This document shows, one piece after another, positions 1-64,000 of a DNA stretch of 64,000 bases. The translations under genes and the position numbers were made by a program. Positions within the stretch are counted from its first letter, which is position 1, and each line of letters begins with the position of its first letter. Origin of the DNA: a virus; IMG/VR virus record IMGVR_UViG_3300042861_001913; one strand, written 5' to 3'. Below the pieces are notes generated by a model, which saw only the letters and a program-made list of their open reading frames with translations, had not been told where the DNA came from and searched no databases.

Positions 1-66
1 ATAAACCTTACTAAACAACTTAAATTGCGGCGTATCATTAATTGCGCCATCTAATGAAGTTAAAAC

Positions 67-405
67 TTATGAAGGTTCTACCAACCATATATTATCTACA
101 ACTATTGGTGTTTTTAAATGAATGGGAATGTCATCTTCGTCGTCCCATTCATAGTTAATTAAAGTAATATTGATATTATCATTCTCAATTACTATGTCAT
201 AATATCCATCTAAATCATCATTAATTGAACACGTTAACTTACTATCAATAATGCTGCAACAATTAAGTTTGATAAAACTATCATCATCTAACTGTAGTTT
301 AAATAAATCACAGTGTAATTCAACTCTATTGATTGATGTAAGAAAAATAAGTAACTTATCAACTACTTCTTTTAATTGTTTAATTATAGACATGGATATT
401 TCCAA
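67..405 (-). CDS. hypothetical acidic protein (112 aa; internal start MSIIKQ at 393 also possible)
   Basis: ORF track; packed in the leftward gene array; no recognisable motif. Confidence 0.5.
   Translation of the reverse strand: MEISMSIIKQLKEVVDKLLIFLTSINRVELHCDLFKLQLDDDSFIKLNCCSIIDSKLTCSINDDLDGYYDIVIENDNINITLINYEWDDEDDIPIHLKTPIVVDNIWLVEPS
338..347 (+). repeat. iterated 10-mer GTAAGAAAAA copy
   Basis: exact match, hand-located; antisense inside 67..405 (mRNA TTTTTCTTAC, codes IFLT). Confidence 0.9.
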
Positions 406-542
406 TTCATGTACTTAACGTAATCATCTTTAGTAACTTCAGTTGTTAATACTAAGTCACCTTCTGCAAATTCATTAATGTTATCTCCAGTAATAACACT
501 AATACTATAACTACCATCTTCGTAATCGTATCTAACGTACAT
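384..542 (-). CDS. small hypothetical protein (52 aa, MYVRYDYEDGSY...)
   Basis: hand-translated ATG ORF filling the gap between 606..1124 and 67..405; more plausible than track ORF 452..643, which runs through a terminator hairpin. Confidence 0.35.
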   Translation of the reverse strand: MYVRYDYEDGSYSISVITGDNINEFAEGDLVLTTEVTKDDYVKYMNWKYPCL

Positions 543-556
543 AAAGTTTCACCTAT

Positions 557-580
557 GAAAAAGCCCGCGATTAACGGGCT
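557..580 (-). terminator. rho-independent terminator-like hairpin
   Basis: stem AGCCCG 562-567 / CGGGCT 575-580, loop CGATTAA; plus-strand A5 at 557-561 gives a U-run 3' of the hairpin in the leftward transcript, just after the stop of 606..1124. Confidence 0.55.
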
Positions 581-605
581 AACTAATTTATGTGATTGAT
601 GAGAA

Positions 606-1124
606 CTACATCTCTTTTTTCTTACGCAATATAGGTTTTTCAATTAATTGTGTTTCGTAAATTAAGCTACTATCAATAATCTCAAGTCGTTTACCATTAA
701 CAGTAGCATTAATATCATATAACTTTAATACTGCATTACCATCACTAACACGTCCATTGAGTTTAATAGTTTGATAATTTCTACCATACTGTAATCTAAC
801 AATTAGATAGTTATGATTGAGATTCTCAAATATTACCCTACCAATAATGTTAACTACATCTAGTTCTACATTAGGTTGATCAATAACTCTACCAATTATA
901 GTGAATGATAGATATGGAGTTTGTGTATCACTCTGATTATAGATAGCTACATTATTAGTATTAGGTACTAAAATTAGTTCATTGCTTTCAGCCAAGTCTA
1001 GTTCATCATTATCTACTAGATATTGTACTTTTTGACTCAGTGTACATGGATAAGTGCTGCCAAATGCAGTTAGTGTACCGTTACAATAAGTCGCTGTCGT
1101 GATTACTCGTGCTTTCTGTTTCAT
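606..1124 (-). CDS. hypothetical protein with two IIGRV repeats (possible tandem OB-fold, speculative)
   Basis: ORF track; repeated FTIIGRVIDQP / VNIIGRVIFEN segments. Confidence 0.5.
   Translation of the reverse strand: MKQKARVITTATYCNGTLTAFGSTYPCTLSQKVQYLVDNDELDLAESNELILVPNTNNVAIYNQSDTQTPYLSFTIIGRVIDQPNVELDVVNIIGRVIFENLNHNYLIVRLQYGRNYQTIKLNGRVSDGNAVLKLYDINATVNGKRLEIIDSSLIYETQLIEKPILRKKKEM
615..625 (-). repeat. iterated motif GTAAGAAAAAA copy
   Basis: plus strand reads TTTTTTCTTAC; sense within 606..1124 (codes RKKKE at the C-terminus). Confidence 0.9.
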
Positions 1125-2868
1125 ATAGATTCAAGTGTTCCGGTTTAAATGTTCTATCGGGCATATTGTCTAGTGTAATCATGTGATAACTATTCTCCCT
1201 ATCTACTTTTCTAAATTCAATGTTGATTACTTTATTTATAATAGCAGGTTCTTCTATAACTTGTACAGTATCTCCTACTTTAAATTCACATGGGTTTAGT
1301 AATAACACAAGTTTATTACGTTCATCATTAGTTAACTTAGCTTGAACGTCTTTACGCTCGGTAATAGTAAGTGATTTAACCAGTTCTTTAACTGCATCAA
1401 CTCCATCATCAATAGCTGCAACTAACTTAACTTTAATTACTTCTAACTCACTTTGATATAACGCTGCTACACGTTCTTTCTCTTCAGCTTTATATTTCTT
1501 ATCTGCCTCAGCTTCTAGATATACAGTCATCCATGATTCTCCACTACTATCAATAGCATATATAAATGCTCTGTTATTACCGACATAACGTATGATACCT
1601 TCAGTAGATGTCATATCGTTGAGTCGCTTAACTACATCATTACGAGATGCGGCAGTTAGTTCGACTATATCATTAAGTGTTAACCCATAGACTTTAACCT
1701 CAGTATCCTCTACATCAACTTCATCACGCCATTGTTCCCATCGTTCAAATAATAATCGCAGTATTTGATTCTGTAATTCAATATTCTCAATTGATAATAC
1801 TGATTCCTTAAGTACCTTAAAGTACCAATAGTTAGCTTCATCTTTCTCGAATAATAAACTTAACTTAATAGGTTCACCATCACGAGGTATGGTGTGAACA
1901 TTAACAGTACCATCATCAGCAGCAAACATACTCCATACACCATCATTAGCGCGAGTTAAGGCACTAGATCCTGCCACACCATTCATCATACCAGTACGAT
2001 TATTAGCGTTAGCCATCTTAGTATTATGGTGCAGTAGAAGAATACTGAATCCATGTTCCTGAGCTAATGATTGTAACTTATAGAGCGCACTTGGTACTTC
2101 AGGACTATATTCTGTATAACCTGATACCTTGAGACTAGCCGCTAATGTATCAATAATAATAAGATTGATATTCTTCTCTTTAACTATATCTAGTATCTTA
2201 GTTTGATCTAATACAATATCTACATTACGAGTTACTATTAACTTCTCACTATTAATGAGTTCCTTATATAACTCAGGTTCTTCTAACTCAAGTAACTGTA
2301 AACCGTGATCATAGATACGATTTATAGTAGTACCATCAATAGGTTCTTCGTTCTCAATAAATAGAACATTGCCCGCAGTAGATTCTCTATTGAGAAATGG
2401 TGTACCTCTAGCTACAGCAACCGCCGCATGAGTAGCTAAATTAGTTTTCCCTACCTTTGGACTAGCAACTACCATTATGAGTTGACCAAATTTAAGTAGT
2501 CCCTTAAATATCCATTGAGTAGCTTTATCTTTACGTAAGTTAAGTAACTCAGCTAACGTATAGAGTTTGATCTCTTGTTGCTCTACGCTATATACTTGAA
2601 TTAACTGTTCAATGTCTTTCTTATCTGTTACAAACTTAGACATCCATTCAGTTAATTGAGCTTTAATTCTCTTCTGTTTAAGTAATGATTCAGAACTTGT
2701 CATTACAGCAATACGTTTACGAAATTCACTTTCTAATAGTGTATTAAAATCAGTTTCTATTTCATCTGGTGTTTTATCATAATCAGAACAATCTCGATGA
2801 ATTACCTCGTCTCTAAGTTGCGGTGTTAGTTCCAACAACATCTGTAAATAAATGTTGTAATCTTGCAT
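1081..2868 (-). CDS. RecA-fold replicative helicase-like ATPase (RepA/DnaB/AAA_25-like)
   Basis: Walker A VVASPKVGKTNLA, Walker B LIIIDTLAASL, LLLHHNTK sensor-like segment; directly downstream of the primase gene. Confidence 0.7.
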   Translation of the reverse strand: MQDYNIYLQMLLELTPQLRDEVIHRDCSDYDKTPDEIETDFNTLLESEFRKRIAVMTSSESLLKQKRIKAQLTEWMSKFVTDKKDIEQLIQVYSVEQQEIKLYTLAELLNLRKDKATQWIFKGLLKFGQLIMVVASPKVGKTNLATHAAVAVARGTPFLNRESTAGNVLFIENEEPIDGTTINRIYDHGLQLLELEEPELYKELINSEKLIVTRNVDIVLDQTKILDIVKEKNINLIIIDTLAASLKVSGYTEYSPEVPSALYKLQSLAQEHGFSILLLHHNTKMANANNRTGMMNGVAGSSALTRANDGVWSMFAADDGTVNVHTIPRDGEPIKLSLLFEKDEANYWYFKVLKESVLSIENIELQNQILRLLFERWEQWRDEVDVEDTEVKVYGLTLNDIVELTAASRNDVVKRLNDMTSTEGIIRYVGNNRAFIYAIDSSGESWMTVYLEAEADKKYKAEEKERVAALYQSELEVIKVKLVAAIDDGVDAVKELVKSLTITERKDVQAKLTNDERNKLVLLLNPCEFKVGDTVQVIEEPAIINKVINIEFRKVDRENSYHMITLDNMPDRTFKPEHLNLYETESTSNHDSDLL

Positions 2869-3646
2869 ATAGAAGTTCCTTTATATTATGTGTACCTACC
2901 AAATCAGCTATATCACCACCATCATCAGATGTAACATCATCAAGAGGTACAAGATAAAATGGTTTACCAAGTGACCATGCTACATATTTAATTAAGTCAG
3001 ATTTAACTTTACCGATTTTATCATTATCTGGAAGATAAATAATTCCAGTTATATGAGGATTACTTAACTGTGCGAATAGATAATTATTACTCCATCCAAA
3101 TGAAGGGGGTGATAGTGTTAACCATCCAGTAATTGAACTAACTATATCTGCACATTTCTCACCTTCAGCAATTAAAACACTACCATTAGTTATGTATCTT
3201 TGATTAAATAGACTTGTATTCTTACCTCTACCATATATCCATTGATTACCAACCTTATATTTAGGAAACAATTGCTTACTACCACCACTATCAACTCGTT
3301 CAACAATAAATTCATCAGAGTAAGAAAAATAAGTGATGCGGCGATCTCCTATTTGATATTGTTTAGCTAACTGATAATGGGGCGGACTAACCATGAGTGC
3401 ATCAAACTTAGTTATTGTAGGTTGTTTAATAACTAATGTTGATGGCGTAATTATGCCACTAGAACTAGATAAACCAAGAGCTGTTCTAATTTGAGCAGTT
3501 GAACAATTCTCAGTTACACATAAGTATGCCCAATCTAGTTTCTTATACTTTAATTTGCCACCACAACTAGGACACTTATAACATATCTCAGTTGCTAATT
3601 CACTTAATATTTCTAACTTACAATCAGCTAGATTAAATTTAGGCAT
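2813..3646 (-). CDS. DNA primase (Zn-ribbon + TOPRIM)
   Basis: CPSCGGKLKYKK...CVTENC zinc ribbon; TOPRIM glutamate IAEGEKCADI and YLPDNDKIGK (DxD). Confidence 0.65.
   Translation of the reverse strand: MPKFNLADCKLEILSELATEICYKCPSCGGKLKYKKLDWAYLCVTENCSTAQIRTALGLSSSSGIITPSTLVIKQPTITKFDALMVSPPHYQLAKQYQIGDRRITYFSYSDEFIVERVDSGGSKQLFPKYKVGNQWIYGRGKNTSLFNQRYITNGSVLIAEGEKCADIVSSITGWLTLSPPSFGWSNNYLFAQLSNPHITGIIYLPDNDKIGKVKSDLIKYVAWSLGKPFYLVPLDDVTSDDGGDIADLVGTHNIKELLYARLQHLFTDVVGTNTAT
3320..3329 (+). repeat. iterated 10-mer GTAAGAAAAA copy
   Basis: exact match; antisense in the primase gene (codes YFSY). Confidence 0.9.
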
Positions 3647-3647
3647 A

Positions 3648-3854
3648 TTAAATTATGCAAATATTTAAGTCTATTATGTATTGAGTTAACTCATCAATAG
3701 TAAACTCATTAGCATCACCGTCTAATAGCCGTTGATAAACTACTGTCATTTGAGTTTTTAAATCATCTAGTTTCTCATTATCGTCAAATGAACATTCTGC
3801 AAACTCTAAACCAATTAACAATAACGCTTCTAATTGATCTTTACTTATGTGCAT
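3648..3854 (-). CDS. hypothetical acidic protein (68 aa)
   Basis: ORF track; packed in operon. Confidence 0.5.
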   Translation of the reverse strand: MHISKDQLEALLLIGLEFAECSFDDNEKLDDLKTQMTVVYQRLLDGDANEFTIDELTQYIIDLNICII

Positions 3855-4059
3855 GATGAACTACTCCATGTATTGTTAATCTATGTTCTATATCACCTTT
3901 ATAATCAATTAGAGTTACTAGAACTTCATCTCCTTCAAGTACCATATCTATAATGTAGTTATTATATGATGAACTTAATTGAAATAAGTCATACGTCTCA
4001 TCTTTAATTAACTTAACTAACTTATCTAAATGTTCTTCTAATTCAGGTGTTAATTGCAT
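3841..4059 (-). CDS. hypothetical protein (72 aa from MQLTPELEEHL; track ORF extends to 4146)
   Basis: ATG at 4059 overlaps the Thg1-like stop (ATGCAATTAACACCTGA); the longer N-terminus would be antisense-nested in 4043..4771. Confidence 0.5.
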   Translation of the reverse strand: MQLTPELEEHLDKLVKLIKDETYDLFQLSSSYNNYIIDMVLEGDEVLVTLIDYKGDIEHRLTIHGVVHHAHK

Positions 4060-4771
4060 AATACTTCTCAATGTAATTTCTATCTTTAGTAAACTCAGGT
4101 ATTTCATTATCAATAATCCAACTACTTCTAGTTGTATCACCGACATTATAATAACTTTTAACTACACATCTACCACGTTTATTTGAAGTAGATAAATCAT
4201 TCCAGTTATAGCCTTGTTGAAAACATAACTCTTGTACTTCACTTGTTTTCTTACCTTGAAGTTGTTTATGTGGTATTAGAGATTGACCTAGTGTATTAAT
4301 TGAATTTCTAACTTGATCTTTCTGTCTCCAGATAAAGTAATTACATACATCAGATTCAGGTATATTAAAACTTCTACTATCAAAATAAGCACGTTTAATA
4401 TCACCATTCCAAATTAAGTTACTATTAACTGTAAATTCAACACTTGCAATAGCGGCACTTATTGATTCTATTTTAGATTGATTATAGTTAAACCATGCTT
4501 CACTAGTTATCTCTTTATAGTCATGTAATAGTAAACTTATTTCATCTGATTGAATATAAGCAACTTGTACATCTTGAATTTCCTCACATAACTTAATAGC
4601 TGTTAAATTCATAACATTAATTAAGTTAGCATCAAACTTATTCTTCAATGGTTTAGTGTATGTATGAAACGCTTTACCATCGAGACGTATGATAACAGGT
4701 GTACGTCTAGTTAAATAGTGAGTACATCTACTCTCGTAATAACCTTTAATTCTATCTCCAAGTGAATCCAT
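4043..4771 (-). CDS. Thg1-like tRNA 3'-5' nucleotidyltransferase (tRNA-His guanylyltransferase family)
   Basis: N-terminal RLDGKAFHTYTK and AYIQSDEISLL motifs typical of the Thg1/TLP catalytic core; length 242 aa fits. Confidence 0.75.
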   Translation of the reverse strand: MDSLGDRIKGYYESRCTHYLTRRTPVIIRLDGKAFHTYTKPLKNKFDANLINVMNLTAIKLCEEIQDVQVAYIQSDEISLLLHDYKEITSEAWFNYNQSKIESISAAIASVEFTVNSNLIWNGDIKRAYFDSRSFNIPESDVCNYFIWRQKDQVRNSINTLGQSLIPHKQLQGKKTSEVQELCFQQGYNWNDLSTSNKRGRCVVKSYYNVGDTTRSSWIIDNEIPEFTKDRNYIEKYYAINT

Positions 4772-4780
4772 AATAGTACA

Positions 4781-4796
4781 GGGGTTAATTAACCCC
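4781..4796 (-). promoter_or_regulatory. GC-clamped intergenic hairpin GGGGTTAATTAACCCC
   Basis: perfect 16-nt palindrome between the stop of 4809..5246 and the start of 4043..4771. Confidence 0.45.
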
Positions 4797-4808
4797 TAGT
4801 TAAAGTGT

Positions 4809-5246
4809 TTAATTATTAAGTAACTTAGTTATCTCATCTAACTCTAATTGAGTTTTAAGATCCGCACTCATTAAGTTATTTAGACGTTTCTCTAATGTAG
4901 CCAACTCACTCTTCTTCGTACTGATACTTAATCTACTTAATCTAGTTTTAAGATCAATTGTCCATTCATTTAATGTGTAACCTAGATAAGTAAACTTATT
5001 ATCTAAACCTAATATTTCAGTTGCTCTAGTGTGCATAACTTCTTTATTAAGTAAGAAAACAAGTATGTCTAGTATTTGTTGTTCATTTGCAGTTTGAATA
5101 TTAACAATAGCATTAGCATCAACAAACCATTTAAATGCACAATTAGTAACCCAATTAGGTTTAACTTCAAGTGCCGCGATTTCAGCTTTCTTCTTATTTA
5201 CGATATCGAGTAATTCTTGAACTTTAATATCAGACATATGTTTCAC
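4809..5246 (-). CDS. hypothetical coiled-coil protein (145 aa)
   Basis: ORF track. Confidence 0.55.
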   Translation of the reverse strand: MKHMSDIKVQELLDIVNKKKAEIAALEVKPNWVTNCAFKWFVDANAIVNIQTANEQQILDILVFLLNKEVMHTRATEILGLDNKFTYLGYTLNEWTIDLKTRLSRLSISTKKSELATLEKRLNNLMSADLKTQLELDEITKLLNN

Positions 5247-6256
5247 TATCCTTGAATGTATTGTTTACCGTTAACTAAATGAACTACTAAATCAGAATAG
5301 TTCATTAATAAATCATCTTTAGTTACTGTTATGTATTTATCATGACAACTAACTTCAGTTGTGTTAACTGCATTGTTACTAACTGTAATTAACTTACAGT
5401 AACTTAACACAACGTAATCTGAAATTAATGGAAGATAACCCTGTAGATAATAACCATAGATATGACCATTAATCTCTTTATATACATAACGTTTATCATT
5501 AGTAGGAGTTAATTGAGTTAGAGATACATGACTTATAAGAGATATGTTTTTACTACAGTTCATTATCTCTAGTAAGTCAACATAGTTATCTACAGGTAAC
5601 TCACTTAACCTAACTGATAAACTAGTTAATCCAGTTAGAGGAACTAACTTATTATTATCATCAATAAACACATATCTCTTAACTAAGTCATAACTAGAAT
5701 CACACCAGTTGTAATCATACCAATCATACTTACCAAGATAAGTTAAGTTAACTTGCTTTTTAGTTTGATAGATACATCCAGGTACTAAATCCCGCACACT
5801 TATTTTCTTACCTTGAAGAGATGTGAATTGATTGGCAGCTTTATATTCTTCACAGTTAGCTGGTAGTAATACTAATTTCTTACCATCCCAAGCATAGATA
5901 AACTCACCTTCTAACTCTCGCTTATTGCAGTTAGTATTCATTAATATGAATAGTAGATTAGATGGTGTTATCTCAAATTCAAATCCTCTATCATCGTATA
6001 CTCGAATCATTGATCTACCACTTGAATAGTGTGACCAACTATCTCTAGTTACATCCTTATTTAGAATGAAACCAGATCGAGGAGTATTATCTAACTCTAA
6101 TGTAGGGATAGTCGTATCTATCCAACCATTAAATGACTTCTCTTTGCGTAACTTACCAGTAGCATCATAGTAGATGATATAAGCTAATTGCTTAGTGAAA
6201 CATTCACTTCTAACTTGAAATCCAACTTTAATCCGCGATGGTATGAATAGCTGCAT
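5246..6256 (-). CDS. hypothetical protein (336 aa)
   Basis: ORF track; start overlaps the preceding stop. Confidence 0.6.
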   Translation of the reverse strand: MQLFIPSRIKVGFQVRSECFTKQLAYIIYYDATGKLRKEKSFNGWIDTTIPTLELDNTPRSGFILNKDVTRDSWSHYSSGRSMIRVYDDRGFEFEITPSNLLFILMNTNCNKRELEGEFIYAWDGKKLVLLPANCEEYKAANQFTSLQGKKISVRDLVPGCIYQTKKQVNLTYLGKYDWYDYNWCDSSYDLVKRYVFIDDNNKLVPLTGLTSLSVRLSELPVDNYVDLLEIMNCSKNISLISHVSLTQLTPTNDKRYVYKEINGHIYGYYLQGYLPLISDYVVLSYCKLITVSNNAVNTTEVSCHDKYITVTKDDLLMNYSDLVVHLVNGKQYIQG

Positions 6257-6908
6257 TATTAACCTCTAAATAATTAACGGAATCTTTTAGACGTAAGAAA
6301 AAAGTAGAGATGTGGTTTATTACTTCATCTAAATCGGTAGATACACAACTGTCAATTGTATTTCCTATTTCGTCATCAATATCAGACATTGAATTAATAT
6401 ATAGTATGAATTTACGATTATCATGAAAATGATAAATTCGTAAATTTATAGATTTGAATGAAGTTTTAAATTGAATACAATTAAGTTCATTATTTTCAGT
6501 AAACCACGTTAAATTAAACGCACTATCTAACTTATCTTTAATTACAGTTACTTCATCATCAGTTATTTTATTTAACTTATCTCTAGTTAACTTAACTGTA
6601 GTTCTATGTGATTTGATTACACTAGCTAAATCATTTAGATATTCATCTACTCCATCTAAATCATGTTGTAGATCGTAATTAACTCGTCTTTCTAATAACT
6701 CAAATAAGTTATCACTTTTAAAGTAAGCTACATTATCTTCATCTACTTCAATACTAGTTGCGGGATTATGTCCTATCTCATTAATCCACATAACACCATT
6801 ATCTTCAATGGTTAATATTACTTTATCTCCAGGATAGAATGAGTAATCTACATCTTCACCTCGACATTCAGGTAAATTACGTAATACTATTGCATTGTAA
6901 ACTTGCAT
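6228..6908 (-). CDS. hypothetical protein (226 aa)
   Basis: ORF track. Confidence 0.55.
   Translation of the reverse strand: MQVYNAIVLRNLPECRGEDVDYSFYPGDKVILTIEDNGVMWINEIGHNPATSIEVDEDNVAYFKSDNLFELLERRVNYDLQHDLDGVDEYLNDLASVIKSHRTTVKLTRDKLNKITDDEVTVIKDKLDSAFNLTWFTENNELNCIQFKTSFKSINLRIYHFHDNRKFILYINSMSDIDDEIGNTIDSCVSTDLDEVINHISTFFLRLKDSVNYLEVNNAAIHTIAD
6293..6303 (+). repeat. iterated motif GTAAGAAAAAA copy
   Basis: exact match; antisense in 6228..6908 (codes FFLR). Confidence 0.9.
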
Positions 6909-6910
6909 AA

Positions 6911-7378
6911 TTAATTTCCTACAACTACTTCTATTTCATGTAACGTTAAACCACTTAATGTCTCAAATTGCTCACGTTTATCATAAGGTAATTTAATGCG
7001 GCAACTCATACTTCTACTTCTGTCTGCTAACCTATCATCACCCCATACAATATAACTAGTTAATTCTCCGTTACATTTAACTAACGCAATTATAAATCGC
7101 GCAGACTTATCCTTAGTTAGCGCAATTCTATCTAAGTCATGATAACTAGTTCTATCGAAGTTAATATTTTCAAGTCCTTTTGATTTAGCTATCTCATATA
7201 ACTCAGCTAACTTAACTTGTACTTCAATATCATCAAACTTAAGTAATGTAAAGTAGAGATTAAATACATAATCTCTAGTTACATCATCTGAATCAATGTA
7301 AACGTACTTATCTTGATAGTAGATATTAATGAATGGATTACCTGGATGATTGTGAATGTATTGGTATGAATATGTCAT
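6911..7378 (-). CDS. hypothetical protein (155 aa)
   Basis: ORF track. Confidence 0.55.
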   Translation of the reverse strand: MTYSYQYIHNHPGNPFINIYYQDKYVYIDSDDVTRDYVFNLYFTLLKFDDIEVQVKLAELYEIAKSKGLENINFDRTSYHDLDRIALTKDKSARFIIALVKCNGELTSYIVWGDDRLADRSRSMSCRIKLPYDKREQFETLSGLTLHEIEVVVGN

Positions 7379-7388
7379 GTTACTATTC

Positions 7389-8201
7389 CTATTTAACTAA
7401 ATCTACTCGTTCTCCTAGAAACCCATATCGTTCAGCTTCAGTTTCCATTTGTTCCCAATCGAACTTAGCATTATCATAGTAGCAATTAACTAAGTTCTTC
7501 ATTTTATCCCAATAGAACATTACAGCATCATCATTAAGATAATAGATAAATGGTGATCTGCAAGTTTCAGTAACTCCAATAATATATGCGTTACTTACTT
7601 CATGAATGCAATTAGTACGTTGATTTATAGCAGCACAATAAGCAGATAATTGTAAGTAGTACCCAATTAGAGGATAATACTTACCACCATCTTTAGTTTG
7701 TGCAACTGGATATTTAGCTCTATTCCAGTTTTTCCAGTCCGCCACTGAATTAGATGAAGTAATAACCCCACTATCTCTACCAATGAACTTAGTGGTATCT
7801 ACATTGCCGCACATATCGTATGTACCAGCAAATCCACGTCCAGTAGCTTCATCTACCCAATATGTCTTCTCTTCAACAGCTATGGGAGTTATGAGATCAA
7901 GTACAGGTAGAAACTTATTGAAGAATACATCATCACTTGTTTGAGTTACGCTTGTTTTCTTACTCTTATAATAATCCTCGATTAATTTATGTACCTCAGT
8001 ACCACGAGTTGCAGCAGTCTGTGTTATTTTATTAGCTTCAGCTTCACCTACACTAGCACGCCATTTAAGTAATCCCTCTTTAGGTTTAGCGTAGTTAATT
8101 AATGTAGTAACTGATTTAAATTTCTTAGTTGTTCCATCTAATTGATATGAACGACCTTCTACTTCATCATTTATTTGAGTTAACATATTAGTCTTATACA
8201 T
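7389..8201 (-). CDS. PD-(D/E)XK (RecB/Cas4/YqaJ-like) exonuclease
   Basis: GTYDM ... VADWK (D...DxK) and YYLQLSAY (QxxxY) motifs; sits next to an SSB-like gene. Confidence 0.55.
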   Translation of the reverse strand: MYKTNMLTQINDEVEGRSYQLDGTTKKFKSVTTLINYAKPKEGLLKWRASVGEAEANKITQTAATRGTEVHKLIEDYYKSKKTSVTQTSDDVFFNKFLPVLDLITPIAVEEKTYWVDEATGRGFAGTYDMCGNVDTTKFIGRDSGVITSSNSVADWKNWNRAKYPVAQTKDGGKYYPLIGYYLQLSAYCAAINQRTNCIHEVSNAYIIGVTETCRSPFIYYLNDDAVMFYWDKMKNLVNCYYDNAKFDWEQMETEAERYGFLGERVDLVK

Positions 8202-8227
8202 ATTAAATATAAGACTAATATATCACA

Positions 8228-8566
8228 TTACTTGGATTCTAAATGGAAATTATGAAATATACCAAGACGACCTATATCGTAAGAAACAGAGATGAATGAC
8301 TTAGTTAATAAATCACCAAATTCACTGTAACTAACTTGATATTCATGTCGTTCATTAGTATCATCAACAACTACAATAGTGTACTTATCTGAACAACTTT
8401 CACCTAGATAGTTACCGCTACCATCGGAGTTAGGTGTACATGATTCCTCATGCCACTTATCAACTAGTACACCATTAATATTAGTGTGAGTTAATTCAGA
8501 TGCGTCAATTGCAGTACAACTAAATACAGTTAATATTACTATTATTAGATTTAGTATTAGTTGCAT
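8228..8566 (-). CDS. secreted or lipoprotein-like small protein (112 aa)
   Basis: hydrophobic N-terminus MQLILNLIIVILTVFSC with Cys after the h-region. Confidence 0.45.
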   Translation of the reverse strand: MQLILNLIIVILTVFSCTAIDASELTHTNINGVLVDKWHEESCTPNSDGSGNYLGESCSDKYTIVVVDDTNERHEYQVSYSEFGDLLTKSFISVSYDIGRLGIFHNFHLESK

Positions 8567-8985
8567 TAATAACCACCACTAACATCTTCTTGTTGTTTAG
8601 CTACATTAGGCATTACTTTAGCTAGATGAAAGAAGTGATTAACCTTAGTATCTTTATATGCTTTACCTTCATATTCGCGTACTCCATTAGTAATCATGCC
8701 ATGGAATACAACATTATTACCCTTCTTGAATACTAACTTCTCAGATGGTGGTTTCTCAATAGCATCTAGAAACTCAGTAGATGCGCCACCGTTATCCCAG
8801 ATTGTGAGATCATAAAAATCTACAATGTTCTCATAATCACCCGCTTCATTTTTCTTACTTCCTGCGTTAGCTGCAATCTTAATCTTTGCAGTACGCTTCT
8901 CACCTTTAGGCTCAATAACAATATCTGCTACTAAACGTCCAGCAATTGTAGATTCAGTACCAGATAGATAAAATTGATAAGCCAT
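8566..8985 (-). CDS. single-stranded DNA-binding protein-like (OB fold)
   Basis: SSB-like pattern STIAGRLVADIVIEP ... FYDLTIWDNGG ... FKKGNNVVFHGMI ... and an acidic/aromatic tail QQEDVSGGY. Confidence 0.5.
   Translation of the reverse strand: MAYQFYLSGTESTIAGRLVADIVIEPKGEKRTAKIKIAANAGSKKNEAGDYENIVDFYDLTIWDNGGASTEFLDAIEKPPSEKLVFKKGNNVVFHGMITNGVREYEGKAYKDTKVNHFFHLAKVMPNVAKQQEDVSGGY
8849..8858 (-). repeat. iterated 10-mer GTAAGAAAAA copy
   Basis: plus strand TTTTTCTTAC; sense in the SSB-like gene (SKKN). Confidence 0.9.
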
Positions 8986-9076
8986 GATTCTTTGTTCCTT
9001 ATTTAACTTTGTCGTTTGTTGTGCTTAGTCACCCCGCACGATGTTACTTCAACTATATTACCACAATAATCTAAAA

Positions 9077-9334
9077 TTACATGGGTCTATAACGATTAGG
9101 TCGATAATACTTCTTATACCAAGTTATTAGTGTTGTTTTAACCCACTCACATTCAGTAGCGTTATTACAGGCAGCTTTACTAGCAGCAAAGTCAATTAAC
9201 ATTGCTTCAGTTATTTCATCAGGTACAAAGTAATGATCACATAATACATCAGCAATGTATTTCAATACTGCGGGATTATTATGTTCTGCAACTACACTAA
9301 ATAGAAAGTATTGAATTGGTAATGTTATCTTCAT
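9077..9334 (-). CDS. hypothetical protein (85 aa)
   Basis: ORF track. Confidence 0.5.
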   Translation of the reverse strand: MKITLPIQYFLFSVVAEHNNPAVLKYIADVLCDHYFVPDEITEAMLIDFAASKAACNNATECEWVKTTLITWYKKYYRPNRYRPM

Positions 9335-9337
9335 AAT

Positions 9338-10138
9338 TTAAATATCCAATATAGTTCTTAATGCACAATCTAGATAATTAACTTGGTTGCCTGTATAAAC
9401 GTATTGACATTTACTATTACGTGTAGGTTGTCCAAAACTACCACATCTAACAAACTGAGGAGCGCGTTTACTTAATGTAGTGGCATGAGTTAAGCTAACT
9501 CCTTTATGATTAAGATATTCAACTACCGTAAAACTAACATCATCTGAATAATTATGTTCTAACTCTGCATCAATTACATCTTTAATACCAGGATTATTAG
9601 TGTGAGCTTCTTCAATAGCATCTAACTTAGTTGTTCTAGATAATAGTTGTTTATTAGTTTCTTCTTGTTGTGTTAACTTCTCGTTCATTGAGTTAATCAT
9701 CTTCATCATTTCAAATAACATCTGATTCTGATTAATGTTATCTAATGTTTGATTATTATATTCCTCATCTGATTTAATTACGTTAAATGCTGTATCACAT
9801 AGACGATTAATAGTTTCTTCTGTACCAGCAGCTAATAACGCTTGAGCTAAGGTATTACCTTTATTAGCCCAATATGTCCAGTAAGAAACAATAAGTTTAA
9901 TAGGTACAGCGTTAAATTTAATACCAGGTCTACTGTCAATTTCAACTTCGACAAGGCTGGAATCCTTATGTTGTAAAGCTTCTGAGGATTTACCTGCTAA
10001 AAATTCGTTAAGGCTTGCAGGACGTTTATTTATTGATAATCCAGCTTGAGTTTGACTAAGTTTATACGTACCATCAGGAAGCATAAATACTTCTAAATCA
10101 ACTGAACCGTATTTAATCGTAGTTCTTGTAGCTTTCAT
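9338..10138 (-). CDS. hypothetical protein, possible N-terminal phage DNA-binding domain
   Basis: ORF track; N-terminal region loosely Bro-N/KilA-N-like; weak. Confidence 0.5.
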   Translation of the reverse strand: MKATRTTIKYGSVDLEVFMLPDGTYKLSQTQAGLSINKRPASLNEFLAGKSSEALQHKDSSLVEVEIDSRPGIKFNAVPIKLIVSYWTYWANKGNTLAQALLAAGTEETINRLCDTAFNVIKSDEEYNNQTLDNINQNQMLFEMMKMINSMNEKLTQQEETNKQLLSRTTKLDAIEEAHTNNPGIKDVIDAELEHNYSDDVSFTVVEYLNHKGVSLTHATTLSKRAPQFVRCGSFGQPTRNSKCQYVYTGNQVNYLDCALRTILDI

Positions 10139-10142
10139 TTGT

Positions 10143-10418
10143 TTAATTCCTAATTAATGTAAATGTGAGACTAGTAAGAAAAATAGACTCCTTGGGAATG
10201 GCTGAAATGCCTGTGGTTGTCGCCTCCGCAGAAATGTGGAAGTCTAATTCCTCCACAAAACCACAATTTAGTAATGCTCTTTTACCTGTAGATTTATCAT
10301 ATCATGATAACCATGTCCAAGCATCTTCAAAATCAATTGGAAATTCTACTTCAGATTCAAGTAACTGTAATGCTAAATCTTGATTAAATTTAATTCTGTT
10401 TTCATCATTTACTTGCAT
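10143..10418 (-). pseudogene. pRha/ORF6N-like phage regulator ORF interrupted by one in-frame TGA (10302-10304)
   Basis: hand translation: MQVNDENRIKFNQDLALQLLESEVEFPIDFEDAWTWLS-TGA-YDKSTGKRALLNCGFVEELDFHISAE...; both halves share one frame and fill the gap between neighbouring genes exactly. Confidence 0.45.
10174..10183 (+). repeat. iterated 10-mer GTAAGAAAAA copy
   Basis: exact match; antisense in the interrupted ORF (IFLT). Confidence 0.9.
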
Positions 10419-10614
10419 CCCATGTAATATCAGTTGACTTAGCATTACTTATCATTTGATTATGCAATTGGGTTATTTCATCACCTATTTTACATATATC
10501 GTATTGAAAATTAGTGTCTTTTTCACTATTCCAAACAAGATCAGAAATTACACAATTCTGTTTGTCTAATAGTTCAAGTATCTTAATTAATATCTCTTGT
10601 GTTTCCATGTTCAC
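10405..10614 (-). CDS. hypothetical protein (69 aa)
   Basis: ORF track. Confidence 0.5.
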   Translation of the reverse strand: MNMETQEILIKILELLDKQNCVISDLVWNSEKDTNFQYDICKIGDEITQLHNQMISNAKSTDITWDASK

Positions 10615-10759
10615 CTATTACACTAGTTAATTCAATAATGTTCGCGCAATTAACTTAGTTCCATAGTTAGGAACTAGATATTTAGTAACGTAGTAATAAC
10701 CACTGTATTAATACAACAGTTATTGCTACGCCGTCATTAATTAGTAACTGATGTTCTAA

Positions 10760-11179
10760 TTAAATATTGTGTTTCTCCATTTCCCAAACACGGTCATATA
10801 CAGCTTGTAATTCATCAGGTACATCATTATTATTATTCATAGCCTGAACCCAATTAGATAATGTATCTAATGCTTCATACATATCAGTTTGTCGCAATTG
10901 ATTTAATTGCTCTAATTGATGATTACTTAACAATTGAACAACTCTAACACCTTTTAACTTATCAATTAACTTATTATCTATATCATAATTTAGATAATCA
11001 GACACTTGTTCACTTAATACATCTAATTCTCCAACTAAACTAGCTAAATGAGATAAGTATCTTAACTTATCGTTAGTTGTAGTACCAATTCTATCTACAT
11101 TAGCTAAGTTAGCAATAGATGTAGCAAACTTAGATATTGCATTTAATGTAACTTCAAGTTGATTATCGTTCTCTATCAT
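10760..11179 (-). CDS. hypothetical protein (139 aa)
   Basis: ORF track. Confidence 0.55.
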   Translation of the reverse strand: MIENDNQLEVTLNAISKFATSIANLANVDRIGTTTNDKLRYLSHLASLVGELDVLSEQVSDYLNYDIDNKLIDKLKGVRVVQLLSNHQLEQLNQLRQTDMYEALDTLSNWVQAMNNNNDVPDELQAVYDRVWEMEKHNI

Positions 11180-12027
11180 TAGAAATTAACTCCATGTCCT
11201 ACGTTAATAGTGAATAGTCCATTATCCCGCCACATTCTTAATACCTGTGGTCTATCATCAATTACAGCATGAACATTATAAACATTCTTGATATACGCTT
11301 CATATATCTCCTGTTTAACTACACTATCCTTACGTTGATCAAGTTCAGCACGCATATACAACGCATCATATCTAATGTTATGTTTATCTAACCAACTAAT
11401 AGTCTGATCTTTCCAAGTATCCTTACGTCCTGATACTAATACTATTTTCTTACTCGGATAATACAACTTATATAACTCATAGACTGGTTCATTAAGTAGG
11501 TCATCCTCGCACGTACTAGCATCATAGGGATTACGACCATTAAGTAGACTTAGAGTACCGTCAAGGTCAATTATGACGCAATCTGGAAGACCTTCTATTC
11601 TAGCTGCACTAGGAGGATCAACATACAGATATTTATCGTACATACCACGAATAACAGCTTCACCTACTGAGTTAGTTCGAGTTAGATCACGTTTAATGCA
11701 CTCAGATAGAGGAACGGTAAGAAAACTATTATTGATGATTAATTCAGCTTTACCTTCAATTAATGCGGCAATTCTAGTCTTATGCTTTGGACAAAGGTGC
11801 GTATTATCAAGTATCACATTATACCCATTACTAAGTGCCTCTAGTATTAGTAATTCCTCACATTGAATAACAAACTTCTCATTTTTCTTACTGTATACGC
11901 CGTTGTCCATCATGGTGCGAATATCGTCTTTATTAATACGCTTCCATCCAGGTACATCGGTAACTAATTGTATAGCGTATGTAGTTTTACCAGATCCAGG
12001 TAAGCCAACTGTCATAATTACTTGCAT
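11179..12027 (-). CDS. pnkp: polynucleotide 5'-kinase/3'-phosphatase (T4 Pnkp architecture)
   Basis: N-terminal P-loop GLPGSGKTT; C-terminal HAD phosphatase motif IIDLDGTLS; adjacent to and overlapping an Rnl1-like ligase gene. Confidence 0.8.
   Translation of the reverse strand: MQVIMTVGLPGSGKTTYAIQLVTDVPGWKRINKDDIRTMMDNGVYSKKNEKFVIQCEELLILEALSNGYNVILDNTHLCPKHKTRIAALIEGKAELIINNSFLTVPLSECIKRDLTRTNSVGEAVIRGMYDKYLYVDPPSAARIEGLPDCVIIDLDGTLSLLNGRNPYDASTCEDDLLNEPVYELYKLYYPSKKIVLVSGRKDTWKDQTISWLDKHNIRYDALYMRAELDQRKDSVVKQEIYEAYIKNVYNVHAVIDDRPQVLRMWRDNGLFTINVGHGVNF
11882..11891 (-). repeat. iterated 10-mer GTAAGAAAAA copy
   Basis: plus strand TTTTTCTTAC; sense in pnkp (SKKN). Confidence 0.9.
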
Positions 12028-13094
12028 AATTTCATCAACTCCTCAAAATTCTTTAACAACAACTTAGATAGTGCTTCTTTAACTGACTTACTATGACCAT
12101 CTCTAATTGAGAATAGGATAACTTTCCATTTGATGTTAGAGATAGCTATTGCAAACTGTTTCTTATCGGTGATTTTAGCGAACTCATTTAAATCATGTTC
12201 AATTAACTCACATAACTTATTGTATTTAGTTAAGTAGTTATTGTAGATGCTACTAAATTCATGGAAGTAACTGATAAACTCATTACCTTCACCTGTTCTA
12301 ACTAACTCTAATATGTCACGTTTGGTAACGCTTGATTTAATCCTATGATATTTAACATAATCATCGTGTTTTAATTTAACTCGTTTCCAAGTACACCATT
12401 CTACTATTACATAACCTTCATTATGTAATCCATCTAACTTAACTAACTCATCTCTAACTTCATCTATAGTTAAACCATATTCAAGATAGTCAACTAACTT
12501 AAACGAAGTGAACTTAGGTTGTGCTATCGACTCCTCACGTAATGTAGTTCTATTTCTAACTCCAATTAAAGTTAATGAGTTACTACTATGTGATACAACT
12601 ACTGGATTAAATGGTGTACATAACTCAAACATATACGTATAGTTAACATCAAAGTCATCTAATTTATATGATTCTTGCATAAATACAGTCCATGCAAGTT
12701 CAGCAAATGTAACACTATAATCAAGTATAGTTCCACCAGCATCAGGAGATCCAGTAGTTGCAACTAACCATTCATCATTGTAGTAATACATAATGATTAG
12801 ACTGCCATCTAACTTCTTATAAGCATAAGAGTTATCGAAGTCTATTTCTGCTGCACATGATTCACCATAGTTATAGAATCTATCAAATGGATATGCTACA
12901 ACATTCCAATCATTAGCTTCATCTAATATTAATCCGCGACATTCAGTTACTATTGGATGATAATAGGGTGATGTAACATTCCAATAACATAATCCAACTA
13001 GATTAGGATATTTAGTATGTCGTCTAACTTGTATTCCTAATTCGGCGGTTAAGTCTTTTAATGACTTAGTTCGGAGATATTCTTGTACTAGCAT
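12018..13094 (-). CDS. rnlA: RNA ligase 1 (T4 RnlA-like)
   Basis: from memory of T4 Rnl1: ECRGLIL (T4 ECRGIMF), adenylylation lysine motif KKLDGSLI (T4 KEDGSL), EGYVIVEW...KLKHDDYVKYHRIKSS (T4 EGYVAVM...KIKSDWYVSLHSTKSS). Confidence 0.8.
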   Translation of the reverse strand: MLVQEYLRTKSLKDLTAELGIQVRRHTKYPNLVGLCYWNVTSPYYHPIVTECRGLILDEANDWNVVAYPFDRFYNYGESCAAEIDFDNSYAYKKLDGSLIIMYYYNDEWLVATTGSPDAGGTILDYSVTFAELAWTVFMQESYKLDDFDVNYTYMFELCTPFNPVVVSHSSNSLTLIGVRNRTTLREESIAQPKFTSFKLVDYLEYGLTIDEVRDELVKLDGLHNEGYVIVEWCTWKRVKLKHDDYVKYHRIKSSVTKRDILELVRTGEGNEFISYFHEFSSIYNNYLTKYNKLCELIEHDLNEFAKITDKKQFAIAISNIKWKVILFSIRDGHSKSVKEALSKLLLKNFEELMKLCK

Positions 13095-13279
13095 ATTGGT
13101 TGAATAAAGTTATCCCAACTACGATTTATTGAATAATTATCAGCTATATCTTTTAATTGTCGCTTAGTTTGTTGTCTGATTCTATGACGAATGTTACAAA
13201 GACGAGATTGATTGTAATATCTATTATCATTTGGACAACTTCCAAACTTAATTAACACGCGTTTATTGTTAATCATCAT
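13088..13279 (-). CDS. hypothetical basic protein (63 aa)
   Basis: ORF track; overlaps the rnlA start by 7 nt. Confidence 0.4.
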   Translation of the reverse strand: MMINNKRVLIKFGSCPNDNRYYNQSRLCNIRHRIRQQTKRQLKDIADNYSINRSWDNFIQPIC

Positions 13280-13308
13280 TAAAAAGTGCAGCTATTACTA
13301 ACTGCACT
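13280..13308 (-). terminator. terminator-like hairpin AGTGCAG/CTGCACT followed by a U-run in the leftward transcript
   Basis: 7-bp stem 13285-13291/13302-13308, plus-strand A-run 13281-13285; just after the stop of 13316..13558. Confidence 0.5.
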
Positions 13309-13315
13309 AACTAAG

Positions 13316-13558
13316 TTAAATTTCGCTAACTACATCATATCTAGATTTAAAAGAATTGTATCTTCTAGGTTCTAGATGAAATGATGGTAACTCTATTAAT
13401 CCACGACATTCATGATAGACATAATTAGGACTTGATTGGCGAGATTCTACAACATGGATAACCTTAAATCCCGCATCATAAATTAATATAAGTCTATATG
13501 GATTGCCGGATCTATCGTTATTACGACTAATTACTTGATATGCTACAGCATCGTTCAT
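13316..13558 (-). CDS. hypothetical protein (80 aa)
   Basis: ORF track. Confidence 0.5.
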   Translation of the reverse strand: MNDAVAYQVISRNNDRSGNPYRLILIYDAGFKVIHVVESRQSSPNYVYHECRGLIELPSFHLEPRRYNSFKSRYDVVSEI

Positions 13559-14385
13559 ACAGGAATCTTCTTAGTTGCAGGTACAACTGGTAATGGATTA
13601 CTACCTAATGATGTGAATATCTTATCCCAATGTACAGTTAACTCTTTAGTTGTTGGATCTAATTCACTAATCACAAATTCACTATTACGTAAATGTTCAC
13701 TTCTAGCACCAGTAGCAATATTAGATTCATCAGTAAGAAAACTAATTATATTCTGATTCTTATTTTTCTTACTACGATACATATACCCAATAGCATCGGC
13801 GTTAGCTACTGTGTATAATTTAAGACTTCCTGTTAACTGAATATCCTTCACATCTAACTCTGTTTTCTCATCAGACGTTACTTTAATGTGACCACTGAGA
13901 ATAAGAGCTTTACCTGCTAAACCTTTAAATGGTTCAACGATGTCAATAAATGCCCGTCTAAGTAGACCATAACCAGCACCTTTAGGTAACTCAGTTACAT
14001 CCTTTCCCGTGAAGTTCTTACCAATAGGCGACTTCTTATACTCGAATGTAGCCTTAGCAAGAGCAAGTGCTTCAATTGCAGTTAATGTATCAAGTGCAAT
14101 GTAATCATATATGGGTTTACCAGCTTTAACGTTTTCAGCTTTAATTAACTTAGCTGTTTCTTCTAATAATGAACCTAAACCAGTACCGCTAGTAGCAACT
14201 TCTTTGCGTAAGTTAAGTTTAGTACCATCATAATATTCACTACCATCTTCTAGGTCAATAAGTAGACTATTAGGTAATTTAAGTAAATTTGACGACTTAC
14301 CTATTTTGGTATTACTTAGTAACACTAAAATACGTGGATCTGTATTAGCTGCAACTGTACTTGTTCTTGGTAATATTAAAGCCAT
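13555..14385 (-). CDS. AAA_24 / Sak4-like RecA-fold ATPase
   Basis: N-terminal ILVLLSNTKIGKSS P-loop-like segment, LLIDLEDG strand, overall length and pattern of phage AAA_24 proteins. Confidence 0.55.
   Translation of the reverse strand: MALILPRTSTVAANTDPRILVLLSNTKIGKSSNLLKLPNSLLIDLEDGSEYYDGTKLNLRKEVATSGTGLGSLLEETAKLIKAENVKAGKPIYDYIALDTLTAIEALALAKATFEYKKSPIGKNFTGKDVTELPKGAGYGLLRRAFIDIVEPFKGLAGKALILSGHIKVTSDEKTELDVKDIQLTGSLKLYTVANADAIGYMYRSKKNKNQNIISFLTDESNIATGARSEHLRNSEFVISELDPTTKELTVHWDKIFTSLGSNPLPVVPATKKIPV
13763..13772 (-). repeat. iterated 10-mer GTAAGAAAAA copy
   Basis: plus strand TTTTTCTTAC; sense in 13555..14385 (SKKN). Confidence 0.9.
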
Positions 14386-14392
14386 GATAAAT

Positions 14393-14599
14393 CTATCCTA
14401 ATTGTTCTAAATAAACTGGTTCAACTACGTCATTAATCTTAACTAAAGTACATTTAACATTTAGTGCTAATTGTATTTCAGCTACTTCACCATATAATAC
14501 CACACTTTCAACAGTAGCTGTAGTATTTAGAAAGTGAACTCTATCGCCTTTAGTTAAGGTTTGACCATATTCACGTAACACGGTTGTCATTATCCACAT
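14393..14599 (-). CDS. hypothetical protein (68 aa)
   Basis: ORF track. Confidence 0.5.
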   Translation of the reverse strand: MWIMTTVLREYGQTLTKGDRVHFLNTTATVESVVLYGEVAEIQLALNVKCTLVKINDVVEPVYLEQLG

Positions 14600-14874
14600 T
14601 AGAGTTTCTCCAGTATGTCAAGGTAATTTAATTGAGGTTCATTAGTATCAGGTAACTCATTATATATATGCGACCCTACATCTTCAAAATGTCTATCAAA
14701 GTCATTTTCTAATTTATCCTCATTGTCTTCTAAATCAGAAAAATCAGCAGATATTGATCTAACAATGTAACGATTTATTTGAGCGTGAGTTAATCTATTA
14801 TCTATTTCCTCAATATTTCCACCATATACATTATGTTCAATCATCCAATCTCTAATATCTTTTTTAGTTATCAT
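14599..14874 (-). CDS. hypothetical protein, tandem paralog 1 (91 aa)
   Basis: MITKKDIRDWMIEHNVYGG ... NYLDILEKL; paralogous to 14871..15122. Confidence 0.6.
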   Translation of the reverse strand: MITKKDIRDWMIEHNVYGGNIEEIDNRLTHAQINRYIVRSISADFSDLEDNEDKLENDFDRHFEDVGSHIYNELPDTNEPQLNYLDILEKL

Positions 14875-15122
14875 AATTTATCCAGTATGTCAAGATAGTT
14901 AATAGTAGGTTCACCGTCTGGTAAATTGTTATAAATACTATTTCCGATCTCTCTAAAGTAAGCATCAAACTTAGATTCCCAATTATCATCAAAGTTACAT
15001 GATATACTTCTAAGTGTTTTATCACCTTTATCTCTTAGTCGTTTGTCTACTTTTTGAACACAATCAACATTATATACATTGTTATTAATCATCCAGTCTC
15101 TAACATCTTTCTTAGTAAACAT
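14871..15122 (-). CDS. hypothetical protein, tandem paralog 2 (83 aa)
   Basis: MFTKKDVRDWMINNNVYNV ... NYLDILDKL. Confidence 0.6.
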   Translation of the reverse strand: MFTKKDVRDWMINNNVYNVDCVQKVDKRLRDKGDKTLRSISCNFDDNWESKFDAYFREIGNSIYNNLPDGEPTINYLDILDKL

Positions 15123-15124
15123 AC

Positions 15125-15397
15125 TTATCTCTCAACAGTTACAGTTAAACCTTCAGCTACCAATTGATCTCTACTTAATTCAGCAAACGGTTCGGTATAT
15201 TCTCCTATTAGAGCTTTACCATTAAGATGAGCATCCATCATAATTTGATAACTCTTATCATTACTGAATCTCATAACACTACTTAATATCTCTACTACAA
15301 CTTCAGCAGGAAATATGCTGTCATCATGTAGAATCAACTTAACCATTGGAGCATTGTTAACAAATGTAAATGGCTCTCTATCTAATACTGCATTCAT
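15125..15397 (-). CDS. clpS: ClpS-like ATP-dependent Clp protease adaptor
   Basis: 90 aa; VKLILHDDSIFPAEVVVEILSSVMRFS...SYQIMMDAHLNGKALIGEY matches the ClpS core pattern (hhLhNDDxxxxxFVhxhL ... hMhxhHxxGxAhhG). Confidence 0.7.
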   Translation of the reverse strand: MNAVLDREPFTFVNNAPMVKLILHDDSIFPAEVVVEILSSVMRFSNDKSYQIMMDAHLNGKALIGEYTEPFAELSRDQLVAEGLTVTVER

Positions 15398-15744
15398 GAT
15401 AAAGTCTCCTCGTAATTGTTTAATGCTACTTGATATACGAATAATGCAGCTATTTGACCACGTAATACTGCATTACGATTAATTATCCATTGTTGATAAT
15501 CAATTTCAATGTAATCTAGAGCAGGATCACTAGATTCTAATCGGAGTTGATGAAGACGATGATCTGCATTACGTTGAGCTATTTGTAATTCAATATCTCG
15601 AATTAAATACTCACATTTAAGTATGGCAGTTCGGAGTCTACTTAATGTTAGAAATTTAGGAAACTCTGTCCAATTGATAGTCTTAATGTCTAGAAAGCGA
15701 GGGATTTTGATGCGTTGGTCTGTTCCAGTTGTAGTAGTAACCAT
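15394..15744 (-). CDS. hypothetical protein (116 aa)
   Basis: ORF track. Confidence 0.5.
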   Translation of the reverse strand: MVTTTTGTDQRIKIPRFLDIKTINWTEFPKFLTLSRLRTAILKCEYLIRDIELQIAQRNADHRLHQLRLESSDPALDYIEIDYQQWIINRNAVLRGQIAALFVYQVALNNYEETLS

Positions 15745-17150
15745 GATATGACAGCCTCAATTCGTGTTTTAATAGTTGGATATTTGTCAGGTGTCGTGTT
15801 GTTGAATGATTTACATTGAACTAATCTCCAATCAGTTATATTATCAGTTCTAGAATATTCACCTTGAGTAAATTCACAAGTAAATCTATACTTATCAATC
15901 CTAATACTGAAGATGCGGCGATTCTCATTAAGTGAATTAGAATAACCACCTACACAGTGATTATTGTATCTACCTTCATCTAGTAACTGAAGTGACGTAA
16001 CTAACTCAATTACTTCACATTCTAGGTAATGTCTATTAATTGGTAATGGAGTTACAAGTACCTTATTTAATCTAGTTTTAGCAGAGTTAATTTTTTCAGT
16101 TATCTTTAACTTAATTAAATCAATACATAGAGAATCCGAATAAAAGTCATTCTCCAATATACCGATAACCCATTTACCTTCAACAGTAACTAGATTCTCA
16201 ATGAACTTAAATAACTCTAATTGTTTATCTAGATTAAGATACTTAAACCAATTAGTAATTCCACAATGTTCATTAGTAAACTTACCTAATCGCGCCAATT
16301 GAGTTTTCCAACCTTTTGGAAGAGTAAGAAAATAGGTATCATTAGTTATGCAAGCATTACATAACGTGATGTATTTAAGTAACTCTAACCATTGTTCCTT
16401 CTGATGCTTCTTAACTCCATTACCATATAGTCGTTGAAATACTATGTTCCAGTGTTTATCATTAAATGTTAATGACTTTAACTCAGGTATTACATAATTA
16501 GAAATAACTTCAATTGGTTTAGTATCAACTAATTTAAAGTAATTAGATATCAAATTCAACTCATCTTCATTAATAAATGATGGTACTTTAATAGCTGTTG
16601 GAGCATACCGTGGATTAATATGTGCGATATAACCAACTATCTTATCTACATCTAAATAAGCATCGGGATATTGACGTTTCTTCTTCAGTAATCTAAATAA
16701 AGTAAATTTAGAGGTATTGAAGTTAACTACTTCTATTTGTCGTGTTACTAGAAATGCCGCAAATTCTGGTCTATATATTAATTGTTTAGTAGCTAGATCA
16801 ATACCAATCATGCAACAATTAATATCGAATGTGTCAATGATATTAGTTAGTTTACTATTAATTGAATAAATATCAACATAGTTAATATTATCAACTCTAC
16901 TAACATTAAAGATTGTAAAATGCTTATCTTGGTAATATAAGTTTTTAATTTTATGAGTTGTTCGATAATAGTCACAATTTTCTTGTGTAACTAATCTAAA
17001 TACATCTATATCACCATACTCTGATTTAAGTCCAGTTACTGCACTATATACAATAGATGCAATTGCTCCACCAGCTACAACACCTTCATTTGGTAGTTCT
17101 GGTAATTGAGATAGAATAAAGTCACTTGTGATAGTATCTAAAGTCATCAT
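15690..17150 (-). CDS. hypothetical protein with C-terminal PcfJ-like motif
   Basis: 486 aa; C-terminal NNHCVGGYSNSL resembles the PcfJ-family HCVGxY signature; N-terminal GGAIASIVY...GDIDVF segment. Confidence 0.5.
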   Translation of the reverse strand: MMTLDTITSDFILSQLPELPNEGVVAGGAIASIVYSAVTGLKSEYGDIDVFRLVTQENCDYYRTTHKIKNLYYQDKHFTIFNVSRVDNINYVDIYSINSKLTNIIDTFDINCCMIGIDLATKQLIYRPEFAAFLVTRQIEVVNFNTSKFTLFRLLKKKRQYPDAYLDVDKIVGYIAHINPRYAPTAIKVPSFINEDELNLISNYFKLVDTKPIEVISNYVIPELKSLTFNDKHWNIVFQRLYGNGVKKHQKEQWLELLKYITLCNACITNDTYFLTLPKGWKTQLARLGKFTNEHCGITNWFKYLNLDKQLELFKFIENLVTVEGKWVIGILENDFYSDSLCIDLIKLKITEKINSAKTRLNKVLVTPLPINRHYLECEVIELVTSLQLLDEGRYNNHCVGGYSNSLNENRRIFSIRIDKYRFTCEFTQGEYSRTDNITDWRLVQCKSFNNTTPDKYPTIKTRIEAVISWLLLQLEQTNASKSLAF

Positions 17151-17159
17151 AATTAAAAT

Positions 17160-17178
17160 GGGGTAAATTAATTACCCC
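17160..17178 (-). promoter_or_regulatory. GC-clamped intergenic hairpin GGGGTAA-ATTAA-TTACCCC
   Basis: 7-bp stem between the stop of 17187..17651 and the start of 15690..17150. Confidence 0.45.
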
Positions 17179-17186
17179 AACTAAGG

Positions 17187-17651
17187 TTACTCTATGTCTA
17201 ATAAATCATCTACATCTTCTACTACATCTTCTGCAACTGGAACATCAGTTAATTGATTTACAACTAATGCAAGTGATTCACCTTTAGTTTTCCAATCAAC
17301 TAAACTACTAATTAACTTCAATAACTCAACATTAGTATAATTAAGTTCCTTAAACTCATCAACTATACGTGTTGAAGCATTCATAACTTCAGGATATAAT
17401 GTGAGTATTGCTGCTAGTATTAATTCAAACTTACTCTTAATGTCAGTACCACATGACTCAGCATACTTGAGGATACCTGTTTTACTACGTTTAGGAACAC
17501 CTGCTATTAAGGCTGCTATCTTTTTTCTAGTTTCATCATCCAATCCCAACTCAACCAATGAATTTTCTATGTTATTAGCCACGATTGATTTCTCCAAAAT
17601 TATAAGTGATCTTGCGCCTATCCTATCTGCTGCTGTTACGGGAATCGGCAC
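17187..17651 (-). CDS. hypothetical protein with acidic C-terminus (track start is GTG 17651; GTG 17582 preceded by GGAG is more likely)
   Basis: ORF track; GGAGAAATCAATC-GTG context at 17582. Confidence 0.55.
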   Translation of the reverse strand: MPIPVTAADRIGARSLIILEKSIVANNIENSLVELGLDDETRKKIAALIAGVPKRSKTGILKYAESCGTDIKSKFELILAAILTLYPEVMNASTRIVDEFKELNYTNVELLKLISSLVDWKTKGESLALVVNQLTDVPVAEDVVEDVDDLLDIE

Positions 17652-17922
17652 TTATTTTCTTACCCGTAACAATAATGGTGATAAACTATCTCAACGTGAA
17701 TACGACTATATAACTCAAGAGCGTAATCGTATTCAAGTATTAATAAATGATGAAATAACTCAGATACGTAAAGATAAGGATGAATTACGTACTGAATTGA
17801 TTGAGATACGTAATAAGTTAACTGAGTTAGAGAAAGTTGAAGATGAATGTCAACTTAAACTATATCAGGCTCAAGTTATTATTACTCAACTACGGGATCA
17901 TAACGCATCTAATATGTCTTGA
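17569..17922 (+). CDS. opposite-strand membrane-anchored coiled-coil protein (117 aa from MLLATIDFSK)
   Basis: only coherent ORF across 17652-17897, where the minus strand has no ORF; TM-like IISDLAPILSAAVTGIGTYFL then heptad-rich RNRIQVLINDEITQIRKDKDELRTELIEIRNKLTELEK. Confidence 0.5.
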   Translation: MLLATIDFSKIISDLAPILSAAVTGIGTYFLTRNNNGDKLSQREYDYITQERNRIQVLINDEITQIRKDKDELRTELIEIRNKLTELEKVEDECQLKLYQAQVIITQLRDHNASNMS

Positions 17923-18176
17923 TAACTAACATTAGATGATGTAACATTATCATCTAATAAATCAGCGTATGTTAGATGAAGATAATCCCGTAAATCTTCT
18001 CTATACTTATACCTACTCGTCGAAAATATCCATTCGGTACATATCTTATCTAATGTGTAACGAGATGGATAACGTAATAGCAATTTAGTAAGGAAGTTAT
18101 ATGATGTTTCATCTAACTCAACTAGATACTTCAAATACTGCTCTTTAGTCATCATATTGACCGATAGAAATAGCAT
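17898..18176 (-). CDS. hypothetical protein (92 aa)
   Basis: ORF track. Confidence 0.5.
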   Translation of the reverse strand: MLFLSVNMMTKEQYLKYLVELDETSYNFLTKLLLRYPSRYTLDKICTEWIFSTSRYKYREDLRDYLHLTYADLLDDNVTSSNVSYQDILDAL

Positions 18177-18240
18177 TAAATTGACGAATATTTCTAACTA
18201 GATAGTTACGAAAATCTCCACCTTCAAACTTAGTCATAAG

Positions 18241-18747
18241 TTACCAATCATAAGAATCCTCTGGGTTATTGAAACACCGAAAGATATAATCTTCCTCTGC
18301 ATCATAACCATTTAAATCCTCATGTATTACTTGACATTCACGGTTATTACCTGAATACCACACTTTAACATTTACTACACGTCGCATTTGTAATCGATCA
18401 TTAATCACATAAATAATTTGTCCAATTTTAGGTATCCAGAACTTATCTGATACATTAACCGTTCTACATCTATCTCGCCAACTAACAGCATCAGATTTAT
18501 TATGATATAACTTTCCTTGAAATTTCCAAGCTGGAACTTCTTCAATGTCACCGAGATTATTAGCATAGTAAATATCATTAGTTAGATACTTAGCTATGTT
18601 AACTAACTCATTATATTCATTGTAGTTAGCTATCTTGAATGTATTAAGTTTATCAGGATCTATCACATCACCTCGTAATAGTCCATTGAATATAATAGCA
18701 GCTAACTCAGTATCAACACAACGATCAATAACAGGTCTATAATCCAT
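18241..18747 (-). CDS. hypothetical protein (168 aa)
   Basis: ORF track. Confidence 0.55.
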   Translation of the reverse strand: MDYRPVIDRCVDTELAAIIFNGLLRGDVIDPDKLNTFKIANYNEYNELVNIAKYLTNDIYYANNLGDIEEVPAWKFQGKLYHNKSDAVSWRDRCRTVNVSDKFWIPKIGQIIYVINDRLQMRRVVNVKVWYSGNNRECQVIHEDLNGYDAEEDYIFRCFNNPEDSYDW

Positions 18748-19063
18748 AATACACTCCAGGTTTAGGTAAATCTCTATCAGGTAATCCAGTTATAATTGTA
18801 ATTATCTCTAAATCAATACTAGGTATATAATTACTTAAATACATAGAATTACATGACTTAAATGCTGTAAATAAATCAATTTCTCTATTAAAGAACTTAT
18901 CATCTACAGGTAAGAAAACATAGGATTGATAATCATCTTCTTGTTCTAAACATAATGCTAGATGTTTAACACCGTTATAATTAACAATTCCCATCATTAA
19001 AAAATCATACCATTCAGTATCTAATTGATATAGTAGTTTATTCATTCCAGTAATCGTACTCAT
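18737..19063 (-). CDS. hypothetical protein (108 aa)
   Basis: ORF track. Confidence 0.5.
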   Translation of the reverse strand: MSTITGMNKLLYQLDTEWYDFLMMGIVNYNGVKHLALCLEQEDDYQSYVFLPVDDKFFNREIDLFTAFKSCNSMYLSNYIPSIDLEIITIITGLPDRDLPKPGVYYGL

Positions 19064-19814
19064 TAATTGCTAATTTAGAAACAGTTTCAACTACAGCCGC
19101 CAAATCACACTGGTATAAATTGCTACATGATAGGCTGTTCAACTCAAGTACATGATAACTACCATTGGCGAAACATACATCTACTGTATAGATATCATCT
19201 GGACACCAAGTTAATTCATTTAATATTGATTGAAGATATTCAATTGCTGCGTTAGATGTTACATTTGTTTCAATTGGCAGATATTGAGATCCTGCAACGA
19301 TAGTATTACCAGTAACTACAAATCTCCACTCCAAATCTACTTTTTTAACTGGTGAACTAATAACTAGTAACTCAGGATGGAGATTCAACTTAATGAACTC
19401 ATCTCTAGTATAAGTTCCACCATTAAACTCCTTGAATCCAATATCAGGTCGAACAAATAATCTATCAGCATACCATCGTCTAATTAACTCAGATCCTGAC
19501 ATCATGGTGTAATTGGTATTCAACATATACTTACCCCAGTAAGCATAATATGTTGAACAATTAAAGTTATCACGGTTACAATATGTGCCAGGAATCCATA
19601 GTGTGTACTCCACTTCACTACTTACATTAAGTGAACCTCTGAATATAACTGGTTGACTTAGTAGTTTAGTATATCGTTGATTACGTGCTATATCGTCAAC
19701 GTAGTAATCATGCTTATAATCAATCTCAATCACATTATGACCTTGTTTTCTTACCTCTTCAATAAGTTGAACTTCGTTATCAAATATACCATGTTCAATA
19801 ACCCAAGTGACCAT
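19038..19814 (-). CDS. ATP-grasp-like (R2K-clade-like) protein, tentative
   Basis: LFVRPDIGFKEFNGGTY ... LEWRFVVTGNTIVAGSQY resembles the K...E-R-ff core of phage ATP-grasp proteins. Confidence 0.4.
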   Translation of the reverse strand: MVTWVIEHGIFDNEVQLIEEVRKQGHNVIEIDYKHDYYVDDIARNQRYTKLLSQPVIFRGSLNVSSEVEYTLWIPGTYCNRDNFNCSTYYAYWGKYMLNTNYTMMSGSELIRRWYADRLFVRPDIGFKEFNGGTYTRDEFIKLNLHPELLVISSPVKKVDLEWRFVVTGNTIVAGSQYLPIETNVTSNAAIEYLQSILNELTWCPDDIYTVDVCFANGSYHVLELNSLSCSNLYQCDLAAVVETVSKLAINEYDYWNE

Positions 19815-19816
19815 AA

Positions 19817-20008
19817 TTATTCTCCTAATGGATAAATGTCATCTAAAAACACTAACTTAACCCAATACATATCTAATGTAAAATCCTTAGTTATTGATAC
19901 TACATCAGCATAAGTACCCCAGAAATAAACATAACCAGTATCTAATAACCTGAGAGCTTCTGACTCAGTAAGAAAAATAGTTATGGTTCTGATTGATGTA
20001 AATATCAT
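19817..20008 (-). CDS. hypothetical protein (63 aa)
   Basis: ORF track. Confidence 0.45.
   Translation of the reverse strand: MIFTSIRTITIFLTESEALRLLDTGYVYFWGTYADVVSITKDFTLDMYWVKLVFLDDIYPLGE
19968..19977 (+). repeat. iterated 10-mer GTAAGAAAAA copy
   Basis: exact match; antisense in 19817..20008 (IFLT). Confidence 0.9.
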
Positions 20009-20253
20009 GAGTTTAAGTAATCATATTCTTCCCAATACTTATCTCTGAATTTATAAAGTATCTCTAAATTTTCATTACCGTAATCACCTAATGACAACAC
20101 TCTATTAATAGTATATTGCCAATGATGAGCTTTATCATAATAAGGTGTTATTTTAATGTGACAGTAACATCCATCAACTGCAACATCATATATCTGATTA
20201 GCTAATATCCAAGTGTCACGATGGGCTAATTTAGCTGCATTATGAGAATCCAT
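20005..20253 (-). CDS. hypothetical protein (82 aa)
   Basis: ORF track. Confidence 0.5.
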   Translation of the reverse strand: MDSHNAAKLAHRDTWILANQIYDVAVDGCYCHIKITPYYDKAHHWQYTINRVLSLGDYGNENLEILYKFRDKYWEEYDYLNS

Positions 20254-20326
20254 ACAATCTTAACTTTCATATTCAACATCATATAACAATCGTATTATCT
20301 CTTGTATCTTATTCCACTTAACATCA

Positions 20327-20740
20327 TTACTTAACATATTTAACCTGCTTAATAATGTAAATAACTACACATAGAATCATTATGGCGGGAATAATATGGA
20401 TGGCGCGATCTACACACAACTTATTATGTATGTTGACATACTGCCAAGATAGACTAACAAATAAACTTGGTATGCCTATATCTATTAGTATCTCAACTAT
20501 GTGAAGTAGTGATCTGTATAAGCTTGACTTCCGCGAGTTATCGTATTCACGTTGAATCTCTAACCAGTAATGTTCATCATGTCCTAATAGTATAGCTAGA
20601 TGTTTAGCTAGATATTCATTAATTGGTTTAACACCTTCAATAGTAAGTAATATGTCTGATTCACTATATCCAGTTGATTTAGCTATCTGAGATATAGTTA
20701 CATTACTATTTATTATTGTTGTTCCAAGTTTATCGTTCAT
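20327..20740 (-). CDS. membrane-anchored XRE/HigA-like HTH protein
   Basis: N-terminal HTH VTISQIAKSTGYSESDILLTIEG; two C-terminal hydrophobic helices IGIPSLFVSLSWQYV and IIPAIMILCVVIYII. Confidence 0.55.
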   Translation of the reverse strand: MNDKLGTTIINSNVTISQIAKSTGYSESDILLTIEGVKPINEYLAKHLAILLGHDEHYWLEIQREYDNSRKSSLYRSLLHIVEILIDIGIPSLFVSLSWQYVNIHNKLCVDRAIHIIPAIMILCVVIYIIKQVKYVK

Positions 20741-20752
20741 TTATTCCTCTAT

Positions 20753-21123
20753 TTAATACTTATTTAATAACTGTAAACCTGTACTATCTGCAACTATGTA
20801 ATTATCTCCTGGTAGCGATAATTCCCAATATGGTAATTCAGTTTCAGTATCAAGAGAAAACACATCAATTGATTTATTTGTAAATTTAAAGTAAAACTCA
20901 CAACTACTTCTTTTATAATTAAATCACCATTAATTACTAAATTACTCATCTTAATAACTAATTCATATTCACCTCTCATTAAATCACTTAACTTAGGATG
21001 AGTATAATTAGTTAAGTTACCGAAATGTAATACAACTACATCACCATAACTATCACTAACTTGAGTTAGAGGTTGTCCAATTAACTCAGATGTTAATTCA
21101 TTAAACTTATCTATTGTAATCAT
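20753..21123 (-). CDS. hypothetical protein needing a -1 frame change near 20908-20920 (or a frameshifted pseudogene)
   Basis: frame 0 (track ORF 20794..21123) becomes low-quality after ...NGDLIIK; the -1 frame continues as RSSCEFYFKFTNKSIDVFSLDTETELPYWELSLPGDNYIVADSTGLQLLNKY and stops at 20753, 13 nt before the next RBS/start. Confidence 0.4.
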
Positions 21124-21425
21124 GTCAGTCTAAACTCCAGTTGTCTTATCTCATGTTTAATTGCAGCAATATCTAAATCAATTTGTTTTATAGATTGTTC
21201 ATTATTTAGTAGTTTAAGTTTAATTGACTTTAGTTTATTCAATTGAAATTTAAGTTTTTTCAAACCATATTTAATTTCCCAGTCATCACAATACTTTCCC
21301 ACGTAAGAAACAAATTGATTAGGATAATGCTTTTTACAATCTTTATAAGCTTGATATTTGCTGTATTTAGCAGGAGAATATTTAACTTCAGATTTATCGT
21401 CTATTGCAAATACATATTGAATCAT
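21120..21425 (-). CDS. hypothetical coiled-coil protein (101 aa from MIQYVFAIDD)
   Basis: track ORF extends to 21491 across a hairpin and the upstream gene's stop; ATG 21425 follows the hairpin. Confidence 0.5.
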   Translation of the reverse strand: MIQYVFAIDDKSEVKYSPAKYSKYQAYKDCKKHYPNQFVSYVGKYCDDWEIKYGLKKLKFQLNKLKSIKLKLLNNEQSIKQIDLDIAAIKHEIRQLEFRLT

Positions 21426-21433
21426 ATTATTAA

Positions 21434-21450
21434 GCGGGCTATTAACCCGC
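21434..21450 (-). promoter_or_regulatory. GC-clamped hairpin GCGGG-CTATTAA-CCCGC
   Basis: 5-bp GC stem directly after the stop of 21457..22602. Confidence 0.45.
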
Positions 21451-21456
21451 ACTACT

Positions 21457-22602
21457 CTAAGCTTCTTTAACGAATGGATAATTAAAATCAATACGACCTT
21501 CTCTCATAGCTGCAATATCCCATCGTTCAGTTGTATTGCAAGTGAAGATTGTAATGATTTGAGGTAAACGAGTTTGTTCAAATGGTGTAATAGCTGTATA
21601 GACATTACCATCTAACCAAGATAACATCTTCTCAGTTGCGCCATCATTATTAGATGTCCGACTTGGAGCTATGTTATCTGCATCATTAACAACTATGGCT
21701 ATTTTAGATAGGTATGCTGGAGGTGTAAAACTTCTCATACTAGCACTATCCATGTTGATGATGATGTAACCTAGTTTAGATAACACTTCCTTACAATAGG
21801 AGTTACTCCAACTAGTTTTACCAACACCGGGTTCTCCAGTTAATATTACATTGAGTTTATTAATCTCACCTAACTCAAGTTGTTCAACTTTATCATTAAT
21901 AACATTAGTTAATTCAGCATTATTAACGAAACTACTTAATTCATAGTTAGCATTAGGATAACCAATTTGATAATTATCACTTGTTATATAAGCTGCTAAA
22001 TTAGATGCAGCTTTATCAATGTAACTATGTAATGTAGTTTCATCAGCAAAACTAACTCTAATACGCGGATTGTCCCCATATTGAGTATGGATAATACACG
22101 TTGCGTTATCCCATTTAACTTCGATAGTTCCAACTAAAGTTAACTTAGCAACATCTACATTAACATCATGTGATAGAAATACTCTACGACTATCATCCCA
22201 TACGTATTGAATAATACTATTAGGTAGACCAAGTAAATTAACTATTCGATAGATAATACTTAATTGAAGTAGGTCTAATATGTGAGGTTTATTATTGCTA
22301 TTATTAACCTTCCCAGTATTACGAGTTGTATCATCTACACTAATGTAGTAGAACCCACCTTCATCTTCGATATTACACTTACTAGTTTCAACGATGAACG
22401 TATCCCAACTATCAGATACAGTTTCGCTAAATAGAGCAATAATATTAGCTATAGGATGTCTAGTTACATTGAACAATTCATTACTAACTGTAGATATAAA
22501 CTTACCTGCATTCCAGAGATTAATGCGCGATATATCAATCTCAGGAGTGAATATTTCCCAACCTTCAGCTACTAGTTGAGCAATTTCTGTTTGTTTAGAC
22601 AT
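21457..22602 (-). CDS. AAA+ ATPase (381 aa)
   Basis: Walker A LTGEPGVGKTSW, Walker B-like IAIVVNDADN in the C-terminal half. Confidence 0.65.
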   Translation of the reverse strand: MSKQTEIAQLVAEGWEIFTPEIDISRINLWNAGKFISTVSNELFNVTRHPIANIIALFSETVSDSWDTFIVETSKCNIEDEGGFYYISVDDTTRNTGKVNNSNNKPHILDLLQLSIIYRIVNLLGLPNSIIQYVWDDSRRVFLSHDVNVDVAKLTLVGTIEVKWDNATCIIHTQYGDNPRIRVSFADETTLHSYIDKAASNLAAYITSDNYQIGYPNANYELSSFVNNAELTNVINDKVEQLELGEINKLNVILTGEPGVGKTSWSNSYCKEVLSKLGYIIINMDSASMRSFTPPAYLSKIAIVVNDADNIAPSRTSNNDGATEKMLSWLDGNVYTAITPFEQTRLPQIITIFTCNTTERWDIAAMREGRIDFNYPFVKEA

Positions 22603-22611
22603 TTTAATTCC

Positions 22612-22621
22612 TTTTTCTTAC
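22612..22621 (-). repeat. iterated 10-mer GTAAGAAAAA copy (intergenic)
   Basis: plus strand TTTTTCTTAC; in gene direction GTAAGAAAAAGGAATTAAAATG, 9 nt before ATG 22602. Confidence 0.9.
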
Positions 22622-22653
22622 GTTGTTTAAATAGTGACTTGAATTTGCGTCGT

Positions 22654-23031
22654 CTACTCATTAATCAATGATTCAAGTTTCTGTTTAGCTTCAACAGTTT
22701 TCATTAACTCAGTGTTATAAATATCCATGATCTTACTTGCCCATTCACCTAGAGATCTTTTACGTATACCATAGTTCATGTGCATATACATAACCTGCTC
22801 AACTAATTTCATAGCTAATACTGGACTTTTAATTTGATCTGGAACATCGTTGAGAAAATCAAAGAACTGATTATCTTTCATTAACTTATAATCTTTAACT
22901 GCCTCCTTACGTGGAAACCAATTATAGTTAGCCATAAATCGAAAGTTATGAATCATTGCATCAAGACGTTTAAACATATAACACCTATCTGACTTATATA
23001 CGTCAATTTTACAATTAAGACAATTATACAT
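22654..23031 (-). CDS. hypothetical protein (125 aa)
   Basis: ORF track. Confidence 0.55.
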   Translation of the reverse strand: MYNCLNCKIDVYKSDRCYMFKRLDAMIHNFRFMANYNWFPRKEAVKDYKLMKDNQFFDFLNDVPDQIKSPVLAMKLVEQVMYMHMNYGIRKRSLGEWASKIMDIYNTELMKTVEAKQKLESLINE

Positions 23032-24330
23032 CTAGATTTTCTCTCTATATGTACCACCACTCTGAAGACTAATGCGACGGAGATCCGCATTCTTACTATC
23101 TAATATGAAACTATGCAATTTAGCTCCTTTAAACATAGACAATGTTATGTTACCAGCATAATCATCACCATCATTAACCACTACAAGATGTTTGTCCTTA
23201 GCACTTATTTGATTAGGATGTTCAGCAGCTATCTTATCTGCTTGAAGTAATGCCTCAACTATACAATTACCAACTTCAGTACCTCCTTCATTAAAACCCT
23301 CATTTTTAATAACTGAATTGAAGAAACTACTTATATCAGCATAATCAAATGGGAGAAAGTAGAATTTATGACAATGTTCCTCAAAGAAAGAGAAGTTGAG
23401 CCAACATTCGCCAGCATAAGCACGTTTAACTAGGTTATATATAATCCCCATAGCTTTATAGTTCTTATTGGCAGAACGCATAGATGCACTATTATCAACT
23501 ATTAAGTTAACAAATGGAATCTTGGATTGTTTTTCATACCTTTCATTAACATGACATTCATTCTCAATGATCCGCGAATTAAGTACATTGCGAGGTAGTA
23601 TTAACTCTCTCGGTGGTATCTTATGCAGTTCATCAAATCCAGTTATGGGACGACTACGAACTATATTTCCATTAACTTTACGTATTAATGTAGGAGTTGG
23701 TGCAGTAGAAAGCGCAGCTATCTTATTCATAACAGCACTAACACGTAGTATCTCAGTCCAGGATTTGTCCAATTTAGCAGCACGATTTACGTTATTTACA
23801 TCATTATTACCAGTTATCTTCATGTCAACTGAATCCATTGACTTAGCTGCTTCTAATTTCTTCTTAATACTAACTGCTAATTGTTTAGCTCTTCCTCTAC
23901 TCATGTCTTGATCTTTATCAAGAAACTTTATAGTATTAATAGCTTGTTCGAGGGGACTATCTCCTGGAACATCTACACCCATTATTTCTTTAATAAACTC
24001 CTGAGTATCAGTTTGAACCTTTACGTCATGTTTATGCCATTCATCTTGAGCCTGACTTAGCTTGGTTACAGTTCCACCGCTAGGTAACTTATATTCACCA
24101 TTAGACTCAGTATGTAGATTGCGATAATTAGTATTACTTCTGATATGTTTAAGAGTAGTTAATTGACCACCACTCCACATATTAGCTAGATCCGTCACTA
24201 ATTCTTCATCATAATGCGCGACATTCATCTCACTTGTCATTTGACGTATTTCCCTTGGAAATACAGTGTAATAACTACTTGCTTCTGTTCTAATTGTCAT
24301 AGTAATAGTGGGGATAATACGTCCCCACAT
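23032..24330 (-). CDS. VWA-domain protein, copy A (432 aa)
   Basis: MIDAS motif LIVDNSASM (DxSxS); C-terminal ...HSFILDSKN...SGGTYREKI shared with copy B. Confidence 0.7.
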   Translation of the reverse strand: MWGRIIPTITMTIRTEASSYYTVFPREIRQMTSEMNVAHYDEELVTDLANMWSGGQLTTLKHIRSNTNYRNLHTESNGEYKLPSGGTVTKLSQAQDEWHKHDVKVQTDTQEFIKEIMGVDVPGDSPLEQAINTIKFLDKDQDMSRGRAKQLAVSIKKKLEAAKSMDSVDMKITGNNDVNNVNRAAKLDKSWTEILRVSAVMNKIAALSTAPTPTLIRKVNGNIVRSRPITGFDELHKIPPRELILPRNVLNSRIIENECHVNERYEKQSKIPFVNLIVDNSASMRSANKNYKAMGIIYNLVKRAYAGECWLNFSFFEEHCHKFYFLPFDYADISSFFNSVIKNEGFNEGGTEVGNCIVEALLQADKIAAEHPNQISAKDKHLVVVNDGDDYAGNITLSMFKGAKLHSFILDSKNADLRRISLQSGGTYREKI

Positions 24331-24338
24331 AATGTTAA

Positions 24339-25514
24339 TTACTTAATTACTGTTGCAGATGCTAATGCAGGAATTTCATTCATAGTTTTTCTAGCTTGAT
24401 TACCTACCGTGTTAATAAGATCATTTCTCTCTTTAACTAAACTATCTGGAATATTACTAACGTTAATAATATGACCCTCCATAAGTTGAAGTGAATTAAC
24501 TAGAGCAAATATAGATACAACATCTTTTTTCGCCTTATATTCATTAATCTTATCAACGGCTATATCAAAGTGAGTCTTAAATGTATCAAGACTAGATTTA
24601 GCATCATTGTAAATCTTCTGTTGTTGTATTTCTTCTTCTAAGTTAGATAGAAGTGATTGATCCCAACTTGGAAGATAATTGAGTACATTAAGTTGTTCAA
24701 TAGTAGCAACTGATTTATTACTCAGTAACGCCTGAGACTTAATCATATTAATAGTCCACATAAACATACGAGGACTAATAATACGACCTTCATTACCAGA
24801 TTTCTCAGCTAGAGAACACAGAATACCTTGTAACTCTCTATCTAATTTAACTTCTTCACGATAAATACGAGCTTCATCAATCTGAGCAATAGTTAACTTG
24901 CTATCATCATTCTTCTTATTACTAATAGCACGAATTAATCTAGAATAATCACTACTATCATGACTATCCCATTCATGACGTACAATAATGAAACGTTGAA
25001 GAAACGCATCACATGAATTAACTTCAGATGGTGGTAATTCTTCTATACGAACATAAGGATTAACGTTAGTTGCTCCAACTAACAACCTATTAATACTCTT
25101 AACTACTTCGCCATTAAGTGTTAATTGCTTATTAGTAATTATAGCTTTAAGTACGCTAAGTGCTTGAAAACTAGCATCTAACATCTCTTCATAAAAGAAG
25201 CTATGATTACGTAATATACTAGCTCCTACATTATAGTGAGCTAATGTAATGTCTTCCTTATCAGTCTTAGTAGTACGAGCTATTGCACCACCTTTAATTA
25301 AACTAGCTGTAGTCTCAGGATCACACTCTAACATTGCAGATGATCCATCAATGTTGTCAAATACAGCTTTAATCATCTCAGTTTTACCGTATCCTCCCTT
25401 ACCATATAACATAAGAGGAATACCAGATACAACAGCTAATTCCATAGAGTTAGCAAATGTAGCGGTGTTAATAAATCCAGCGTTAGATAAAACGTTGTTT
25501 AAATTGAATGTCAT
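24339..25514 (-). CDS. MoxR/CbbQ/NorQ-like AAA+ ATPase, copy A (391 aa)
   Basis: Walker A YGKGGYGKTEM; MLECDPETT, IKGGAIART, LDASFQALSVLKAIIT, VGATN, FLQRFIIV blocks shared with copy B. Confidence 0.7.
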   Translation of the reverse strand: MTFNLNNVLSNAGFINTATFANSMELAVVSGIPLMLYGKGGYGKTEMIKAVFDNIDGSSAMLECDPETTASLIKGGAIARTTKTDKEDITLAHYNVGASILRNHSFFYEEMLDASFQALSVLKAIITNKQLTLNGEVVKSINRLLVGATNVNPYVRIEELPPSEVNSCDAFLQRFIIVRHEWDSHDSSDYSRLIRAISNKKNDDSKLTIAQIDEARIYREEVKLDRELQGILCSLAEKSGNEGRIISPRMFMWTINMIKSQALLSNKSVATIEQLNVLNYLPSWDQSLLSNLEEEIQQQKIYNDAKSSLDTFKTHFDIAVDKINEYKAKKDVVSIFALVNSLQLMEGHIINVSNIPDSLVKERNDLINTVGNQARKTMNEIPALASATVIK

Positions 25515-25523
25515 GTGATTCTC

Positions 25524-26669
25524 CTAGATATGATTACGATATGTACCACCACTAGCAATAGATAACTTCTGTAAGTTATAATTACTGCTATCTAATATAA
25601 AACTATGTAACTTAAATCCATCTAAATCAGGTAGAGTTAAGTTACATTCATCTTGACCATCATTAATTACAATTAGTTGTTTATTAGTTGATATTACACC
25701 TCTAGACTTACTAATAGCCTCTTTAATACACCTCTGAACATCAGTACCCCCTTTATCAAATGATGTATGATAGATAGCATTCCAGATACTAGTAACATCT
25801 GAATCCTTAGTTACGTGATACCAATCGAAACAAGTTCTCTCAAAGTAAGAAAAAAGTAGTTCACACTCACCCGATTGGACACGCTTAATTATGTTGAATA
25901 TGATACCAAGAGCCTTATTCATCTTGTTATCATGTTGCATAGAACCACTAACATCACATATTAGCGTTATAAATGAAAGTTTATCCTCCTTCCGATATCG
26001 TTCAATAATGTGAGATTCATTATTAATGATGCGATAACTGAGATAATTAACTGGATTAATCAACTCAATTGGATTGATTAGATTAAGTTCATCAAATCCG
26101 CGTATAGGTCTAGTTTCGCAGTATTCACCAGTAGAATCGGCGATCATAGTATTACTAGTATCTATGATACCTAACTTATCAAGAGTGTCACTAGCACGTA
26201 ATACCTCAGCTAATTTATAACTGATTTCACCAGATAGAAGTAACTTCTCATCGGCGGATCTACGTCCCAGTGATTTAACAGTTTCCTTAATACTCTTAAC
26301 CTTTTTTCTTACCTCATGATTATTATTGAATATTGGTAATGTTAATTCACTATTACTATTATCATCACCAGTTTCACCATTAGCTAATAACTCAAGTATG
26401 TTAAATACTTGTTCTAATGGAGATCCCAATAAACTACTAGCTAATGATGGTACTTTCTCTAGGAAAGATTGAACATTGACTTCATAATCAATGTTATCTA
26501 TACACTGTTGCTGCATATATTCAACTGAAGTTAATGTACCTCCAGTTAACATATTAAACATATCAGTAACTAAAGTAGGACAATAGTTATAAATGTCGAA
26601 TTTAGCAGCAACTACATCCATTTCATCAGTAGTTGGAGTAACTGCATCTAGATGTGCGATAGTTCTCAT
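25524..26669 (-). CDS. VWA-domain protein, copy B (381 aa)
   Basis: MIDAS LICDVSGSM; C-terminal HSFILDSSN...SGGTYRNHI. Confidence 0.7.
   Translation of the reverse strand: MRTIAHLDAVTPTTDEMDVVAAKFDIYNYCPTLVTDMFNMLTGGTLTSVEYMQQQCIDNIDYEVNVQSFLEKVPSLASSLLGSPLEQVFNILELLANGETGDDNSNSELTLPIFNNNHEVRKKVKSIKETVKSLGRRSADEKLLLSGEISYKLAEVLRASDTLDKLGIIDTSNTMIADSTGEYCETRPIRGFDELNLINPIELINPVNYLSYRIINNESHIIERYRKEDKLSFITLICDVSGSMQHDNKMNKALGIIFNIIKRVQSGECELLFSYFERTCFDWYHVTKDSDVTSIWNAIYHTSFDKGGTDVQRCIKEAISKSRGVISTNKQLIVINDGQDECNLTLPDLDGFKLHSFILDSSNYNLQKLSIASGGTYRNHI
25845..25855 (+). repeat. iterated motif GTAAGAAAAAA copy
   Basis: exact; antisense in VWA-B (LFSY). Confidence 0.9.
26302..26312 (-). repeat. 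iterated motif GTAAGAAAAAA copy
   Basis: plus strand TTTTTTCTTAC; sense in VWA-B but in a different phase (EVRKKV). Confidence 0.9.
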
Positions 26670-27823
26670 AGTTGAATTGCAACCATTAAGTTATCTCGTG
26701 CAATAGCAACTTCATTTAGAAGTGTGCGAAATTCTAACTTAACTTCATTGTATTTAACTTCAGTATCATCATCATACGTAACTGTAGTTAAAAATTTATC
26801 ATACAATTTACTGATTGATGTGTGACATACAGCATAGTTGTAATAGTTACTAACAGAGGTATTAAACATACGTCTAGCTGTAACTAATCTACTACTAAAG
26901 TTATCTAACTTTTCATTAGATACCTGTCTCAATTCAATCTCCTCAATTGCTTCATCAACTTCATCCCAATCAACGCTCCAGTAACTTAGATAATCAATAA
27001 CTCTGAAATCGCATCTCTCAACTACATTAGACCCACGCAATAATGCAGCACTTTTAATTAATCGCACTGTCCATTGAAATGCTCTAGGACTAACAGTATT
27101 ACCACTATTAGCACTATCTTCAGCTAACTTAGCTAATAGTCGCCATAAGTCAATATTAAATTCAATTAATTTAACATCATTACGCCATTTATCAATGTCA
27201 GTTAACTCAAATTGAACAACTGGTAATTCGTTAACTGATGGATATAATGCAACATAATCGTTAGCATTATGAGATTTCCAACCATGTTCAACTATCATGA
27301 ACCTCTGAAGAAATGCAGCACAACTATTACGTTGATTCTCACGTACTGTAGATGTTACAGATGTGGGATTAATGTTAGTCGCACATACTAGAATCTTGCA
27401 GTTATTAATGATCTCATCACCATTAATATGTATTTTCTTACCTGTAATCACAGCCTTCAGGAAACTAAGTGCATTGAAACTCGCATCTAATACTTCTTCT
27501 AACATGAAGTAGTCATGCTGTAGTAGCGAATTAGCCACATTGTAATACGCTTCAGTTAAACTACCACCTTCTTGATTAATGGTTCTTGCAATTGCGCCAC
27601 CTTTAATAGCAGCACTAGTTGTTTCAGGATCACATTCAAGCATTCCGAAACGTCCATTGAACAGAGATAATGCACTAATTAACATCTCTGATTTACCATA
27701 TCCACCTTCACCATGATAGATGATTGGGATGTCAGCTAATACGCTCAACATAAATGTATCGGCAAACTCATCTACATTAATAAATCCATCATTCTTGAGC
27801 TTATTGATTAAGTTATCTAACAT
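26666..27823 (-). CDS. MoxR/CbbQ/NorQ-like AAA+ ATPase, copy B (385 aa)
   Basis: Walker A HGEGGYGKSEM and the same conserved blocks as copy A. Confidence 0.7.
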   Translation of the reverse strand: MLDNLINKLKNDGFINVDEFADTFMLSVLADIPIIYHGEGGYGKSEMLISALSLFNGRFGMLECDPETTSAAIKGGAIARTINQEGGSLTEAYYNVANSLLQHDYFMLEEVLDASFNALSFLKAVITGKKIHINGDEIINNCKILVCATNINPTSVTSTVRENQRNSCAAFLQRFMIVEHGWKSHNANDYVALYPSVNELPVVQFELTDIDKWRNDVKLIEFNIDLWRLLAKLAEDSANSGNTVSPRAFQWTVRLIKSAALLRGSNVVERCDFRVIDYLSYWSVDWDEVDEAIEEIELRQVSNEKLDNFSSRLVTARRMFNTSVSNYYNYAVCHTSISKLYDKFLTTVTYDDDTEVKYNEVKLEFRTLLNEVAIARDNLMVAIQL

Positions 27824-27885
27824 GGAAACTCCTATTTATTTAATTCTTTGATGCGACGCATGAATACGGTGTAGTTGCTAAATCT

Positions 27886-28383
27886 TCAAGCCAATCTATA
27901 ACCTTGATTATATATTGTCGCATATTTAATCACTCCCATATCAGAAAAGTTGTCTATGAAGCGTTGAATTATCGCAGTATCCTGACTTAGTAAGAAAAAA
28001 GAAGAGTAATGCGCCGGATTACGTCCTGGTTGGAGATAATTGGGGTTACTAACACCATTAACCTCAGTTCTACCATCTATCCAATTAATACGGCTGCGAC
28101 ACTTAACATGAACATAGGTTTCAAGTTCAGGTACTTGCCAGCATACAGACTCACTGTAACCAGCAAATATGATGTTAACACTCTTATCATTCTCATATGT
28201 ATCAATTGCTTTAATTGCCGCACGACTAGCAGGAATGGGCGGATTACAATATACATTACCAGTCCAATCTAATTCATAGCCGCCTGTACCATCAGGAGGA
28301 AATGGATCTAAAGTTGCACCTAATGTTGAATTAACTTTATCCCAAATATATGGTGGTGTATACCAACTACTACTATTAGACAT
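27886..28383 (-). CDS. phage Dam-type DNA N6-adenine methyltransferase
   Basis: N-terminal SSWYTPPYIWDKV...LDPFP and catalytic VYCNPPI (NPPY-like) motif; about 165 aa as in the small phage Dam family. Confidence 0.65.
   Translation of the reverse strand: MSNSSSWYTPPYIWDKVNSTLGATLDPFPPDGTGGYELDWTGNVYCNPPIPASRAAIKAIDTYENDKSVNIIFAGYSESVCWQVPELETYVHVKCRSRINWIDGRTEVNGVSNPNYLQPGRNPAHYSSFFLLSQDTAIIQRFIDNFSDMGVIKYATIYNQGYRLA
27990..28000 (+). repeat. iterated motif GTAAGAAAAAA copy
   Basis: exact; antisense in the methyltransferase gene (FFLL, third phase). Confidence 0.9.
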
Positions 28384-28819
28384 TAATCAAGTACCTCTTA
28401 GCTATATGGAACCAGTGTGGACACAAATCACTTAACTTACTCATCAAATACTCAGTTTGTCCAGGTAGGCATGGTTTAACATCGCGTTTATGAATGCGGC
28501 GTTTAACTGTAATTAGTTGTCTTTTTCTAGTTACATAACTGAAATATTTCTTACCTATTGAGTTATAGCAAAATCCAAGAACATCGGGTTTAAGTTTAGT
28601 TACTGGTATACAAGCTCCCCATTTACCATCTTTAATTAAAATTAAATCACCTCTCTTATTTACACCATCGGATTCTATTAGTATCAGATAATCAGGATTA
28701 CTAATTGCATAATGGAACAACACTGACCAAGTGTAATTCGCAACTAATTTACAGTCAGTACGTTTACTCTCGTTAATTAATTTTATTAGCTGATTCATAA
28801 AGTTCATCAAACTCCTCAT
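28376..28819 (-). CDS. hypothetical protein (147 aa)
   Basis: ORF track. Confidence 0.55.
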   Translation of the reverse strand: MRSLMNFMNQLIKLINESKRTDCKLVANYTWSVLFHYAISNPDYLILIESDGVNKRGDLILIKDGKWGACIPVTKLKPDVLGFCYNSIGKKYFSYVTRKRQLITVKRRIHKRDVKPCLPGQTEYLMSKLSDLCPHWFHIAKRYLINV

Positions 28820-30017
28820 TTATGCAATCTAATATATTTTTACTTAATCCTCGATAATACTCTATATCCCATGCTATATAGAAACCACTATGCGTGCTAG
28901 TTACACGTAAGATATTATGGTAATAACTTATGAGATAATGTCCATCGTAATGTAGACTATAGCTAGTACCACAAAAATATAGTACCGCTTTAACATTATT
29001 CTCGTATCTAAATGTTATGTAGTTAGTGCGATAAAAATTATTTTTATCAAACTCACTAGATTTAGGAAATCCAAATAACTCAATTAACATATTAATGTAA
29101 CGACGCGTATCACTATCTATCTTACCTCTCCATGGTTTATCTACTACTTCAGGTAAGATAAATTCACAATTCTGAGGATTGAATTTAACGTCGGCTAGTG
29201 GGTATTGATATGTCTTAGAACTCTTTGATCTCATCTTGTAGGCTTTAGCTAGTAATGATTCATTCATTACTAGCTGATAATAATAGGTACTAGTTGACGC
29301 TGTATCTTGATAACCGTTAGCCGCTGACGGAATAAATACTGGAATATTTGATCTATGATTACAATGTTTGTATACTGGTGTAGATTGTTGCATAGTACCA
29401 TGCCACCACTCATTTAAGTCATTAAAGTTACTTAATAATATCAGAGCATTACCGTATATATTCTCTAACCATAAACCAAATATCTTAGTATGATCAGGAT
29501 CACTGTACATTATACGTAATTTAGCTCTTGCGGTGAAACCTTTACCATCTACTGACATAGATTCTCCAGCTACCCAGAAAAATAGAGTCTTACCTAGATG
29601 CTTCATATCTCCATCTATTTTATTCATGCTGGAATTAGCATTATGTTTGGCACGATCATCTGTAGCTTGGCATGATGAATAGTAAATCGAATTACCTTGA
29701 TTGCAACAGGTATCTTCATCACTTACTATACGTGTAGTAGAATTTGTTACTGTAGCTGATAATAAATCACTTACATTCTTATTATCTAATCCAATTGATA
29801 ATAAATACCTACTTAACTTCTTATTACCTATTCTCTTACTGCGCCATTCTTCAGGTGTTAATCCACGAGCTAATTCTGCTAATTCAGGCTTGTTAAAATT
29901 GATAGCGGCTAACGTGAGCATATCTTGGTATAGCATATTTAGTCCTCTAATAATTATTAATTCAGACTTAGAAAGTTGATAATTGAATATTAATGGGGGA
30001 GTATAGAACTCCCACAT
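28773..30017 (-). CDS. hypothetical protein (414 aa)
   Basis: ORF track. Confidence 0.6.
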   Translation of the reverse strand: MWEFYTPPLIFNYQLSKSELIIIRGLNMLYQDMLTLAAINFNKPELAELARGLTPEEWRSKRIGNKKLSRYLLSIGLDNKNVSDLLSATVTNSTTRIVSDEDTCCNQGNSIYYSSCQATDDRAKHNANSSMNKIDGDMKHLGKTLFFWVAGESMSVDGKGFTARAKLRIMYSDPDHTKIFGLWLENIYGNALILLSNFNDLNEWWHGTMQQSTPVYKHCNHRSNIPVFIPSAANGYQDTASTSTYYYQLVMNESLLAKAYKMRSKSSKTYQYPLADVKFNPQNCEFILPEVVDKPWRGKIDSDTRRYINMLIELFGFPKSSEFDKNNFYRTNYITFRYENNVKAVLYFCGTSYSLHYDGHYLISYYHNILRVTSTHSGFYIAWDIEYYRGLSKNILDCINEEFDELYESANKIN

Positions 30018-30023
30018 AACTAA

Positions 30024-30215
30024 CTATTTCTTGTTAGTGCTAAATAATCCAACCAGATATGAATTAGTTAGTACACATAACCATAAATCAACTTGAGTTG
30101 TGATACCAAATGTTAATAACCATTTAGTTATAATAACTTGAAGTAACCATCCTCCTAGTACAAAAACACTAACTGTTAATACTAACGCACCTACAGCTTG
30201 TAATGTTAATTTCAT
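30024..30215 (-). CDS. small membrane protein, 2-3 TM segments (63 aa)
   Basis: AVGALVLTVSVFVLGGWLLQVII and LWLCVLTNSYLVGLF hydrophobic stretches, basic tail NKK. Confidence 0.5.
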   Translation of the reverse strand: MKLTLQAVGALVLTVSVFVLGGWLLQVIITKWLLTFGITTQVDLWLCVLTNSYLVGLFSTNKK

Positions 30216-30225
30216 GAGATTCTCC

Positions 30226-30435
30226 TTATTTAACTACTTCAACTAATTGAACTTCAACTAATACTGGTTGGCGCGATTTGTCATTTAGTAATGCTTTTAA
30301 TACATTACTACTATGATGTTTCATTTTAAAAACACGCGCACTAGATAACTTCTTTGACCACCTACCCCATTGTGTTCCTGACGCTCTAGATTGTCGCCAA
30401 TACTCGCCAGTCAACGAGTCTTTAATTATGTACAT
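30226..30435 (-). CDS. hypothetical basic protein (69 aa)
   Basis: ORF track. Confidence 0.5.
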   Translation of the reverse strand: MYIIKDSLTGEYWRQSRASGTQWGRWSKKLSSARVFKMKHHSSNVLKALLNDKSRQPVLVEVQLVEVVK

Positions 30436-30443
30436 TCAGTTTA

Positions 30444-30707
30444 CTACCAATCATCCAACCCCGTAATTCCGACTATCAAATCAACTAATTCATCCTCCGA
30501 CAACTGGCAGTTAGTTAGTTCAGATTGTTTCAGAATATCATTATCTACAAACCTATGAAATTTAAAAAGAAGAGTTTCTGCATTTGCAGCACACATTACG
30601 TCTTTAAATTCTGTACCATAGTAAATCTTTCCAGTTAAACTCATATCTGAGTTAATAGTTATATCAGTTAATACGTAACCTTTATATTCGTTCATTTCTA
30701 ACTCCAA
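30444..30707 (-). CDS. hypothetical protein (87 aa)
   Basis: ORF track. Confidence 0.5.
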   Translation of the reverse strand: MELEMNEYKGYVLTDITINSDMSLTGKIYYGTEFKDVMCAANAETLLFKFHRFVDNDILKQSELTNCQLSEDELVDLIVGITGLDDW

Positions 30708-30776
30708 TAACTACAAGTGAACTATTAGTTAATTGAGTTAAGGTACATCAATTAACTAATACATAATCTACATCAA

Positions 30777-31064
30777 CTAAACTAATGTGAACTTAGTGAA
30801 TGTAAGTTTACCATCATTTACATTAGGTACGATAACTTCATCACCTTTAACTAAAGATTTAATACCTCGTTTACGCTTACCTATATCAATAGATAACGTA
30901 TCTTTAATTAACTTAACTTTGCGAGACTTAGTGTAACTCAAGTTAATAGCATTCTCTAATTGCTCTCTATTAAGAAGTGCATTAAACTCTTGATATCTTA
31001 ATGTACAGTTAGCAGGTAGAATGGAAACAATTGCGGCATTTAGATTAAGTGCGAAGTAAATCAT
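30777..31064 (-). CDS. hypothetical protein (95 aa)
   Basis: ORF track. Confidence 0.5.
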   Translation of the reverse strand: MIYFALNLNAAIVSILPANCTLRYQEFNALLNREQLENAINLSYTKSRKVKLIKDTLSIDIGKRKRGIKSLVKGDEVIVPNVNDGKLTFTKFTLV

Positions 31065-31161
31065 GTTATCTCCAGTTAGAATGAGTTAATTGAACAGTAG
31101 TTAAATAATGTTAATTAAGTGCATTATAATTGCAACTTAATAAATGAGTTAAAGATGTTAA

Positions 31162-31326
31162 TCATAACAGATTTAGAATGTCTTTGTATGATGTAGGTTG
31201 TTTAACTTGATGTTTGTTTAATTGACGTATAGCAAATCTCCCTAATCTATCAAAAGTGACAAAGGTTAAGTTAGTGTTCTCTAAATCAACATCAGGTAAA
31301 GTAACTTTAGTAGCCCACTTATTCAT
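31162..31326 (-). CDS. small hypothetical protein (54 aa, MNKWATKVTLPD...)
   Basis: hand-translated; ATG overlaps the stop of 31319..31591 (ATGAATAA). Confidence 0.4.
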   Translation of the reverse strand: MNKWATKVTLPDVDLENTNLTFVTFDRLGRFAIRQLNKHQVKQPTSYKDILNLL

Positions 31327-31591
31327 TTAACTTTCTCCATTGTTCCCAAGCTTCAGGTAAATATTTTTGTAATGCTTGCCAGTATTCTACTACTTCTGTG
31401 TCGGGATAGTAAGTACAAACTTCACAAGCATCTTCATAGTTAAGGAATGTAGTAGCGTCATTAGGAGAATTACCCCATTCTAAAGTTCCTCTTTTATAAT
31501 ACTTATTTGTTTTAGTATTCTTAACTACATACTTTGAATTTTTAGTCATAGCATAACTTCTTTTTACAGTTTCAGTTGATTCAATACTCAT
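31319..31591 (-). CDS. hypothetical protein (90 aa)
   Basis: ORF track. Confidence 0.5.
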   Translation of the reverse strand: MSIESTETVKRSYAMTKNSKYVVKNTKTNKYYKRGTLEWGNSPNDATTFLNYEDACEVCTYYPDTEVVEYWQALQKYLPEAWEQWRKLNE

Positions 31592-31718
31592 GTAGGTTTT
31601 CCTTTACTAATAAGGACTGCCATTTTATACCACTACCGCATATTACACATTGTTCCATGTTAAATCCTAAATCCATAGTAGTTACTTAACTTAGTTACCT
31701 CGTTAAGTTGAATGTTAA

Positions 31719-31883
31719 TTACACCTTTACTTTCTTGATTGCACGTTTAATTGGTTTACTTAATTCAACAGCTTCATCATAAGTTAGAAACTGTTTATCT
31801 CCAACTATGAATACTTCACGTAACTCGAATCTATCAACTACAGATGTACCGGGTTTAGCAGGTCTAGCGAATACGTTACTCAT
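31719..31883 (-). CDS. small hypothetical protein (54 aa, MSNVFARPAKPG...)
   Basis: hand-translated; strong RBS AGGAGAATAAC before the ATG. Confidence 0.45.
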   Translation of the reverse strand: MSNVFARPAKPGTSVVDRFELREVFIVGDKQFLTYDEAVELSKPIKRAIKKVKV

Positions 31884-31884
31884 G

Positions 31885-31977
31885 TTATTCTCCTAATATT
31901 TTAGAAAGTAAATCAATTACACTGGATAGAAATAATCCAAATAGTGTACCAAGTAAGAAAATAAATAGTATTGGCAT
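31885..31977 (-). CDS. tiny single-TM peptide (30 aa, MPILFIFLLGTLFGLFLSSV...)
   Basis: hand-translated; RBS-like GGAGATTGACA before the ATG. Confidence 0.3.
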   Translation of the reverse strand: MPILFIFLLGTLFGLFLSSVIDLLSKILGE

Positions 31978-31987
31978 TGTCAATCTC

Positions 31988-32539
31988 CTAATAAACTAAT
32001 AGTTCACTATTAAATCGCACTAACTTAAGTAGAGTTAGCAGTTTCCAATCTACAGGAAATGACTTGAATCGGAGATCTGTGCGTGATTTAATTTCCATCT
32101 GTTTAACCTGTTTCCATTTACGTAACTCCTCAATAACACTATCTTTAATTGGTACATCTAACCATTTAGATAACTCAATTAATAATTTAAGTGATTCCGT
32201 ATCAGATGTACATTGAACTACACCTACACTAGATTTATTTCTATGTTGATAAAACGCATATTCGCTGGACTTAACTTGAAAACCAAGCCATTGATCATTT
32301 CGTTTAACTGCAATGTCTACTTGATATACAGAATCAAGTATGGTGTAATTTTCAACTAGATACACTTCATCTAATTGAAGTAACTTGAGAATGTTAACTA
32401 GATACAACTCTGTTTTCTTACCTTTGTTAACAGCAGCTTTAGTATCGTAATTTGGTCTAGTAAGTTTAATTTTATCTAGACCATATATCAGATGATCTAG
32501 TGTTAACTCGTATGGTTTGTCGGCGATCTTGAAGCTCAT
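31988..32539 (-). CDS. hypothetical protein, possible PD-(D/E)XK-like nuclease fold (183 aa from MSFKIADKPY)
   Basis: GAGGACAATGTT-ATG at 32539; VDIAV...GFQVKSS resembles D...(E/Q)xK; weak. Confidence 0.45.
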   Translation of the reverse strand: MSFKIADKPYELTLDHLIYGLDKIKLTRPNYDTKAAVNKGKKTELYLVNILKLLQLDEVYLVENYTILDSVYQVDIAVKRNDQWLGFQVKSSEYAFYQHRNKSSVGVVQCTSDTESLKLLIELSKWLDVPIKDSVIEELRKWKQVKQMEIKSRTDLRFKSFPVDWKLLTLLKLVRFNSELLVY

Positions 32540-32619
32540 AACATTGTCCTCTAAATAAATTGACCAACAAAGAAAGCGCAACTTAATTGCTGCGCTACCT
32601 TAATTGATAATCTATATGG

Positions 32620-32790
32620 TTACTTAAACTTGATATTACTAGTCTCAATCTTCCCCGTATGTTCCTCAACTTCAATCTTAGTTTCAGTTACCTTCTCAGG
32701 TGGAGTATCTTTATCTGCATAACTACTAGTTGTAGTCTTAACTCCATCTTTAATTACAATTTCAATTCCAACTAATCGTTTATCCGACAT
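32620..32790 (-). CDS. small hypothetical protein (56 aa, MSDKRLVGIEIVIKDG...)
   Basis: hand-translated; fills an otherwise empty gap. Confidence 0.4.
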   Translation of the reverse strand: MSDKRLVGIEIVIKDGVKTTTSSYADKDTPPEKVTETKIEVEEHTGKIETSNIKFK

Positions 32791-32912
32791 ACTTATCTCC
32801 TAGATAATGTTTAACTAATGTAGTGAACTTTATCTCCAACATTAAATTTACTCATTATTCATCTCCTTGTGGTGCTGGTATAGTTGGACTTTCTTCTCCA
32901 TTACCTCTTTCA

Positions 32913-33260
32913 TCAGGATCTAACTTCATTACGATTCTCCATAGCAAATAATTCATCACGAGTTAACTCAACACGATCTAAATCGTTATCATCTACAGTG
33001 TCATAGAATAACTTCATAAATTTAGCATTATCAACTTTTAATTTCTCCAATAGCTTAAGACATTCAGTTATACCTCTAACATAATAGTATTCACCATCAA
33101 CACGTATTCTGATAGCTATACTTAATATTTTCTTACCATCTTGATCTGTTACTACATTAATAATTGGTTTCCATGCTGTGTAACGTTTAAGATTAATACC
33201 GCCGCATTCAAGTTCAAAATTCTTCATTATACTCCTAATAAGAATCGGTGTGTTCATCAA
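32913..33260 (-). CDS. hypothetical protein (115 aa)
   Basis: ORF track. Confidence 0.55.
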   Translation of the reverse strand: MMNTPILIRSIMKNFELECGGINLKRYTAWKPIINVVTDQDGKKILSIAIRIRVDGEYYYVRGITECLKLLEKLKVDNAKFMKLFYDTVDDNDLDRVELTRDELFAMENRNEVRS

Positions 33261-33267
33261 CTTACTC

Positions 33268-33277
33268 TTTTTCTTAC
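33268..33277 (-). repeat. iterated 10-mer GTAAGAAAAA copy (intergenic)
   Basis: plus strand TTTTTCTTAC; 7 nt upstream of ATG 33260 in gene direction. Confidence 0.9.
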
Positions 33278-33296
33278 AATTTGAATGTCTTGTGGT

Positions 33297-33641
33297 TCAT
33301 ACGCTAACATTAATCCTACTATCTGGATATATAACACAAGCACTAAGATAACTACTTACGAACTTTACTAAATCCTCATATTTACCCCAACCGTTAGCGG
33401 GATTTAACTTCCTGTATTTATCAGGATCACTAATTAATTCAATCAACCCTTCAGCTAGAGGTTTAATTAACTCACTAGCATTAGTTACTTCTGGATGCCA
33501 TAAACACTCATACAATCCAGCTAATTCAGCCATTGTATTTAGATTGTGAGTTATGTTAGCAGTAAACACTTCAGTAGTAGTTACTTCATCAGATACAACT
33601 ACAACTGGTTCATCTATCGTTAACCAAACATCTAAACTCAT
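33297..33641 (-). CDS. hypothetical protein (114 aa)
   Basis: ORF track. Confidence 0.55.
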   Translation of the reverse strand: MSLDVWLTIDEPVVVVSDEVTTTEVFTANITHNLNTMAELAGLYECLWHPEVTNASELIKPLAEGLIELISDPDKYRKLNPANGWGKYEDLVKFVSSYLSACVIYPDSRINVSV

Positions 33642-33771
33642 TCTAATTCCTCCATAATTACATCATCGTCATCATCACATGAGAAGAGAAACTCATTATA
33701 TGATTCCTTGTTAAGTTTAGTTAGAAGAAGACGTGCATCCTCATTGTGTAGTGTGTACATAAACTTAGTTG

Positions 33772-33800
33772 AACTGTAGTTAAATTACTTAACTACAGTT
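33772..33800 (-). terminator. 12-bp perfect hairpin AACTGTAGTTAA-ATTAC-TTAACTACAGTT after a gene end
   Basis: located 8 nt after the stop of 33808..34206; no clear U-run. Confidence 0.45.
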
Positions 33801-33807
33801 AGTTATC

Positions 33808-34206
33808 CTATCCTAGTTGTTCCAGCATTTTAATCTTCTCTTCCTTACTTAATTCTTTAAGTTGTTTAAGGTCATCTTCATGTATTGCTTCTAATAACTG
33901 TCGCTTCAGTTGAACCTTATTAGCTAATTTAACTCTAGTTGTTTCACGTTCAACAGCTTCAAATGTGAGAGTAGCGTAAACATACTTAATTACTTCACGA
34001 CGTAATTCAAGTTGTTCAGTTAACTGAGATTTAACATCACTTAAACCATCTTCAACTTGTTCGCGCAATTGACGATTAAGTTCCTTATAAGCTACATCTA
34101 AGTCAGGTAACTTACAGTTATATAAGTCTTCAGTAGATATTAATTTACCGTTAACAGAGTAACGTAATGCTAAACGAACAGACTTTTCAATTAATGTTGC
34201 AGTCAT
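33808..34206 (-). CDS. hypothetical coiled-coil protein (132 aa)
   Basis: ORF track. Confidence 0.55.
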   Translation of the reverse strand: MTATLIEKSVRLALRYSVNGKLISTEDLYNCKLPDLDVAYKELNRQLREQVEDGLSDVKSQLTEQLELRREVIKYVYATLTFEAVERETTRVKLANKVQLKRQLLEAIHEDDLKQLKELSKEEKIKMLEQLG

Positions 34207-34268
34207 GAGATTCTCCTAATTGATTGATTAATACACTTTTACTGGATGAGTGTGAACCACAGGAACTG

Positions 34269-36254
34269 TTATACCTTAACTCTCATAGTTCTATTACCAT
34301 TAACTCTAACTACAAAGTTATTACGTAATGTTGAATTAAATCCAACTCCAGATAATTGGTTACTGCAAGATGGTGTCTTTAACTTATCACCAAGTACATC
34401 AAATACCTTACGACTATGCTGAACTAATTCAGACTTAAGATACTCATTAAAGATAGATCGAGGATTATCTGAATTAACACATCCTTCTAACATAAAGAGA
34501 TAGTGTTTTTCACCGATAGCAGTTGTCCAATGATTAGGAGATAAACTAACTAGATTGACCTTATGGAATAAATTAGTCTTAATACCCCATATCTCCTTAG
34601 ATGACACACTAGAACCGCTACTATCAAGTGATTTAACAATAGTAAATCCTTTTAATTTGTCGAATTTAACAGTAACTACAGGTATTGTCTCTCCACCTCG
34701 AAGATTCTTATTATATGCGTAAGAAAAAAGAGTACCATCTATTTCTAATTCAGCAGTAAATCCGCCATTAGATGTACGAAATGAATAGTTATGAACAAAG
34801 TATGTGTATTCACCATCCAGCATTCGGCGGCGATCTATGTGAACTATGTTCTCTACTGCAACTCCTCTAGGAACGCGTATATCAACGTCCAACGAGCCAC
34901 CAGTATTTCTACTAACTTTATTATTGTATGCAATCTCACAATAAAGAGGTTCTATACAATGAGCATCGAAATCAATAATGTTAGCATTATTATCATTCCA
35001 TTGAATACTAAACCTACTAACTACATCATCTACACGTCCACCTGCTGCTTTAACTCTCTCACGCATACTATCAGCATTACCGCCATTGTAAACCCAGCTA
35101 AATGAGTTATCCCACTTAAATAATGTAGGTGCTGCACTATCTACAGCAGTTACTAAACTAACTAAATTACCACTATGGTGCGATTCAAGTAGTAACTCAA
35201 CATTAGTAGCACCAGGTAACACATCATTAATAAACTCATCTATGTTAACTTCATCTAACTTAACTAATGATTTAGGATTTACAGGAACAGCATCTCTGAT
35301 GCTATCAAATACATTAGTATTAAGTTTCTGACTACGATTAATAAACAGAGCATTATTAATGTTAATATCACTCTCATGACAGAACCTCCTATCTAATGCT
35401 GCTTCTAAACCAAGTTCTACAACTAACTTATTAGCTTCCTCTACTTGTTTCTTAGTAGAGATAACTTGATTAGTTCTCATGTAACTACCGCCAGATACTT
35501 TACTCTCGTAAAATCTAATAGCAGCATCTAGATCACGACCATTAGTTAACTCAATTAATAAGTCACCTAATGATGTATCATGTAAATCAGTGATGTAAGT
35601 ATCACAGTTACTCCAACAGTAGTTAACCTTATTAACAGTTAAGTTAGCATACTGTTGTTGATGACGTAGTAACTCATTTAACTTAGCTTTATTTGATTCA
35701 CCTCTATATAGTTGATTCTCTGCAATCAATGATAGAAGTGTTTCAGTTGCATCAATACTAATGTTATCTAGTATTGAAGTTAATACACTATGTTTAACTC
35801 GCTTAAGGTGCATTAATGTATTTTCAGTTAAAAAAGATTGAGTTACTAATGTACTAGGTAACTCATAATAGAGATGTTGCCATTCTACATCAATAGTTAA
35901 ACTACGATCTGTACCTAACTTAGATTGTTTAGTTATGAATACATTAGTTATGTTAGATTCACTAACTAACTTATCTAATGCAGCTATAACTCCTGCATAC
36001 ATAACGTCATCTACAGTGAAATTCCAAATTGACTTAAGTTGATTGTCTTTAATTGCAACTACATTACCATAGTTACGAATAAATGATTTACAACAGTTAC
36101 AGTTAAATCCTTGACGTTCATCATCAGGAAACGCATTTAAATAAGCATCCCATAACTCATTCTTATTAACATCAGTTACATATAACCGAACTTGTTCTTC
36201 AATGAGTTTATTGAAGTTACTTTGAAACAATACTTTAAATTCATTAAATTGCAT
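34269..36254 (-). CDS. large hypothetical protein (661 aa) with N-terminal Cys cluster FNCNCCKSF
   Basis: ORF track; no domain recognised. Confidence 0.65.
   Translation of the reverse strand: MQFNEFKVLFQSNFNKLIEEQVRLYVTDVNKNELWDAYLNAFPDDERQGFNCNCCKSFIRNYGNVVAIKDNQLKSIWNFTVDDVMYAGVIAALDKLVSESNITNVFITKQSKLGTDRSLTIDVEWQHLYYELPSTLVTQSFLTENTLMHLKRVKHSVLTSILDNISIDATETLLSLIAENQLYRGESNKAKLNELLRHQQQYANLTVNKVNYCWSNCDTYITDLHDTSLGDLLIELTNGRDLDAAIRFYESKVSGGSYMRTNQVISTKKQVEEANKLVVELGLEAALDRRFCHESDININNALFINRSQKLNTNVFDSIRDAVPVNPKSLVKLDEVNIDEFINDVLPGATNVELLLESHHSGNLVSLVTAVDSAAPTLFKWDNSFSWVYNGGNADSMRERVKAAGGRVDDVVSRFSIQWNDNNANIIDFDAHCIEPLYCEIAYNNKVSRNTGGSLDVDIRVPRGVAVENIVHIDRRRMLDGEYTYFVHNYSFRTSNGGFTAELEIDGTLFSYAYNKNLRGGETIPVVTVKFDKLKGFTIVKSLDSSGSSVSSKEIWGIKTNLFHKVNLVSLSPNHWTTAIGEKHYLFMLEGCVNSDNPRSIFNEYLKSELVQHSRKVFDVLGDKLKTPSCSNQLSGVGFNSTLRNNFVVRVNGNRTMRVKV
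34729..34739 (+). repeat. iterated motif GTAAGAAAAAA copy
   Basis: exact; antisense in 34269..36254 (LFSY). Confidence 0.9.
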
Positions 36255-36281
36255 AACTCTAAGTCTCCTAATTGTGTTAAC

Positions 36282-36539
36282 TCTAAACTAACTTAATTAA
36301 CAATGAATAGTTATCACTAAATGTAATAACTATAGTTACATCATCTTCATTAACTATAGATAAGATAACCTTACCTAAGATATCTGTAAGTGGATAACAT
36401 CTACTTAACATACCTTTAGATAATGAATAAAACTCATAACTGTAACTTAATGTAGAGTTAGTTAAGTTAATGAATACTTTATCTTTACTTGCACTAACTC
36501 CATCAACAGTATCTCCAATTGCATCATAGTTAACTGCAT
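36282..36539 (-). CDS. hypothetical protein (85 aa, MQLTMMQLEILLMELVQVKIKVFINLTNSTLSYSYEF...) absent from the supplied ORF track
   Basis: hand translation twice gives an uninterrupted ATG-to-TAG frame; AGAGGAG 8 nt upstream of the ATG. Confidence 0.45.
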
Positions 36540-36764
36540 GATCTAAACTCCTCTAATTAATGATTACTTACTTAACTCAGTTAACGCTACATAACGTAAC
36601 TTCATTAACTGAGCATAGAATGGGTTGATCTTACATAGACTTGGAATAGTAACACTAAATCCTGCAAACTTAAATGACTTATAATGGACAAGTTACAGGA
36701 ACTAAAGCAACTATTAATTGAGCTAGTTGTTTCTTACTTAACTAAATATCTCTCTAATTAAGAT

Positions 36765-36778
36765 ACTTAGTATACTAA
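36765..36778. repeat. perfect 14-bp palindrome CTTAGTATACTAAG flanked by direct TAAGATACTT repeats
   Basis: seen at the AT-rich/GC-richer transition, 36758-36785. Confidence 0.7.
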
Positions 36779-36789
36779 GATACTTCACT

Positions 36790-37239
36790 AACTCGCCCCT
36801 TACACTGTTCTAGGAAATTTAGATAGATCTATCCTAAATACCTAACATTACTACTACTAGTAGTCTTTTTAACGTTGCGACTTGTTGTTAACTCAGTGCA
36901 ACTAATTACTTACCATTGATCCTAACTATTGCTAGGTGGTGTCACTTGACTTGTCGGGACATTACCTGGTATCTCTAGATGTCCGAACATTGTGCAACCG
37001 TGATAGTGACCTTCTTTATGTTTTAGCTCTAGAGCCAGGACTTTCACCCTGATCACGGTGTAGACTACTGGTGTTCTGAGGTGTCTTGATGAGACCCAGT
37101 GCCTACGGAATGAGTAAACCCCTTAAACTCATACTCCGCATACCAGCCAATACCGTAAACTACGTGACGCAGTATCAAGGGATCTTTCGATATTAGCTAG
37201 TAATATCATAACTTAGTTTTTAATAAATTTACAACTAAA
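36790..37239. other. GC-richer stretch with no ORF of 60 aa or more, containing nested inverted repeats (function unknown)
   Basis: no ORF of 60 aa or more on either strand; stems GTCACT 36941-46/AGTGAC 37005-10 enclosing GGACAT 36957-62/ATGTCC 36979-84; hairpin 37105-37138; palindrome GCTCTAGAGC. Confidence 0.5.
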
Positions 37240-38868
37240 TTATTTCAATTTACTGCACATAGCACTACATACGACCCGAAAACCGCAGTAGCTGTCACGA
37301 ATGCCGCGCGAATCCCCATTGCGATACGCAGACCGACAGCCCCCAGCATAGGAGTACCAAGAACCGCCCCGCAGTACAACGCGTCCTGTTTTGTCACTTA
37401 GTTTATCATCACTACTAAACCATGCGCTGCCATCTGCTGGTGCATCTGTATAATTATCATGCCAAGGATCTGCACACCATTCCCACACATTTCCGTGCAT
37501 ATCATATAAACCAAAAGGGTTGGCGGGAAATTTTCCAACTTCTGTGGTTTTTTTTCGATATTCTCCTTTTTGTCCCTGCCCGTAAGTGTAGTTACCATTA
37601 TAATTAGCTAAATCTGTAGAAATTGTTTCCCCACAATAAAACGGGGTAGTAGTTCCTCCACGACAAGCATATTCCCATTCGGCTTCAGTAGGTAAACGAT
37701 AGGTTTTATTTGCCATTCGGGAAAGTCTGGCACAAAATTCTTGAGCATCATTCCATGATACACACTCAACAGGCAGATTATCACCTTTAAAACAAGATGG
37801 ATCAGATTCTAAATCAATGTTAACCTTTGGTAAGGCAGCCACGACTCGCCATTGTTGTTGAGTAACTGGATATTTACCCATGAAAAACGGGGGAACAGTA
37901 ACTTGATGTTGTGGACTTTGAGAAGAATGATAACCTTCCTCATTTTCTGGAGAACCCATGATAAAAGTCCCCCCAGGGATAGCCACCATTTCTAGTTGAG
38001 TGTCGTTAGCTAAGTCTTCTAATGCCAAATCTTTTATTTCTTCTAAGTTCATGAATTTTTGTTGTTCTTCACTACTTAAACGATTCCATTTACTGCACAT
38101 AGCACTACACACAACCCGAAAACCAATATTGAGGTAGTAGTAGTCGAGATTGAAGGCGTTGCGATAAGCAGAACGGCAATAGTCAGGATGGTAGTACCAC
38201 GAACCACCGCGCAGCAGCCTTCTGTTACTATCCTTTTTGTTACTTAACCATGCGCTTCCATCTGTTGGCGCACCTTCATAATTATTATGCCAATGGTCTT
38301 GACACCACTCATATACATTGCCGTGCATATCGTATAATCCAAAATTATTGGCTACTCCAAAGCTGCCTACTGCTGTTGTTTCTCCTCTATCAACTCCTTT
38401 AACCCCATCGCCATAAGTGGAATTACCATCATAATTAGCTAAATCCGTTGTTATCGTTTCTCCAAAGTGAAATGGTGTGGTAGTTCCGGCTCGACAGGCA
38501 TATTCCCATTCAGCTTCACTGGGAAGACGGTAGGTTCTACCTGTATATTGTGAAAGGCGATCGCAAAACTCAACCGCATCTTCCCAAGAAACTTGCTCAA
38601 CGGGACGATTATCACCTTTAAATCTAGACGGATCTTGCTCTAAATCACGGTTCACTTGGGGTAACTGTGCCACAAATCGCCATTGTTCTTGGGTGACTTG
38701 ATATTTACCCATAAAAAAGGGTTCTATTGTAACTTCATGTTGTGGACGTTCACTATCCATGCTATTTTCCTCTTCTTTTGGTGAACCCATGATAAAAGTG
38801 CCACCGGGGATTGCAGCCATTTCCAATATCACACCATTTCCTAAATCTTCAACAAAAATGTTTTTCAT
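37240..38868 (-). CDS. tandem FGE-sulfatase (SUMF1/EgtB/PvdO family, C-type-lectin fold) domain protein
   Basis: two copies of the pattern [14 protein letters not shown]...PQHxVT...FFMGKYxVTQxQW...WEYACRxGTTTPF...YDMHGNVxEWCxD...LRGGSWY...CRSAYRN...[12 protein letters not shown]. Confidence 0.85.
37249..37284 (-). repeat. 36-nt conserved tail repeat, copy 2 (34/36 identical to 38089-38124), just 3' of hypervariable patch 37285-37356
   Basis: TTTACTGCACATAGCACTACATACGACCCGAAAACC versus ...ACACACAACCC...; encodes [12 protein letters not shown]. Confidence 0.85.
38089..38124 (-). repeat. 36-nt conserved tail repeat, copy 1, just 3' of hypervariable patch 38125-38196
   Basis: see 37249-37284. 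Confidence 0.85.
38557..38564. repeat. HIP1 octamer GCGATCGC (single copy)
   Basis: exact palindrome; HIP1 is the highly iterated palindrome of many cyanobacterial genomes. Confidence 0.6.
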
Positions 38869-38893
38869 GCGTATTTTATTCCTTGTAGACGCT

Positions 38894-39259
38894 TTATTCT
38901 ATCCACTCTAAAAACTCTATTTTCATCTTTACAGATTGCTTGAACAGTCTGTAGTCAAACTTAGATGACAGCATCAGGTTCGATTCATAGGGCTTTATGC
39001 CTTTACACCAACTAACAGATATGTGAGGACATTTGTTAGCGCAGGGAATATGATCAGGAAGTTTGACAGCTACAGCTTGTATTTTGCCGTTCCAAGCTTC
39101 ATATAAAGTTGTGGCTTGGAACTCTAAACCCTCCCACTCTTTCCAGTCTTGGCGGACAACCCCAAACTGGAGTGTTGTATGGTGGGGACTCCCCACGGGG
39201 TAGAGTGGGGAAATTATTAGGGGCGACTGGATTACACCCCACAGGATACCGTTAGTCAT
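38894..39259 (-). CDS. small 2H-phosphoesterase-like protein (LigT/2',5'-PDE-like), tentative
   Basis: two HxT/S motifs: [10 protein letters not shown] and CPHISVSW; unusually short (121 aa). Confidence 0.4.
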
Positions 39260-39620
39260 CTAAAGAAACTAACGAATAGACAATCTTTGTTTTTATGTCT
39301 TCTGTTTGTTCTGTTAGTGGTAAGTCCACTAACTCGGAATCAAGCAATAAAACTTTAATTCCGAGGTTTGTTAACTTAATTAAAGTCAGTCCGGTAACTG
39401 AAGCAGCGATAATTTGATCGCCTTTGTTTAAGGCTATCTCAGTCGTGTTAACTACATCTTTGTCATCGAAACAATATTCTATCTCTTCGACAATTAAATA
39501 ATTTCCATTTTCTTCCAAATAAAAGTCAAAAGTATTGCCTCGACTTTCTCGCTCGTAGCTATAGTCGGGATTAATCCCGAAAAGTTCGTTAAACTCTTGT
39601 GAAATAAAAGAATAAATCAT
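39252..39620 (-). CDS. hypothetical protein (122 aa), GC-richer island
   Basis: ORF track. Confidence 0.55.
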   Translation of the reverse strand: MIYSFISQEFNELFGINPDYSYERESRGNTFDFYLEENGNYLIVEEIEYCFDDKDVVNTTEIALNKGDQIIAASVTGLTLIKLTNLGIKVLLLDSELVDLPLTEQTEDIKTKIVYSLVSLDD

Positions 39621-39712
39621 TGCTTACTCCTAAGTGGGTGTGTGTAAAGTGACTTCCCACGACTACCAGGTGGTAGTTTCGGACGGTAGCCAGCCGTCCA
39701 TCATCAGGTGGG

Positions 39713-40036
39713 TTAAACGGTAATAAAAGGTTGCCAACCTGGTTTTACTCGACGGCTTTCTAACCATTTCTCTTCTTCCAGTTCTTTTTCCAGATCAGCG
39801 CGGGTAATAGCCGCTTCTCCTTCCACTCCTTCCATCAGGAAAGTGTCGCCTAATGGGGCGCGTTCAATTGCAGTCAATGGTGTTAGCCACTCATGATCGT
39901 CAGGTATTTCTTTAATTTCCCCAGCAAATTTAATATCAGGGGACTTGGAATAACCAACCAAGTCCCCTTGGTTTGTTGTGTAAGCGTATTCAACCAGGTT
40001 ATAGCAATAACCATCTACTATCATTGTTGTTTGCAT
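39713..40036 (-). CDS. hypothetical protein (107 aa), GC-richer island
   Basis: ORF track; RBS AAGGAAGGAAACA before the ATG. Confidence 0.55.
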   Translation of the reverse strand: MQTTMIVDGYCYNLVEYAYTTNQGDLVGYSKSPDIKFAGEIKEIPDDHEWLTPLTAIERAPLGDTFLMEGVEGEAAITRADLEKELEEEKWLESRRVKPGWQPFITV

Positions 40037-40076
40037 TGTTTCCTTCCTTTGTTTGATGTTTATCTGACTAATTAGC

Positions 40077-40117
40077 CAGCAACATCTATCAAGTCTCGCA
40101 TTTGATAGATGTTGCTG
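40077..40117 (-). repeat. CAGCAA-clamped hairpin cassette U1 (16-bp stem)
   Basis: CAGCAACATCTATCAA 40077-92 pairs with TTGATAGATGTTGCTG 40102-17; flanked by CTGAATAACTA and ATGTTTATCTGA, both shared with U2. Confidence 0.7.
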
Positions 40118-40122
40118 AATAA

Positions 40123-40341
40123 CTAATGATAGTAATGTAGTTTTACTGCACCATAGAACTTATCATCTTCATAGTGATCTAATGCTGTTATAACAGGTAT
40201 ATCAACCTTAGATACTACAAAGGTATTAATAACTGTAGTAATTATGAAGTAGTTACTACGTCTAACTACCATTACTATGTTAGATGTATCTATCGCTAGA
40301 ACACTTCCTTTTAAAATTGTGTATCCACCCACTGTCATCAT
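40123..40341 (-). CDS. hypothetical protein (72 aa), AT-rich ORF between two hairpin cassettes
   Basis: ORF track. Confidence 0.45.
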   Translation of the reverse strand: MMTVGGYTILKGSVLAIDTSNIVMVVRRSNYFIITTVINTFVVSKVDIPVITALDHYEDDKFYGAVKLHYYH

Positions 40342-40368
40342 TGTTGTTTCCCTCTTCAGTATTTACAA

Positions 40369-40406
40369 CAGCAGTTTAATGACGTGCTTAGGTCGTTTAA
40401 GTGCTG
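40369..40406 (-). repeat. CAGCA-clamped hairpin cassette U0
   Basis: CAGCA 40369-73 / TGCTG 40402-06 with an imperfect inner stem; just after the stop of 40417..40800. Confidence 0.5.
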
Positions 40407-40416
40407 AACAGAATGA

Positions 40417-40800
40417 TTAGTGTTGTTTTGTGATTTCGGTCGGCATTATATCCTCAGATGGGGAGTTTTGGACTCGTGTCTTTTTTTCTTTCAGTTTTTC
40501 TACGTCCTTTTGTAAAAGTCGGTAGAGATTTTCTAAGGTGTTTTCTGGTTTAGTTCTAGGGACTCTACCAATTTCCCTTTCCCGTTCTTCTAAAAAGACT
40601 GCATTTCTAACTTTTTCATAGTCAAGATACCATTGACGGATAGCTTCTGCAACTACTTCAGGAGGTTCAGTTTCTATACCAGCGATAGTTTTTTGTAATT
40701 CTGTGATAGCATCTAAAGAAACGTCCGAAAAAACATAATCTTGGTTTCTCACGACTTCGGTAAATGCTTGGATAATTTGATTAGATTCTATTGGAGTCAT
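40417..40800 (-). CDS. hypothetical protein (127 aa), GC-richer, cyanobacterium-like composition
   Basis: ORF track. Confidence 0.55.
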   Translation of the reverse strand: MTPIESNQIIQAFTEVVRNQDYVFSDVSLDAITELQKTIAGIETEPPEVVAEAIRQWYLDYEKVRNAVFLEEREREIGRVPRTKPENTLENLYRLLQKDVEKLKEKKTRVQNSPSEDIMPTEITKQH

Positions 40801-40811
40801 GTTTATCTCTC

Positions 40812-40821
40812 TTTTTCTTAC
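40812..40821 (-). repeat. iterated 10-mer GTAAGAAAAA copy (intergenic)
   Basis: plus strand TTTTTCTTAC; 11 nt upstream of ATG 40800 in gene direction. Confidence 0.9.
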
Positions 40822-40852
40822 TTGATGAAAGTTCTGATAGTGTATTAACTAC

Positions 40853-40902
40853 CAGCAACAGGTAACTAATGTAGAGTTAACTACGTTGATTACCTGTAAC
40901 TG
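40853..40902 (-). repeat. CAGCAA-clamped hairpin cassette U3
   Basis: CAGCAACAGGTAA ... TTACCTGTAACTG; same clamp with C.A/A.A mismatch as U2, different inner stem. Confidence 0.65.
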
Positions 40903-40928
40903 AATGTTTATCTGATTAAGTAATTAAC

Positions 40929-40968
40929 CAGCAAAGTAAGACTAACTTGCGCTAATCTTACTTAACTG
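40929..40968 (-). repeat. CAGCAA-clamped hairpin cassette U2
   Basis: CAGCAAAGTAAGA ... TCTTACTTAACTG; followed by CTGAATAACTA as in U1. Confidence 0.65.
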
Positions 40969-40973
40969 AATAA

Positions 40974-41177
40974 CTAGTTAACCACGATGGCGAACCATGC
41001 TTTAACTAATGTACCGATAGCGTAACTAAACATTGCAATGAATGTGAAGTACCAGTTAGAACTCTGTCTTGTAACTAGCGTATACTTATATCCAGCATAA
41101 TAAGCTAAGATAATGCACGCTAACTGAACTACTGTTGGAGTAGAGTCGGTTTTAATAAAGCTGATTAAGTCGTTCAT
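40974..41177 (-). CDS. small membrane protein, 2 TM (67 aa)
   Basis: VVQLACIILAYYAGY and WYFTFIAMFSYAIGTLV hydrophobic segments. Confidence 0.5.
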   Translation of the reverse strand: MNDLISFIKTDSTPTVVQLACIILAYYAGYKYTLVTRQSSNWYFTFIAMFSYAIGTLVKAWFAIVVN

Positions 41178-41204
41178 AAGTTCCTTAAGTTAGAATAAGT
41201 TGAG

Positions 41205-41585
41205 TTAAATTTCGTTGTTATGAAATGGTTTAATGTTAGCTAAATAGTTAACTAAACTACTTCTAATATCACCAGTTAACTTCCAGGTTTCATCATGAGT
41301 TATGTCAGATGTACCATTCCATTTGCATATATTGAAGTAGTCATTCTCTAATTGAATGAGAAACTTAGTAGTACCATAATTAAATGTTGCTTGAACGTTC
41401 TCAATGTCAACAAATACTAGACATTTATAACGGGATTTAATTGTTAAGTCCATAGACTCAACTAAGTCTATTCCTAACAACTTAACTAATTGCTCTATAA
41501 ACAAAGTTCGAGATTGAGCTAAATATTCCGATTGTTTTAACTCAAGTGCAGCACGTTTATATTGTACTAACTCTTGTAATGTCAT
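41205..41585 (-). CDS. hypothetical protein (126 aa)
   Basis: ORF track. Confidence 0.55.
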   Translation of the reverse strand: MTLQELVQYKRAALELKQSEYLAQSRTLFIEQLVKLLGIDLVESMDLTIKSRYKCLVFVDIENVQATFNYGTTKFLIQLENDYFNICKWNGTSDITHDETWKLTGDIRSSLVNYLANIKPFHNNEI

Positions 41586-41675
41586 GAGATTAATGTCCTG
41601 TAATTAATTGGATGTTTAACTAGACATTATTATCTTTAACGTCTTAATAAATCAAAAGACGTGAAAAAAATTCCC

Positions 41676-41690
41676 GTAAGAAAAAAAAAA
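41676..41690 (+). repeat. iterated motif copy with extended tract GTAAG-A10 (intergenic)
   Basis: exact; next to hairpin ACGTCTT 41639-45 / AAGACGT 41656-62. Confidence 0.9.
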
Positions 41691-41714
41691 GATAATCCAT
41701 TACAACTACGCAAC

Positions 41715-41740
41715 AAAAAAACCACCTTGTTAGGGGCGGC
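41715..41740 (-). terminator. weak rho-independent terminator after 41774..43696
   Basis: leftward transcript CCGCC-CCTAACAA-GGUGG (one G.U pair) followed by U7. Confidence 0.4.
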
Positions 41741-41773
41741 TCTAGTTACTGGTATCATGAGTAGTTCGGCGGT

Positions 41774-43696
41774 TCACTTGATCTTATAGGTGATAAGACC
41801 TTTACCAGTTCCCTGTTCAATGTGTGAATTACCTTTATCAGTTTGATAACTTCTAACTTTATAAACTAACTTATTAAATTCTGTTATACGCTTGTTGTAA
41901 TCGGCGTTATCAGTGTACATAAGGTTATCATTGATAGTTAACTTGTGTTTAGTATCAACTAGCTGTTTTCTGTCCATTGATAACTTAATAACTAAGTATT
42001 CAAGTATATTAACAGCTAGTGAGTTGAGTTGGTTATCTGGTAATTCTACTTGATGACTTCTAATCAATGCTTTATATGTAGTTGTCATTGTCCTTATAAA
42101 GTCGCGTGTTCTCTTATCAGCTAAGTTAGTATCCTGTTGATAAGTTGCATTTTGTATTTTAGTTTCTAACTCGCGTACATTAGCCTTAATCATTTTAAGG
42201 CGTGCACTATCGAATATTTTAGATAACCATTTATGGTTATCATTATTTTTGACGTGCTTAACCTTACCTGATACGATAATAATGGGATCATAATTGCCCG
42301 TTACTGTCACGGATTGTCCTATACTTTTTTTCTTACATAACTCACGTTTTCCTACACTTAACTGATCATGAGTCAATGATAGTCCAGCGTACTTGTCATA
42401 CTCACTAGCTGTAATCTTACCTGACTTATTAAGCATATCCGCCAGATACTCGTAGCGGGGCATTGATGCAACCCATTTAATATCGTTAATTGTGATTAGT
42501 TCCACTGTACCAAGATCGGCGATCTTAGTACGTTGCTGATACATAGTAGCGTTATCTAATTGACTGTTATGTTTACCTATGAGTTGTTTAGTGCCGTGGT
42601 CAACTTTACGAGTAAATGAGTCAGATAACTTATACAGCACTAGCCTATCGTTTTCTAACGCTACTTGTAATAAATGTTCATTATTAGCGTCTACCTGATA
42701 CATCCAATCATTAGGAAATAGTTCCCACTTGAATGGTAATGACCAATTAGCTAGTAGTCCAGTTTTGAACTTATTAACGTAGTTTTGTACTGGTCTATCT
42801 ACTTTATTCTCACTAGGTAATACTTGTAATGAAGAGATTACAAATTTACCATTTACCTTAATTTGATGTACATAAGGACAAAAAGTTATATCGGTTAGAG
42901 TAACTTTATTTGGATCACTTGAGTTTAATGATTCATTGACGATAGGTAAACGATCATATAAGTTCCAGAAAATCAATTTTTCTGGAGTAAAGTCGTTAGC
43001 TTGTTTATTTTCGATTTTACTTGATGGACTAATCAAGTTAATAGCAAACTCAGTTCCCTTACGATTCATCTCTCTGTTCTTAGATGCTTTAGATAGTAGT
43101 CTTCTGTACCATCTAGGGGGCGATACTTGTTTAGTATCATCTACTAATTCTTGTCTCTCTTTACCATTGTGAATACGCACTATCTTATTACCGTTTTTAG
43201 TACCATAGATATATTCCCACTTTTGTTCCATAGTTATCTCTATGATATTGACATCATATAAACTAGGTATATCTGAGTTGAGTAAACGACTAGGATCGTT
43301 ATCTCTAAAATACTTAACAGCATCTTGCACATAGTTGTAAGATGATAACTTTACTTGGATATTGTCAGCGTCAACATGAGCATTGTTAAGCCAGACCATA
43401 CATTTAGATATGGCGGTTGTAGCACAACTTGTTAACCGTGTTATCTGTGGTTTAATAACGTCATTAGTCGTAACTTGTTTAACTTGAGTATCTACAACTG
43501 GAGTAACTTCATCAAATAGTGAAAATATATCACTTAAATCATCTAGAGTTAAATCATTAACCTTACTAACGTTAACTTGATTTAAATCATAATCCTCAAG
43601 TGTTTTTACAAGTTCCATAGTTTTCATGTTAGCTCTAATACCGCGTTGTTTAGCTAATTTCTGTAATTGATTGTATGGTAATTCGTTGTAATTCAT
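41774..43696 (-). CDS. large hypothetical protein (640 aa) with N-terminal SAP-like helix-extended-helix
   Basis: YNQLQKLAKQRGIRANMKTMELVKTLEDY resembles SAP / Rho-N DNA/RNA-binding motifs. Confidence 0.6.
   Translation of the reverse strand: MNYNELPYNQLQKLAKQRGIRANMKTMELVKTLEDYDLNQVNVSKVNDLTLDDLSDIFSLFDEVTPVVDTQVKQVTTNDVIKPQITRLTSCATTAISKCMVWLNNAHVDADNIQVKLSSYNYVQDAVKYFRDNDPSRLLNSDIPSLYDVNIIEITMEQKWEYIYGTKNGNKIVRIHNGKERQELVDDTKQVSPPRWYRRLLSKASKNREMNRKGTEFAINLISPSSKIENKQANDFTPEKLIFWNLYDRLPIVNESLNSSDPNKVTLTDITFCPYVHQIKVNGKFVISSLQVLPSENKVDRPVQNYVNKFKTGLLANWSLPFKWELFPNDWMYQVDANNEHLLQVALENDRLVLYKLSDSFTRKVDHGTKQLIGKHNSQLDNATMYQQRTKIADLGTVELITINDIKWVASMPRYEYLADMLNKSGKITASEYDKYAGLSLTHDQLSVGKRELCKKKSIGQSVTVTGNYDPIIIVSGKVKHVKNNDNHKWLSKIFDSARLKMIKANVRELETKIQNATYQQDTNLADKRTRDFIRTMTTTYKALIRSHQVELPDNQLNSLAVNILEYLVIKLSMDRKQLVDTKHKLTINDNLMYTDNADYNKRITEFNKLVYKVRSYQTDKGNSHIEQGTGKGLITYKIK
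42325..42336 (-). repeat. iterated motif GTAAGAAAAAAA copy
   Basis: plus strand TTTTTTTCTTAC; sense in 41774..43696 (CKKK). Confidence 0.9.
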
Positions 43697-43760
43697 GATT
43701 CTAATTAACTCTTAGAGTTAACATAAGGTGAGTAATGTTAGTTAGTATTAACTAACAACA

Positions 43761-43793
43761 ATGGCTACTAAATCGTAATAACTTAGTAGCCAT
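43761..43793 (-). terminator. 11-bp perfect hairpin ATGGCTACTAA/TTAGTAGCCAT after a gene end
   Basis: starts 6 nt after the stop of 43799..44689. Confidence 0.45.
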
Positions 43794-43798
43794 AATTG

Positions 43799-44689
43799 TT
43801 ATTTAATTGATTCAAACTTAACTTTCAATTCATCGAGTGTTAATGATTCAAGTGTATCGCGTTTAATGGTTTTATCTTTCTCAGCAATATTAGCTATGTA
43901 ACTGATACGTTCGCTTTCATAAGCTTGTCTAGCTTCATTGTCTTTTAGTTTCTTATCAGCATAACCTGATAGTTTAGCTATCTCTGAACCATTAGACACA
44001 ACTCCTATAACTCTTTTAGCTGTATTACTAGCGTTAATAAAGCATTGTAAAGCAGTTTCTAATGGTATAGGATTGAATTTGTATTTTTCTAGATTACCTG
44101 CACCTTCATAAGGTTTATCTGATAACTCAGATACAGCTAACAACTCAACAAGTAGTAATACACTGTCATCATAAGCAGTTACCACTCTTAATTTGTTCTT
44201 ATCATCTATAGCAGTCTTTAAGAACTCAAAATCACCACTATCAATAGCACTGATAAAGATATCTGCAAGATCCGCCCTGTTTTTAATTTCTGGATAATTT
44301 ACTAATTCACCGTCAGTAGGGAATAGAGAGTTAGAAAATATTTCTACTGACAATTCCCACTGCTTTGAAAAGTGCCACACTTTACACGGTACAAATTCTT
44401 CACATAACTGTTTAGCAAACTTACCATCGCTGTTCTTAGTACCGCTATCTGCTTTAATCCAGTTTGATACTAGGATACTGAATCTAAGGATATCGTTATC
44501 CTTATTACATTCTGTTTCAAACTTGACTGTCAAACTAATAGGTTTTTTGGTAACAAGATTAGTAGTTTTATCAACGCCGGTATGTTGATATGCCCCGAAA
44601 GACATACTTAACGGATTACGATTACTGTTGATCTTGCTGCGTTCAATTGCGCTGAGTGAGTTAAGTTGAACAGTTGTTAAGCTAGTCAT
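43799..44689 (-). CDS. hypothetical protein (296 aa)
   Basis: ORF track. Confidence 0.6.
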   Translation of the reverse strand: MTSLTTVQLNSLSAIERSKINSNRNPLSMSFGAYQHTGVDKTTNLVTKKPISLTVKFETECNKDNDILRFSILVSNWIKADSGTKNSDGKFAKQLCEEFVPCKVWHFSKQWELSVEIFSNSLFPTDGELVNYPEIKNRADLADIFISAIDSGDFEFLKTAIDDKNKLRVVTAYDDSVLLLVELLAVSELSDKPYEGAGNLEKYKFNPIPLETALQCFINASNTAKRVIGVVSNGSEIAKLSGYADKKLKDNEARQAYESERISYIANIAEKDKTIKRDTLESLTLDELKVKFESIK

Positions 44690-44743
44690 GATTCTTAATT
44701 CCTTTAAATTGTGTATCTGTAGTTAAACTCTTATTAACTAACA

Positions 44744-44779
44744 GTTACTACCATCTAAACTAATCTAGATGATAGTAAC
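44744..44779 (-). terminator. 14-bp (13/14) hairpin GTTACTACCATCTA/TAGATGATAGTAAC after a small ORF
   Basis: between 44793..44966 and 43799..44689. Confidence 0.4.
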
Positions 44780-44792
44780 TGGTATTTAATAA

Positions 44793-44966
44793 CTAAAGAC
44801 TTATCCATTGATTAGGTTTTAATTGAATAAATACCTCAATTAGAATTGTTTTTTGATCTTCATTAATTAAATCTAAGAAAATAAAGTTTTTCTTAACGCC
44901 TTTATTTTCATTAGTTATTACTAAATCAAAACTACCATCAATACAATTAACAATTGTAGTATTCAT
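44793..44966 (-). CDS. small hypothetical protein (57 aa, MNTTIVNCIDGSFD...)
   Basis: hand-translated ATG-to-TAG ORF. Confidence 0.4.
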   Translation of the reverse strand: MNTTIVNCIDGSFDLVITNENKGVKKNFIFLDLINEDQKTILIEVFIQLKPNQWISL

Positions 44967-45073
44967 TGTTCAAGTTCCCTATTAATTAAAGGTTTATCGA
45001 TCAGTTAGTAGTAATTAACTAACTGTAAAGTTAATCAAGTTAGATATTTGATTAACTTAACAGATCGTTAATT

Positions 45074-45292
45074 TTATCTGACACTATCCTCAATAGCCTC
45101 GATAAGTCTATTAACAAAAGATTGCTCCCAACCTGATTTATCTCTTTTTTTGCGATAAGCAAAATCAGTGTCAGAAATCAGTTGAGTTAAGTCGATCTTG
45201 CAGTTCACTGCAAGGCTTTCGAGTCTAAACAAATCTAATTCGTTTAGCGCATCGAAGTCATACTCGACTTCATTTATACAGTATATGTTCAT
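45074..45292 (-). CDS. hypothetical protein (72 aa), first gene of the leftward array
   Basis: ORF track. Confidence 0.5.
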   Translation of the reverse strand: MNIYCINEVEYDFDALNELDLFRLESLAVNCKIDLTQLISDTDFAYRKKRDKSGWEQSFVNRLIEAIEDSVR

Positions 45293-45356
45293 TAAATTAT
45301 CTCCTATTAAGGTAAATTAACGGCAGTAACTATTATGTTACTAACTCGCGTTAGTT

Positions 45357-45379
45357 GTTCTATATCTTAGATATAGAAC
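45357..45379. promoter_or_regulatory. perfect 23-bp palindrome GTTCTATATCT-T-AGATATAGAAC (operator-like)
   Basis: in the divergent intergenic region between the leftward and rightward modules. Confidence 0.55.
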
Positions 45380-45394
45380 TGATAGATTGTCAAT

Positions 45395-45413
45395 CGGTTA
45401 ACTTAGTTAACCG
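45395..45413. promoter_or_regulatory. perfect 19-bp palindrome CGGTTAAC-TTA-GTTAACCG (operator-like)
   Basis: 16 bp from the first palindrome; both centred on CTTAG. Confidence 0.55.
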
Positions 45414-45488
45414 TTGTGAAGTTTTTTTCCTTCACCTCTTTAATATACAGTAACTACTACATACTCTACTATATAGTTTTGAAGGCTA

Positions 45489-45511
45489 GAACCCTTACTG
45501 TGTAAGGGTTT
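45489..45511 (+). promoter_or_regulatory. hairpin GAACCCTTAC-TGT-GTAAGGGTT in the leader of the rightward module
   Basis: 9/10-bp stem; GC-richer than its surroundings. Confidence 0.4.
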
Positions 45512-45661
45512 CAGAGGTTGAGGAATGTGGGATTTTGGGTGAAACAAATACATAAATCATACATTACACAACTAACTCAAAACTACATACCAACTATATA
45601 TACCATTACCCCCACTAATACAATGTAGAATTAAGGTAATAATAAAACTCATAATTACGTC

Positions 45662-46291
45662 ATGGCAAATGAACTATTCCCCTGGGACATCATTGAAAGA
45701 GAGTTCGTACAAGGTAGAGATGAGAGAGATGCAGGTACTGGACTTAAACGTAAGACATTTCCAACTCATGAACAACTATGTCAACAATATGGTTGCAAAC
45801 TAGAAACAATAAGAAATAGAAGTCAAAGTGGCAAATGGTTATTACAACGTACTCAATTCAAACGTAAACTACGCATCAAGAATACCGAAATTAATCTAGA
45901 TGACTTGATGGGAGAAAGCGGTAAGTTCGATGCACAACATCTAAGAATACTAGAGAAGACTAATCAACTAATGGAAGAGTTTCTAGAACCATACGTAACA
46001 GGAGGTTATGATGATTTACCACCACTTAAACCAAGAGATCTCAAAGATATAATAGGTGCAATTAAAGATAGCGTAACTACAGTGAGAAGTATACTAGGTG
46101 AACCTAATACTGCATCACTATTAGATGAGATTAAAGAAGCAACATTAACTGAGCGTAAGAATAAAGAAGTAAGTAAAACTAGACTTGCTCACTTAAACAA
46201 ACTACTAACTGATAGTGATAAAGTTAAAGAAGAATTGGAACTGAGGAGATCAGAGATACGCAAGCAACTTGATAACAACAATACTAAATAA
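45662..46291 (+). CDS. terminase small subunit-like DNA-binding protein
   Basis: first rightward gene, upstream of TerL; HTH-like HEQLCQQYGCKLETIRNRSQSGKW; coiled-coil C-terminus. Assignment by position only. Confidence 0.45.
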   Translation: MANELFPWDIIEREFVQGRDERDAGTGLKRKTFPTHEQLCQQYGCKLETIRNRSQSGKWLLQRTQFKRKLRIKNTEINLDDLMGESGKFDAQHLRILEKTNQLMEEFLEPYVTGGYDDLPPLKPRDLKDIIGAIKDSVTTVRSILGEPNTASLLDEIKEATLTERKNKEVSKTRLAHLNKLLTDSDKVKEELELRRSEIRKQLDNNNTK

Positions 46292-46295
46292 CAAC

Positions 46296-46886
46296 ATGAT
46301 CTATTTAATGTCAGATATAGCGGAGTTCAAACAAAGTAAAGCTAAGAACAACAATCTCAAACGTAACTTAATGATAGGAGCAGGATTACTTGGAGGTGTT
46401 GCATTAACAACTATAGGTGTTCGTAGTTATTTAAGGAATGGTAAATTAGTTAGACAAAGTACACGTAAAGTTAACAAAGTAAATGAAATCGTTGATCCAA
46501 TGAAGTTAACTACACCTAAAGAAATAATAGATAATCATCAATCAGTAGTTAGATTAGTTCTTTCACACAGAATAGCTATAAATTTTAAAGATGGTCAAAT
46601 TTTAAATTATGAAGATTTAAATAATTTAATTGATGACACGTCATATTGGAAGTTAGATGTTAAAAATACACCAACACCAAATGATTTAAATCTAAATAAT
46701 GAAACTAGATTAAATCCTGATAGTTTATCTGAACGTTATATTGAAATAGCATATACTGGAAAACCACATAATGGTAAAACACGTTATTCTCTTAGAAATA
46801 ATATGACAGATAAAGATAAAGGTGTAATAATAGTTAACAAAAATATGAAAGATTTAAGTGGATTAATAAATTTCAACAGAGTTTGA
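46296..46886 (+). CDS. tag-family protein P1 (MIYLMSD start, glycine-zipper segment, internal SYLRNGKLVRQSTRK)
   Basis: ATG 46296 is 5 nt after the TerS-like stop (track uses TTG 46269); LMIGAGLLGGVALTTIG. Confidence 0.6.
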   Translation: MIYLMSDIAEFKQSKAKNNNLKRNLMIGAGLLGGVALTTIGVRSYLRNGKLVRQSTRKVNKVNEIVDPMKLTTPKEIIDNHQSVVRLVLSHRIAINFKDGQILNYEDLNNLIDDTSYWKLDVKNTPTPNDLNLNNETRLNPDSLSERYIEIAYTGKPHNGKTRYSLRNNMTDKDKGVIIVNKNMKDLSGLINFNRV

Positions 46887-46906
46887 AACAAAAGTAATGC
46901 TATCTC

Positions 46907-46918
46907 GTAAGAAAAAAA
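46907..46918 (+). repeat. iterated motif GTAAGAAAAAAA copy (intergenic)
   Basis: exact; 21 nt after the stop of 46296..46886. Confidence 0.9.
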
Positions 46919-47000
46919 GGGTAGGACAACGAAGCAATCTAATCAAGGCGCGACCTAACCTAAGTATAAAATTATACTAAGTACAAGACGCGCACTAAAT

Positions 47001-47038
47001 AAGCTACCTAACATGAACTAGGTAGCTTCACTTTTATT
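47001..47038 (+). terminator. rho-independent terminator between convergent genes
   Basis: 10-bp stem AAGCTACCTA/TAGGTAGCTT, loop ACATGAAC, then CACTTTTATT. Confidence 0.6.
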
Positions 47039-47078
47039 CAGTTTCTTCTTCAGTTAATGACTCAATTATACTAACACA

Positions 47079-47549
47079 CTATTTTTTCTTACTCATACGT
47101 TTTCTTAATTCATTAGCTCCAAGTAATGCACTACCTACTCCGAATCCTATTAATGCACCTTTACCAATAGATACATTTCTAATCTTATTAAGTTTGTTTA
47201 ATCTACGAGTATTAGTTTTAGGAAATCTATTATTTCTACTTCCACTTCCAAAATAATTAGCTATACTCTCCATTATTTTTAATTGTTCTTTAGCATAACT
47301 TTTACCGGGTTTACCTTTCATATCATTTAATACATCTTTCCAAGAATCAGGAAATTCTTTCTTCCAGCCTTGAGCGTCCCATAATTTATTTGTTCGTTTT
47401 AAATTATTTTTCATTAAATAATTAACTTTGCTATCTCTACCTCCAACGTATCCACCAATAGCAGTAGCTCCACCAAGTAAAGCAGTATTAGTTAGCAAAC
47501 CTCTAGATTTTCTTTTAACTTTATCCTTATCACCTAATTTACGCGCCAT
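47079..47549 (-). CDS. tag-family protein P2 (ARKLGDKDKVKRK tag, two glycine-zipper segments)
   Basis: MARKLGDKDKVKRKSRGLLTNTALLGGATAIGGYVGG ... GALIGFGVGSALLGAN; same architecture as 55353..55793. Confidence 0.6.
   Translation of the reverse strand: MARKLGDKDKVKRKSRGLLTNTALLGGATAIGGYVGGRDSKVNYLMKNNLKRTNKLWDAQGWKKEFPDSWKDVLNDMKGKPGKSYAKEQLKIMESIANYFGSGSRNNRFPKTNTRRLNKLNKIRNVSIGKGALIGFGVGSALLGANELRKRMSKKK
47082..47092 (-). repeat. iterated motif GTAAGAAAAAA copy
   Basis: plus strand TTTTTTCTTAC; encodes the final SKKK-stop of 47079..47549. Confidence 0.9.
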
Positions 47550-47581
47550 AATTAAAACATATTAACTTACACATACATTAT

Positions 47582-49231
47582 ATGACTTCCCGCGAACAAT
47601 TAGAAAAAGAACTAGCTAACATAGAGAACAAGTTATATGAACTAGCGATACTAGATAATAAGGATGAACAGTATGAATTAGAATCACTACTAGAAGAACA
47701 AAGTTACGTTCAAGCATATCAATCTAGTTACAGTTTCCTAGCTCATAGTTGGCAGACATTCAATGGTGAAGTATTCCTACCAGCTAAACATCTACACGCA
47801 ATAGCCGAACATCTAGATGCAACATTAACTGGTGAAATAAAACGACTTATAATTAACGTACCACCTAGAACTGCTAAGTCAGCATTAGTAACTAAAGCAT
47901 TTCCAGCCTATTGTTGGATAAGGCAGCCTCATCTTAAATTCGCCAACGTTAGTTATGGTTATGGATTAGCAGAAGAAGGTAGTGTACATAGTCGTCAGAT
48001 AATGCAATCTGATTGGTATAAGCGAGGTATGGCTACAGTATGGCGCGATATGGGTGCTACACCATGGGAGTTCAGACGCGATAAGAATATGAAGAATGAC
48101 TATGAGAATAATGCTAATGGTCGTAGATTCGCCACATCATGTCCTGAAGGTATCTTCACTGGTATTGGTGCAGACACAATTATAATTGACGACCCTGTTA
48201 AAGCTAACGCTGCATATAGTAAGAATACACTTGATAAAGTTAATCAATGGGTCAGCAATACTCTGATGTCGCGTTTAAACAACCAATCAGAAGGTGTTAT
48301 CATCTTGGTTCAACAAAGGGTTAGTGAAATGGATATGACTGGTTTTTTCTTACAACAAGAAGGAGTTTGGGAACATCTATGTCTCCCAATGGAATATGAA
48401 GACACTCAGAGATACTGGACTCGCATTGGTTGGACTGATTGGCGCACTAATCAGAATGAATTACTTGAACCAATTCGATTTCCGCGAGATGTGGTTGAGA
48501 GGCTCAAGAAGGACGAGGAATGGAGCTATGCTAGTCAATATCAACAACAACCAGTTCCGCTCGGTGGTGGACTTATTAGGCGTGAATGGTGGCAGAATTG
48601 GTACATACTTCCAACTCAGTTTGATGCAACTTGCATGGCATTCGATTTATCTATGAACGATAAGGAAACTAGCGATAATACGTCACTTATAGTTATGGGA
48701 CGTAAGGATAACAAGTTCTACATTATTGACTTAGTGTATGGCAAAATGGATATACTTAAACAAGTAGAATCCATAATTGAGTTGTGTAATAAGTATCCGA
48801 TGATAAGAACTAGGTTAATTGAACAACGTGCAAATGGAGATGCTGTAATTGCATTACTTAAACGTACCATAACTGGACTTATACCACTCATAACTAAAGG
48901 TGATAAAGAACAACGTATCCTTAGTTGTGTGCCAGAAATTAATGCAGGTAACGTATTAGTTCCAGATGAGAATGTACATAGTTGGATTAAACCACTATTA
49001 CTAGAAGCTACTATGTTTCCACGTGGTAAGAATGATGATGCTATTGATAGTATGCAGATGGCACTTAATCATCTAGTTACGTCAAACATCGTTACTTATA
49101 TGCCACTTCAAGTTATTACAGATAGTCCAGGTAATACAACTCGTGCTGAAATAAGAGAACATATAATGGATAGTAGTTATGCTGTTACAGTTAATGTGAC
49201 TCGTAACTATATTAAAGGTTTATTTGAATAA
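47582..49231 (+). CDS. terL: terminase large subunit
   Basis: ATPase IINVPPRTAKSALVT and IIIDDP; nuclease half FDLSMNDKETSDNTSLIVMG...YIIDLVYGKM...GDKEQRI...FPRGKNDDAIDSM. Confidence 0.85.
   Translation: MTSREQLEKELANIENKLYELAILDNKDEQYELESLLEEQSYVQAYQSSYSFLAHSWQTFNGEVFLPAKHLHAIAEHLDATLTGEIKRLIINVPPRTAKSALVTKAFPAYCWIRQPHLKFANVSYGYGLAEEGSVHSRQIMQSDWYKRGMATVWRDMGATPWEFRRDKNMKNDYENNANGRRFATSCPEGIFTGIGADTIIIDDPVKANAAYSKNTLDKVNQWVSNTLMSRLNNQSEGVIILVQQRVSEMDMTGFFLQQEGVWEHLCLPMEYEDTQRYWTRIGWTDWRTNQNELLEPIRFPRDVVERLKKDEEWSYASQYQQQPVPLGGGLIRREWWQNWYILPTQFDATCMAFDLSMNDKETSDNTSLIVMGRKDNKFYIIDLVYGKMDILKQVESIIELCNKYPMIRTRLIEQRANGDAVIALLKRTITGLIPLITKGDKEQRILSCVPEINAGNVLVPDENVHSWIKPLLLEATMFPRGKNDDAIDSMQMALNHLVTSNIVTYMPLQVITDSPGNTTRAEIREHIMDSSYAVTVNVTRNYIKGLFE
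48343..48353 (-). repeat. iterated motif GTAAGAAAAAA copy
   Basis: plus strand TTTTTTCTTAC inside terL (GFFLQ, third phase). Confidence 0.9.
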
Positions 49232-49502
49232 CACTATGACTATTAATCAGATATTAAAGAAAGCATATACAGATCAATCTCATATAACTCTGTTTATAGA
49301 CAACATCGAATATCAGTTTGATAATGCAATAGTAACTAGATTAACTAGAACTGAGATAACATTCATGAGTCCGGCGTATCATCCTGATGGAACTTGTCTA
49401 ATTGAATATACATTTGATAGAACATTAGTTATTGGAGTTGGTCGTATCGTAGCTAGATTAAATGTAGATAGTAAGTTACCACCAGATGCGTTCATGTTAT
49501 AA
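49224..49502 (+). CDS. hypothetical protein (92 aa)
   Basis: ORF track; overlaps the terL stop. Confidence 0.5.
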   Translation: MNNTMTINQILKKAYTDQSHITLFIDNIEYQFDNAIVTRLTRTEITFMSPAYHPDGTCLIEYTFDRTLVIGVGRIVARLNVDSKLPPDAFML

Positions 49503-49516
49503 TAACGTTAGTGACC

Positions 49517-49556
49517 AAAAAAATAAGCACCCTCTTAATTGAAGGTGCTTTTTCTT
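49517..49556. terminator. bidirectional rho-independent terminator
   Basis: stem AGCACC(C)TC/GA(A)GGTGCT 49526-49549 flanked by an A-run upstream and a T-run downstream, between convergent genes. Confidence 0.7.
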
Positions 49557-49586
49557 TATGTTGCAGTAGTTAAATAACTTCGTCTA

Positions 49587-49889
49587 TTAACCCTGTTTAT
49601 CGTAACGTGCTTTACTCTTGTATTCTTGAGCTGGTCTGAAGCTAACCTTCTTATGAGCTTCAACTAACTTAGGTTCTTTAGTAAAGATAGTGCTAACTGT
49701 ACGTTCCTTAACTTCAGTTGTACTAAATGTACCAAATCCCTTAATGCTAACTGACTCAGTTAATGATGCTGCTTTAATTGCTTCAATCATAGCCATGAAA
49801 GCTACTTGTAACTTGTACTTAGGAATAGTGTCAGTGAACTTATCGTAAACTGCTCTAGAACCAACTTCTACTAAATGTTCAACGTTCAT
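49587..49889 (-). CDS. HU/IHF-like DNA-binding protein
   Basis: SIKGFGTFSTTEVKERT ... VSFRPAQEYK follows the HU pattern (GFGTF...R...F+xxxxL+). Confidence 0.6.
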   Translation of the reverse strand: MNVEHLVEVGSRAVYDKFTDTIPKYKLQVAFMAMIEAIKAASLTESVSIKGFGTFSTTEVKERTVSTIFTKEPKLVEAHKKVSFRPAQEYKSKARYDKQG

Positions 49890-50018
49890 TGTAGTTATGT
49901 GTATGTAATTAACTAATAACTAAGATAACATAGATCTATGAGAAATGACAACTACTTGCATTAATTAAGTTAAGTTAGTATGATATAGTGGATGAGTAAG
50001 TTAATTAAGTAGTGTATT

Positions 50019-50153
50019 ATGACTAAAACATTAGCAACTAAGATGGTTAACTTTAAAGTAACTGAGGAACAATATCAACAGTTAGTTAAGTTGGCTGAAC
50101 TAGAGAAGAGATCAATTAGTAACTACATTAAACTAAAACTTGAATTATTGTAG
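50019..50153 (+). CDS. ribbon-helix-helix (CopG/Arc-like) protein (44 aa)
   Basis: hand-translated MTKTLATKMVNFKVTEEQYQQLVKLAELEKRSISNYIKLKLELL; classic RHH pattern. Confidence 0.55.
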   Translation: MTKTLATKMVNFKVTEEQYQQLVKLAELEKRSISNYIKLKLELL

Positions 50154-50165
50154 TATGATGTAGAG

Positions 50166-50176
50166 GTAAGAAAAAA
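50166..50176 (+). repeat. iterated motif GTAAGAAAAAA copy (intergenic)
   Basis: exact; 14 nt upstream of ATG 50191, sense orientation. Confidence 0.9.
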
Positions 50177-50190
50177 TAAGGATAAGTAAT

Positions 50191-50745
50191 ATGAGCGATG
50201 TCTATTTAGATGAATATATTTACGCTACAGCACTTGCTAAAGAGCATGGTAAAGAGGTTAAACATTGGTTAGAAAACGCAGGAACTAAAAAAGCTATTAA
50301 AGCAGTCGAGTCTGAAATTTTAAAACAATGTGTAATTAAACGTCAAGGTGGTAACTTTACTAAACAAGGAACATGGATTCATAACAAATTATTACCGTAC
50401 TTTCAACAATGGTTAAATGTACATAGTATTAGATATGAGTTTAAAAGAGACGAAACTGAATTTAAATTATTATTAGAATCTACATTTAAAGACCTATTAG
50501 TGTTTGAATATCAAAAGAAAGTAGATAATTATTATTTAGATTTTTATAATGAAAAATATAATCTAGTTATTGAATACGACGAAACACATCATAACAACGT
50601 AGATATTAAAGATAACGATATTAAACGTGAACAGTATTTAATTGCTAAATTGAACTGTACTATTATTAGAGTTAAACAAGGTGAAGAATTTCAAGGTATT
50701 AATCAAATTATTAAATTTATGATGGAGAACAAAATTAATGAGTAA
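50191..50745 (+). CDS. KilA-N domain fused to a DUF559/Vsr-like endonuclease-fold domain
   Basis: N-terminal ...GTWIHNKLLPYFQQWL (KilA-N end); C-terminal YYLDFYNEKYNLVIEYDETHH...DIKREQYLIAKLNCTIIRV resembles the YxxDF...hhhExDG..H...D..R core. Confidence 0.55.
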   Translation: MSDVYLDEYIYATALAKEHGKEVKHWLENAGTKKAIKAVESEILKQCVIKRQGGNFTKQGTWIHNKLLPYFQQWLNVHSIRYEFKRDETEFKLLLESTFKDLLVFEYQKKVDNYYLDFYNEKYNLVIEYDETHHNNVDIKDNDIKREQYLIAKLNCTIIRVKQGEEFQGINQIIKFMMENKINE

Positions 50746-51646
50746 TATAGTTAAAGCCTTTGATTTTAATAACGAATCAATTTATCGCCGCACTTCAGAT
50801 AACTATTGGAATGCAACTGCAATGTGCAAAGCAGGTGGTAAAAGAATAGATCACTTTTTCGAGAACAAATGGTCAAAGTCTTATATAGAACAGGTTTCCA
50901 CGATCACCGGAATTAAGGGTAACGAACTTGTTCAAACAATTAAAGGTGGTAATCCTTATGAACAAGGAACTTGGGTACATGAAATAGTTGCAATACGAAT
51001 AGCCCAATGGTTATCACCTGAATTTGCTGCTAAAGTTGACTTAACTCTATATCAACTAAAACAGCAGTATCAACAATCACATCAATTATTACTAGAACAA
51101 GAATCTGCTAATGTACACGGCATTCCAATTGCACCACGTAATGAAGTAGACTTAGCATTCCGCATTAAGAACTGGATTGATTTATGTACTGATGGTGGTA
51201 GATTCTACATTGAACATCCACTAATCAATACTATTAATGCAACAACTAAAACTAGAAGAGTTGACTTCGTTAAATCTAATGGACGTAATGTTATAGTATA
51301 TGAGTTAAAGTTAAATAAGATAACTACAAATGACATAGCTAAAACTATAGGAGATAAAGGTTATTATCAACTATGTGCTGATAAGTTCAATCGTCCCATT
51401 AAGTTTATATTCCTATCACCGTTAGGTATAACTAATGAAGCACAGTTACTACTAGATAGGATGAATGATGTGAGTTTCCTAACTACACAACAACTATGTC
51501 AGGAGTATTATGTTAAAGGTAAGAAAAATAAGTGGCGCAGTTCTGAATGGTATTTAGATGTGCAAGTTAAAGATGATAAGTTCTCACATCTATTCACAGA
51601 TGAGTTTATTAATGATGTTACAGTTAAGTTAACTAAGGTAAAGTAG
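50738..51646 (+). CDS. KilA-N domain fused to a PD-(D/E)XK-like nuclease domain
   Basis: YWNATAMCKAGGKRIDHFFENKW...GTWVHEIVAIRIAQWLSPEFA (KilA-N); C-terminal RRVDFVKSNGRNVIVYELKLNK (D...ExK). Confidence 0.6.
   Translation: MSNIVKAFDFNNESIYRRTSDNYWNATAMCKAGGKRIDHFFENKWSKSYIEQVSTITGIKGNELVQTIKGGNPYEQGTWVHEIVAIRIAQWLSPEFAAKVDLTLYQLKQQYQQSHQLLLEQESANVHGIPIAPRNEVDLAFRIKNWIDLCTDGGRFYIEHPLINTINATTKTRRVDFVKSNGRNVIVYELKLNKITTNDIAKTIGDKGYYQLCADKFNRPIKFIFLSPLGITNEAQLLLDRMNDVSFLTTQQLCQEYYVKGKKNKWRSSEWYLDVQVKDDKFSHLFTDEFINDVTVKLTKVK
51519..51528 (+). repeat. iterated 10-mer GTAAGAAAAA copy
   Basis: exact; sense in 50738..51646 (GKKN). Confidence 0.9.
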
Positions 51647-51650
51647 AGTT

Positions 51651-51920
51651 ATGAAACACACAGTATTAATAAGTTGTTTAAGTGGTGTTATTTATGAACA
51701 ACTTAAACCAGATACATCTAACTACATTACTTATAACTACGATAACGAATCTAAGTTATGGACAATTAAATTAACTTGGTATGTAGGTAATAAGTTAATG
51801 GGTTATAGATTAGCTATAACTGACTTTGATTTAGATACGATATATCAGAACTTAATTATTGAGAAGTATACAACTGAAGTTATCGCCGCATATAATAAGT
51901 CATTCGCTACGCCAACATGA
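51651..51920 (+). CDS. hypothetical protein (89 aa)
   Basis: ORF track. Confidence 0.5.
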   Translation: MKHTVLISCLSGVIYEQLKPDTSNYITYNYDNESKLWTIKLTWYVGNKLMGYRLAITDFDLDTIYQNLIIEKYTTEVIAAYNKSFATPT

Positions 51921-52144
51921 ATAACATTGAATTTATTAACTACGTTAACACTAACTTTGTAGACACATATAAAGCTCATCTACAACAGTATGTTCCTTAT
52001 CCTCATATAATGTTTAAAAGTATTGAACATAACGTGTTTACTAACATCCCAGTATATCCAGATCAAGTTATATCTGAGCAAGCTAAAGATGAGATATTAA
52101 ACTCTGTTAATAATTACTTCAGTAACTTAATTACAACTAACTAA
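51917..52144 (+). CDS. hypothetical protein (75 aa)
   Basis: ORF track. Confidence 0.5.
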   Translation: MNNIEFINYVNTNFVDTYKAHLQQYVPYPHIMFKSIEHNVFTNIPVYPDQVISEQAKDEILNSVNNYFSNLITTN

Positions 52145-52181
52145 GGATAACTAAATTAAGTTAAACTACATATAACACTAG

Positions 52182-52210
52182 AAGCCGCCACTAATCGCGG
52201 CTTATTTATT
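52182..52210 (+). terminator. terminator-like hairpin AAGCCGC/GCGGCTT followed by ATTTATT
   Basis: 7-bp stem 52182-88/52197-203, immediately before ATG 52211. Confidence 0.5.
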
Positions 52211-55200
52211 ATGAACATCAACAAGTACATTAAAGAACAAGATGAGTTAGTTACTGCATTTACAGATGGATTAACTAATAGTATAGGTAACTCATTATCG
52301 CGTAAACAAGATAACTTAAGTCTCATTATCAGTAATCAATTAAATAAGTTATGGAATGATAGTTGGAATCTCGGACGTACTCATGCAATAGATGAAACGC
52401 CGCCATCCCTTTTTTCTTACTCTGATAGCATTGCGGAATTTGCATCACCACTTGAGAAATTAAGAAATGAGATTGATGAAATTACTAAGGAAAAGGAAGG
52501 TTATCAATCTGAGTTAGATAGAATACGTCGTGATTATCAAGATAAAGAAGGTAATTATAGTGGTACTAAGATATTAAGATCAATTGATAAAAAAGGTACT
52601 TATAATGATGTAGATAAAGTTAGAGCTATTCAAGTTATACGTAATCGTGAAGATGAGTTAAATGCACTTATCGCAGCTAAGGATAACTTAATTAAAGATA
52701 AACAAGATAAGTTTTTTGAATTAACTGATCCTGCTAACATAGCTAAGTTAAATGAGTTATCTAAAGATACTAAAGATGTTACACCTGAAGTATTACCTCG
52801 TGTTAATAAAGCTGAAGTTAATCAACAATTAAGTAAAGCAGTTAGAGATAGAGATGCTTGGCGTAAATCATTTGTAGATGAGAATGGTAATTTAAACTTA
52901 GCTAAGTATAGAAGAGTTAAAGGTTATGACACTTCTGATAGTGATGCTGATGTATTAAAACAAATGAAGAGAGAAGAACTTGATTTAATTAATGAAGTTA
53001 AACGACATAATCAAACACTTAATGATATTAATGATAGAAGTACATCAACTAGAACTACATCTATTAAGGAACAAGCTTTAATTGATAAACAAAAACGTAG
53101 AATTGAACGTCAATTAAAGAAACAACAGAACTTACAAACAACTAAGTTAGATGCTAATAAGATACCTGCTAACATCAGAGATTCAGTTCAAGCAATTGAA
53201 CAACGTCGTCAAATTGAATCTACTAGAGGCGATGTACCATTACTTGAACAAACTGAGTTTGGTAAATCGTATTTAAATAGACGTATTAATACTATAGGTA
53301 ATGATCTGAACGAACGATATAAAGCGACATTACAACAGATACTTGTTGGTGAAAAAGAAACTAAAACTACTGGTTATTTAGCAGATAATAGCCCTGATAA
53401 AGACGTTACTTATTATAAACGTATTAGTGCAATGTTAACTAGAGAAGATGCTAAACAAATGGAGCAATACAATAAACAACTTGAGTTAATTAAAACTCGA
53501 TTAGATGATATCCCAACTAAATTAACTGCAACTAAAGATATGAATGTTTATGAGAGTGTAGCATTCCTTAAACAGAAGTATGATCCTGATGTTAAGTTAA
53601 CTATCACTGATAAGAAACTACTTAATGAGTTACCAGATAAAGCAGTTTATAAGATGCAGGATTTAAGAGCTTATCGTGACAAGTTACTTGAGAAAGTAAG
53701 AAAACTAAAGGATAATCAGGCTCGTACTAAACGTATTGCAATAACTGAAATGGGACACGCTTATAATTTAGGGCGACTTGATTACTACGTGAAACAAGGT
53801 ATTAAGTTTGTTAAGTGGAACAATAGTATTGAACATAAACGTGCTATGATTCCCGGCGATTATAATACTAGATATCGTAAAATATACAATAAATTATCTG
53901 AGTTAATTAATAGATCACCACAACTTGAGTCATTTAAGATGGATGGTATTGTATGTCCAATATGTCAGGAACGCGCTATCTATGATTATGGTTATGGTAA
54001 AGGAATAATTAAGATAGATGACTTGTTAAGTAATAGTCAAAGTCAACCACTACTTCACGCAAATTGCTCGTGTTTTCTTACCAGTGTAGAGGAATCTGAA
54101 ACTAAAGAACCATTTAATGTACCAATCTATGTATCATCATTACTTAATAATAATGTTGTTAAATGGGCAACTGCTGGTATATTAGGAACTGCTGCTATGT
54201 ATGCGGCATTTAAGAAGAGTAATGTAACTCCACTTAACATACCTGATATTATTAGAAGTAAACCAGCAGTAGTTACAACTAAAGCATTAAGTCAAGCATT
54301 ACTAGATGATATTATTGATGTTCCATTAGTTCCATTACAAATACCTGAACGTGTACCAACTACAATTAACATTGATAGAGCAAATAAAGTATTAGAAGAT
54401 GTAGTTAATTGGCACACTAATACTATTGATGAGTCTATTACTAAAGCTATTGAAATAGATAATAGATATGAATTAGTTAATCCATTTATGACAGCAATTA
54501 CTGAATCTTCAGTAGATGACATTACAACTAGAGTTAAAAAATATAACTCTATAACTAAAGCTACTTTAACTAAAAATGATCTTAATCAATTTAAAGAAGA
54601 TGTAGATAAAATTCAACATTACATTAATGAAATAGAAGATGCTAATACTAAGATTTATTCATCTATTCAATCAATGAAGTTAGCTAGAAAAGCAATTATA
54701 GATGAAGGGTTGAATAAGCTAAGTGATGAATTAATTCCACCTGGATTTACTCCAGAACAAGTTATTATTAGTAATCCTATTATCCAACGATTAGATAATC
54801 AGATAATACAATCTGAGAATACATTAAGGAATGCAATTTCATTAAAGTTAGGTGAAACTAGTCATTATTCAACACTAAAAAGAATCAGAAATGATTTATT
54901 AGATAATGAGTTATTTAAGTTGGAGTACATTAAACGTAAACGTGGTGTTCTATTAAGATTACAAGATAAATTAATTGGTAAATTTGATAAAGTTAAAAAA
55001 GTTTTTGTTGGTGGACAAGTTAATCCTAGAGTATTAGAACGTGATTTAGAAGAGTTACAGAATACTATACTTTCTAATTACATGAATGTAAATAATGAAC
55101 AATTTGAATCATATGTTAGACAATTAGATAATATTGAGTTAGCAATAGATGGACAACTTGAGTTAATTAAGAATAAGTTAGGTTTGACTAGTTTAGATGC

Positions 55201-55327
55201 ACGTAATTACACAGGTAATGATATGGCAGTATTAACTAGCGAGTTTATTAGTGATTATAAGAATGGTTTAATGCGAAGTAAACTTAGAGCTATGGGATTA
55301 AGAAATCTATTAATAGATGTAAAATAG
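52211..55327 (+). CDS. MuF-like (SPP1 gp7 family) minor head protein with long N- and C-terminal extensions (1038 aa)
   Basis: central RTKRIAITEMGHAYNLGRLDYY...KFVKWN...GIVCPICQERA...PLLHANCSCFLTSV matches the MuF core ending in the HxNCRC-like motif; coiled-coil N-terminal region; TM-like VVKWATAGILGTAAMYAAF after the core. Confidence 0.75.
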   Translation: MNINKYIKEQDELVTAFTDGLTNSIGNSLSRKQDNLSLIISNQLNKLWNDSWNLGRTHAIDETPPSLFSYSDSIAEFASPLEKLRNEIDEITKEKEGYQSELDRIRRDYQDKEGNYSGTKILRSIDKKGTYNDVDKVRAIQVIRNREDELNALIAAKDNLIKDKQDKFFELTDPANIAKLNELSKDTKDVTPEVLPRVNKAEVNQQLSKAVRDRDAWRKSFVDENGNLNLAKYRRVKGYDTSDSDADVLKQMKREELDLINEVKRHNQTLNDINDRSTSTRTTSIKEQALIDKQKRRIERQLKKQQNLQTTKLDANKIPANIRDSVQAIEQRRQIESTRGDVPLLEQTEFGKSYLNRRINTIGNDLNERYKATLQQILVGEKETKTTGYLADNSPDKDVTYYKRISAMLTREDAKQMEQYNKQLELIKTRLDDIPTKLTATKDMNVYESVAFLKQKYDPDVKLTITDKKLLNELPDKAVYKMQDLRAYRDKLLEKVRKLKDNQARTKRIAITEMGHAYNLGRLDYYVKQGIKFVKWNNSIEHKRAMIPGDYNTRYRKIYNKLSELINRSPQLESFKMDGIVCPICQERAIYDYGYGKGIIKIDDLLSNSQSQPLLHANCSCFLTSVEESETKEPFNVPIYVSSLLNNNVVKWATAGILGTAAMYAAFKKSNVTPLNIPDIIRSKPAVVTTKALSQALLDDIIDVPLVPLQIPERVPTTINIDRANKVLEDVVNWHTNTIDESITKAIEIDNRYELVNPFMTAITESSVDDITTRVKKYNSITKATLTKNDLNQFKEDVDKIQHYINEIEDANTKIYSSIQSMKLARKAIIDEGLNKLSDELIPPGFTPEQVIISNPIIQRLDNQIIQSENTLRNAISLKLGETSHYSTLKRIRNDLLDNELFKLEYIKRKRGVLLRLQDKLIGKFDKVKKVFVGGQVNPRVLERDLEELQNTILSNYMNVNNEQFESYVRQLDNIELAIDGQLELIKNKLGLTSLDARNYTGNDMAVLTSEFISDYKNGLMRSKLRAMGLRNLLIDVK
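52410..52420 (-). repeat. iterated motif GTAAGAAAAAA copy
   Basis: plus strand TTTTTTCTTAC in the MuF-like gene (LFSY). Confidence 0.9.
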
Positions 55328-55352
55328 ATATGATACCTTAATCAATAAACTT

Positions 55353-55793
55353 ATGTACTTAATGGCAGATTTTGCGCGACGTGTTGGAAGTAAAGATAAG
55401 AAGAAACGTAAAAACGCTAACTTATTTACATCAACACTAATAGGTGGTGGTTTAATGTATGGTGGTTATAAATTAGATGAGCCTGGAATTAGATTACCTG
55501 ATAAAAAACCTAAACTTAATAGAACTACTAGTGGTGATCCTGGTTTAGATTTGGCATTTGATTTTAAAAACGAATTAATTAAACGAAATAAACCTGAAGT
55601 TAATAGACGTTATTTTAAATTATTTGGTGGTAAATACAAACAGTTAGTTGATAATACTTTATATAGTCCTAATCCTGGAAGAAGACAACTTGCAGCTATT
55701 GGAACATTAGTTGGTGCTGCTTATTTAGGAGCTAACGCAATTAAAGGTGGTAGTTATTTAATTAATAAAGCGCGTAATAAAGGTAATAAATAG
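55353..55793 (+). CDS. tag-family protein P3 (FARRVGSKDKKKRK tag, two glycine-zipper segments)
   Basis: MYLMADFARRVGSKDKKKRKN...LIGGGLMYGG ... AAIGTLVGAAYLGANAIKGG. Confidence 0.65.
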   Translation: MYLMADFARRVGSKDKKKRKNANLFTSTLIGGGLMYGGYKLDEPGIRLPDKKPKLNRTTSGDPGLDLAFDFKNELIKRNKPEVNRRYFKLFGGKYKQLVDNTLYSPNPGRRQLAAIGTLVGAAYLGANAIKGGSYLINKARNKGNK

Positions 55794-55794
55794 T

Positions 55795-56748
55795 ATGTTT
55801 CTAATGTCAGATACCGCGAACTTCAAGCGCACTAAAGTTAAATCATTTATTAGGAAAGGTAAAGTAGTTAGAAGTTACGATAGATCAATCAGAGATAGAA
55901 TACGTGATGTTGCTATAGGTGCAACTGGAACTGCATTATTAGGTGGTGCATATCTATTAGGTAAACGTAATGGTGCAAGATCATTAGATGAAGTTAAGTC
56001 ATTAATTAAGAACATTAAACCTGAAGTTACAGTTAATGTACCAACTCCAATCGTTAATGTAACTAATACTCCAGGTGTAGTTAGAGAGATAGTTAAAGAA
56101 GCATCTAGTAAGTCAAGTAAAGTTAATGAAGTAATTAACAATGCAATTAAATTAGATATAGTTAGAGTTAGATTACCATCTAAGGTTTATAACCTAAGTG
56201 AATCAACTATTAATAAAACTGCTAGTGAAGCTGCTAAGTTGACCGACGTTAAATTAGAGAGAACTATTAGTCTTATTAGTCGTAGATTACAGAAGTATAA
56301 CGTTAGTAATAATGAGTTAGTTAAACTAGATAGTTTGTTACTTAGTTTAAATAGATTTAAAACAGGTAAGTTTAATAAAGAAAGTGAACGTGAGTATTTA
56401 CGTAAACAGATAATTGAATATAGAGATTACTTTAAGTTACCTAAAGTAGATGTAAATGAACTTAATGTAGAATCAGTTGTAGATAGGGATTATGCAACTA
56501 AGTTAAAGAAGGTTATTACTAGAGATAAATCAATATTAGACATCTATCAAAGTGAGTTAACTAAACGTCGTGAAGTTGCAACTAATATAACTACTCCAAC
56601 TGATGCTGACATTGATAGACTTAGTGGTATGTTAGATGATTTTAGTAGTTCACGCAAACTAACATTATTTAATGACACTAAATCGCGCCGTTCCTTTTTT
56701 CTTACTGATACAGATGTTCCTAAATTAAGTAAACTATTAAATAGATAA
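55795..56748 (+). CDS. tag-family protein P4 (KVKSFIRKGKVVRSYDR tag + glycine zipper; 317 aa)
   Basis: MFLMSDTANFKRTKVKSFIRKGKVVRSYDRS...VAIGATGTALLGGAYLLG. Confidence 0.65.
   Translation: MFLMSDTANFKRTKVKSFIRKGKVVRSYDRSIRDRIRDVAIGATGTALLGGAYLLGKRNGARSLDEVKSLIKNIKPEVTVNVPTPIVNVTNTPGVVREIVKEASSKSSKVNEVINNAIKLDIVRVRLPSKVYNLSESTINKTASEAAKLTDVKLERTISLISRRLQKYNVSNNELVKLDSLLLSLNRFKTGKFNKESEREYLRKQIIEYRDYFKLPKVDVNELNVESVVDRDYATKLKKVITRDKSILDIYQSELTKRREVATNITTPTDADIDRLSGMLDDFSSSRKLTLFNDTKSRRSFFLTDTDVPKLSKLLNR
56695..56705 (-). repeat. iterated motif GTAAGAAAAAA copy
   Basis: plus strand TTTTTTCTTAC in 55795..56748 (FFLT). Confidence 0.9.
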
Positions 56749-56755
56749 TACAACT

Positions 56756-58546
56756 ATGATTATTGCACAATTCAAAGACTCAGATAACTCCGATAAGAAG
56801 AAATCTCAAGTAGGTAAGAAAATAGGTGGAGTTGCACTATTAGGTGGATCAGCAGCTATAGGAACTCAATCTATTAGAAGTGGTTTACCTAGAGCGTTAG
56901 GTGTACGTTTAGAACAACATGGTACTAGTCGTAAAGCTGCTGCAAATATTATTAAAGAGGGTTATTTAGATCCTGGTTATGGTGGAACTATGGAAGGTGT
57001 TACTTCTTCAATGAAGTTACCTAAAGAGTTCCTAGAACGTAGTAAAGGTTATACATTTCTAAGTGGTAAGAATCCAGATCATGTATTTTGGGATAAACGA
57101 AATGGATTAAGTTCTATAGGTGATGTAATAACTAGGAAAATACAGGTACTTGGTTATCGTGGTTCTAAAGCAGGTAAGTTAACTGAAAAAGATGTTGAAC
57201 GTGGTTCTAAATTTATTGGTGCAAGAGTAAATAGTATATTGAAACCATTTAAGAAGCAATTAGATGGAATGACTCCTGAACAAATGTTAGCTGAGATGAA
57301 GAAACAATCAGTAATAAGTGTTGATGTTAAGGCATTATATGATAGTTATGTAGCAGATCCAGAGAAACTTAAACGTGACTTAAAATCAATGAGACGTGAA
57401 ATTGAGAAGTTAGTTAAGAATACTCAAGATGTAGCTAAACGTGGATATAAAGATCCTAGTAGAATTAAATCAATTAGAAAAACTCAAGTTAAGTTTAATA
57501 AGTTATTTAATGATTATAAGGATGAATTTAAAGAATATCAAAAAGGTAGAAAAGATTTTAATACTTATGGTAGAGGTTTTGGTAAACGAAAAGGTAAAAC
57601 AAATTATAATAGTTTACTTAATAATTTTTTAGAACAAAAAGTTGATAGTGGTGATAAGAAAGCTGCTAGATTATTGAAGTTGAAAGATGGATTACAAAAT
57701 CAATTAAAAGCTCAAGAATTTAGTAAGAATCTAGGTCTTAGTGCTGGTTGGACTCAGAAGTTATTACAATCTCCATTATTAGGTGCTGCTGGAGTTGGTA
57801 AAACTGTTTATCTACCAGGAACAGATGAATACTTCAATGATACAAATAGATTTAAATACGATATAGATGATCCATTTGGTAATCCACTTAAATATAAAGA
57901 TTCATTCACATCAGAGAAAGGTGGATTTGGTGGTAATGCACTTAAAACTAAAGAGAAAGTTAGAGCATTTGGTAATAGATTTAGTGCAAGTAAATATCTA
58001 TTAGAAAAAGAAGGTAATGGTAACTTAATTAAAGGTGCATCTAAATTAATGGGTGCTAATAAAGGAAGAGTATTAGCTGGACTTGGAATACTTGGAGTTG
58101 GTGGAACTGCTGCTGGATTACTTGGAGCTAAAGGTATTCAACTATTAAAAGGTAAAGATGATAAGAAGAAAGTAGTAGTACAACCTAAAGTTATAGCAGT
58201 AGTTAAGAAACCTAAACAAGAGATAAGTAAGAAAAATGAGATACTTAAAGCATTACCTAGTTCTGTATTAACTAACGCAGCAATGGGAGGTTATCTTGGT
58301 TTAGCTGTAGGAACTGCATTAGGTATTAAGAATGGATTAGTTAAAGGTGTAGCATTAGGAGCATTAGCTGGTGGAGCATCTGGAATACAAGCTGGTTTAA
58401 ATAAATATAAAGATCGTAAAGAAACATTAGAAAACTATAAGTTACCAAGTCGTAAGATTAAAGTTAAATCATATGCTCGTAAAGGTAAACTAGTGCAAAC
58501 ATTTGAGAGACTTAATCCCTTCTATAATAAAGATAAACGTAAGTAA
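56756..58546 (+). CDS. tag-family protein P5 (596 aa; glycine zippers at both ends; tag KVKSYARKGKLVQTFER at the C-terminus)
   Basis: N-terminal KKIGGVALLGGSAAIG; C-terminal AGLGILGVGGTAAGLLGAKG, GGYLGLAVGTALG, GALAGGASG; tag encoded at 58460-58510. Confidence 0.65.
   Translation: MIIAQFKDSDNSDKKKSQVGKKIGGVALLGGSAAIGTQSIRSGLPRALGVRLEQHGTSRKAAANIIKEGYLDPGYGGTMEGVTSSMKLPKEFLERSKGYTFLSGKNPDHVFWDKRNGLSSIGDVITRKIQVLGYRGSKAGKLTEKDVERGSKFIGARVNSILKPFKKQLDGMTPEQMLAEMKKQSVISVDVKALYDSYVADPEKLKRDLKSMRREIEKLVKNTQDVAKRGYKDPSRIKSIRKTQVKFNKLFNDYKDEFKEYQKGRKDFNTYGRGFGKRKGKTNYNSLLNNFLEQKVDSGDKKAARLLKLKDGLQNQLKAQEFSKNLGLSAGWTQKLLQSPLLGAAGVGKTVYLPGTDEYFNDTNRFKYDIDDPFGNPLKYKDSFTSEKGGFGGNALKTKEKVRAFGNRFSASKYLLEKEGNGNLIKGASKLMGANKGRVLAGLGILGVGGTAAGLLGAKGIQLLKGKDDKKKVVVQPKVIAVVKKPKQEISKKNEILKALPSSVLTNAAMGGYLGLAVGTALGIKNGLVKGVALGALAGGASGIQAGLNKYKDRKETLENYKLPSRKIKVKSYARKGKLVQTFERLNPFYNKDKRK
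58227..58236 (+). repeat. iterated 10-mer GTAAGAAAAA copy
   Basis: exact; sense in 56756..58546 (SKKN). Confidence 0.9.
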
Positions 58547-58552
58547 ACTATT

Positions 58553-59530
58553 ATGGTAAAACAATCTAAAGTTAAGTCTTATGTTCGCAAAGGTAAAACT
58601 GTTAAATCTTATAACAGATCAATTAAAAATATCGTATTTGATGTAGGACGTGTTGCAGGGCTTGGAATTGGAGGACTTGCTGCAATTAAGTATGGTAAAC
58701 GTATACCTCTAAGTTGGGGTGATAAATTTACTCTGGGTGGTATAGCAGGTGCTTACTTAGGATCATTACCTTCTAACTTAATTAATAAGAATAACAAGAA
58801 AGCTAAACAACAATTAAAGAATATAGGATTAACTGTTGGTGGAATAGGTGGATTAGGATTAGCTACATTAGGTGGAATTAAAGGATATAAGTTTATTAAA
58901 GCCCGTAATACTAAATCATTAGTGTTATTTAATCCAAATGAATCATATCGTAATACTGTAGCTGCATTTAATATTAAAGCTAGAGAACAAGCTAAAACAG
59001 CCCCTAAATCGTTAGATGACATGAAAAGATATTATCAGAAGACATATTCTAATAAAGAATTAGTAGATGCTGAAGCTACTATTTTTTCTTACAATCTTAA
59101 ATCTAGCACTAGAGGTATACTTAAACCTCTTACTGGTGATGATGTATTAAATCTATATGATGAAACATTAACTCCTATAGCTAAACGAATAGTTATTGAT
59201 AGTGAGCGTGTAGCAGCAGTTGAAGGTAAAGATGGATTAAGAGATACTATTTATAAAGCAGTTACTAAGGATTTAGATATACCATTAAGTAAAGCAGAAC
59301 GTAGATATTTTGCTGGTGTTGCTAAAATGAATGATCCGGCAGTTAGAGAAGCTGAACGTAAGGTACTTAAAAAATCATTAGATGCTTATGCTAAAGCTAA
59401 TAATATTGACACAACTAGAGTTAATGGTAGTGTAGACTTAAATAAGATAATTAAGTCACTTAAAGAACGTGGTTTTACTGAATTAGATATTAAACAGATG
59501 ATAGACAAACACAATAACATTAAACTCTAA
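58553..59530 (+). CDS. tag-family protein P6 (KVKSYVRKGKTVKSYNR tag + glycine zippers; 325 aa)
   Basis: MVKQSKVKSYVRKGKTVKSYNRS...VAGLGIGGLAAIKYG...GGIGGLGLATLGGIKG. Confidence 0.65.
   Translation: MVKQSKVKSYVRKGKTVKSYNRSIKNIVFDVGRVAGLGIGGLAAIKYGKRIPLSWGDKFTLGGIAGAYLGSLPSNLINKNNKKAKQQLKNIGLTVGGIGGLGLATLGGIKGYKFIKARNTKSLVLFNPNESYRNTVAAFNIKAREQAKTAPKSLDDMKRYYQKTYSNKELVDAEATIFSYNLKSSTRGILKPLTGDDVLNLYDETLTPIAKRIVIDSERVAAVEGKDGLRDTIYKAVTKDLDIPLSKAERRYFAGVAKMNDPAVREAERKVLKKSLDAYAKANNIDTTRVNGSVDLNKIIKSLKERGFTELDIKQMIDKHNNIKL
59082..59092 (-). repeat. iterated motif GTAAGAAAAAA copy
   Basis: plus strand TTTTTTCTTAC in 58553..59530 (IFSY). Confidence 0.9.
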
Positions 59531-59537
59531 ATAAATT

Positions 59538-59915
59538 ATGTACATTTTATCTGACTATTCATTATCAACATTTGCAAGACGATTAGGTTCTAAAGATAAG
59601 AAGAAGAGAGAACGTCCTAGTATTAGACGTGGTATGTTAACTGGTGCTAAATGGGGTGCTGGGTTAGGTGTTGGTTTAACGGGTTTAACTATCGCTTCGG
59701 CATTAGCTCGTAAAGATGGTAGACAAGCTATGAGAGCAGCATTAAAAGCACAAGGTCGTAATCCTAGTCTTAGAAAAAATGCAGGTATGTTAGCTGGAGG
59801 TGCAGGATTAATTGCTGGAGTTAATGCACTAACTGGCGGTATTCAAGGTGGACTTATTGGAGGTGGAGTTAATGCGATTAGAAAATACCAATACGATAGG
59901 AATAACTCTAAATAA
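59538..59915 (+). CDS. tag-family protein P7 (FARRLGSKDKKKRER tag, Gly-rich; 125 aa)
   Basis: MYILSDYSLSTFARRLGSKDKKKRER...GAGLGVGLTGLTIA...GGAGLIAGVNALTGGIQGGLIGGG. Confidence 0.65.
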   Translation: MYILSDYSLSTFARRLGSKDKKKRERPSIRRGMLTGAKWGAGLGVGLTGLTIASALARKDGRQAMRAALKAQGRNPSLRKNAGMLAGGAGLIAGVNALTGGIQGGLIGGGVNAIRKYQYDRNNSK

Positions 59916-60646
59916 TGAAACAAGTTAAAGTTAAACAATCAGTTCGTAAAGGTAAGTTAGTACGTGGTTATAATCGTGTACTAACTAAAGTAACGGATAA
60001 GTTATTTAAACGAGATAAGGATGGTAAGAAGAAGTTAACCAATCTTAGTAAAGGATTAATAGGCGCGACTTCTATAGCAGGTTTATTAACTGCATTTAAA
60101 TATCGTCGCAACATAGCTCAGTTAAGTGAGAAGATTGTAAATAAGGTTAGTCCAACTGTTAAGCGCGTATTTAATAAAACTGCTAAAACTATAAGTCAAC
60201 CTATCACTAATACAACTGGTGATATTATGGCAGCTAGTGTAACTGGTGGAGCTATGACTAGAGACGCTAGACGTAAATACATACGCGAATTAGATAACTT
60301 ACCAAGTGAAGCAGTTAATATACAACCGTTTACTAAACGTGAAGATAGTTTAATTACTAGACGTATTAAACGTAATGATGCAACACTTAATAAACGAGTT
60401 AATAATGCACGTGGTAAACTAACTTCAGTTAACTATAATTCAGATAATGATCTATATTTAGCTATCAAGACTAATAAAGACTTTAGTTATAAGGGAGCTA
60501 GTAATATTGAAGATAGACGTGCAACTCGTAAAGCATTAGCTAAGAAACTTAAACAACAGTTAGGAGTTAATCCAGGAACTCCAAATCCAGCAACTCCAGT
60601 TAAACGTAAACGTGGTAGACCTAGAAAAGATAGGAGTAATCAATGA
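59915..60646 (+). CDS. tag-family protein P8 with C-terminal AT-hook (243 aa)
   Basis: MKQVKVKQSVRKGKLVRGYNR...GLIGATSIAGLL; C-terminal PVKRKRGRPRKDR (RGRP AT-hook core). Confidence 0.65.
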   Translation: MKQVKVKQSVRKGKLVRGYNRVLTKVTDKLFKRDKDGKKKLTNLSKGLIGATSIAGLLTAFKYRRNIAQLSEKIVNKVSPTVKRVFNKTAKTISQPITNTTGDIMAASVTGGAMTRDARRKYIRELDNLPSEAVNIQPFTKREDSLITRRIKRNDATLNKRVNNARGKLTSVNYNSDNDLYLAIKTNKDFSYKGASNIEDRRATRKALAKKLKQQLGVNPGTPNPATPVKRKRGRPRKDRSNQ

Positions 60647-61728
60647 AGAAACGAGTTAAAGTTAAATCATTTACACGTAAAGGTAGAATAGTTAAAGCTT
60701 ATGATAGATTGCAAGATGATAAGAAGTTACAACAATATAAGAATATAATTAAAGGTGTTAGTTTAATTGGTGGTAGTTTTGCTGCAATTAAAAATGCAGA
60801 TAAGTTATATAAGTTATTTAGGTTAGCTAAAATACAATCTAAAGTAAACAAGATAAATATTAAGCCGTTAAATGTAGCTAATGTTAAATCACCAATAGAG
60901 AAGTTAAATATACTAAACACCTTTAAAATATTTAAAGGTGAATCAACTAACACTATTAAACTAGTAACTAAAGATGGAGTTAATTACATCTATAAAGAAA
61001 GTAGAGATAACTTAGATTCTAATATATTAAGTAATTTAAGTATAGGAAGTTATCCTCATGGTAATGAACAAGCTACAGAAGCACTAATATCATCTATTGG
61101 AAACAAACTTAAAATACCTGTACAAGAAACTGAAATTATAGCAGCGAATCAGATATTTGATGGTAAAAAAGCTGGTTTACCTGGAAGTCTACATAAGATA
61201 GTTGACGGTGTACCAGCATCTGAATTATTTAAAGACATGAATTTTGTTGTAGCTAATCCAGTATCTAAATCTAAATACTCTAAGGTAATTGATAATATAT
61301 TACTAAATAAAGATACTGCTAAAATCGGCGCACTTGATATATTTGTTGGTAATGCTGATAGAAATGCTGGTAACTTATTTTATAACATTAGTAATGGAGC
61401 ATTCACAGCAATAGATAACGGTAGTGCATATACATTACCGTTTGATTATGATTCATTAACTAAGATAATTAAAAGTAAATCGCGCAAACTAAATGAAACT
61501 AAACGACGTAATCTAAATCAATTAAGAGATACATTAACTGAGTTACATAACAATTACACGCCAGAACAACTTGTTAATGAATACGATAGAAATTTCCTTA
61601 AAGCTCTAGATGGTGTAGATGATGATGTATTTAAACAAGCATTAAAATCGCGCGATTCTAGAATTAAGAATATCTATTATAATCACGCCAAGTCTAAAGA
61701 GTTTCTAGATTATTTAAATACTATTTAG
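60643..61728 (+). CDS. tag-family protein P9 with a PI3/PI4-kinase-like (atypical protein kinase) catalytic region
   Basis: MKKRVKVKSFTRKGRIVKAYDR...; C-terminal half GALDIFVGNADRNAGNLFYN...FTAIDNGSA resembles the GDRHxxN catalytic loop plus IDxG metal-binding motif. Confidence 0.55.
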   Translation: MKKRVKVKSFTRKGRIVKAYDRLQDDKKLQQYKNIIKGVSLIGGSFAAIKNADKLYKLFRLAKIQSKVNKINIKPLNVANVKSPIEKLNILNTFKIFKGESTNTIKLVTKDGVNYIYKESRDNLDSNILSNLSIGSYPHGNEQATEALISSIGNKLKIPVQETEIIAANQIFDGKKAGLPGSLHKIVDGVPASELFKDMNFVVANPVSKSKYSKVIDNILLNKDTAKIGALDIFVGNADRNAGNLFYNISNGAFTAIDNGSAYTLPFDYDSLTKIIKSKSRKLNETKRRNLNQLRDTLTELHNNYTPEQLVNEYDRNFLKALDGVDDDVFKQALKSRDSRIKNIYYNHAKSKEFLDYLNTI

Positions 61729-62785
61729 ATCGCCGCGATTCATCAATAGCCATTTTGAGTCTATTTTTAGCCTTATTAAGTTCTTGTACAGCAGAATCCA
61801 TCGCTTGTTTTTTCTTACTTTCTGGAATTTTCGTATTAAATCGAAGTTGTTTTAATTTACGTTGTCTATCTTTAATGTGAGCAATTTCATCAGCTACATT
61901 AATTGGAGCTTTATTAACCTTCCTTATTTGTAATGGTTCATAACCAATAAACTGTTTTACTTGGTTAACAATATTCTTATCATCAACATACTCCGATATA
62001 GTGTGTTGATTTTTTCCTTTAATCCATTTAATGTCAGGGTAAGGAAAATACTTTGATGTTAAATCCCAATCATCTTTACTTCCAAAACTAAGTGTATTAC
62101 CGGGGTTAACTTTATTTATGCCTAAGTAAGTACCAGCATAGTTAATTTGTTTAACTTTACTAACGTTACCTCCCATTTCTTTAAAGATATTAATAGCTTC
62201 AGAATTAATAAAACTACCAGAACTAAATCCATGTAAAACTAAATCTTTATCGGGATATGTTTTAGCGTAAGAATACATATCAGCCGCTAACTCTCTAGCT
62301 GTTGGATTATAACCATCTTTAATAAATGGTTTAGCCCATGCAATAGATCCATTCTTTAATAACTCTAATTTATTCTTATAGTTTCTACCTAGATACTTCA
62401 CATTACTATTAGATGTGTTAACTGGTATTATGTGTTCTTGCGTTTTATCAAATAAGTTTCGTACTTTATGTGCAAAGCTAATTGATTGACGTGCTTCTAG
62501 ATTACTTGCATTAAATCCACCTGTTGTAAAGTGAACTCGTTTTACTTTATCTGATAGTTTAACAGGTGTTATATTATTAGCTAATTTAAATGCTTCTTTA
62601 GCTGATGTTTTATATCCATTAATATAACGTCGTTTTAGTAATAGGTAACTAGCAGCAGTTAGTCCAAGTGTACTTGCAGTAACTATAGTTGCTTTAACTA
62701 ATGCACTGTCTTGTTTACGTTGGTACTGTTTAACTAGTTTACCTTTCCTTACATACGATTTAACTTTAACGTCTTGTTTAACCAT
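61721..62785 (-). CDS. tag-family protein P10 with an alpha/beta-hydrolase (lipase/esterase-like) domain, leftward
   Basis: MVKQDVKVKSYVRKGKLVKQYQRK...ASTLGLTAASYLL; nucleophile elbow LVLHGFSSGSF (GxSxG). Confidence 0.6.
   Translation of the reverse strand: MVKQDVKVKSYVRKGKLVKQYQRKQDSALVKATIVTASTLGLTAASYLLLKRRYINGYKTSAKEAFKLANNITPVKLSDKVKRVHFTTGGFNASNLEARQSISFAHKVRNLFDKTQEHIIPVNTSNSNVKYLGRNYKNKLELLKNGSIAWAKPFIKDGYNPTARELAADMYSYAKTYPDKDLVLHGFSSGSFINSEAINIFKEMGGNVSKVKQINYAGTYLGINKVNPGNTLSFGSKDDWDLTSKYFPYPDIKWIKGKNQHTISEYVDDKNIVNQVKQFIGYEPLQIRKVNKAPINVADEIAHIKDRQRKLKQLRFNTKIPESKKKQAMDSAVQELNKAKNRLKMAIDESRRSK
61808..61818 (-). repeat. iterated motif GTAAGAAAAAA copy
   Basis: plus strand TTTTTTCTTAC; sense in 61721..62785 (SKKK). 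Confidence 0.9.
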
Positions 62786-62997
62786 TAGATGTCACTTAGA
62801 AAATAGATTATTTTTTTATTTAATGCTCGACTAAAGTTGCCTAGTCTATCTGCTGCTACAGAATACTTACCTGTCTCTATCTTACTTAATACACTTCTCT
62901 GCATAAATAGTTCCTTAGCTAACTGTTCCTGAGTTAAATTAGCTTCTTGTCTAGCTCGTTTAATTTTGTTACCGATTAACTTACGTTTATCTATCAT
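62785..62997 (-). CDS. XRE-family HTH transcriptional regulator (70 aa)
   Basis: IKRARQEANLTQEQLAKELFMQRSVLSKIETGK; stop overlaps the start of 61721..62785 (TAATG). Confidence 0.7.
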   Translation of the reverse strand: MIDKRKLIGNKIKRARQEANLTQEQLAKELFMQRSVLSKIETGKYSVAADRLGNFSRALNKKIIYFLSDI

Positions 62998-63089
62998 GTG
63001 CTTATTAAGAACAATAACCCACTATGTCTATTATATTCACTATTATGAAACATATAGAGCTAGTAGGAGTTAAATCACAATAAACAAGT

Positions 63090-64000
63090 ATGAATAAATT
63101 AGCTTATTTTTCAGCTTCTAATTTAGAAACAATAAGTGAGTCACCTAATAAGGTAATTAAGAAAGGATTAGTCCTAATTGAAGGTACTCATGTTGACTCT
63201 AAGAAGAGAACACATACATTTAGTCCAGCTAGAATACGTGAGATAGTTAGTAACTCTAATGCGTTATTTGCTAAGACTCGCATTCCAGTATTGATGGATC
63301 ATAAGAAGGAGCAATCTAGTGTTATTGGAGATGTAGAATCTCAATTTCAATGCACTACTATTAATGAAGATAATTTTCCTGGTGCTGATGATAAGGGATT
63401 AACTGGTAAGTTAGGTATCTTTGTTAATCAAATCGCAATTAAAAGTGGTGAAGCAATACGTCAGTTAAATGAAGGATTATTAAACACACTTAGTCCTGGC
63501 ATTGATGTAGTAAGTAATGCAATACGTGAAATTAGTGCAACACCTAATCCCGCCATTGCTAATCTAAGTCTATTTAAACGTGCCGAATTTGAATCAGATG
63601 CACTTACATTTGACGACTTAGAGAACAGTGATGATATGTTAGATAAGATTCGTAATCAATACGAAGATTTAACTAATAAGTTATGGGAACTAACTGAAAC
63701 TATTCAGACTATTGATGAACAAGCACTTAACGGTCAGAGTCGTGAAGAAGTACAGTATCAAGCTATTAATGATTTCGCCACTCGTTTTCTTACGTTGATT
63801 GGATCTGGTGAGGAAGAACAAGATCCTATGATGCAGGAAGCTAATGGTGGATCTTATCCGAACCAAGTGCAAGGTTATCAAGCTCAAGGTCAACAACAGA
63901 ATTGGGGTATGCCTCCTAATGATCCTAACGCTCGTTATGCTAGTGGATTACCTATTGCAGCATTTAGTATGGCTGAGATGGAAGCAGTTAATCGTGCTGA
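63090..64000 (+). CDS. prohead protease (HK97/S78-like) fused to a scaffold-like region, 3' end outside the window
   Basis: hand-translated open frame from ATG 63090 to the window end (not in the track because no stop is reached); IPVLMDHKKEQSSVIGDV resembles the protease His motif; later coiled-coil and Q/G/N-rich region. Confidence 0.55.
   Translation, partial: MNKLAYFSASNLETISESPNKVIKKGLVLIEGTHVDSKKRTHTFSPARIREIVSNSNALFAKTRIPVLMDHKKEQSSVIGDVESQFQCTTINEDNFPGADDKGLTGKLGIFVNQIAIKSGEAIRQLNEGLLNTLSPGIDVVSNAIREISATPNPAIANLSLFKRAEFESDALTFDDLENSDDMLDKIRNQYEDLTNKLWELTETIQTIDEQALNGQSREEVQYQAINDFATRFLTLIGSGEEEQDPMMQEANGGSYPNQVQGYQAQGQQQNWGMPPNDPNARYASGLPIAAFSMAEMEAVNRA

Follow-up and report, generated by a model that had tools for sequence, protein, structure and literature searches.

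A strand-balanced 9-10 base word in a large freshwater cyanophage and its putative role as a primase or replisome signal

The DNA analyzed here (the window) is a stretch of 64,000 nucleotides from the IMG/VR virus record IMGVR_UViG_3300042861_001913, a large freshwater cyanophage in which copies of an exact 9-10 base word lie ~1.4 kb apart on average, both DNA strands being counted. The window is 68% A+T, and the genes considered as readers of the word, a GC-richer island and all copies of the word are listed in Table 1. An AF2 model of the predicted primase had a pLDDT of 83, and its top Foldseek matches were T7 gp4 and the DnaG primases of Aquifex, B. subtilis, S. aureus and E. coli. Two KilA-N proteins with nuclease domains (KilA-N + PD-(D/E)xK-like and KilA-N + DUF559) adjoin the terminase; other possible DNA binders are Bro-N, Rha, XRE-type HTH and HU proteins, and a GIY-YIG protein is encoded just outside the window. 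The island, which is host-derived and recently acquired, carries a host-like double FGE-sulfatase gene.

Table 1. Candidate reader genes, the island and the 47 copies of GTAAGAAAA. Copies are exact word matches, with gene context from our own ORF set; rows marked 10-mer also match GTAAGAAAAA.
Feature	Positions	Strand	Remarks
Replicative helicase (AAA_25 / DnaB_C-like)	1081-2868	-	overlaps primase gene end
Zn-ribbon + TOPRIM primase, 277 aa	2813-3646	-	invariant CPxC..C..C, EGEK, PDxD motifs
Exonuclease (phrog_298)	7389-8201	-	replication/recombination module
SSB-like protein	8566-8985	-	weak Pfam match
AAA_24 (Sak4-like) ATPase	13555-14385	-	
Island	34728-40812		motif-free, GC up to 41%
HU-like protein	49587-49889	-	similarity not tracking motif
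KilA-N + PD-(D/E)xK-like protein	50738-51646	+	conserved; weighed as reader or nickase
10-mer	338-346	+	antisense, gene 67-405
10-mer	617-625	-	sense
10-mer	3320-3328	+	antisense, primase gene
9-mer	4246-4254	-	sense, Thg1-like gene
9-mer	5051-5059	+	antisense; absent from preliminary description
9-mer	5803-5811	-	sense
10-mer	6293-6301	+	antisense
9-mer	7955-7963	-	sense, exonuclease gene
10-mer	8850-8858	-	sense, SSB-like gene
10-mer	10174-10182	+	gap separating minus-strand genes; only doubtful plus-strand ORF
9-mer	11445-11453	-	sense, Pnkp gene
9-mer	11717-11725	+	antisense, Pnkp gene; absent from preliminary description
10-mer	11883-11891	-	sense, Pnkp gene
9-mer	13733-13741	+	antisense; opposite-strand copy 13764 31 bp away; absent from preliminary description
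10-mer	13764-13772	-	sense, AAA_24 gene
9-mer	16324-16332	+	antisense
9-mer	17655-17663	-	
9-mer	18910-18918	+	antisense
9-mer	19746-19754	-	sense
10-mer	19968-19976	+	antisense
10-mer	22613-22621	-	intergenic; start of gene 21457-22602 9 nt downstream
10-mer	25845-25853	+	antisense
10-mer	26304-26312	-	sense
9-mer	27433-27441	-	sense
10-mer	27990-27998	+	antisense
9-mer	31953-31961	+	intergenic
9-mer	32413-32421	-	sense
9-mer	33128-33136	-	sense
10-mer	33269-33277	-	intergenic; start of gene 32913-33260 7 nt downstream
10-mer	34719-34727	+	antisense; final copy ahead of island
10-mer	40813-40821	-	intergenic; start of gene 40417-40800 11 nt downstream; first copy past island
10-A run site	41676-41684	+	intergenic
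10-mer	42328-42336	-	sense
10-mer	46907-46915	+	intergenic; intact in 12/12 relatives
10-mer	47084-47092	-	sense
10-mer	48345-48353	-	antisense in TerL (aa 255); intact in 20/20 relatives
10-mer	50166-50174	+	intergenic, upstream of KilA-N/DUF559 gene
10-mer	51519-51527	+	sense
10-mer	52412-52420	-	antisense
9-mer	53696-53704	+	sense
9-mer	54073-54081	-	antisense
10-mer	56697-56705	-	antisense
9-mer	56814-56822	+	sense
10-mer	58227-58235	+	sense
10-mer	59084-59092	-	antisense; sole site lost in relatives (L014, L020: segment replaced)
10-mer	61810-61818	-	sense
9-mer	63785-63793	-	

First, we examined the abundance of the word. All 28 exact copies of GTAAGAAAAA (13 plus, 15 minus) listed in a preliminary description of this DNA were present, whereas dinucleotide shuffles gave 0.45 +/- 0.74 (maximum 3). 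The informative core was the 9-mer GTAAGAAAA, with 47 copies (21 plus, 26 minus) compared with 0.83 and 5.6 expected under Markov-3 and Markov-5, respectively, and it was the most over-represented word at each k from 8 to 11. One-mismatch variants occurred at chance level only, so that the word is sharply defined. The 16 copies with only four A given previously were all correct, but three on the plus strand (5051, 11717 and 13733) had been missed; minus-strand positions offset by 1-2 nt (615, 26302, 42325, 47082 and others) marked the start of a longer T-run, and the copy placed at 34729 really lies at 34719.

Second, we considered whether coding could account for these numbers. Of the 47 copies, 22 were sense and 18 antisense, and 7 lay between genes (4.4 expected there, a mild enrichment), consistent with the 10/12/6 previously counted for the 10-mers. 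The word might be a functionless by-product of amino-acid or codon bias (xKK, FFL), of mutational bias in A-tracts or of a selfish drive, biased gene conversion for example, and the A+T-rich genome, the lysine-rich proteome and the encoding of x-K-K as NGT-AAG-AAA by 17 of the 22 sense copies would fit such an origin. However, shuffling synonymous codons with amino acids kept gave only 12.7 +/- 2.3 copies of the 9-mer (maximum 20 in 300 shuffles), so that the enrichment persisted in both the Markov and the codon-preserving checks proposed earlier; codon usage is thus as insufficient as the single favored peptide already dismissed. Antisense copies indeed fell in all three phases (5/5/8), and GC-rich relatives carry GC-rich words (L057). 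Among 20 relatives at 85-99% identity, substitutions were found in 0.9% of motif cells versus 3.5% of the background, copies being conserved against a synonymous-rate background, and the conservation check suggested previously therefore showed them to be protected from substitution. Copy density was the same (0.72/kb) in the relatives' DNA non-homologous to the window, and the TerL copy at 48345 was not at the equivalent position in distant TerLs. A by-product, largely refuted by codon shuffle, conservation and one-mismatch counts, retains a very slight probability. These data support a functional signal under purifying selection, and GTAAGAAAA(A) is a recognition word that is under selection and particular to this phage lineage. 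We found no earlier description of it in the literature, in line with what had been stated before, and its role as a phage signal appears undescribed so far.

A passively carried host signal (DNA uptake sequence, host Chi site or host architectural motif) was also considered. The USS/DUS of Pasteurellaceae and Neisseria are dense, strand-balanced, present in genes and evenly spaced, and the phage word resembles them in all four respects. Nevertheless, 56 kb of DNA from the probable host, which a single gene suggests to be Aphanizomenon/Dolichospermum, contained 2 copies versus ~41 at phage density. Its top word was HIP1, present only once in the window, at 38557 inside the island. The absence of 10-mers from the island, noticed before, extended to the 9-mer: from 34719 to 40813 there was no further copy, only a single 8-mer, GTAAGAAAc, at 36730. 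The word belongs to the phage rather than the host, and a carried host signal is scarcely credible.

Strand use was then analyzed in an 80-kb composite. Orientation runs numbered 44 versus 30.3 expected (P = 1.5e-4), and same-strand gaps below 1 kb numbered 7 versus 15.1 (P = 5e-4); same-strand gaps in the window's phage had a median of 2.1-2.6 kb and a maximum of ~7.5 kb. Opposite-strand copies did not avoid each other (closest, 31 bp). The word thus appears to be read orientation-specifically in the window's phage, whereas in other lineages the same-strand spacing signal was not clearly seen (pooled z = 1.5; 36 short gaps versus ~40 expected). Several lineages had opposite-strand copies 27-63 bp apart, and in L053 and L054 head-to-head pairs formed intergenic hairpins or palindromes with stems of ~20 bp. 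The four copies reported just ahead of start codons (22612, 33268, 40812 and 50166) do lie there, at 7-15 nt, but with sense and antisense copies in balance a transcription signal is unlikely.

The only role demonstrated by experiment for an asymmetric 9-mer that is enriched in a clade and lies both within and outside phage genes is the marking of site-specific single-strand nicks (PMC3517423, PMC11780129). A phage nickase introduces these late in infection in T5, phiKMV and tf-like phages; here they would have to occur on both strands. Examples are TACT/RTGMC in tf (14 sites) and WACTRTGAC in Rembedalsseter (13 sites, enriched in 61 phages) (PMC3517423, PMC11780129). The sharp definition of the motif, with few one-mismatch variants, is shared with tf, and the nuclease-domain proteins near the terminase and the GIY-YIG protein could supply a nickase. 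The one-strand motifs of tf and T5 are the closest described analogue, whereas the strands are balanced here. All described nick motifs known to us occupy one strand only, with uneven distribution and ~0.3 sites per kb. The constraint on same-strand neighbors and the close opposite-strand copies, deliberately paired in L053/L054, also argue against nicking, since a phage avoiding staggered double-strand breaks should show the reverse of this pattern. KilA-N/DUF559 is missing from L020, which keeps the motif, the KilA-N domain does not follow the motif (see below), and metagenome contig ends showed no pile-up at the sites, although this is a weak test. Nicking, disfavored by strand usage, appears rather improbable.

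A Chi-like 'self' mark would be read by a translocating helicase-nuclease that degrades unmarked host DNA, whereas phage DNA would be protected or stimulated to recombine. On this model the word should be read orientation-specifically, be needed in both orientations and be redundant where same-strand copies lie close together, as in the window's phage; the model also agrees with the scarcity of the word in probable host DNA and with a recombination module (exonuclease, AAA_24 and SSB) that the motif tracks. However, the 80 kb covered (a further ~40 kb of the genome lies beyond it) yielded no RecBCD-, AddAB- or AdnAB-like helicase-nuclease, and known Chi sites are 5-8 nt long, host-enriched and co-oriented with replication, none of which holds for the 9-10 nt, host-poor, strand-balanced phage word. 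We regard a Chi-like role as highly improbable.

The word might instead be bound as duplex DNA by a stoperator-type repressor, a Bro-N, Rha or KilA-N regulator, or a nucleoid organizer, acting locally genome-wide. In its size, asymmetry, copy density (0.5-1.7 per kb) and lineage variants, the word is similar to the operator/stoperator sites of cluster A mycobacteriophages (PMC9283540). Many candidate binders are encoded, the L053 and L054 pairs are palindromic, intergenic copies are mildly enriched, and a sense copy just ahead of the KilA-N gene is kept in three lineages (the window, L023 and L024). On the other hand, 40 of the 47 copies were intragenic and unbiased in orientation relative to transcription, whereas stoperators are intergenic and co-oriented with it, and same-strand avoidance is not expected from an orientation-blind binder. 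KilA-N as reader was disfavored by contradictory identities: its domain is 38% identical to the window's in L020, with the same motif, but 65% in L021, with a different one. The HU-like protein, proposed earlier as a reader, did not hold up: HU occurs in motif-less L022, reaches 36-43% identity where the motif is another one or missing, and was too diverged for tblastn detection in same-motif L023 and L024. Nothing supported the AT-hook protein, also proposed. A duplex-DNA binder is unlikely, if still plausible; HU, KilA-N, host uptake/Chi signals and transcription are disfavored as explanations.

Finally, we compared the word among relatives, where its variants share one register: GTAA-GAAA, GrTA-GAAA, GTCC-GAAATA and CCCC-GAGTAC. 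All loci with a full-length primase homolog (at least 33% identity) had a word that was enriched and kept to this register (L046, L051, L052, L053 and L054), with L044 ambiguous. In L057, which has a primase-helicase fusion (26% identity over 68% of the query), the word fitted the register less well. No enriched word was found in 13 loci picked by remote TerL similarity, nor in two of three loci with only partial TOPRIM similarity (L056 and L058; the third, L055, had a one-strand word). For L021, L022 and L024, the 21 kb around each TerL yielded no primase homolog. For each of helicase, primase, exonuclease and SSB, similarity to the window was higher by 3-6 points in L046, which has the same motif, than in L052, which has a variant, whereas TerL and KilA-N were closer in L052. 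Motif identity thus seems to track the replication rather than the structural module, by small margins in one genome pair.

A replication signal, one of the roles listed in the preliminary description, is the reading we favor: the words are putative signals at which the primase or replisome preferentially initiates, spaced on the scale of Okazaki fragments, a proposal we hold tentatively, as somewhat less than an even chance. Both the primase as reader and priming as function are our best guess. A protein of the phage's replication module, most likely the Zn-ribbon/TOPRIM primase together with the adjacent helicase, would recognize the word in a single orientation on single-stranded DNA and would favor templates bearing 5'-TTTTTCTTAC-3'. 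Priming would preferentially take place at the template-strand sequence 5'-TTTT(T)CTTAC-3'; the conserved GAAA(A) would be the part that is copied, at the start of the primer, and the lineage-specific tetranucleotide ahead of it (GTAA, GrTA, GTCC or CCCC) a 'cryptic' recognition element. The genome may have evolved such signals about every 2-3 kb per strand, on both strands, and the set would determine where Okazaki fragments begin, whichever way the fork travels.

Several observations count against a primase. Zinc-binding-domain identity to the window (47-50% in same-motif lineages versus 52-59% in L052 and L044) does not track motif identity. Balanced orientation everywhere requires forks both ways at every locus, and the strand switch expected from a single bidirectional origin was not seen. 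The same-strand spacing was not reproduced in other lineages, and the L053/L054 hairpin pairs and the conserved copy ahead of the KilA-N gene suggest duplex-level or regulatory use. Known primase recognition sites are 3-5 nt, and we know of no primase that requires, or has shaped, a 9-10-nt genomic word. Precedents nevertheless favor a primase or replisome signal. T7 Okazaki fragments are 1-6 kb, none being below 1 kb, and T7 primase picks active sites by ~15 nt of context, partly read by the zinc-binding domain (PMC12839067). AtTwinkle uses a multi-nucleotide cryptic element (PMC5737085), and the template complements of the word contain TTA or CTA, the trinucleotides at which Firmicute DnaG primases initiate (PMC2978363).

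Analysis of the window revealed that the 10-mer GTAAGAAAAA was present in 28 copies (13+, 15-), compared with 0.45 expected from dinucleotide-preserving shuffles, which bears out the preliminary estimate that chance would supply one copy or fewer. An unbiased k-mer scan identified the 9-mer GTAAGAAAA as the core, and a word of this type ranked first at each k from 8 to 11. This 9-mer (hereafter, the word) occurred 47 times (21+, 26-), whereas only 0.83 and 5.6 copies were expected under Markov-3 and Markov-5 models, respectively. It was usually preceded by a purine and followed by another A and then by a weak y-A-R-G-T tail, and the length of its A run varied from 3 to 10 across copies. All but one of the coordinates in the preliminary description were correct (34729 should read 34719), and its list of copies with four A overlooked three 9-mer copies (5051, 11717 and 13733). 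The 27 possible single-mismatch variants together occurred about 30 times (expectation, about 26): the word is all-or-none. No matches were obtained when the window was scanned against Rfam or for tRNAs.

Scored on our own non-overlapping ORF set, 40 of the 47 copies (85%) were intragenic, and their orientation was independent of transcription. Twenty-two were sense (17 as NGT-AAG-AAA and 5 as GTA-AGA-AAA) and 18 antisense (split 5/5/8 over the three phases), and the other 7 were intergenic. When synonymous codons were shuffled within each gene, so that every protein sequence and each gene's codon pool were kept, only 12.7 +/- 2.3 copies were obtained (maximum 20 in 300 shuffles), a figure that includes the 7 unshuffled intergenic copies. 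Thus, coding or codon bias, which had been suspected of contributing to the sense copies, cannot account for the 47 copies. A transcription signal, another of the roles suggested earlier, is unlikely because sense and antisense use is balanced, and promoter and terminator functions were rejected on this balance together with the finding of no hairpins at the word in the window's clade.

The word was well maintained in close relatives. In twenty IMG/VR contigs that were 85-99% identical to the window, every covered site was kept except one, which lay in a replaced segment, and the proportion of differing aligned cells was 0.9% within the motif versus 3.5% in the background and 2.6% in the 30-nt flanks. 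In addition, DNA of these relatives that was non-homologous to the window carried 36 copies in 50 kb (0.72 per kb), compared with 0.80 per kb in the aligned parts, and a similar density carried on into the sequence on either side of the window (7.2 kb and 8.8 kb). The word is a trait specific to the phage and is under selection.

The window belongs to a novel phage of about 122 kb. Megablast and tblastn searches against deposited phages found no close relative, and the best match of its terminase (TerL) was 35%. It encodes a RepA/DnaB-like helicase, an exonuclease, an SSB-like protein, a Sak4-like ATPase, probable tRNA-repair genes (Thg1-like, Pnkp and RNA ligase), a terminase, an HU-like protein and two KilA-N proteins; a search of 80 kb of phage sequence found no DNA polymerase. 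A GC-richer island (up to 41% GC) contained no 9-mer copy versus about 4 expected, in agreement with the gap noted earlier for the 10-mer. Within it, a 542-aa protein with two FGE-sulfatase domains was closest, among cellular proteins, to homologs from Dolichospermum and Aphanizomenon (62% along its whole length and as much as 84% in single domains), and the only copy in the window of the host iterated word HIP1 (GCGATCGC) was also located there. Based on this homology and the HIP1 copy, the host is probably a bloom-forming Nostocales cyanobacterium, as judged from one gene. The island seems to have been acquired from the host recently, and its lack of the word shows that acquired DNA comes in without it.

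Several cellular genomes possess iterated words of their own. Like the word, USS/DUS, Chi and HIP1 are genome-wide iterated 8-12-mers that are present at roughly 0.2-1 per kb and tolerated inside genes; they are properties of the cell's own genome, and the orientation of Chi follows replication. In contrast, the word here was nearly absent from probable host DNA, and HIP1 was nearly absent from the phage: in 56 kb of chromosomal DNA from Aphanizomenon/Dolichospermum, whose identity as host is inferred, there were 2 copies of the word, and HIP1 ranked as the top word. These 2 copies and the empty island rule out a host uptake-, Chi- or HIP1-like signal, and a host origin of the word was rejected. 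That the word is a Chi-like self mark is, in our judgment, highly improbable. Among the probable host loci, one carries a gene for a Type ISP restriction-modification enzyme (N6_Mtase and Type_ISP_C) and another (L042) an 18-copy repeat containing CCCCGCAAGGGGAC.

More distant relatives were collected either by TerL similarity or by homology to the window primase (see the table below).

Words found in more distant lineages, with the protein match to the window
Locus	Match	Word
L023	TerL 49%	GTAAGAAAA, 0.81 per kb
L024	TerL 47%	GTAAGAAAA, 8 copies
L021 (contig in Scytonema assembly)	TerL 53%	tGGTAGAAAAAt
L026	TerL 53%	aG(a/g)TAGAAAAA, 1.7 per kb
L022	TerL 52%	no clear word
13 remote-TerL loci	TerL under 35%	nothing comparable
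L046 (same phage as L023)	primase 44%	GTAAGAAAA
L051	primase 42%	GTAAGAAAA
L052 (same genome as L026)	primase 39%	G(a/g)TAGAAAAA; TAGAAAAA 16+, 16-
L053, L054 (111- and 127-kb contigs)	primase 33%	GTCCGAAATA, 16 and 11 copies, strand-balanced, <=0.08 expected
L057 (GC 56%)	primase 26%	CCCCCGAGTAC, 13 copies (7+, 6-)
L055 (IMGVR_UViG_3300033979_000465)	partial TOPRIM similarity only, 22%	AGATGTCAAT, 7 copies, all on one strand
L056, L058	partial TOPRIM similarity only, 26% and 28%	no word

An ungapped alignment placed the lineage words in one register, with a conserved G-A-A-A core preceded by a lineage-specific tetranucleotide (GTAA, GrTA, GGwA or GTCC; CCCC with a modified core). Strand balance held in L026/L052 (27+, 29- summed) as well as in L053, L054 and L057. 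The status of a putative fourth variant, GGAAGAAAA in locus L044, is ambiguous, since ribosome-binding sites account for many of its sense copies. Within TerL, sites occurred at aa 255 in the window, aa 132, 146 and 298 in L023, aa 146 in L024 and aa 406 in L021. Over long range, sites are not orthologous: the density of the word is conserved and its positions turn over, apart from one sense copy immediately upstream of the KilA-N gene that is common to the window, L023 and L024. The one-strand word of L055 is of a different kind and resembles one-strand nick or regulatory motifs. In L053 and L054, the extended word AGTCCGAAATAATAAG occurs in head-to-head intergenic pairs that form hairpins with ~20-bp stems (dG -13 to -33 kcal/mol for folded windows of 61-76 nt). 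A scan of genome contigs for relatives found the Scytonema contig alone (L021/L025; Scytonema sp. NUACC26, BAACAP010000247, 155.8 kb), which is the sole relative found in a named genome assembly. With its XisA/XisC-type recombinase and six HIP1 copies within 21 kb, this contig may represent an integrated or plasmid-like relative of the phage group.

We found that the orientation of successive copies in the window alternated beyond chance (36 runs versus 24.2 expected, P = 4e-4). Spacing was regular on the same strand (CV 0.54 and 0.65) and random over all sites (CV 0.90), and the closest opposite-strand copies were 31 bp apart. In an 80-kb composite of the same phage, 44 runs were observed versus 30.3 expected (P = 1.5e-4), 7 same-strand gaps were shorter than 1 kb versus 15.1 expected (P = 5e-4), and median same-strand gaps were 2.1-2.6 kb. 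The two orientations were interleaved over the whole 80 kb, with no switch with replication direction. The same alternation (P = 0.004) was found in the 85% relative L020, about half of whose sites are common to the window. In independent lineages, each sampled over ~20 kb, the effect was weak or absent (Stouffer z 1.5; short gaps 36 versus about 40), and orientation-specific spacing is therefore established for the window's phage only.

The closest described phenomenon is the nick motifs of tf-, phiKMV- and T5-like phages, namely TACT/RTGMC or WACTRTGAC, CGACN5CCTA/CTCCGG and R/GCGCRGG (PMC3517423, PMC11780129). Like the word, these are short, asymmetric, clade-specific words of ~9 nt that are sharply defined, enriched in phages sharing little nucleotide identity, and present inside and outside coding sequence in either gene orientation, and their function is not known. 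On the other hand, nick motifs lie on one strand, crowded toward one genome end, at ~0.3 per kb (PMC3517423, PMC11780129), whereas the word is strand-balanced at 0.7-1.7 per kb. Moreover, the avoidance of staggered breaks should constrain opposite-strand neighbours, but it is same-strand copies that avoid each other here, and opposite-strand ones can be adjacent or paired. Metagenome contig ends, a weak proxy for breaks, were not enriched at sites. Because known motifs are one-stranded and the constraint here falls on same-strand neighbours, we disfavour the possibility that the word marks nick sites and regard it as distinctly unlikely.

A duplex binding site was also considered. Cluster A mycobacteriophages such as L5 and TipsytheTRex have >20 copies of an asymmetric 13-mer operator/stoperator in a ~50-kb genome, recognized by one phage protein (PMC9283540), and the word is likewise asymmetric and dispersed over a phage genome. 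Stoperators, however, are sited in promoters or small gaps between genes and point in the direction of transcription, whereas the word is 85% intragenic, with 22 sense versus 18 antisense copies. The HU-like protein, proposed earlier, did not fit as reader, since HU is present in the motif-less L022 and the lineages whose HU most resembles that of the window have another word or lack one. A KilA-N/DUF559 nuclease was rejected as it is missing from L020, which retains the word; this KilA-N and DUF559 (Vsr-fold) gene behaves like a mobile homing-type endonuclease, as its absence from that relative suggests. A conserved 302-aa protein has a KilA-N domain and a PD-(D/E)xK-like domain (invariant E159, D176 and E189-L-K191). 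Between the window and L020, which share the word, its KilA-N domain is 38% and its C-terminal domain 97% identical, and between the window and L021, with different words, the KilA-N domain is 65% identical; the protein was rejected as reader on this domain-level incongruence with the word. Its N-terminal domain has been swapped between the window and L020. In summary of this reading, a duplex binding site is unlikely.

The favoured candidate is the replication machinery. An ORF overlapping the helicase gene had no family match, and its 277-aa product contains an invariant CPxC..C..C zinc ribbon and EGEK and PDxD TOPRIM motifs. The best structural matches of its AlphaFold model (pLDDT 83) were T7 gp4 and bacterial DnaG primases (probabilities 0.99-1.0, TM-scores 0.36-0.43). 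Based on these motifs and matches we call it a predicted primase, and the genome encodes a Zn-ribbon/TOPRIM-class primase adjoining the replicative helicase. The same-word L046 was closer to the window than the variant-word L052 in helicase (39 versus 36), primase (44 versus 39), exonuclease (47 versus 41) and SSB (36 versus 30), a margin of 3-6 points per protein that is small and comes from one comparison; the direction was reversed for TerL (49 versus 53) and KilA-N (32 versus 38). [quoted passage not shown]

Primase template sites have been described as 5'-(G/T)2GTC-3' with flanking context for T7 gp4 (PMC12839067), d(CTA), d(TTA) or d(CTG) for DnaG (PMC2978363) and 5'-(G/C)GGA-3' for AtTwinkle (PMC5737085). 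In DnaG-type primases, synthesis begins at the middle base of template d(CTA)/d(TTA), and the ZBD determines specificity (PMC2978363); AtTwinkle requires a pair of 'cryptic' bases (PMC5737085). Of 177 pentanucleotide sites, only ~14-26 are used by T7 primase, chosen via ~15-nt context, and T7 Okazaki fragments measure 1-6 kb, with none under 1 kb (PMC12839067). Like such sites, the word would be strand-specific and needed on both strands, a primase of the same fold lies in an operon with the helicase, the template complement contains TTA or CTA, and the conserved core with its lineage-variable flank resembles copied and cryptic nucleotides. Unlike the word, known primase sites are 3-5 nt long (~15 nt with weak context effects). 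To our knowledge, they are not visibly over-represented as exact words, and we know of no reports of primase sites varying as private 10-mers between related phages.

We tentatively suggest, as the reading with most support, that the word might be a preferred initiation signal for the phage primase-helicase, a possibility that is inferential throughout. The signal would be carried by the template-strand form 5'-TTTTTCTTAC-3'. The complements of the words, 5'-TTTTC-TTA-C-3' and 5'-TTTTT-CTA-yC-3', contain TTA or CTA, which would be compatible with a DnaG-type start; the conserved core would correspond to copied nucleotides and the variable 5' part to cryptic ones, and the same-strand spacing seen in this phage would fit the Okazaki scale. 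A broader version, which we consider rather doubtful, is that each lineage has a private 'replication word' of ~10 nt required by its own primase-helicase, so that lagging-strand priming would be restricted to its own DNA. The whole genome, coding in every frame and both orientations, would then have co-evolved start sites every 2-3 kb per strand, and newly acquired DNA would be without the word until adapted. Several findings speak against the primase reading: the unusual length of the word for a primase site, the failure of domain-level ZBD identity to track it, the need for forks in both directions everywhere, the hairpin pairs in L053 and L054, and the conserved copy upstream of the KilA-N gene.

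A literature search for the word itself returned primers only, and we found no account of a 9-10-mer in phage genomes that is balanced between strands, varies with lineage and reaches 0.5-1.7 per kb. The word extends clade-specific iterated phage motifs, and possibly primase recognition, in a new form. Should the word serve the replisome or primase as a signal, this would be the first primase template preference long and strict enough to show as a genome-wide word, and one that diversifies between related phages; it would also offer a sequence-only readout of Okazaki-start architecture and of self/non-self discrimination in replication, and a means of dating horizontally acquired DNA, in uncultured phages. 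If it is a nick or dispersed binding site instead, those classes would gain a form that is dense and uses both strands. In either case, the word provides a simple diagnostic marker for a phage group (roughly 65-127 kb) that is widespread but uncultured and is associated with bloom-forming Nostocales.

Coordinates of features in the window and in related or probable host contigs
Feature	Contig	Coordinates	Remark
Helicase	window	1081-2868 (-)
Predicted primase	window	2813-3646 (-)
Putative tRNA-repair genes	window	4043-4771; 11179-13094
AAA+/MoxR-like ATPases and VWA-like proteins	window	21457-27823 (21457-22602, 24339-25514, 25524-26669, 26666-27823)
phrog_1735 protein	window	34269-36254	well conserved
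GC-richer island	window	34728-40812
Double FGE-sulfatase protein	window	37240-38868
HIP1 copy	window	38557	inside island
Longest A run	window	41676-41690	GTAAG then ten A, intergenic gap
KilA-N/DUF559 nuclease	window	50191-50745
302-aa KilA-N protein	window	50738-51646
Corresponding KilA-N region	L020	11900-12958	N-terminal domain swapped
Genes sharing KVK(S/Q) peptide	window	55795-62785 (55795-56748, 56756-58546, 58553-59530, 59915-60646, 60643-61728, 61721-62785)
Hairpin pairs	L053	6587-6636, 15771-15815, 16591-16636, 20131-20168
Hairpin pairs	L054	4405-4449, 16097-16131
Type ISP enzyme	L040 (probable host DNA)	17427-20618

Some other features of the phage were also observed. A Thg1-like tRNA-His guanylyltransferase, a polynucleotide kinase-phosphatase and a T4 Rnl1-type RNA ligase constitute a probable tRNA-repair set, which perhaps counters a host anticodon nuclease. 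AAA+/MoxR-like ATPases are paired with VWA-like proteins. Finally, six neighbouring proteins have in common the peptide KVK(S/Q)(Y/F)xRKG(K/R)xVxxYxR, which could be a common targeting or processing signal of virion-internal or ejected proteins; five of the six have it at residues 5-14, and the sixth has it close to the C-terminus.

What the first reader, a model, noticed from the sequence alone, without database searches (positions are those of the whole stretch)
36790..40810. GC-richer, cyanobacterium-like island inside an AT-rich phage backbone
From about 36.8 to 40.8 kb the sequence is visibly richer in G+C than the rest of the window, except for the AT-rich 72-aa ORF at 40123..40341. Three observations point to foreign origin. 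The island contains the cyanobacterial HIP1 octamer GCGATCGC (38557-38564). It encodes a tandem FGE-sulfatase-domain protein of a type abundant in filamentous cyanobacteria. It contains none of the 44 copies of the phage GTAAGAAA(A) motif, although the backbone averages about one copy per 1.5 kb. Together these suggest a relatively recent capture of host-like DNA. The host is therefore probably a cyanobacterium, but that is an inference.
Basis: partly seen in the sequence, partly recalled or inferred. Interest (0 to 1): 0.6.

Follow-up and report, generated by a model that had tools for sequence, protein, structure and literature searches.

The report
Phage lectin gene rewritten from host retroelement
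The GC-rich patch in this roughly 122-kb virus of bloom-forming filamentous cyanobacteria is a mosaic of host-like DNA, and its core is a lectin-type gene whose two binding-site tips carry the signature of the host's hypermutation system (a DGR), which the virus itself appears to lack.

Summary
The GC rise is real: 0.403 against 0.319, z = 7.6, with tetranucleotide use closer to Dolichospermum/Anabaena DNA than to the phage backbone. The gap in GTAAGAAA copies is not unusual, and one HIP1 site is weak evidence.

The island is a mosaic, not one capture. Its core (37240-38868, minus strand) fuses two FGE-sulfatase/C-type-lectin genes that are 65% identical. Each ends in a 105-nt DGR variable region.
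- VR1 matches the template repeat of a Dolichospermum DGR.
- VR2 matches a different template found beside avd and RT genes in Anabaena-type genomes.
- Over eight phage alleles, mismatches fall at 131/228 template adenines against 20/612 other positions.

Sister phages (backbone 97-99% identical) carry one such gene in the same slot. Two alleles are identical over 640 nt upstream yet differ at 20 VR positions, 19 of them adenine sites.

No RT, Avd or template was found in a composite covering the whole ~122-kb genome.

Domain 2's scaffold is 93.5% nt identical to a host TIR-lectin gene. ORF 40417-40800 is 95% identical to a host gene next to a CHAT protease.

Best reading: a captured copy of the host's hypervariable sensor domain, still rewritten in trans by host DGRs. 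Import by recombination remains a live rival. This scan has noted similar cases in other cyanophages.

The parts
36790..37239 (-). GC-rich (0.40) non-coding stretch directly downstream of the lectin gene. Function unknown.
   Evidence: No ORF longer than 44 aa, no tRNA and no Rfam match. One substitution in about 450 nt across sister phages, although the flanking genes differ by 7-26%. No match in 20 genomes of the host genus. Folding energy is unremarkable: z -1.3 and -1.7.
37240..38868 (-). 542-aa protein made of two fused FGE-sulfatase/C-type-lectin (CLec) domains, with no effector domain.
   Evidence: PF03781, E 7.8e-115, two stretches. The two domains are 65% aa identical to each other. 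The closest solved structures are non-catalytic members of the fold: PvdO, PorK/GldK, pFGE, and the DGR protein TvpA.
38110..38214 (-). VR1, the variable region of domain 1 ('P-type').
   Evidence: Aligned without gaps to the template repeat of the Dolichospermum sp. ST_sed8 DGR (L194:1038-1162, 22 nt after the RT stop). Mismatches: 14/31 at template adenines, 2/74 elsewhere; Fisher p = 2e-7.
37270..37374 (-). VR2, the variable region of domain 2 ('A-type').
   Evidence: Matches the template repeat lying beside avd/RT in an Anabaena sp. CRKS33 MAG (L259) and in genome G140 (L258). Mismatches: 17/27 at adenines, 3/78 elsewhere; p = 4e-10.
37382..38040 (-). Scaffold of domain 2, a recent host-derived sensor domain.
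   Evidence: 93.5% nt identity over 573 nt to the TIR-FGE gene of G004 (L167), against 73-77% to sister-phage alleles. It sits in a 99%-supported clade of TIR-FGE and caspase-FGE proteins.
38083..38095 (-). In-frame fusion junction between the two lectin genes.
   Evidence: The tail of gene A (...CSAMCSK) runs into ...[12 protein letters not shown]. In sister alleles that stretch is the end of a 147-aa N-terminal domain (...DAISK|WNRL...). The shared microhomology is AGTAAAT.
38894..39259 (-). 121-aa protein of a mainly viral family resembling 2H/cyclic phosphodiesterases.
   Evidence: PF08302, E 1.4e-7. Atlas clusters are 63-100% viral. 73% nt identity to Aphanizomenon phage CL131 gp125, 81% to L008 and 73% to one host genome.
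39252..39620 (-). 122-aa ORF of unknown function.
   Evidence: No Pfam, PHROG or PADLOC match. Present in sister contig L006 (86% aa) and in L008 (68% aa).
39656..39712 (-). Candidate type I hammerhead ribozyme lying between two ORFs.
   Evidence: The core CUGAUGA / GAAA / GUC is in register with three stems, and stem II shows two compensatory pairs. The L008 copy hits RF00163 over the full model at 23.1 bits, E 0.0096, below the gathering score of 34. The window copy has an extra U after A9 and no Rfam hit. 91% identical to an intergenic site in phage CL131. Absent from 20 host genomes.
39713..40036 (-). 107-aa ORF of unknown function, GC 0.43.
   Evidence: No family match. 78% aa identity in sister contig L006.
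40123..40341 (-). 72-aa AT-rich ORF of backbone type.
   Evidence: GC 0.315. 99% aa identity in sister contig L006.
40417..40800 (-). 127-aa ORF recently taken from the host chromosome.
   Evidence: Window 40465-40794 is 95% nt identical to G142:C1:2580816-2581154, and 87-88% identical in two further genomes. The host homologue lies directly downstream of a CHAT-domain protease gene. No counterpart in the six sister contigs.

Best explanation
The island is the plastic accessory region of a roughly 122-kb virulent-type cyanophage of the Dolichospermum/Aphanizomenon/Anabaena group, and it collects pieces of host conflict-system genes.

Its core is a free-standing copy of the C-type-lectin (FGE-sulfatase fold) sensor domain. 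The hosts fuse this domain to TIR, caspase, kinase and adapter domains and hypermutate it with diversity-generating retroelements (DGRs). In this phage two such genes have been fused in frame.

Each copy keeps the 105-nt variable region and the first 14-23 nt of the downstream homology. The phage carries no reverse transcriptase, Avd or template repeat. I propose that during infection the host's own DGR complexes (template RNA + RT + Avd) write adenine-mutagenised cDNA into the phage copy in trans, exactly as they do for remote chromosomal targets. At least two different host templates have done so.

The effector-less, host-like lectin protein most likely acts inside the cell as a mimic or decoy of the host's hypervariable sensors. 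It could compete for their ligand or poison their assemblies.

Shown: the fold; host kinship; the adenine-specific template/variable-region relation; VR-only differences between otherwise identical phage alleles; no RT or template found in the composite genome.

Inferred: that retrohoming happens on phage DNA in trans, and the decoy function.
For: (1) Eight phage variable regions aligned to the best host template show mismatches at 131/228 template adenines and 20/612 other positions. Each allele gives p between 1e-6 and 1e-13 (alignments).

(2) The templates are real DGR parts. In G003 the order is VP1-VP2-avd-RT-TR. In G002 the template lies after the RT. In G140 and G004 the order is TR-avd-RT.

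(3) Alleles L003 and L078 are 100% identical over the 640 nt upstream of the VR. Inside the VR they differ at 19 adenine sites and 1 other site. Alleles L005 and L007 share the scaffold (99.7%) but carry VRs derived from the two different templates. The replaced tract starts where the template starts and ends at GGTTTTCGGGT.

(4) Protein clusters of the phage alleles hold many distinct VRs: 8 among 15 members in one cluster and 5 among 15 in another.

(5) There is no RT or Avd by tblastn (best E 0.19) and no template-like DNA in the window, in G010 (55.5 kb beyond the window end) or in the bridging contig L245. Together these close a circle of about 122.2 kb. PF00078 is absent from ten related viral records, which include the sister fragments and a complete 121-kb relative. 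None of the RT-bearing IMG/VR contigs fetched has this phage's backbone.

(6) Host kinship: the domain 2 scaffold is 93.5% nt identical to a host TIR-FGE gene, and the tree places both domains inside host clades.

(7) Published context:
- Cyanobacterial DGRs diversify CLec domains, including remote targets (PMC7517822).
- Such targets are proposed to be antigen sensors of conflict systems (PMC10907252).
- avd/TR/brt work in trans from a plasmid (PMC5758913).
Against: - The phage genome outside the window was judged from sister contigs 97-99% identical to it, not from this very genome.
- The window's own tandem allele shows no VR variation among its 4 recorded sequences on 10 contigs, so no ongoing mutagenesis is seen for this particular allele.
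- Some VRs are shared across different scaffolds. VR1 equals that of L251 apart from 4 nt, while the scaffolds are only 71% identical. So recombination certainly moves VRs.
- A host-type long DGR variable protein (P0071) has a lectin scaffold 95% aa identical to phage alleles and the same CSAMCSKLK tail. That gives ample homology for plain gene conversion.
- Downstream homology to the host templates is shorter in the phage (14-23 nt) than in the hosts' own targets (about 30 nt). Whether it suffices for homing is unknown, and no downstream hairpin was tested.
- The decoy function has no direct evidence; PADLOC gave no match.
Confidence: 0.5

Rival explanations
1. Recombination only. The variable regions were mutagenised in host genes by host DGRs acting on host targets. 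The phage repeatedly picks up ready-made host variable regions (and whole scaffolds) by homologous recombination or gene conversion with host paralogues during infection. No retrohoming ever takes place on phage DNA.
For: - Each host genome searched gave 11-13 matches to the FGE domain.
- A host-type VP1 (P0071) shares a 95% aa identical scaffold and the same C-terminal tail with phage alleles.
- The domain 2 scaffold is 93.5% nt identical to a host gene.
- VR1 sits on two scaffolds that are only 71% identical.
- The tandem gene itself arose by microhomology recombination.
Against: - L003 and L078 are identical over 640 nt upstream of the VR and differ almost only at template-adenine positions inside 105 nt.
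- In L005/L007 the exchanged tract coincides with the template's ends. On the 3' side there are only about 14 nt of shared sequence before the phage-specific tail. That is short for repeated homologous crossovers but is what DGR homing produces.
Confidence: 0.3
2. Frozen relic. The lectin genes were captured from host DGR targets, once or a few times. They are no longer diversified, and the allele differences reflect old events plus ordinary drift and selection.
For: - The window's allele is invariant in its 4 recorded sequences on 10 contigs.
- One VR (DSFARH...) dominates two protein clusters.
- A few non-adenine differences exist: 20/612.
Against: - At least 20 distinct VRs occur on near-identical phage scaffolds that share the phage-specific tail.
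- Non-adenine VR positions are about 97% identical to present-day host templates, while scaffolds are 72-94% identical. The VRs are therefore younger than the scaffolds.
- Alleles with 100% identical flanks differ at 19 adenine sites.
Confidence: 0.12
3. The phage lineage has its own DGR (RT, Avd, template) that was missed: in this very genome, in some strains only, or on a co-infecting satellite.
For: - Phage-encoded DGRs with CLec targets are the classical case (BPP-1).
- The genome outside the window was inspected only through sister contigs.
Against: - Nothing was found in a composite covering about 122.2 kb.
- PF00078 is absent from ten related viral records.
- The closest RT in IMG/VR is 47% identical at best and lies on unrelated backbones.
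- Two different templates were used, each about 97% identical at non-adenine positions to host templates.
Confidence: 0.05
4. The gene is an auxiliary metabolic enzyme, a true formylglycine-generating or EgtB-like enzyme, and its C-terminal variability is incidental.
For: A strong PF03781 match.
Against: - The best solved relatives are non-catalytic members of the fold: PvdO, PorK/GldK, pFGE and the DGR protein TvpA. True FGEs score far lower.
- The stretch that would carry the catalytic cysteines is the hypervariable region itself.
- No sulfatase gene was seen among the island's ORFs.
Confidence: 0.03

Closest known systems
Cyanobacterial DGRs with CLec variable proteins and remote targets (Vallota-Eastman et al. 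2020, PMC7517822; Dore et al. 2024, PMC10907252)
   Same: - The same fold and the same VR position at the C-terminal end of the FGE/CLec domain.
- The same AAC/AAT-rich templates and adenine-only differences.
- Short CLec-only targets alongside long multidomain ones.
- Targets served in trans by a template located elsewhere.
   Different: Here the target lies on a different replicon: a virus that infects the DGR's owner. It carries no RT, Avd or template, and it has a phage-specific tail (CSAMCSKLK) after the VR. I did not find this situation described in the papers I searched.
Bordetella phage BPP-1 DGR (mtd VR, avd, TR, brt)
   Same: A phage gene with a CLec-fold domain whose C-terminal VR is rewritten by adenine-specific mutagenic retrohoming.
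   Different: - BPP-1 encodes the whole cassette in cis and diversifies a tail-fibre tip for receptor switching.
- This phage has no cassette.
- Its gene sits among small early-type genes on the strand opposite the structural module, and it resembles intracellular host sensors rather than a fibre.
FGE-sulfatase genes of Microcystis phages (Ma-LMM01 gp062 'kinase', MaMV-DC; PHROG 18508)
   Same: Effector-less FGE/CLec genes in cyanophages. Identity is 67% nt, and PHROG 18508 matches at E 2e-184. The Ma-LMM01 copy likewise groups with its own host's gene.
   Different: A separate capture from a different host lineage. It is single-domain, and I did not examine its variable region.
Host TIR-FGE (438 aa) and caspase-FGE (667 aa) proteins of Aphanizomenon/Dolichospermum
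   Same: The lectin domain is up to 84% aa identical to domain 2 with the VR included, and 93.5% nt identical over the scaffold. The VR is of the same A-type.
   Different: The phage protein lacks the TIR or caspase effector and carries two sensor domains in tandem.

Membership tests
DGR variable protein (CLec/FGE-fold target) | C-type-lectin/FGE-sulfatase fold with the variable region at its C-terminal end | tested here: met
   PF03781, E 7.8e-115. The DGR protein TvpA (2Y3C) is among the solved relatives. The variable positions lie between RGGSW and GFRVV.
DGR variable protein (CLec/FGE-fold target) | The VR matches a template repeat, with differences almost only at template adenines | tested here: met
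   VR1: 14/31 at adenines against 2/74 elsewhere. VR2: 17/27 against 3/78. Eight alleles pooled: 131/228 against 20/612.
DGR variable protein (CLec/FGE-fold target) | Cognate template repeat, reverse transcriptase and Avd in the same genome | tested here: not met
   None in the window or in the composite ~122-kb genome, and none in the related viral records. All three are present in host genomes G002, G003, G004 and G140.
DGR variable protein (CLec/FGE-fold target) | Homing signal (IMH) and hairpin downstream of the VR | tested here: inconclusive
   The phage shares 14 nt (A-type) to about 23 nt (P-type) with the templates' 3' ends, against about 30 nt in the hosts' own targets. The hairpin was not examined.
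DGR variable protein (CLec/FGE-fold target) | Evidence of diversification at the locus itself | tested here: met
   L003 and L078 have 100% identical flanks and differ at 19 adenine sites and 1 other site. L005/L007 show a template-type swap. Clusters hold many VRs. This is not seen for the window's own allele.
Formylglycine-generating enzyme (catalytic SUMF1/FGE) | Two copper-binding catalytic cysteines in the C-terminal segment | tested here: inconclusive
   By reading, only the cysteine of the CRSA motif is kept, and the segment is hypervariable. No residue-level alignment to a true FGE was obtained. Non-catalytic fold members score best.
Horizontally acquired host island | Composition differs from the backbone and resembles the donor | tested here: met
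   GC z = 7.6. Tetranucleotide distance is 0.23 to the host sample against 0.43 to the backbone.
Horizontally acquired host island | High nucleotide identity to donor genomes | tested here: met
   93.5% for the domain 2 scaffold and 95% for 40465-40794. Not met for 36790-37239, the hammerhead element or most of 38869-40400.
Horizontally acquired host island | Absent from close relatives of the recipient | tested here: not met
   The FGE slot and the non-coding stretch are present in all six sister contigs. Only 40417-40800 and parts of 38869-40400 are missing from most of them.
Hammerhead ribozyme type I (RF00163) | Core CUGANGA, GAAA and a UH cleavage site at a three-stem junction; Rfam gathering score | tested here: inconclusive
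   The core and stems can be read directly, and stem II has 2 compensatory pairs. The L008 copy scores 23.1 bits against a gathering score of 34. The window copy gets no hit.

The most novel reading that the evidence does not exclude
A virulent cyanophage carries an effector-less copy of its host's hypervariable immune-type sensor and has it continually re-randomised by the host's own DGR reverse transcriptase in trans. A cellular hypermutation system would then be shared by, or hijacked for, the virus's side of the arms race. Together with the same phage's other captured host pieces, the CHAT-linked small protein (and, per an earlier unchecked scan note, the ABC ATPase half), it would form an anti-defence island built from host conflict-system parts.
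Probability: 0.35. Interest if true: 0.9.

Novelty: new variant of a known kind. Interest (0 to 1): 0.74.

Why it matters
DGRs are the only known natural machines for targeted protein hypermutation in prokaryotes. In filamentous cyanobacteria their lectin-domain targets have been proposed to act as antigen sensors giving a form of adaptive immunity (PMC10907252).

A virus that keeps a copy of that sensor domain, written from the host's own templates, would give that hypothesis a direct handle. The phage copy points to which host sensors matter in infection. It also offers a natural trans-target for measuring DGR activity.

It would further show that retrohoming can cross from chromosome to an infecting virus, something DGR surveys have not considered. 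Wu et al. reasoned only about the opposite case (PMC5758913).

The hosts form harmful blooms, so phage-host specificity here has ecological weight. Earlier notes of this scan report the same pattern in a picocyanobacterial phage and a Microcystis phage, so it may be general among cyanophages.

Tried and rejected
- **tRNA genes or known RNA families as the cause of the GC rise.** None were found.
- **A structured RNA in 36790-37239.** Folding z is only -1.3 and -1.7. Sister copies are identical, so covariation cannot be tested.
- **A template repeat inside the window.** Only the two VRs match each other.
- **Recent tandem duplication of the FGE domain.** Rejected: the domains are 65% identical and fall in different clades.
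- **RT or Avd in the window or in sister loci.** None.
- **Cyanobacterial-type RT on IMG/VR contigs.** The best is 47% identical (over a partial 154-residue match), and all lie on unrelated backbones.
- **More DNA alleles through the phage-tail pattern.** Only 6 viral and 3 metagenome contigs turned up.
- **The GTAAGAAA gap as evidence of foreignness.** Rejected statistically.
- **PADLOC, PHROG and Pfam on the small ORFs.** Nothing beyond the weak CPD match.
- **Residue-level check of the FGE catalytic cysteines.** The PDB alignments printed did not include a true FGE.

Full report
**1. The observation**

All genes from 606 to 44689 lie on the minus strand. A large terminase (47582-49231) and head genes follow on the plus strand. 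So the window is a tailed-phage genome.

GC content is 0.28-0.35 everywhere except 37-40 kb, where it is 0.41-0.43. For 36790-40810 it is 0.403, against 0.319 for the rest. No backbone window of the same length exceeds 0.341, which gives z = 7.6.

Tetranucleotide use of the island is closer to a 47-kb sample of Dolichospermum/Anabaena DNA (L1 distance 0.23) than to the backbone (0.43). Backbone windows never come closer to the host sample than 0.34.

One copy is only weakly above chance, since 6 of 100 shuffles have one.
- GTAAGAAA occurs 53 times, and none lies between 36737 and 40814. Gaps of 4.6, 3.4 and 3.2 kb occur elsewhere, so the 4.1-kb gap means nothing.
- The tandem FGE-sulfatase protein is real.

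**2. Who the phage and host are**

The only GenBank phage with near-identical DNA is Aphanizomenon phage vB_AphaS-CL131, and it shares just a 75-nt stretch.

Six IMG/VR contigs are sister phages. They are 97-99% identical in the backbone and carry the same GTAAGAAA density. Host assignment rests on the nucleotide matches described below.

**3. The island is a mosaic**

Comparison with the sister contigs shows four things:
- All of them have one FGE gene (271-413 aa) in the same slot, upstream of the 661-aa gene. That gene is only 74-87% identical, while the flanks are 93-99% identical.
- The 450-nt GC-rich non-coding stretch 36790-37239 is virtually identical in all of them, with one substitution.
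- 38869-40812 is replaced by other small-gene cassettes in most sisters. L006 keeps 39250-40395.
- ORF 40417-40800 has no counterpart in any of them.

So the "island" is a plastic region with several histories, not a single insert.

**4. The FGE gene is a DGR-type lectin gene**

The FGE-sulfatase domain is the C-type-lectin scaffold that cyanobacterial DGRs diversify (PMC7517822).

Lining up the C-terminal ends of about 110 homologues shows a hypervariable block between RGGSW and GFRVV. It appears both in host TIR-FGE and caspase-FGE proteins and in the phage alleles. Nearly all the phage alleles end in the same tail, CSAMCSKLK.

In the window the variable codons are mostly NNC or NNT, as expected from AAC/AAT template codons.

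I then located real DGRs in host genomes:
- Dolichospermum sp. ST_sed8 (G003) has the order VP1-VP2-avd-RT-TR.
- Dolichospermum sp. UHCC 0259 (G002) has VP1-RT-TR-VP2.
- I predicted a second template type from the phage alleles. It was found, with avd and RT beside it, in an Anabaena sp. CRKS33 MAG (G004) and in G140.

VR1 (38110-38214) aligns without gaps to the G003 template. It has 14 of its 16 mismatches at template adenines. VR2 (37270-37374) aligns to the G004 template with 17 of 20 at adenines.

Pooled over eight phage alleles, 131 of 228 adenine positions differ, against 20 of 612 other positions.

**5. Diversification at the phage locus**

- L003 and L078 are 100% identical over the 640 nt upstream of the VR. 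Within the 105-nt VR they differ at 19 adenine sites and one other site.
- L005 and L007 share the scaffold (99.7%) and the downstream sequence (100% over 330 nt). L005 carries a VR of the first template type and L007 one of the second. The exchanged tract begins where the templates begin and ends at GGTTTTCGGGT.
- Protein clusters built at 90% identity hold 5 and 8 different VRs among 15 members each. Many members sit on 1-2-kb contigs.
- Recombination also acts. VR1 recurs, apart from 4 nt, in L251 on a scaffold only 71% identical.
- The window's own tandem allele is invariant in its four recorded sequences, which come from 10 contigs.

**6. No retroelement in the phage**

The window has no template-like sequence and no RT or Avd.

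I tiled the rest of the genome from sister contigs:
- G010 (68.7 kb) runs from window position 49.5 kb to 55.5 kb beyond the window's end.
- L245 joins G010's far end to window position 1 across 2.7 kb.
- Together they give a circle of about 122.2 kb. This equals the 121,994-bp longest contig recorded for the window's protein.

Nothing in this composite resembles a DGR RT, Avd or template. PF00078 is absent from ten related viral records. These include G010 and G009, a complete 121-kb relative with terminal repeats that carries nine lectin genes in a row. RT-bearing IMG/VR contigs related to the host RT are at most 47% identical (over a partial match) and lie on unrelated backbones.

**7. Kinship with host genes**

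- The two domains are 65% identical to each other and sit in different, well-supported clades.
- Domain 2 lies among TIR-FGE and caspase-FGE proteins of Aphanizomenon/Dolichospermum/Anabaena. Domain 1 lies among sister-phage alleles mixed with host proteins that carry adapter-type N-terminal domains.
- Outside the VR, domain 2 is 93.5% nt identical to the TIR-FGE gene of G004 but only 73-77% to sister-phage alleles. Domain 1 is 91.6% identical to sister alleles and 84% to G003 VP1.
- A host-type long variable protein (P0071) has a lectin scaffold 95% aa identical to phage alleles and the same tail. Exchange between host and phage at this locus is therefore recent and repeated.
- Ma-LMM01's FGE gene pairs with a Microcystis gene, which marks a separate capture.

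**8. How the tandem arose**

Sister alleles of 401-413 aa have a 147-aa N-terminal domain ending ...[17 protein letters not shown].

In the window, the tail of the first gene (...CSAMCSK) runs straight into [12 protein letters not shown]. The join is at the shared heptamer AGTAAAT. This removed the first gene's stop codon and most of the second gene's N-terminal domain.

**9. The rest of the island**

- *ORF 40417-40800.* It is 95% nt identical over 40465-40794 to a chromosomal gene of G142, and 87-88% identical in two other genomes. There the gene lies just downstream of a CHAT protease gene.
- *The 121-aa ORF.* It belongs to a mostly viral family with 2H/cyclic-phosphodiesterase likeness and is shared with phage CL131.
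- *The 75-nt GC-rich element.* It reads as a type I hammerhead ribozyme:
  - stem I is CCCAC/GUGGG, followed by CUGAUGA, stem II, GAAA, stem III and the GUC cleavage site;
  - stem II covaries;
  - the copy in phage contig L008 matches Rfam RF00163 end to end at 23.1 bits, below the family threshold;
  - the window and CL131 copies carry one extra U and get no hit;
  - host genomes lack the element.
- *The non-coding stretch 36790-37239.* It remains unexplained.

**10. Interpretation**

Certain or nearly so:
- The island's core is a host-derived DGR target domain.
- Its variable regions were written from templates of the kind now found in Dolichospermum/Anabaena genomes.
- The phage lineage lacks the machinery.

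Most likely (about 50%): host DGR complexes home into the phage copy during infection.

Main rival (about 30%): ready-made host VRs are imported by gene conversion. Both may operate.

The protein has no effector domain and closely resembles host sensor domains. It sits in the same region as the captured CHAT-linked gene, and an earlier scan note reports a captured ABC ATPase half 2.3 kb before the window. All this suggests a decoy or anti-defence role, but that is inference only.

I found no paper describing a cellular DGR acting on a gene of an infecting phage. Earlier unchecked notes of this scan report the same pattern in a picocyanobacterial phage, a Microcystis phage and a lake phage with a planctomycete-type template.

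Noticed in passing
window 39656-39712 (minus); L001:4001-4075; L008:7886-7943 and 6672-6722; L006:1627-1718: A candidate type I hammerhead ribozyme lies between ORFs and is shared by three phage lineages: this phage, Aphanizomenon phage CL131 and the L008 phage. Its core is CUGAYGA/GAAA/GUC, and stem II has two compensatory pairs. The L008 copy hits RF00163 at 23.1 bits (E 0.0096). The window copy has an extra U after A9. It is absent from 20 host genomes.
   Followed up: partly
window 36790-37239: A 450-nt GC-rich non-coding stretch just downstream of the hypervariable gene is virtually identical (one substitution) in all sister phages, although both flanking genes vary by 7-26%. It has no ORF, no Rfam family, no host match and no unusual folding energy.
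   Followed up: partly
window 40417-40800; L262 (G142:C1:2579316-2582654): A 127-aa ORF is 95% nt identical to a host chromosomal gene that sits between a CHAT-domain protease gene and a 429-aa gene of unknown function. The sister phage contigs lack it. It may be another captured piece of a host conflict system.
   Followed up: partly
L002:4539-11425 (IMG/VR contig 3300040801_004793 = G009, complete 121 kb with terminal repeats): A distant relative (terminase 40% identical) carries nine single-domain FGE/lectin genes back to back. Most end in a shared ...F(Q/S)(A/S/N)FGF peptide, and several have NNC-rich VR-like blocks. The genome has no RT.
   Followed up: partly
L008 (IMG/VR contig 3300042875_001142, GC 0.40): A different phage-like contig with a DNA polymerase III alpha gene is colinear with window 38265-39715 at 81% nt. 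The shared block is hammerhead, 122-aa ORF, 121-aa ORF and the start of an FGE gene, so this block travels between phage lineages.
   Followed up: partly
window 38894-39259: A 121-aa protein has two H-x-T/S motifs (HTTL, HISV) and a weak match to the tRNA-ligase cyclic phosphodiesterase domain. It belongs to a large, mostly viral family of 120-136 aa proteins. A signal-nucleotide-degrading role next to a TIR-sensor mimic is conceivable but untested.
   Followed up: partly
window, whole length: GTAAGAAA occurs 53 times on both strands against about 5 expected. Sister contigs have the same density (0.65-0.94 per kb), while unrelated contigs have almost none, so it served as a fingerprint of this phage backbone.
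   Followed up: partly
G010 positions 42001-44500 and 51501-55500 (sister contig, beyond the window end): There are further GC-rich patches (up to 0.48) in the part of the phage genome outside the window. They were not examined.
   Followed up: no

Follow-up and report, generated by a model that had tools for sequence, protein, structure and literature searches.

Architecture and genomic setting of the FGE gene

The window (the whole 64,000-nt stretch of IMG/VR virus record IMGVR_UViG_3300042861_001913 that was analyzed) belongs to a phage replicon, as indicated by its large terminase gene and by the ~122-kb contigs found in assemblies. The gene of interest is an ORF of 542 aa on the minus strand (37240-38868 in the ORF list) in which Pfam family PF03781, FGE-sulfatase, is found twice (E = 7.8e-115), bearing out an initial annotation of the locus that had described a tandem FGE-sulfatase protein. 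Domain 2 (37270-37992, minus strand) is the Pfam stretch at residues 293-533, and the approximate limits of domain 1 (38110-38826, minus strand) were taken from its register with domain 2. A repeat search returned the two domains as internal direct repeats with an offset of 831-840 nt; their upstream parts are 71-82% identical, matching the three-quarters identity estimated earlier. Both domains end in RGGSW-x6-CRSAYRN-x11, the motif given in that annotation, and a recount of its codons again found NNC at 8/11 and 6/11 in the two patches.

By sequence the protein has a C-type-lectin (CLec) fold and lacks an effector or anchor domain, beginning directly at the first FGE domain with no N-terminal anchor. 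Sequence matches in the PDB include PvdO (5hha, 5e-40) and TvpA (2y3c, 1.6e-21), and the two PF03781 stretches together with the TvpA match place the predicted variable regions (VRs) at the C-terminal end of each FGE-sulfatase fold. By eye, the variable codons presumably correspond to the catalytic-cysteine segment of FGE. The gene lies in a GC-richer island (36800-40100; GC 0.40-0.45 vs 0.30-0.33 in the flanks), surrounded by a minus-strand block of non-structural genes with small ORFs and an adjoining 2H-phosphoesterase-like gene, and gene content upstream of it differs among related phages.

Classic phage targets of diversity-generating retroelements (DGRs) are receptor-binding proteins with a C-type-lectin fold, and the VR faces of TvpA-type proteins are ligand-binding surfaces. 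The fold and the TvpA match would thus suit a virion receptor-binding or adhesion protein resembling Mtd, with VRs tracking host surface variation, and a host-recognition or adhesion role had been proposed in the initial annotation. However, the gene is in the minus-strand non-structural block, apart from the plus-strand terminase and head genes (47.6-62 kb); the protein consists of two FGE domains only with no anchor before the first, and the proteins nearest to it are TIR-, kinase- or caspase-FGE proteins of the host cytoplasm. We found no support for the proposed role and regard it as improbable.

Variable regions and their templates

The NNC-rich patches had been read as the product of adenine-specific mutagenesis, and this reading held once both template repeats (TRs) were found. 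VR1 (38103-38217, minus strand; variable codons 38132-38196) is homologous to TR-B (L034, 4306-4420) and differs from it at 14 of 115 nt, with 14/14 mismatches at template adenines (32 A in the tract; hypergeometric P = 1.3e-9). VR2 (37271-37368, minus strand; variable codons 37286-37356) is homologous to TR-A (L018, 7507-7646), which is also present in L019 and L021 and occurs as variants in L016, L017, L020 and L033; here 16 mismatches were counted in 98 nt, again all at TR adenines (16/16, 26 A in the tract, hypergeometric P = 5.6e-12). Pooled, 30/30 mismatches fall on template adenines. At the level of sequence, these alignments show that both domains close with a genuine DGR variable region, derived from TR-B in VR1 and from TR-A in VR2, and that one polypeptide combines VRs from two different DGR cassettes. 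Two other template assignments were tried and rejected: using the two copies as mutual templates left 51 mismatches, 40 of them not at adenines, and TR-C, a third template type (RT P0176, L029/L030), gave 18 non-A mismatches as the source of VR1.

Ordinary paralogue drift was the outcome that the initial annotation had set against its own reading; on this view a lectin-fold gene was duplicated, and chance or selection produced the NNC-rich patches. The domains are indeed diverged paralogues, as their 71-82% identity indicates, but every mismatch lies on an adenine of one of two independently found templates, and alleles hardly ever differ at third codon positions. The TR matches rule drift out, and we give this explanation next to no weight.

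Host DGR cassettes

TR-A was recovered as predicted, on one Anabaena sp. CRKS33 MAG contig and five metagenome contigs. The first TR-A pattern had no match in IMG/VR or GTDB genomes and a looser pattern succeeded in GTDB, where one TR-A-bearing genome has ACT in place of the GCT of the VRs. In L020, a kinase-FGE target and TR-A are accompanied by a 116-aa avd and a 356-aa reverse transcriptase (RT) with IGNLTSQ and YVDD motifs, and the cluster of RTs identical to this one covers 241 contigs, named Anabaena sp. CRKS33. RTs P0125 and P0127 are found with TR-A variants. The TR-B contig L034 carries two FGE targets, bAvd (PF22296), RT (PF00078) and TR-B. The TR flanks are cyanobacterial, with HflX-like and polyphosphate-kinase-like ORFs (translations read by eye) and a GC of 0.37-0.39. 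From their gene content, TR-A and TR-B are thus shown to lie in two different complete cassettes (target, bAvd, RT and TR) on chromosomes of the Anabaena/Aphanizomenon/Dolichospermum group. The search of host genomes for RT, avd and template that had been proposed earlier therefore succeeded for both cassettes, and the suggestion of an orphan or remote DGR target carried by a phage, with two VRs per polypeptide, agrees with templates that adjoin bAvd and a DGR-type RT on cyanobacterial host contigs.

Stand-alone targets consisting only of an FGE domain are also present in the host, such as a 279-aa protein in L034; the gene for this target of the TR-B cassette is 78.7% identical in nucleotide sequence to domain 1. 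No DGR was found beside the Aphanizomenon TIR-FGE gene in L007, nor beside the kinase-FGE gene P0064 in L022.

Search for DGR machinery in the phage

As had been reported for the window, neither RT, avd nor template was found in it. A second copy of either patch was sought by repeat search and with a sliding scan of the two strands that tolerated changes at adenines, and none turned up (the best non-self match in the scan had 38-40 non-A mismatches per 141 nt), no DGR-RT-like YxDD context occurs in the six frames, and tblastn of the window with three host DGR RTs and two Avds returned only noise. With the walked flanks (L024, L026, L042, L051 and L053) included, the search reached ~110 of the 122 kb of the phage genome and detected no RT, Avd or TR. 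In IMG/VR, the phage tail, the VR scaffold, TR-A and TR-B as queries gave VRs alone or no match, and a scan of JGI metagenomes, a collection that includes phage contigs, found the unmutated TR-A core only as cyanobacterial copies with the host-type tail.

It is conceivable that a DGR of the phage's own (RT, Avd and TR), encoded elsewhere in its genome, acts on the gene in cis, the situation in Bordetella phage BPP-1. The portion covered leaves about 11 kb of the ~122 kb, equivalent to positions 24330-35571 of IMGVR_UViG_3300042519_002574, and the conserved phage-specific tail described below could be the IMH of such a phage-borne element. Against this stand the ~110 kb in which no machinery was found, the IMG/VR scans for the tail, TR-A and TR-B that gave VRs only, and the exclusively cyanobacterial copies of the TR-A core; moreover, the phage would require two different template types, and 0/120 of the closest RT relatives are on a ~122 kb contig. 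We consider a cis element highly improbable.

The phage-specific tail and the 3′ stretch

VR2 is followed by a tail specific to this phage family (37240-37270, minus strand; ATGTAGTGCTATGTGCAGTAAATTGAAATAA, encoding ..CSAMCSKLK*), which replaces the host IMH-type sequence. The tail is identical in the related phage loci L006, L009, L010 and L012-L015 and differs from the host TR-A tail at 22/28 positions. The phage-type tail reads ..GGTTTTCGGGTYGTRTGTAGTGCTATGTGCAG. The same tail follows VR1 (38089-38102, minus strand), where it is read through into the inter-domain linker, and the 34/36 identity noted earlier between 37249-37284 and 38089-38124 was reproduced.

Homology of VR1 to TR-B stops at ...TGTAGTG. 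Past the last variable codon, template homology covers 14 nt for TR-A and 22 nt for TR-B, and the 3′ sequence common to VR and template is just GGTTTTCGGGTCGT in the A type or GGTTTTCGGGTTGTGTGTAGTG in the B type. The IMH-like GC-rich segment of the host, GTGCGGCGAGG in the B type and GTCTTCGTTCAGG in the A type, is absent from the phage tail. Since the tail lacks this segment and template homology ends so soon, its competence for retrohoming is putative. The tail had been called IMH-like and is conserved across the phage family; the match to host templates over only 14 or 22 nt and the missing GC-rich segment make an IMH role putative as well. After the VR, the phage sequence forms a weak 5-bp stem and the host B-type tail a 10-bp stem around the GC-rich segment. 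Derivation of the phage tail from the host tail by loss of the hairpin loop was also considered, and the supporting match is too short to claim.

The region 3′ of the gene is as it had been described, with no ORF longer than 44 aa in 36412-37239 and a GC of 0.42-0.45 vs ~0.31. Within it, a conserved noncoding stretch (36644-37239, minus strand) is 99.5-100% identical in all phage relatives. This stretch had no blastn match to the host DGR loci compared and no detectable similarity to the DGR parts tested. A structured RNA was considered here and rejected, with no Rfam match at E ≤ 1 and folding z-scores of only -1.3 and -1.4. A promoter and terminator scan stayed at background level, and the window as a whole had no Rfam match at the gathering threshold and no hit in a tRNA search.

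Allelic variation and exchange with the host

In related phages, the same phage-specific tail at the same locus follows at least 16 VR alleles that include both template types. When these alleles were checked against the set of residues that A-to-N changes in TR-A or TR-B can yield, most agreed at 24/24 positions and the worst at 22. When type-A VRs of six phage loci were aligned by codon, nearly all variation was at codon positions 1-2, and mismatches of these VRs to TR-A are at adenines in 14/15 to 19/19 cases. Loci L006 and L014 differ at 41 sites over ~1100 nt, 39 of which are exactly within the TR-homologous tract between near-identical flanks, and this difference amounts to a switch of the VR from type B to type A. 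P0063, P0065 and P0085 have the 3′ half of the VR in common and differ in the 5′ half, a conversion-like mosaic. The protein encoded in the window recurs unchanged in at least 11 contigs (at least five samples), with Q322E, located outside the VRs, as its sole variant. No sign of ongoing diversification of this allele was seen across the assemblies compared, and we infer that it is currently fixed.

Domain 2 is 90.6% identical in nucleotide sequence over 725 nt to a host TIR-FGE gene in L055/L056. In a block at 37500-37995 (minus strand), 488/496 nt (98.4%) match the TIR-FGE gene P0068 of L055, a gene whose neighbourhood is syntenic with an Aphanizomenon MAG; identity falls to 54% in the adjoining 125 nt (37375-37499). 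Judging from this near identity, the 496-nt block marks a recent host-phage exchange. VR2 and the VR of P0068 have 10/15 variable codons in common, which indicates descent or conversion over fresh cDNA, and their eight differences are all at TR adenine sites (8/8).

Origin of the variable regions

The locus is probably a phage-borne copy of hypervariable, ligand-binding FGE-type CLec domains diversified by the DGRs of bloom-forming Nostocales, with VRs that are rewritten at times from host templates. Mechanistically, the most likely course is that host DGRs occasionally rewrite the VRs in trans, or that these are converted from VRs of the host. During infection, a host DGR would make adenine-mutagenized cDNA from its template, and from time to time this cDNA would replace the phage VR cassette by retrohoming in trans, with junctions at the common ends CTGCT..GGTTC.TGG and GGTTTTCGGGT. 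Short-homology conversion from host VRs would provide a second route.

Alternatively, the VRs could be fossil or imported, with mutagenesis confined to host genes and the phage gaining already diversified VRs and domain segments by recombination or conversion, never from cDNA. That such recombination occurs is shown by the 496-nt block, 98.4% identical to the host TIR-FGE gene, and the variable codons common to VR2 and P0068, the mosaic of P0063, P0065 and P0085, the missing host IMH and the static allele of the window all fit this account. On the other hand, the tract swapped between L006 and L014 equals the TR span without changes in the flanking scaffold, and an exchange that leaves no flanking differences would need both crossovers to fall within ~14-21 nt. 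The single identical 3′ junction in sixteen alleles and the restriction of all eight VR2/P0068 differences to TR adenine sites also argue against it, and we consider import alone unlikely, with rewriting from host templates the preferred explanation.

Predicted function

The 542-aa protein probably works in the cytoplasm as a double binding module that lacks an effector. As such it would mirror the sensor domains that the host diversifies by DGR and might, for instance, compete with sensors linked to TIR, kinase or caspase domains or serve as a decoy for them; since FGE-only targets exist in the host, the missing effector alone is no proof of a decoy role. A more specific proposal, which we put forward tentatively and do not favour outright, is that during infection, with the phage not integrated, host DGRs write to one of its genes and that the effector-less double sensor copy acts either as a decoy or competitor that dampens TIR-, kinase- or caspase-linked sensing, or as a binding module that co-opts host hypermutation. 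If true, this would be the first cross-genome DGR targeting and the first phage counter-measure against a DGR-based 'adaptive' sensor repertoire.

Comparison with known systems

In its familiar form, a DGR is a self-contained cassette, and the genes it diversifies belong to the genome that carries it. The arrangement here is new, with templates and enzymes on the host chromosome, two bona fide VRs in a phage gene and template-length swaps among phage relatives, and it appears to couple a hypermutation system of the host to a gene in the viral genome. If host DGR cDNA enters phage DNA, the target range of DGRs would extend beyond one replicon. We found no precedent in the literature for a phage gene with host-templated VRs. 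Large DGR surveys demand RT and VR on one contig (Roux et al. 2021), and by that requirement they would miss the present class.

Cyanobacterial DGRs have dispersed (remote) CLec/FGE-sulfatase targets fused to kinase, caspase and TIR domains, and none was assignable to a prophage (Vallota-Eastman et al. 2020, PMC7517822). The host cassettes L020, L031, L034 and L029 are of this kind, and the system described here shares with it the RT clade (68-100% identity among cyanobacterial RTs), bAvd, FGE-type CLec targets with a C-terminal VR and several targets per template. It differs in that the target is on a separate replicon, a ~122-kb phage genome, and the phage target has no N-terminal signalling or effector domain, has VRs of two DGRs in one polypeptide and ends in a phage-specific 3′ tail instead of the host IMH-type sequence.

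With Bordetella phage BPP-1 (Mtd, TR, Avd and Brt) the locus shares a phage C-type-lectin-fold VR and TR-templated adenine-specific mutagenesis. The whole BPP-1 cassette is in cis and its target is the tail-fibre receptor-binding protein, whereas this phage yielded no cassette, its gene is non-structural and the templates belong to the host chromosome. TvpA (Treponema denticola variable protein 1, PDB 2y3c; E = 1.6e-21) likewise has an FGE-type C-type-lectin fold with a C-terminal DGR VR, but it is a single-domain bacterial protein with a cis DGR. Among cyanophages, an FGE domain is also found in gp062 of Microcystis phage Ma-LMM01 and the MaMV-DC homologues, which are annotated 'kinase' and are 58-59% identical. 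Their C-terminus, RGGSW..CRSA..GFRVV with NNC-rich codons, is VR-like, any DGR origin being putative, and unlike the protein described here they are single-domain.

DGR-diversified proteins of multicellular bacteria have been put forward as putative antigen (invader) sensors (Dore et al. 2023, bioRxiv 10.1101/2023.09.22.558884), a report in which phage-borne copies are not described and 'decoy' and 'cyanophage' are unmentioned. The host TIR-, kinase- and caspase-FGE relatives with VRs fit this class of sensors, whereas the phage protein consists of sensor domains only and is on the invader's side. A phage with a copy of only the sensor part of a TIR-linked host protein (98.4% nucleotide identity) offers a natural test system for the invader-sensor hypothesis, and the finding gives an uncultured freshwater phage a host link to bloom-forming Aphanizomenon/Dolichospermum.

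Two variable regions in the FGE gene

The ORF at 37240–38868 (minus strand) encodes a 542-aa protein with two FGE-sulfatase stretches (PF03781, E=7.8e-115 in Pfam), and its nearest solved structures by sequence are PvdO (5hha, 5e-40) and the diversity-generating retroelement (DGR) variable protein TvpA (2y3c, 1.6e-21). The initial annotation had the tandem architecture right: RGGSW-x6-CRSAYRN-x11 followed by a 12-residue tail lies at the C-terminal end of both FGE domains, the 36-nt tails of the two copies are 34/36 identical, identity upstream of the patches is 71–82%, and NNC codons make up 8/11 and 6/11 of the 11-codon patches. It had also called the patches DGR-variable-region-like, and comparison with two templates from cyanobacterial host contigs, TR-A and TR-B, bears this out. 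VR2 (37271–37368, 98 nt), at the end of domain 2, has 16 mismatches to TR-A, all at template adenines (26 A in the tract; hypergeometric P 5.6e-12), and VR1 (38103–38217, 115 nt), at the end of domain 1, differs from TR-B at 14 positions, again all of them template adenines (32 A in the tract; hypergeometric P 1.3e-9). Since every mismatch falls at a template adenine, the patches are genuine DGR variable regions (VRs) with two different templates, and derivation of both from host templates is essentially shown.

The closest homologues fall into a host and a phage group. Host proteins are TIR-, kinase- or caspase-FGE fusions, several labelled Aphanizomenon, Dolichospermum or Anabaena by their source records, with 78–84% identity per domain and C-terminal ends GFRVVSSFRTW/L or GFRVVCSGAART. 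Phage proteins have a single domain (305–412 aa), apart from one of 872 aa, and carry an exact 14-residue phage tail; on the contigs examined (those of P0037 and P0063 and the IMG/VR loci, together L006, L009 and L010–L015) their genes belong to related phages and sit in a syntenic position upstream of a DUF8224 gene. When the phage type A patches were aligned by codon, variation was nearly all at positions 1 and 2 and the third position almost always fixed, which allowed a template to be predicted: TGG AAC AAC AAT GCT AGG AAC TGT CGG TCT GCG AAT CGC AAT, continuing AGG AAT TCG CGC GAC AAT CGT AAC AAC AAC TAC GGT TTT CGG.

Host cassettes

The search for the template led to cassettes with reverse transcriptase (RT), avd and template in host contigs. 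TR-A appeared in the GTDB scan in an Anabaena sp. CRKS33 MAG, where a contig of 654 bp carries it with one difference from the prediction and an avd-like ORF on its 3′ side. A metagenome scan added another five copies; in the printed core, three of these match the prediction without a difference. The full TR-A cassette (L020, template segment 2907–3046) holds a kinase-FGE target (582 aa), TR-A, avd (116 aa) and an RT (356 aa) with IGNLTSQ and YVDD motifs. The locus has a GC content of 0.37, its flanking ORFs look HflX-like and polyphosphate-kinase-like from their translations, and the cluster of identical RTs comprises 241 contigs and bears the name Anabaena sp. CRKS33. The TR-B cassette (L034, segment 4306–4445) runs two FGE targets, bAvd (PF22296), RT (PF00078) and TR-B. 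Layouts differ, TR-A lying between target and avd and TR-B and TR-C after the RT. TR-C, from a third host DGR (L029/L030; segment ~6187–6320 in L029), was tried as a template and fits neither patch. Another cassette (L021, segment 4916–5146) is decayed, with avd truncated to 76 aa and two small ORFs in place of the RT. Common to all host cassettes is a segment 3′ of the template, CAGAACTG..GGGAATT..TCGGGCG..AGAGTCCA.ACCT, presumably the DGR RNA spacer.

Search for DGR machinery in the phage

The initial annotation saw no RT or template in the window, and each of our searches agrees. A repeat search found no further copies of either patch in the window, an adenine-tolerant sliding scan of both strands gave at best 38–40 non-adenine mismatches in 141 nt, and no RT-like YxDD context occurs in its six frames. 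Neither patch served as template for the other: of the 51 mismatches between them, 40 lie away from adenines. Neither tblastn with three host RTs and two Avds nor blastn with both templates found anything in the window or any related phage locus. We then extended the search outward from each end of the window (L024, L026) and along IMG/VR contig 3300042519_002574 (L042, L051, L053), and saw no RT, Avd or template across ~110 of the 122 kb of phage genome examined. In the metagenome scan the unmutated TR-A core occurred only in copies with host-type tails, though the collection includes JGI-metagenome phage contigs. The phage likely has no DGR of its own, and the suggestion of a remote DGR target carried by a phage holds, with the templates in host contigs.

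Exchange with the host and probable rewriting

Over a 496-nt block of domain 2 (37500–37995), the phage gene has 98.4% identity with host TIR-FGE gene P0068 (L055/L056), whose synteny matches an Aphanizomenon MAG. In the adjoining 125 nt identity is only 54%, making the phage gene a mosaic. VR2 and the VR of P0068 have 10/15 variable codons in common and 8 differences, all at template-adenine sites. Across the proteins with the phage tail, no fewer than 16 VR alleles occur. In most of them, each of the 24 positions has a residue that A-to-N change in TR-A or TR-B can produce; the others fit at 22–23 of 24, the misfit being mostly a Leu at codon 16, for which a template variant with TTG (L033) is a match.

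These VRs could have been written into the phage gene by host DGRs retrohoming in trans, or, as the main alternative, could have arisen by conversion from host VRs; some phage alleles do look like conversion mosaics. Retrohoming confines the exchanged tract to the template span. Aligning phage loci L006 and L014 over ~1100 nt gives 41 differing sites. Of these, 39 fall precisely within the tract bounded 5′ by the onset of template homology (CTGCT) and 3′ by the last variable codon, and across this tract a type B VR is exchanged for type A; no difference is seen in the phage tail or in the 295 nt downstream. Ordinary recombination would require both crossovers of this tract within 14–21 nt, and we consider retrohoming in trans the more likely mode of transfer.

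Type-A VRs are also joined to a type-B tail, in host P0115 (tail ..GFRVVCSGAART) and in phage loci L009–L014, the tail in all phages starting with the B-like GTATGTAGTG; one DGR's cassette can thus land in a target bearing the other's 3′ end. After the last variable codon, the phage tail matches the templates for no more than 14 nt in type A and 22 nt in type B, and it lacks the GC-rich continuation that host VRs have in common with theirs, so that from its sequence it is only a candidate initiation-of-homing site. At least 11 contigs, drawn from no fewer than 5 samples and in part from strains with a different upstream gene, encode the FGE protein of the window unchanged, and its sole variant, Q322E, lies outside the VRs. 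With such a static allele, rewriting, if any, is rare, or the allele has swept.

Genomic setting

The replicon is a low-GC tailed phage (large terminase at 47582–49231) in which a GC-richer island of ~36800–40100 surrounds the FGE gene (0.40–0.45 vs 0.30–0.33 in the flanks). Phage contigs of 121,994 and 121,842 bp from independent assemblies have different start points, in keeping with the circularly permuted genome of a free phage and not with a prophage. The window contains no Rfam families or tRNAs.

Directly 3′ of the FGE gene, 36644–37239 is ~600 nt of GC-richer noncoding sequence, 99.5–100% identical in all related phages vs 73–83% for the adjacent FGE gene; it has no Rfam match at E<=1, fold z-scores of only −1.3 and −1.4, and no similarity to the host DGR loci compared. 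Just upstream of the gene, a 121-aa ORF (38894–39259, minus strand) matches PF08302, the cyclic phosphodiesterase domain of tRNA ligase. Together with genes at 4043–4771, 11179–12027 and 12018–13094 (-), marked by Pfam as Thg1, polynucleotide kinase-phosphatase and T4-type RNA ligase 1, it looks like an RNA-repair set, possibly directed against host anticodon nucleases. An intergenic 75 nt (39638–39712) is 91% identical to unannotated sequence of Aphanizomenon phage vB_AphaS-CL131 (MG209611, 105158–105232), the sole DNA-level match to GenBank (INPHARED) phage records for a query of window positions 36500–40500.

At 55795–62785, six adjacent proteins have the peptide (V)KVKS[FY]xRKGKxVxxYxR in common, at the N-terminus in five (55795–56748, 58553–59530, 59915–60646 and 60643–61728, plus strand; 61721–62785, minus strand) and near the C-terminus in the sixth (56756–58546). 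The motif is visible in the DNA as repeat families D2–D4 and inverted repeats I1, I2 and I4, and may represent a signal common to these proteins, for targeting or as a propeptide. Beyond the window (L026 472–1314 and 2888–4189; L024 12978–14114 and 16935–19139), the phage encodes an ADP-ribosyltransferase-toxin-like protein (PF03496), a GIY-YIG protein and an AAA_15/AAA_21 ATPase, and also a class II ribonucleotide reductase adjoining a cobalamin adenosyltransferase.

Possible function

The FGE protein begins directly at its first FGE domain, without an effector or anchor domain, and its gene has non-structural minus-strand neighbours. The proteins most closely related to it are cytoplasmic ones of the host, a kind that others have proposed as sensors of invaders (Dore et al. 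2023, bioRxiv 10.1101/2023.09.22.558884; PMC7517822). Judging from domain content and gene order, we favour a sensor-only mimic that would work as a competitor or decoy, and a virion adhesin seems less likely. Stand-alone FGE targets exist in the host too (L034), which weakens the decoy argument.

Comparison with known systems

DGRs whose CLec targets are dispersed have been described in cyanobacteria, none of them definitively assignable to a prophage (PMC7517822), and large DGR surveys, by their own statement, miss targets not adjoining the RT (PMC8144416). In our full-text literature searches, no publication described a host DGR with a phage-borne target. Microcystis phage Ma-LMM01 gp062 (L057 1483–2313; NC_008562.1 41679–42509), annotated as a ‘kinase’, consists of a single FGE domain, with 58% identity to the window's FGE protein. 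It ends in RGGSW SSVPDCCRSAIRYDYYRRVFRSDDI GFRVVCVG with NNC-rich codons and has the same VR-like look, which makes this end a candidate VR, and the phenomenon may thus be general in cyanophages.
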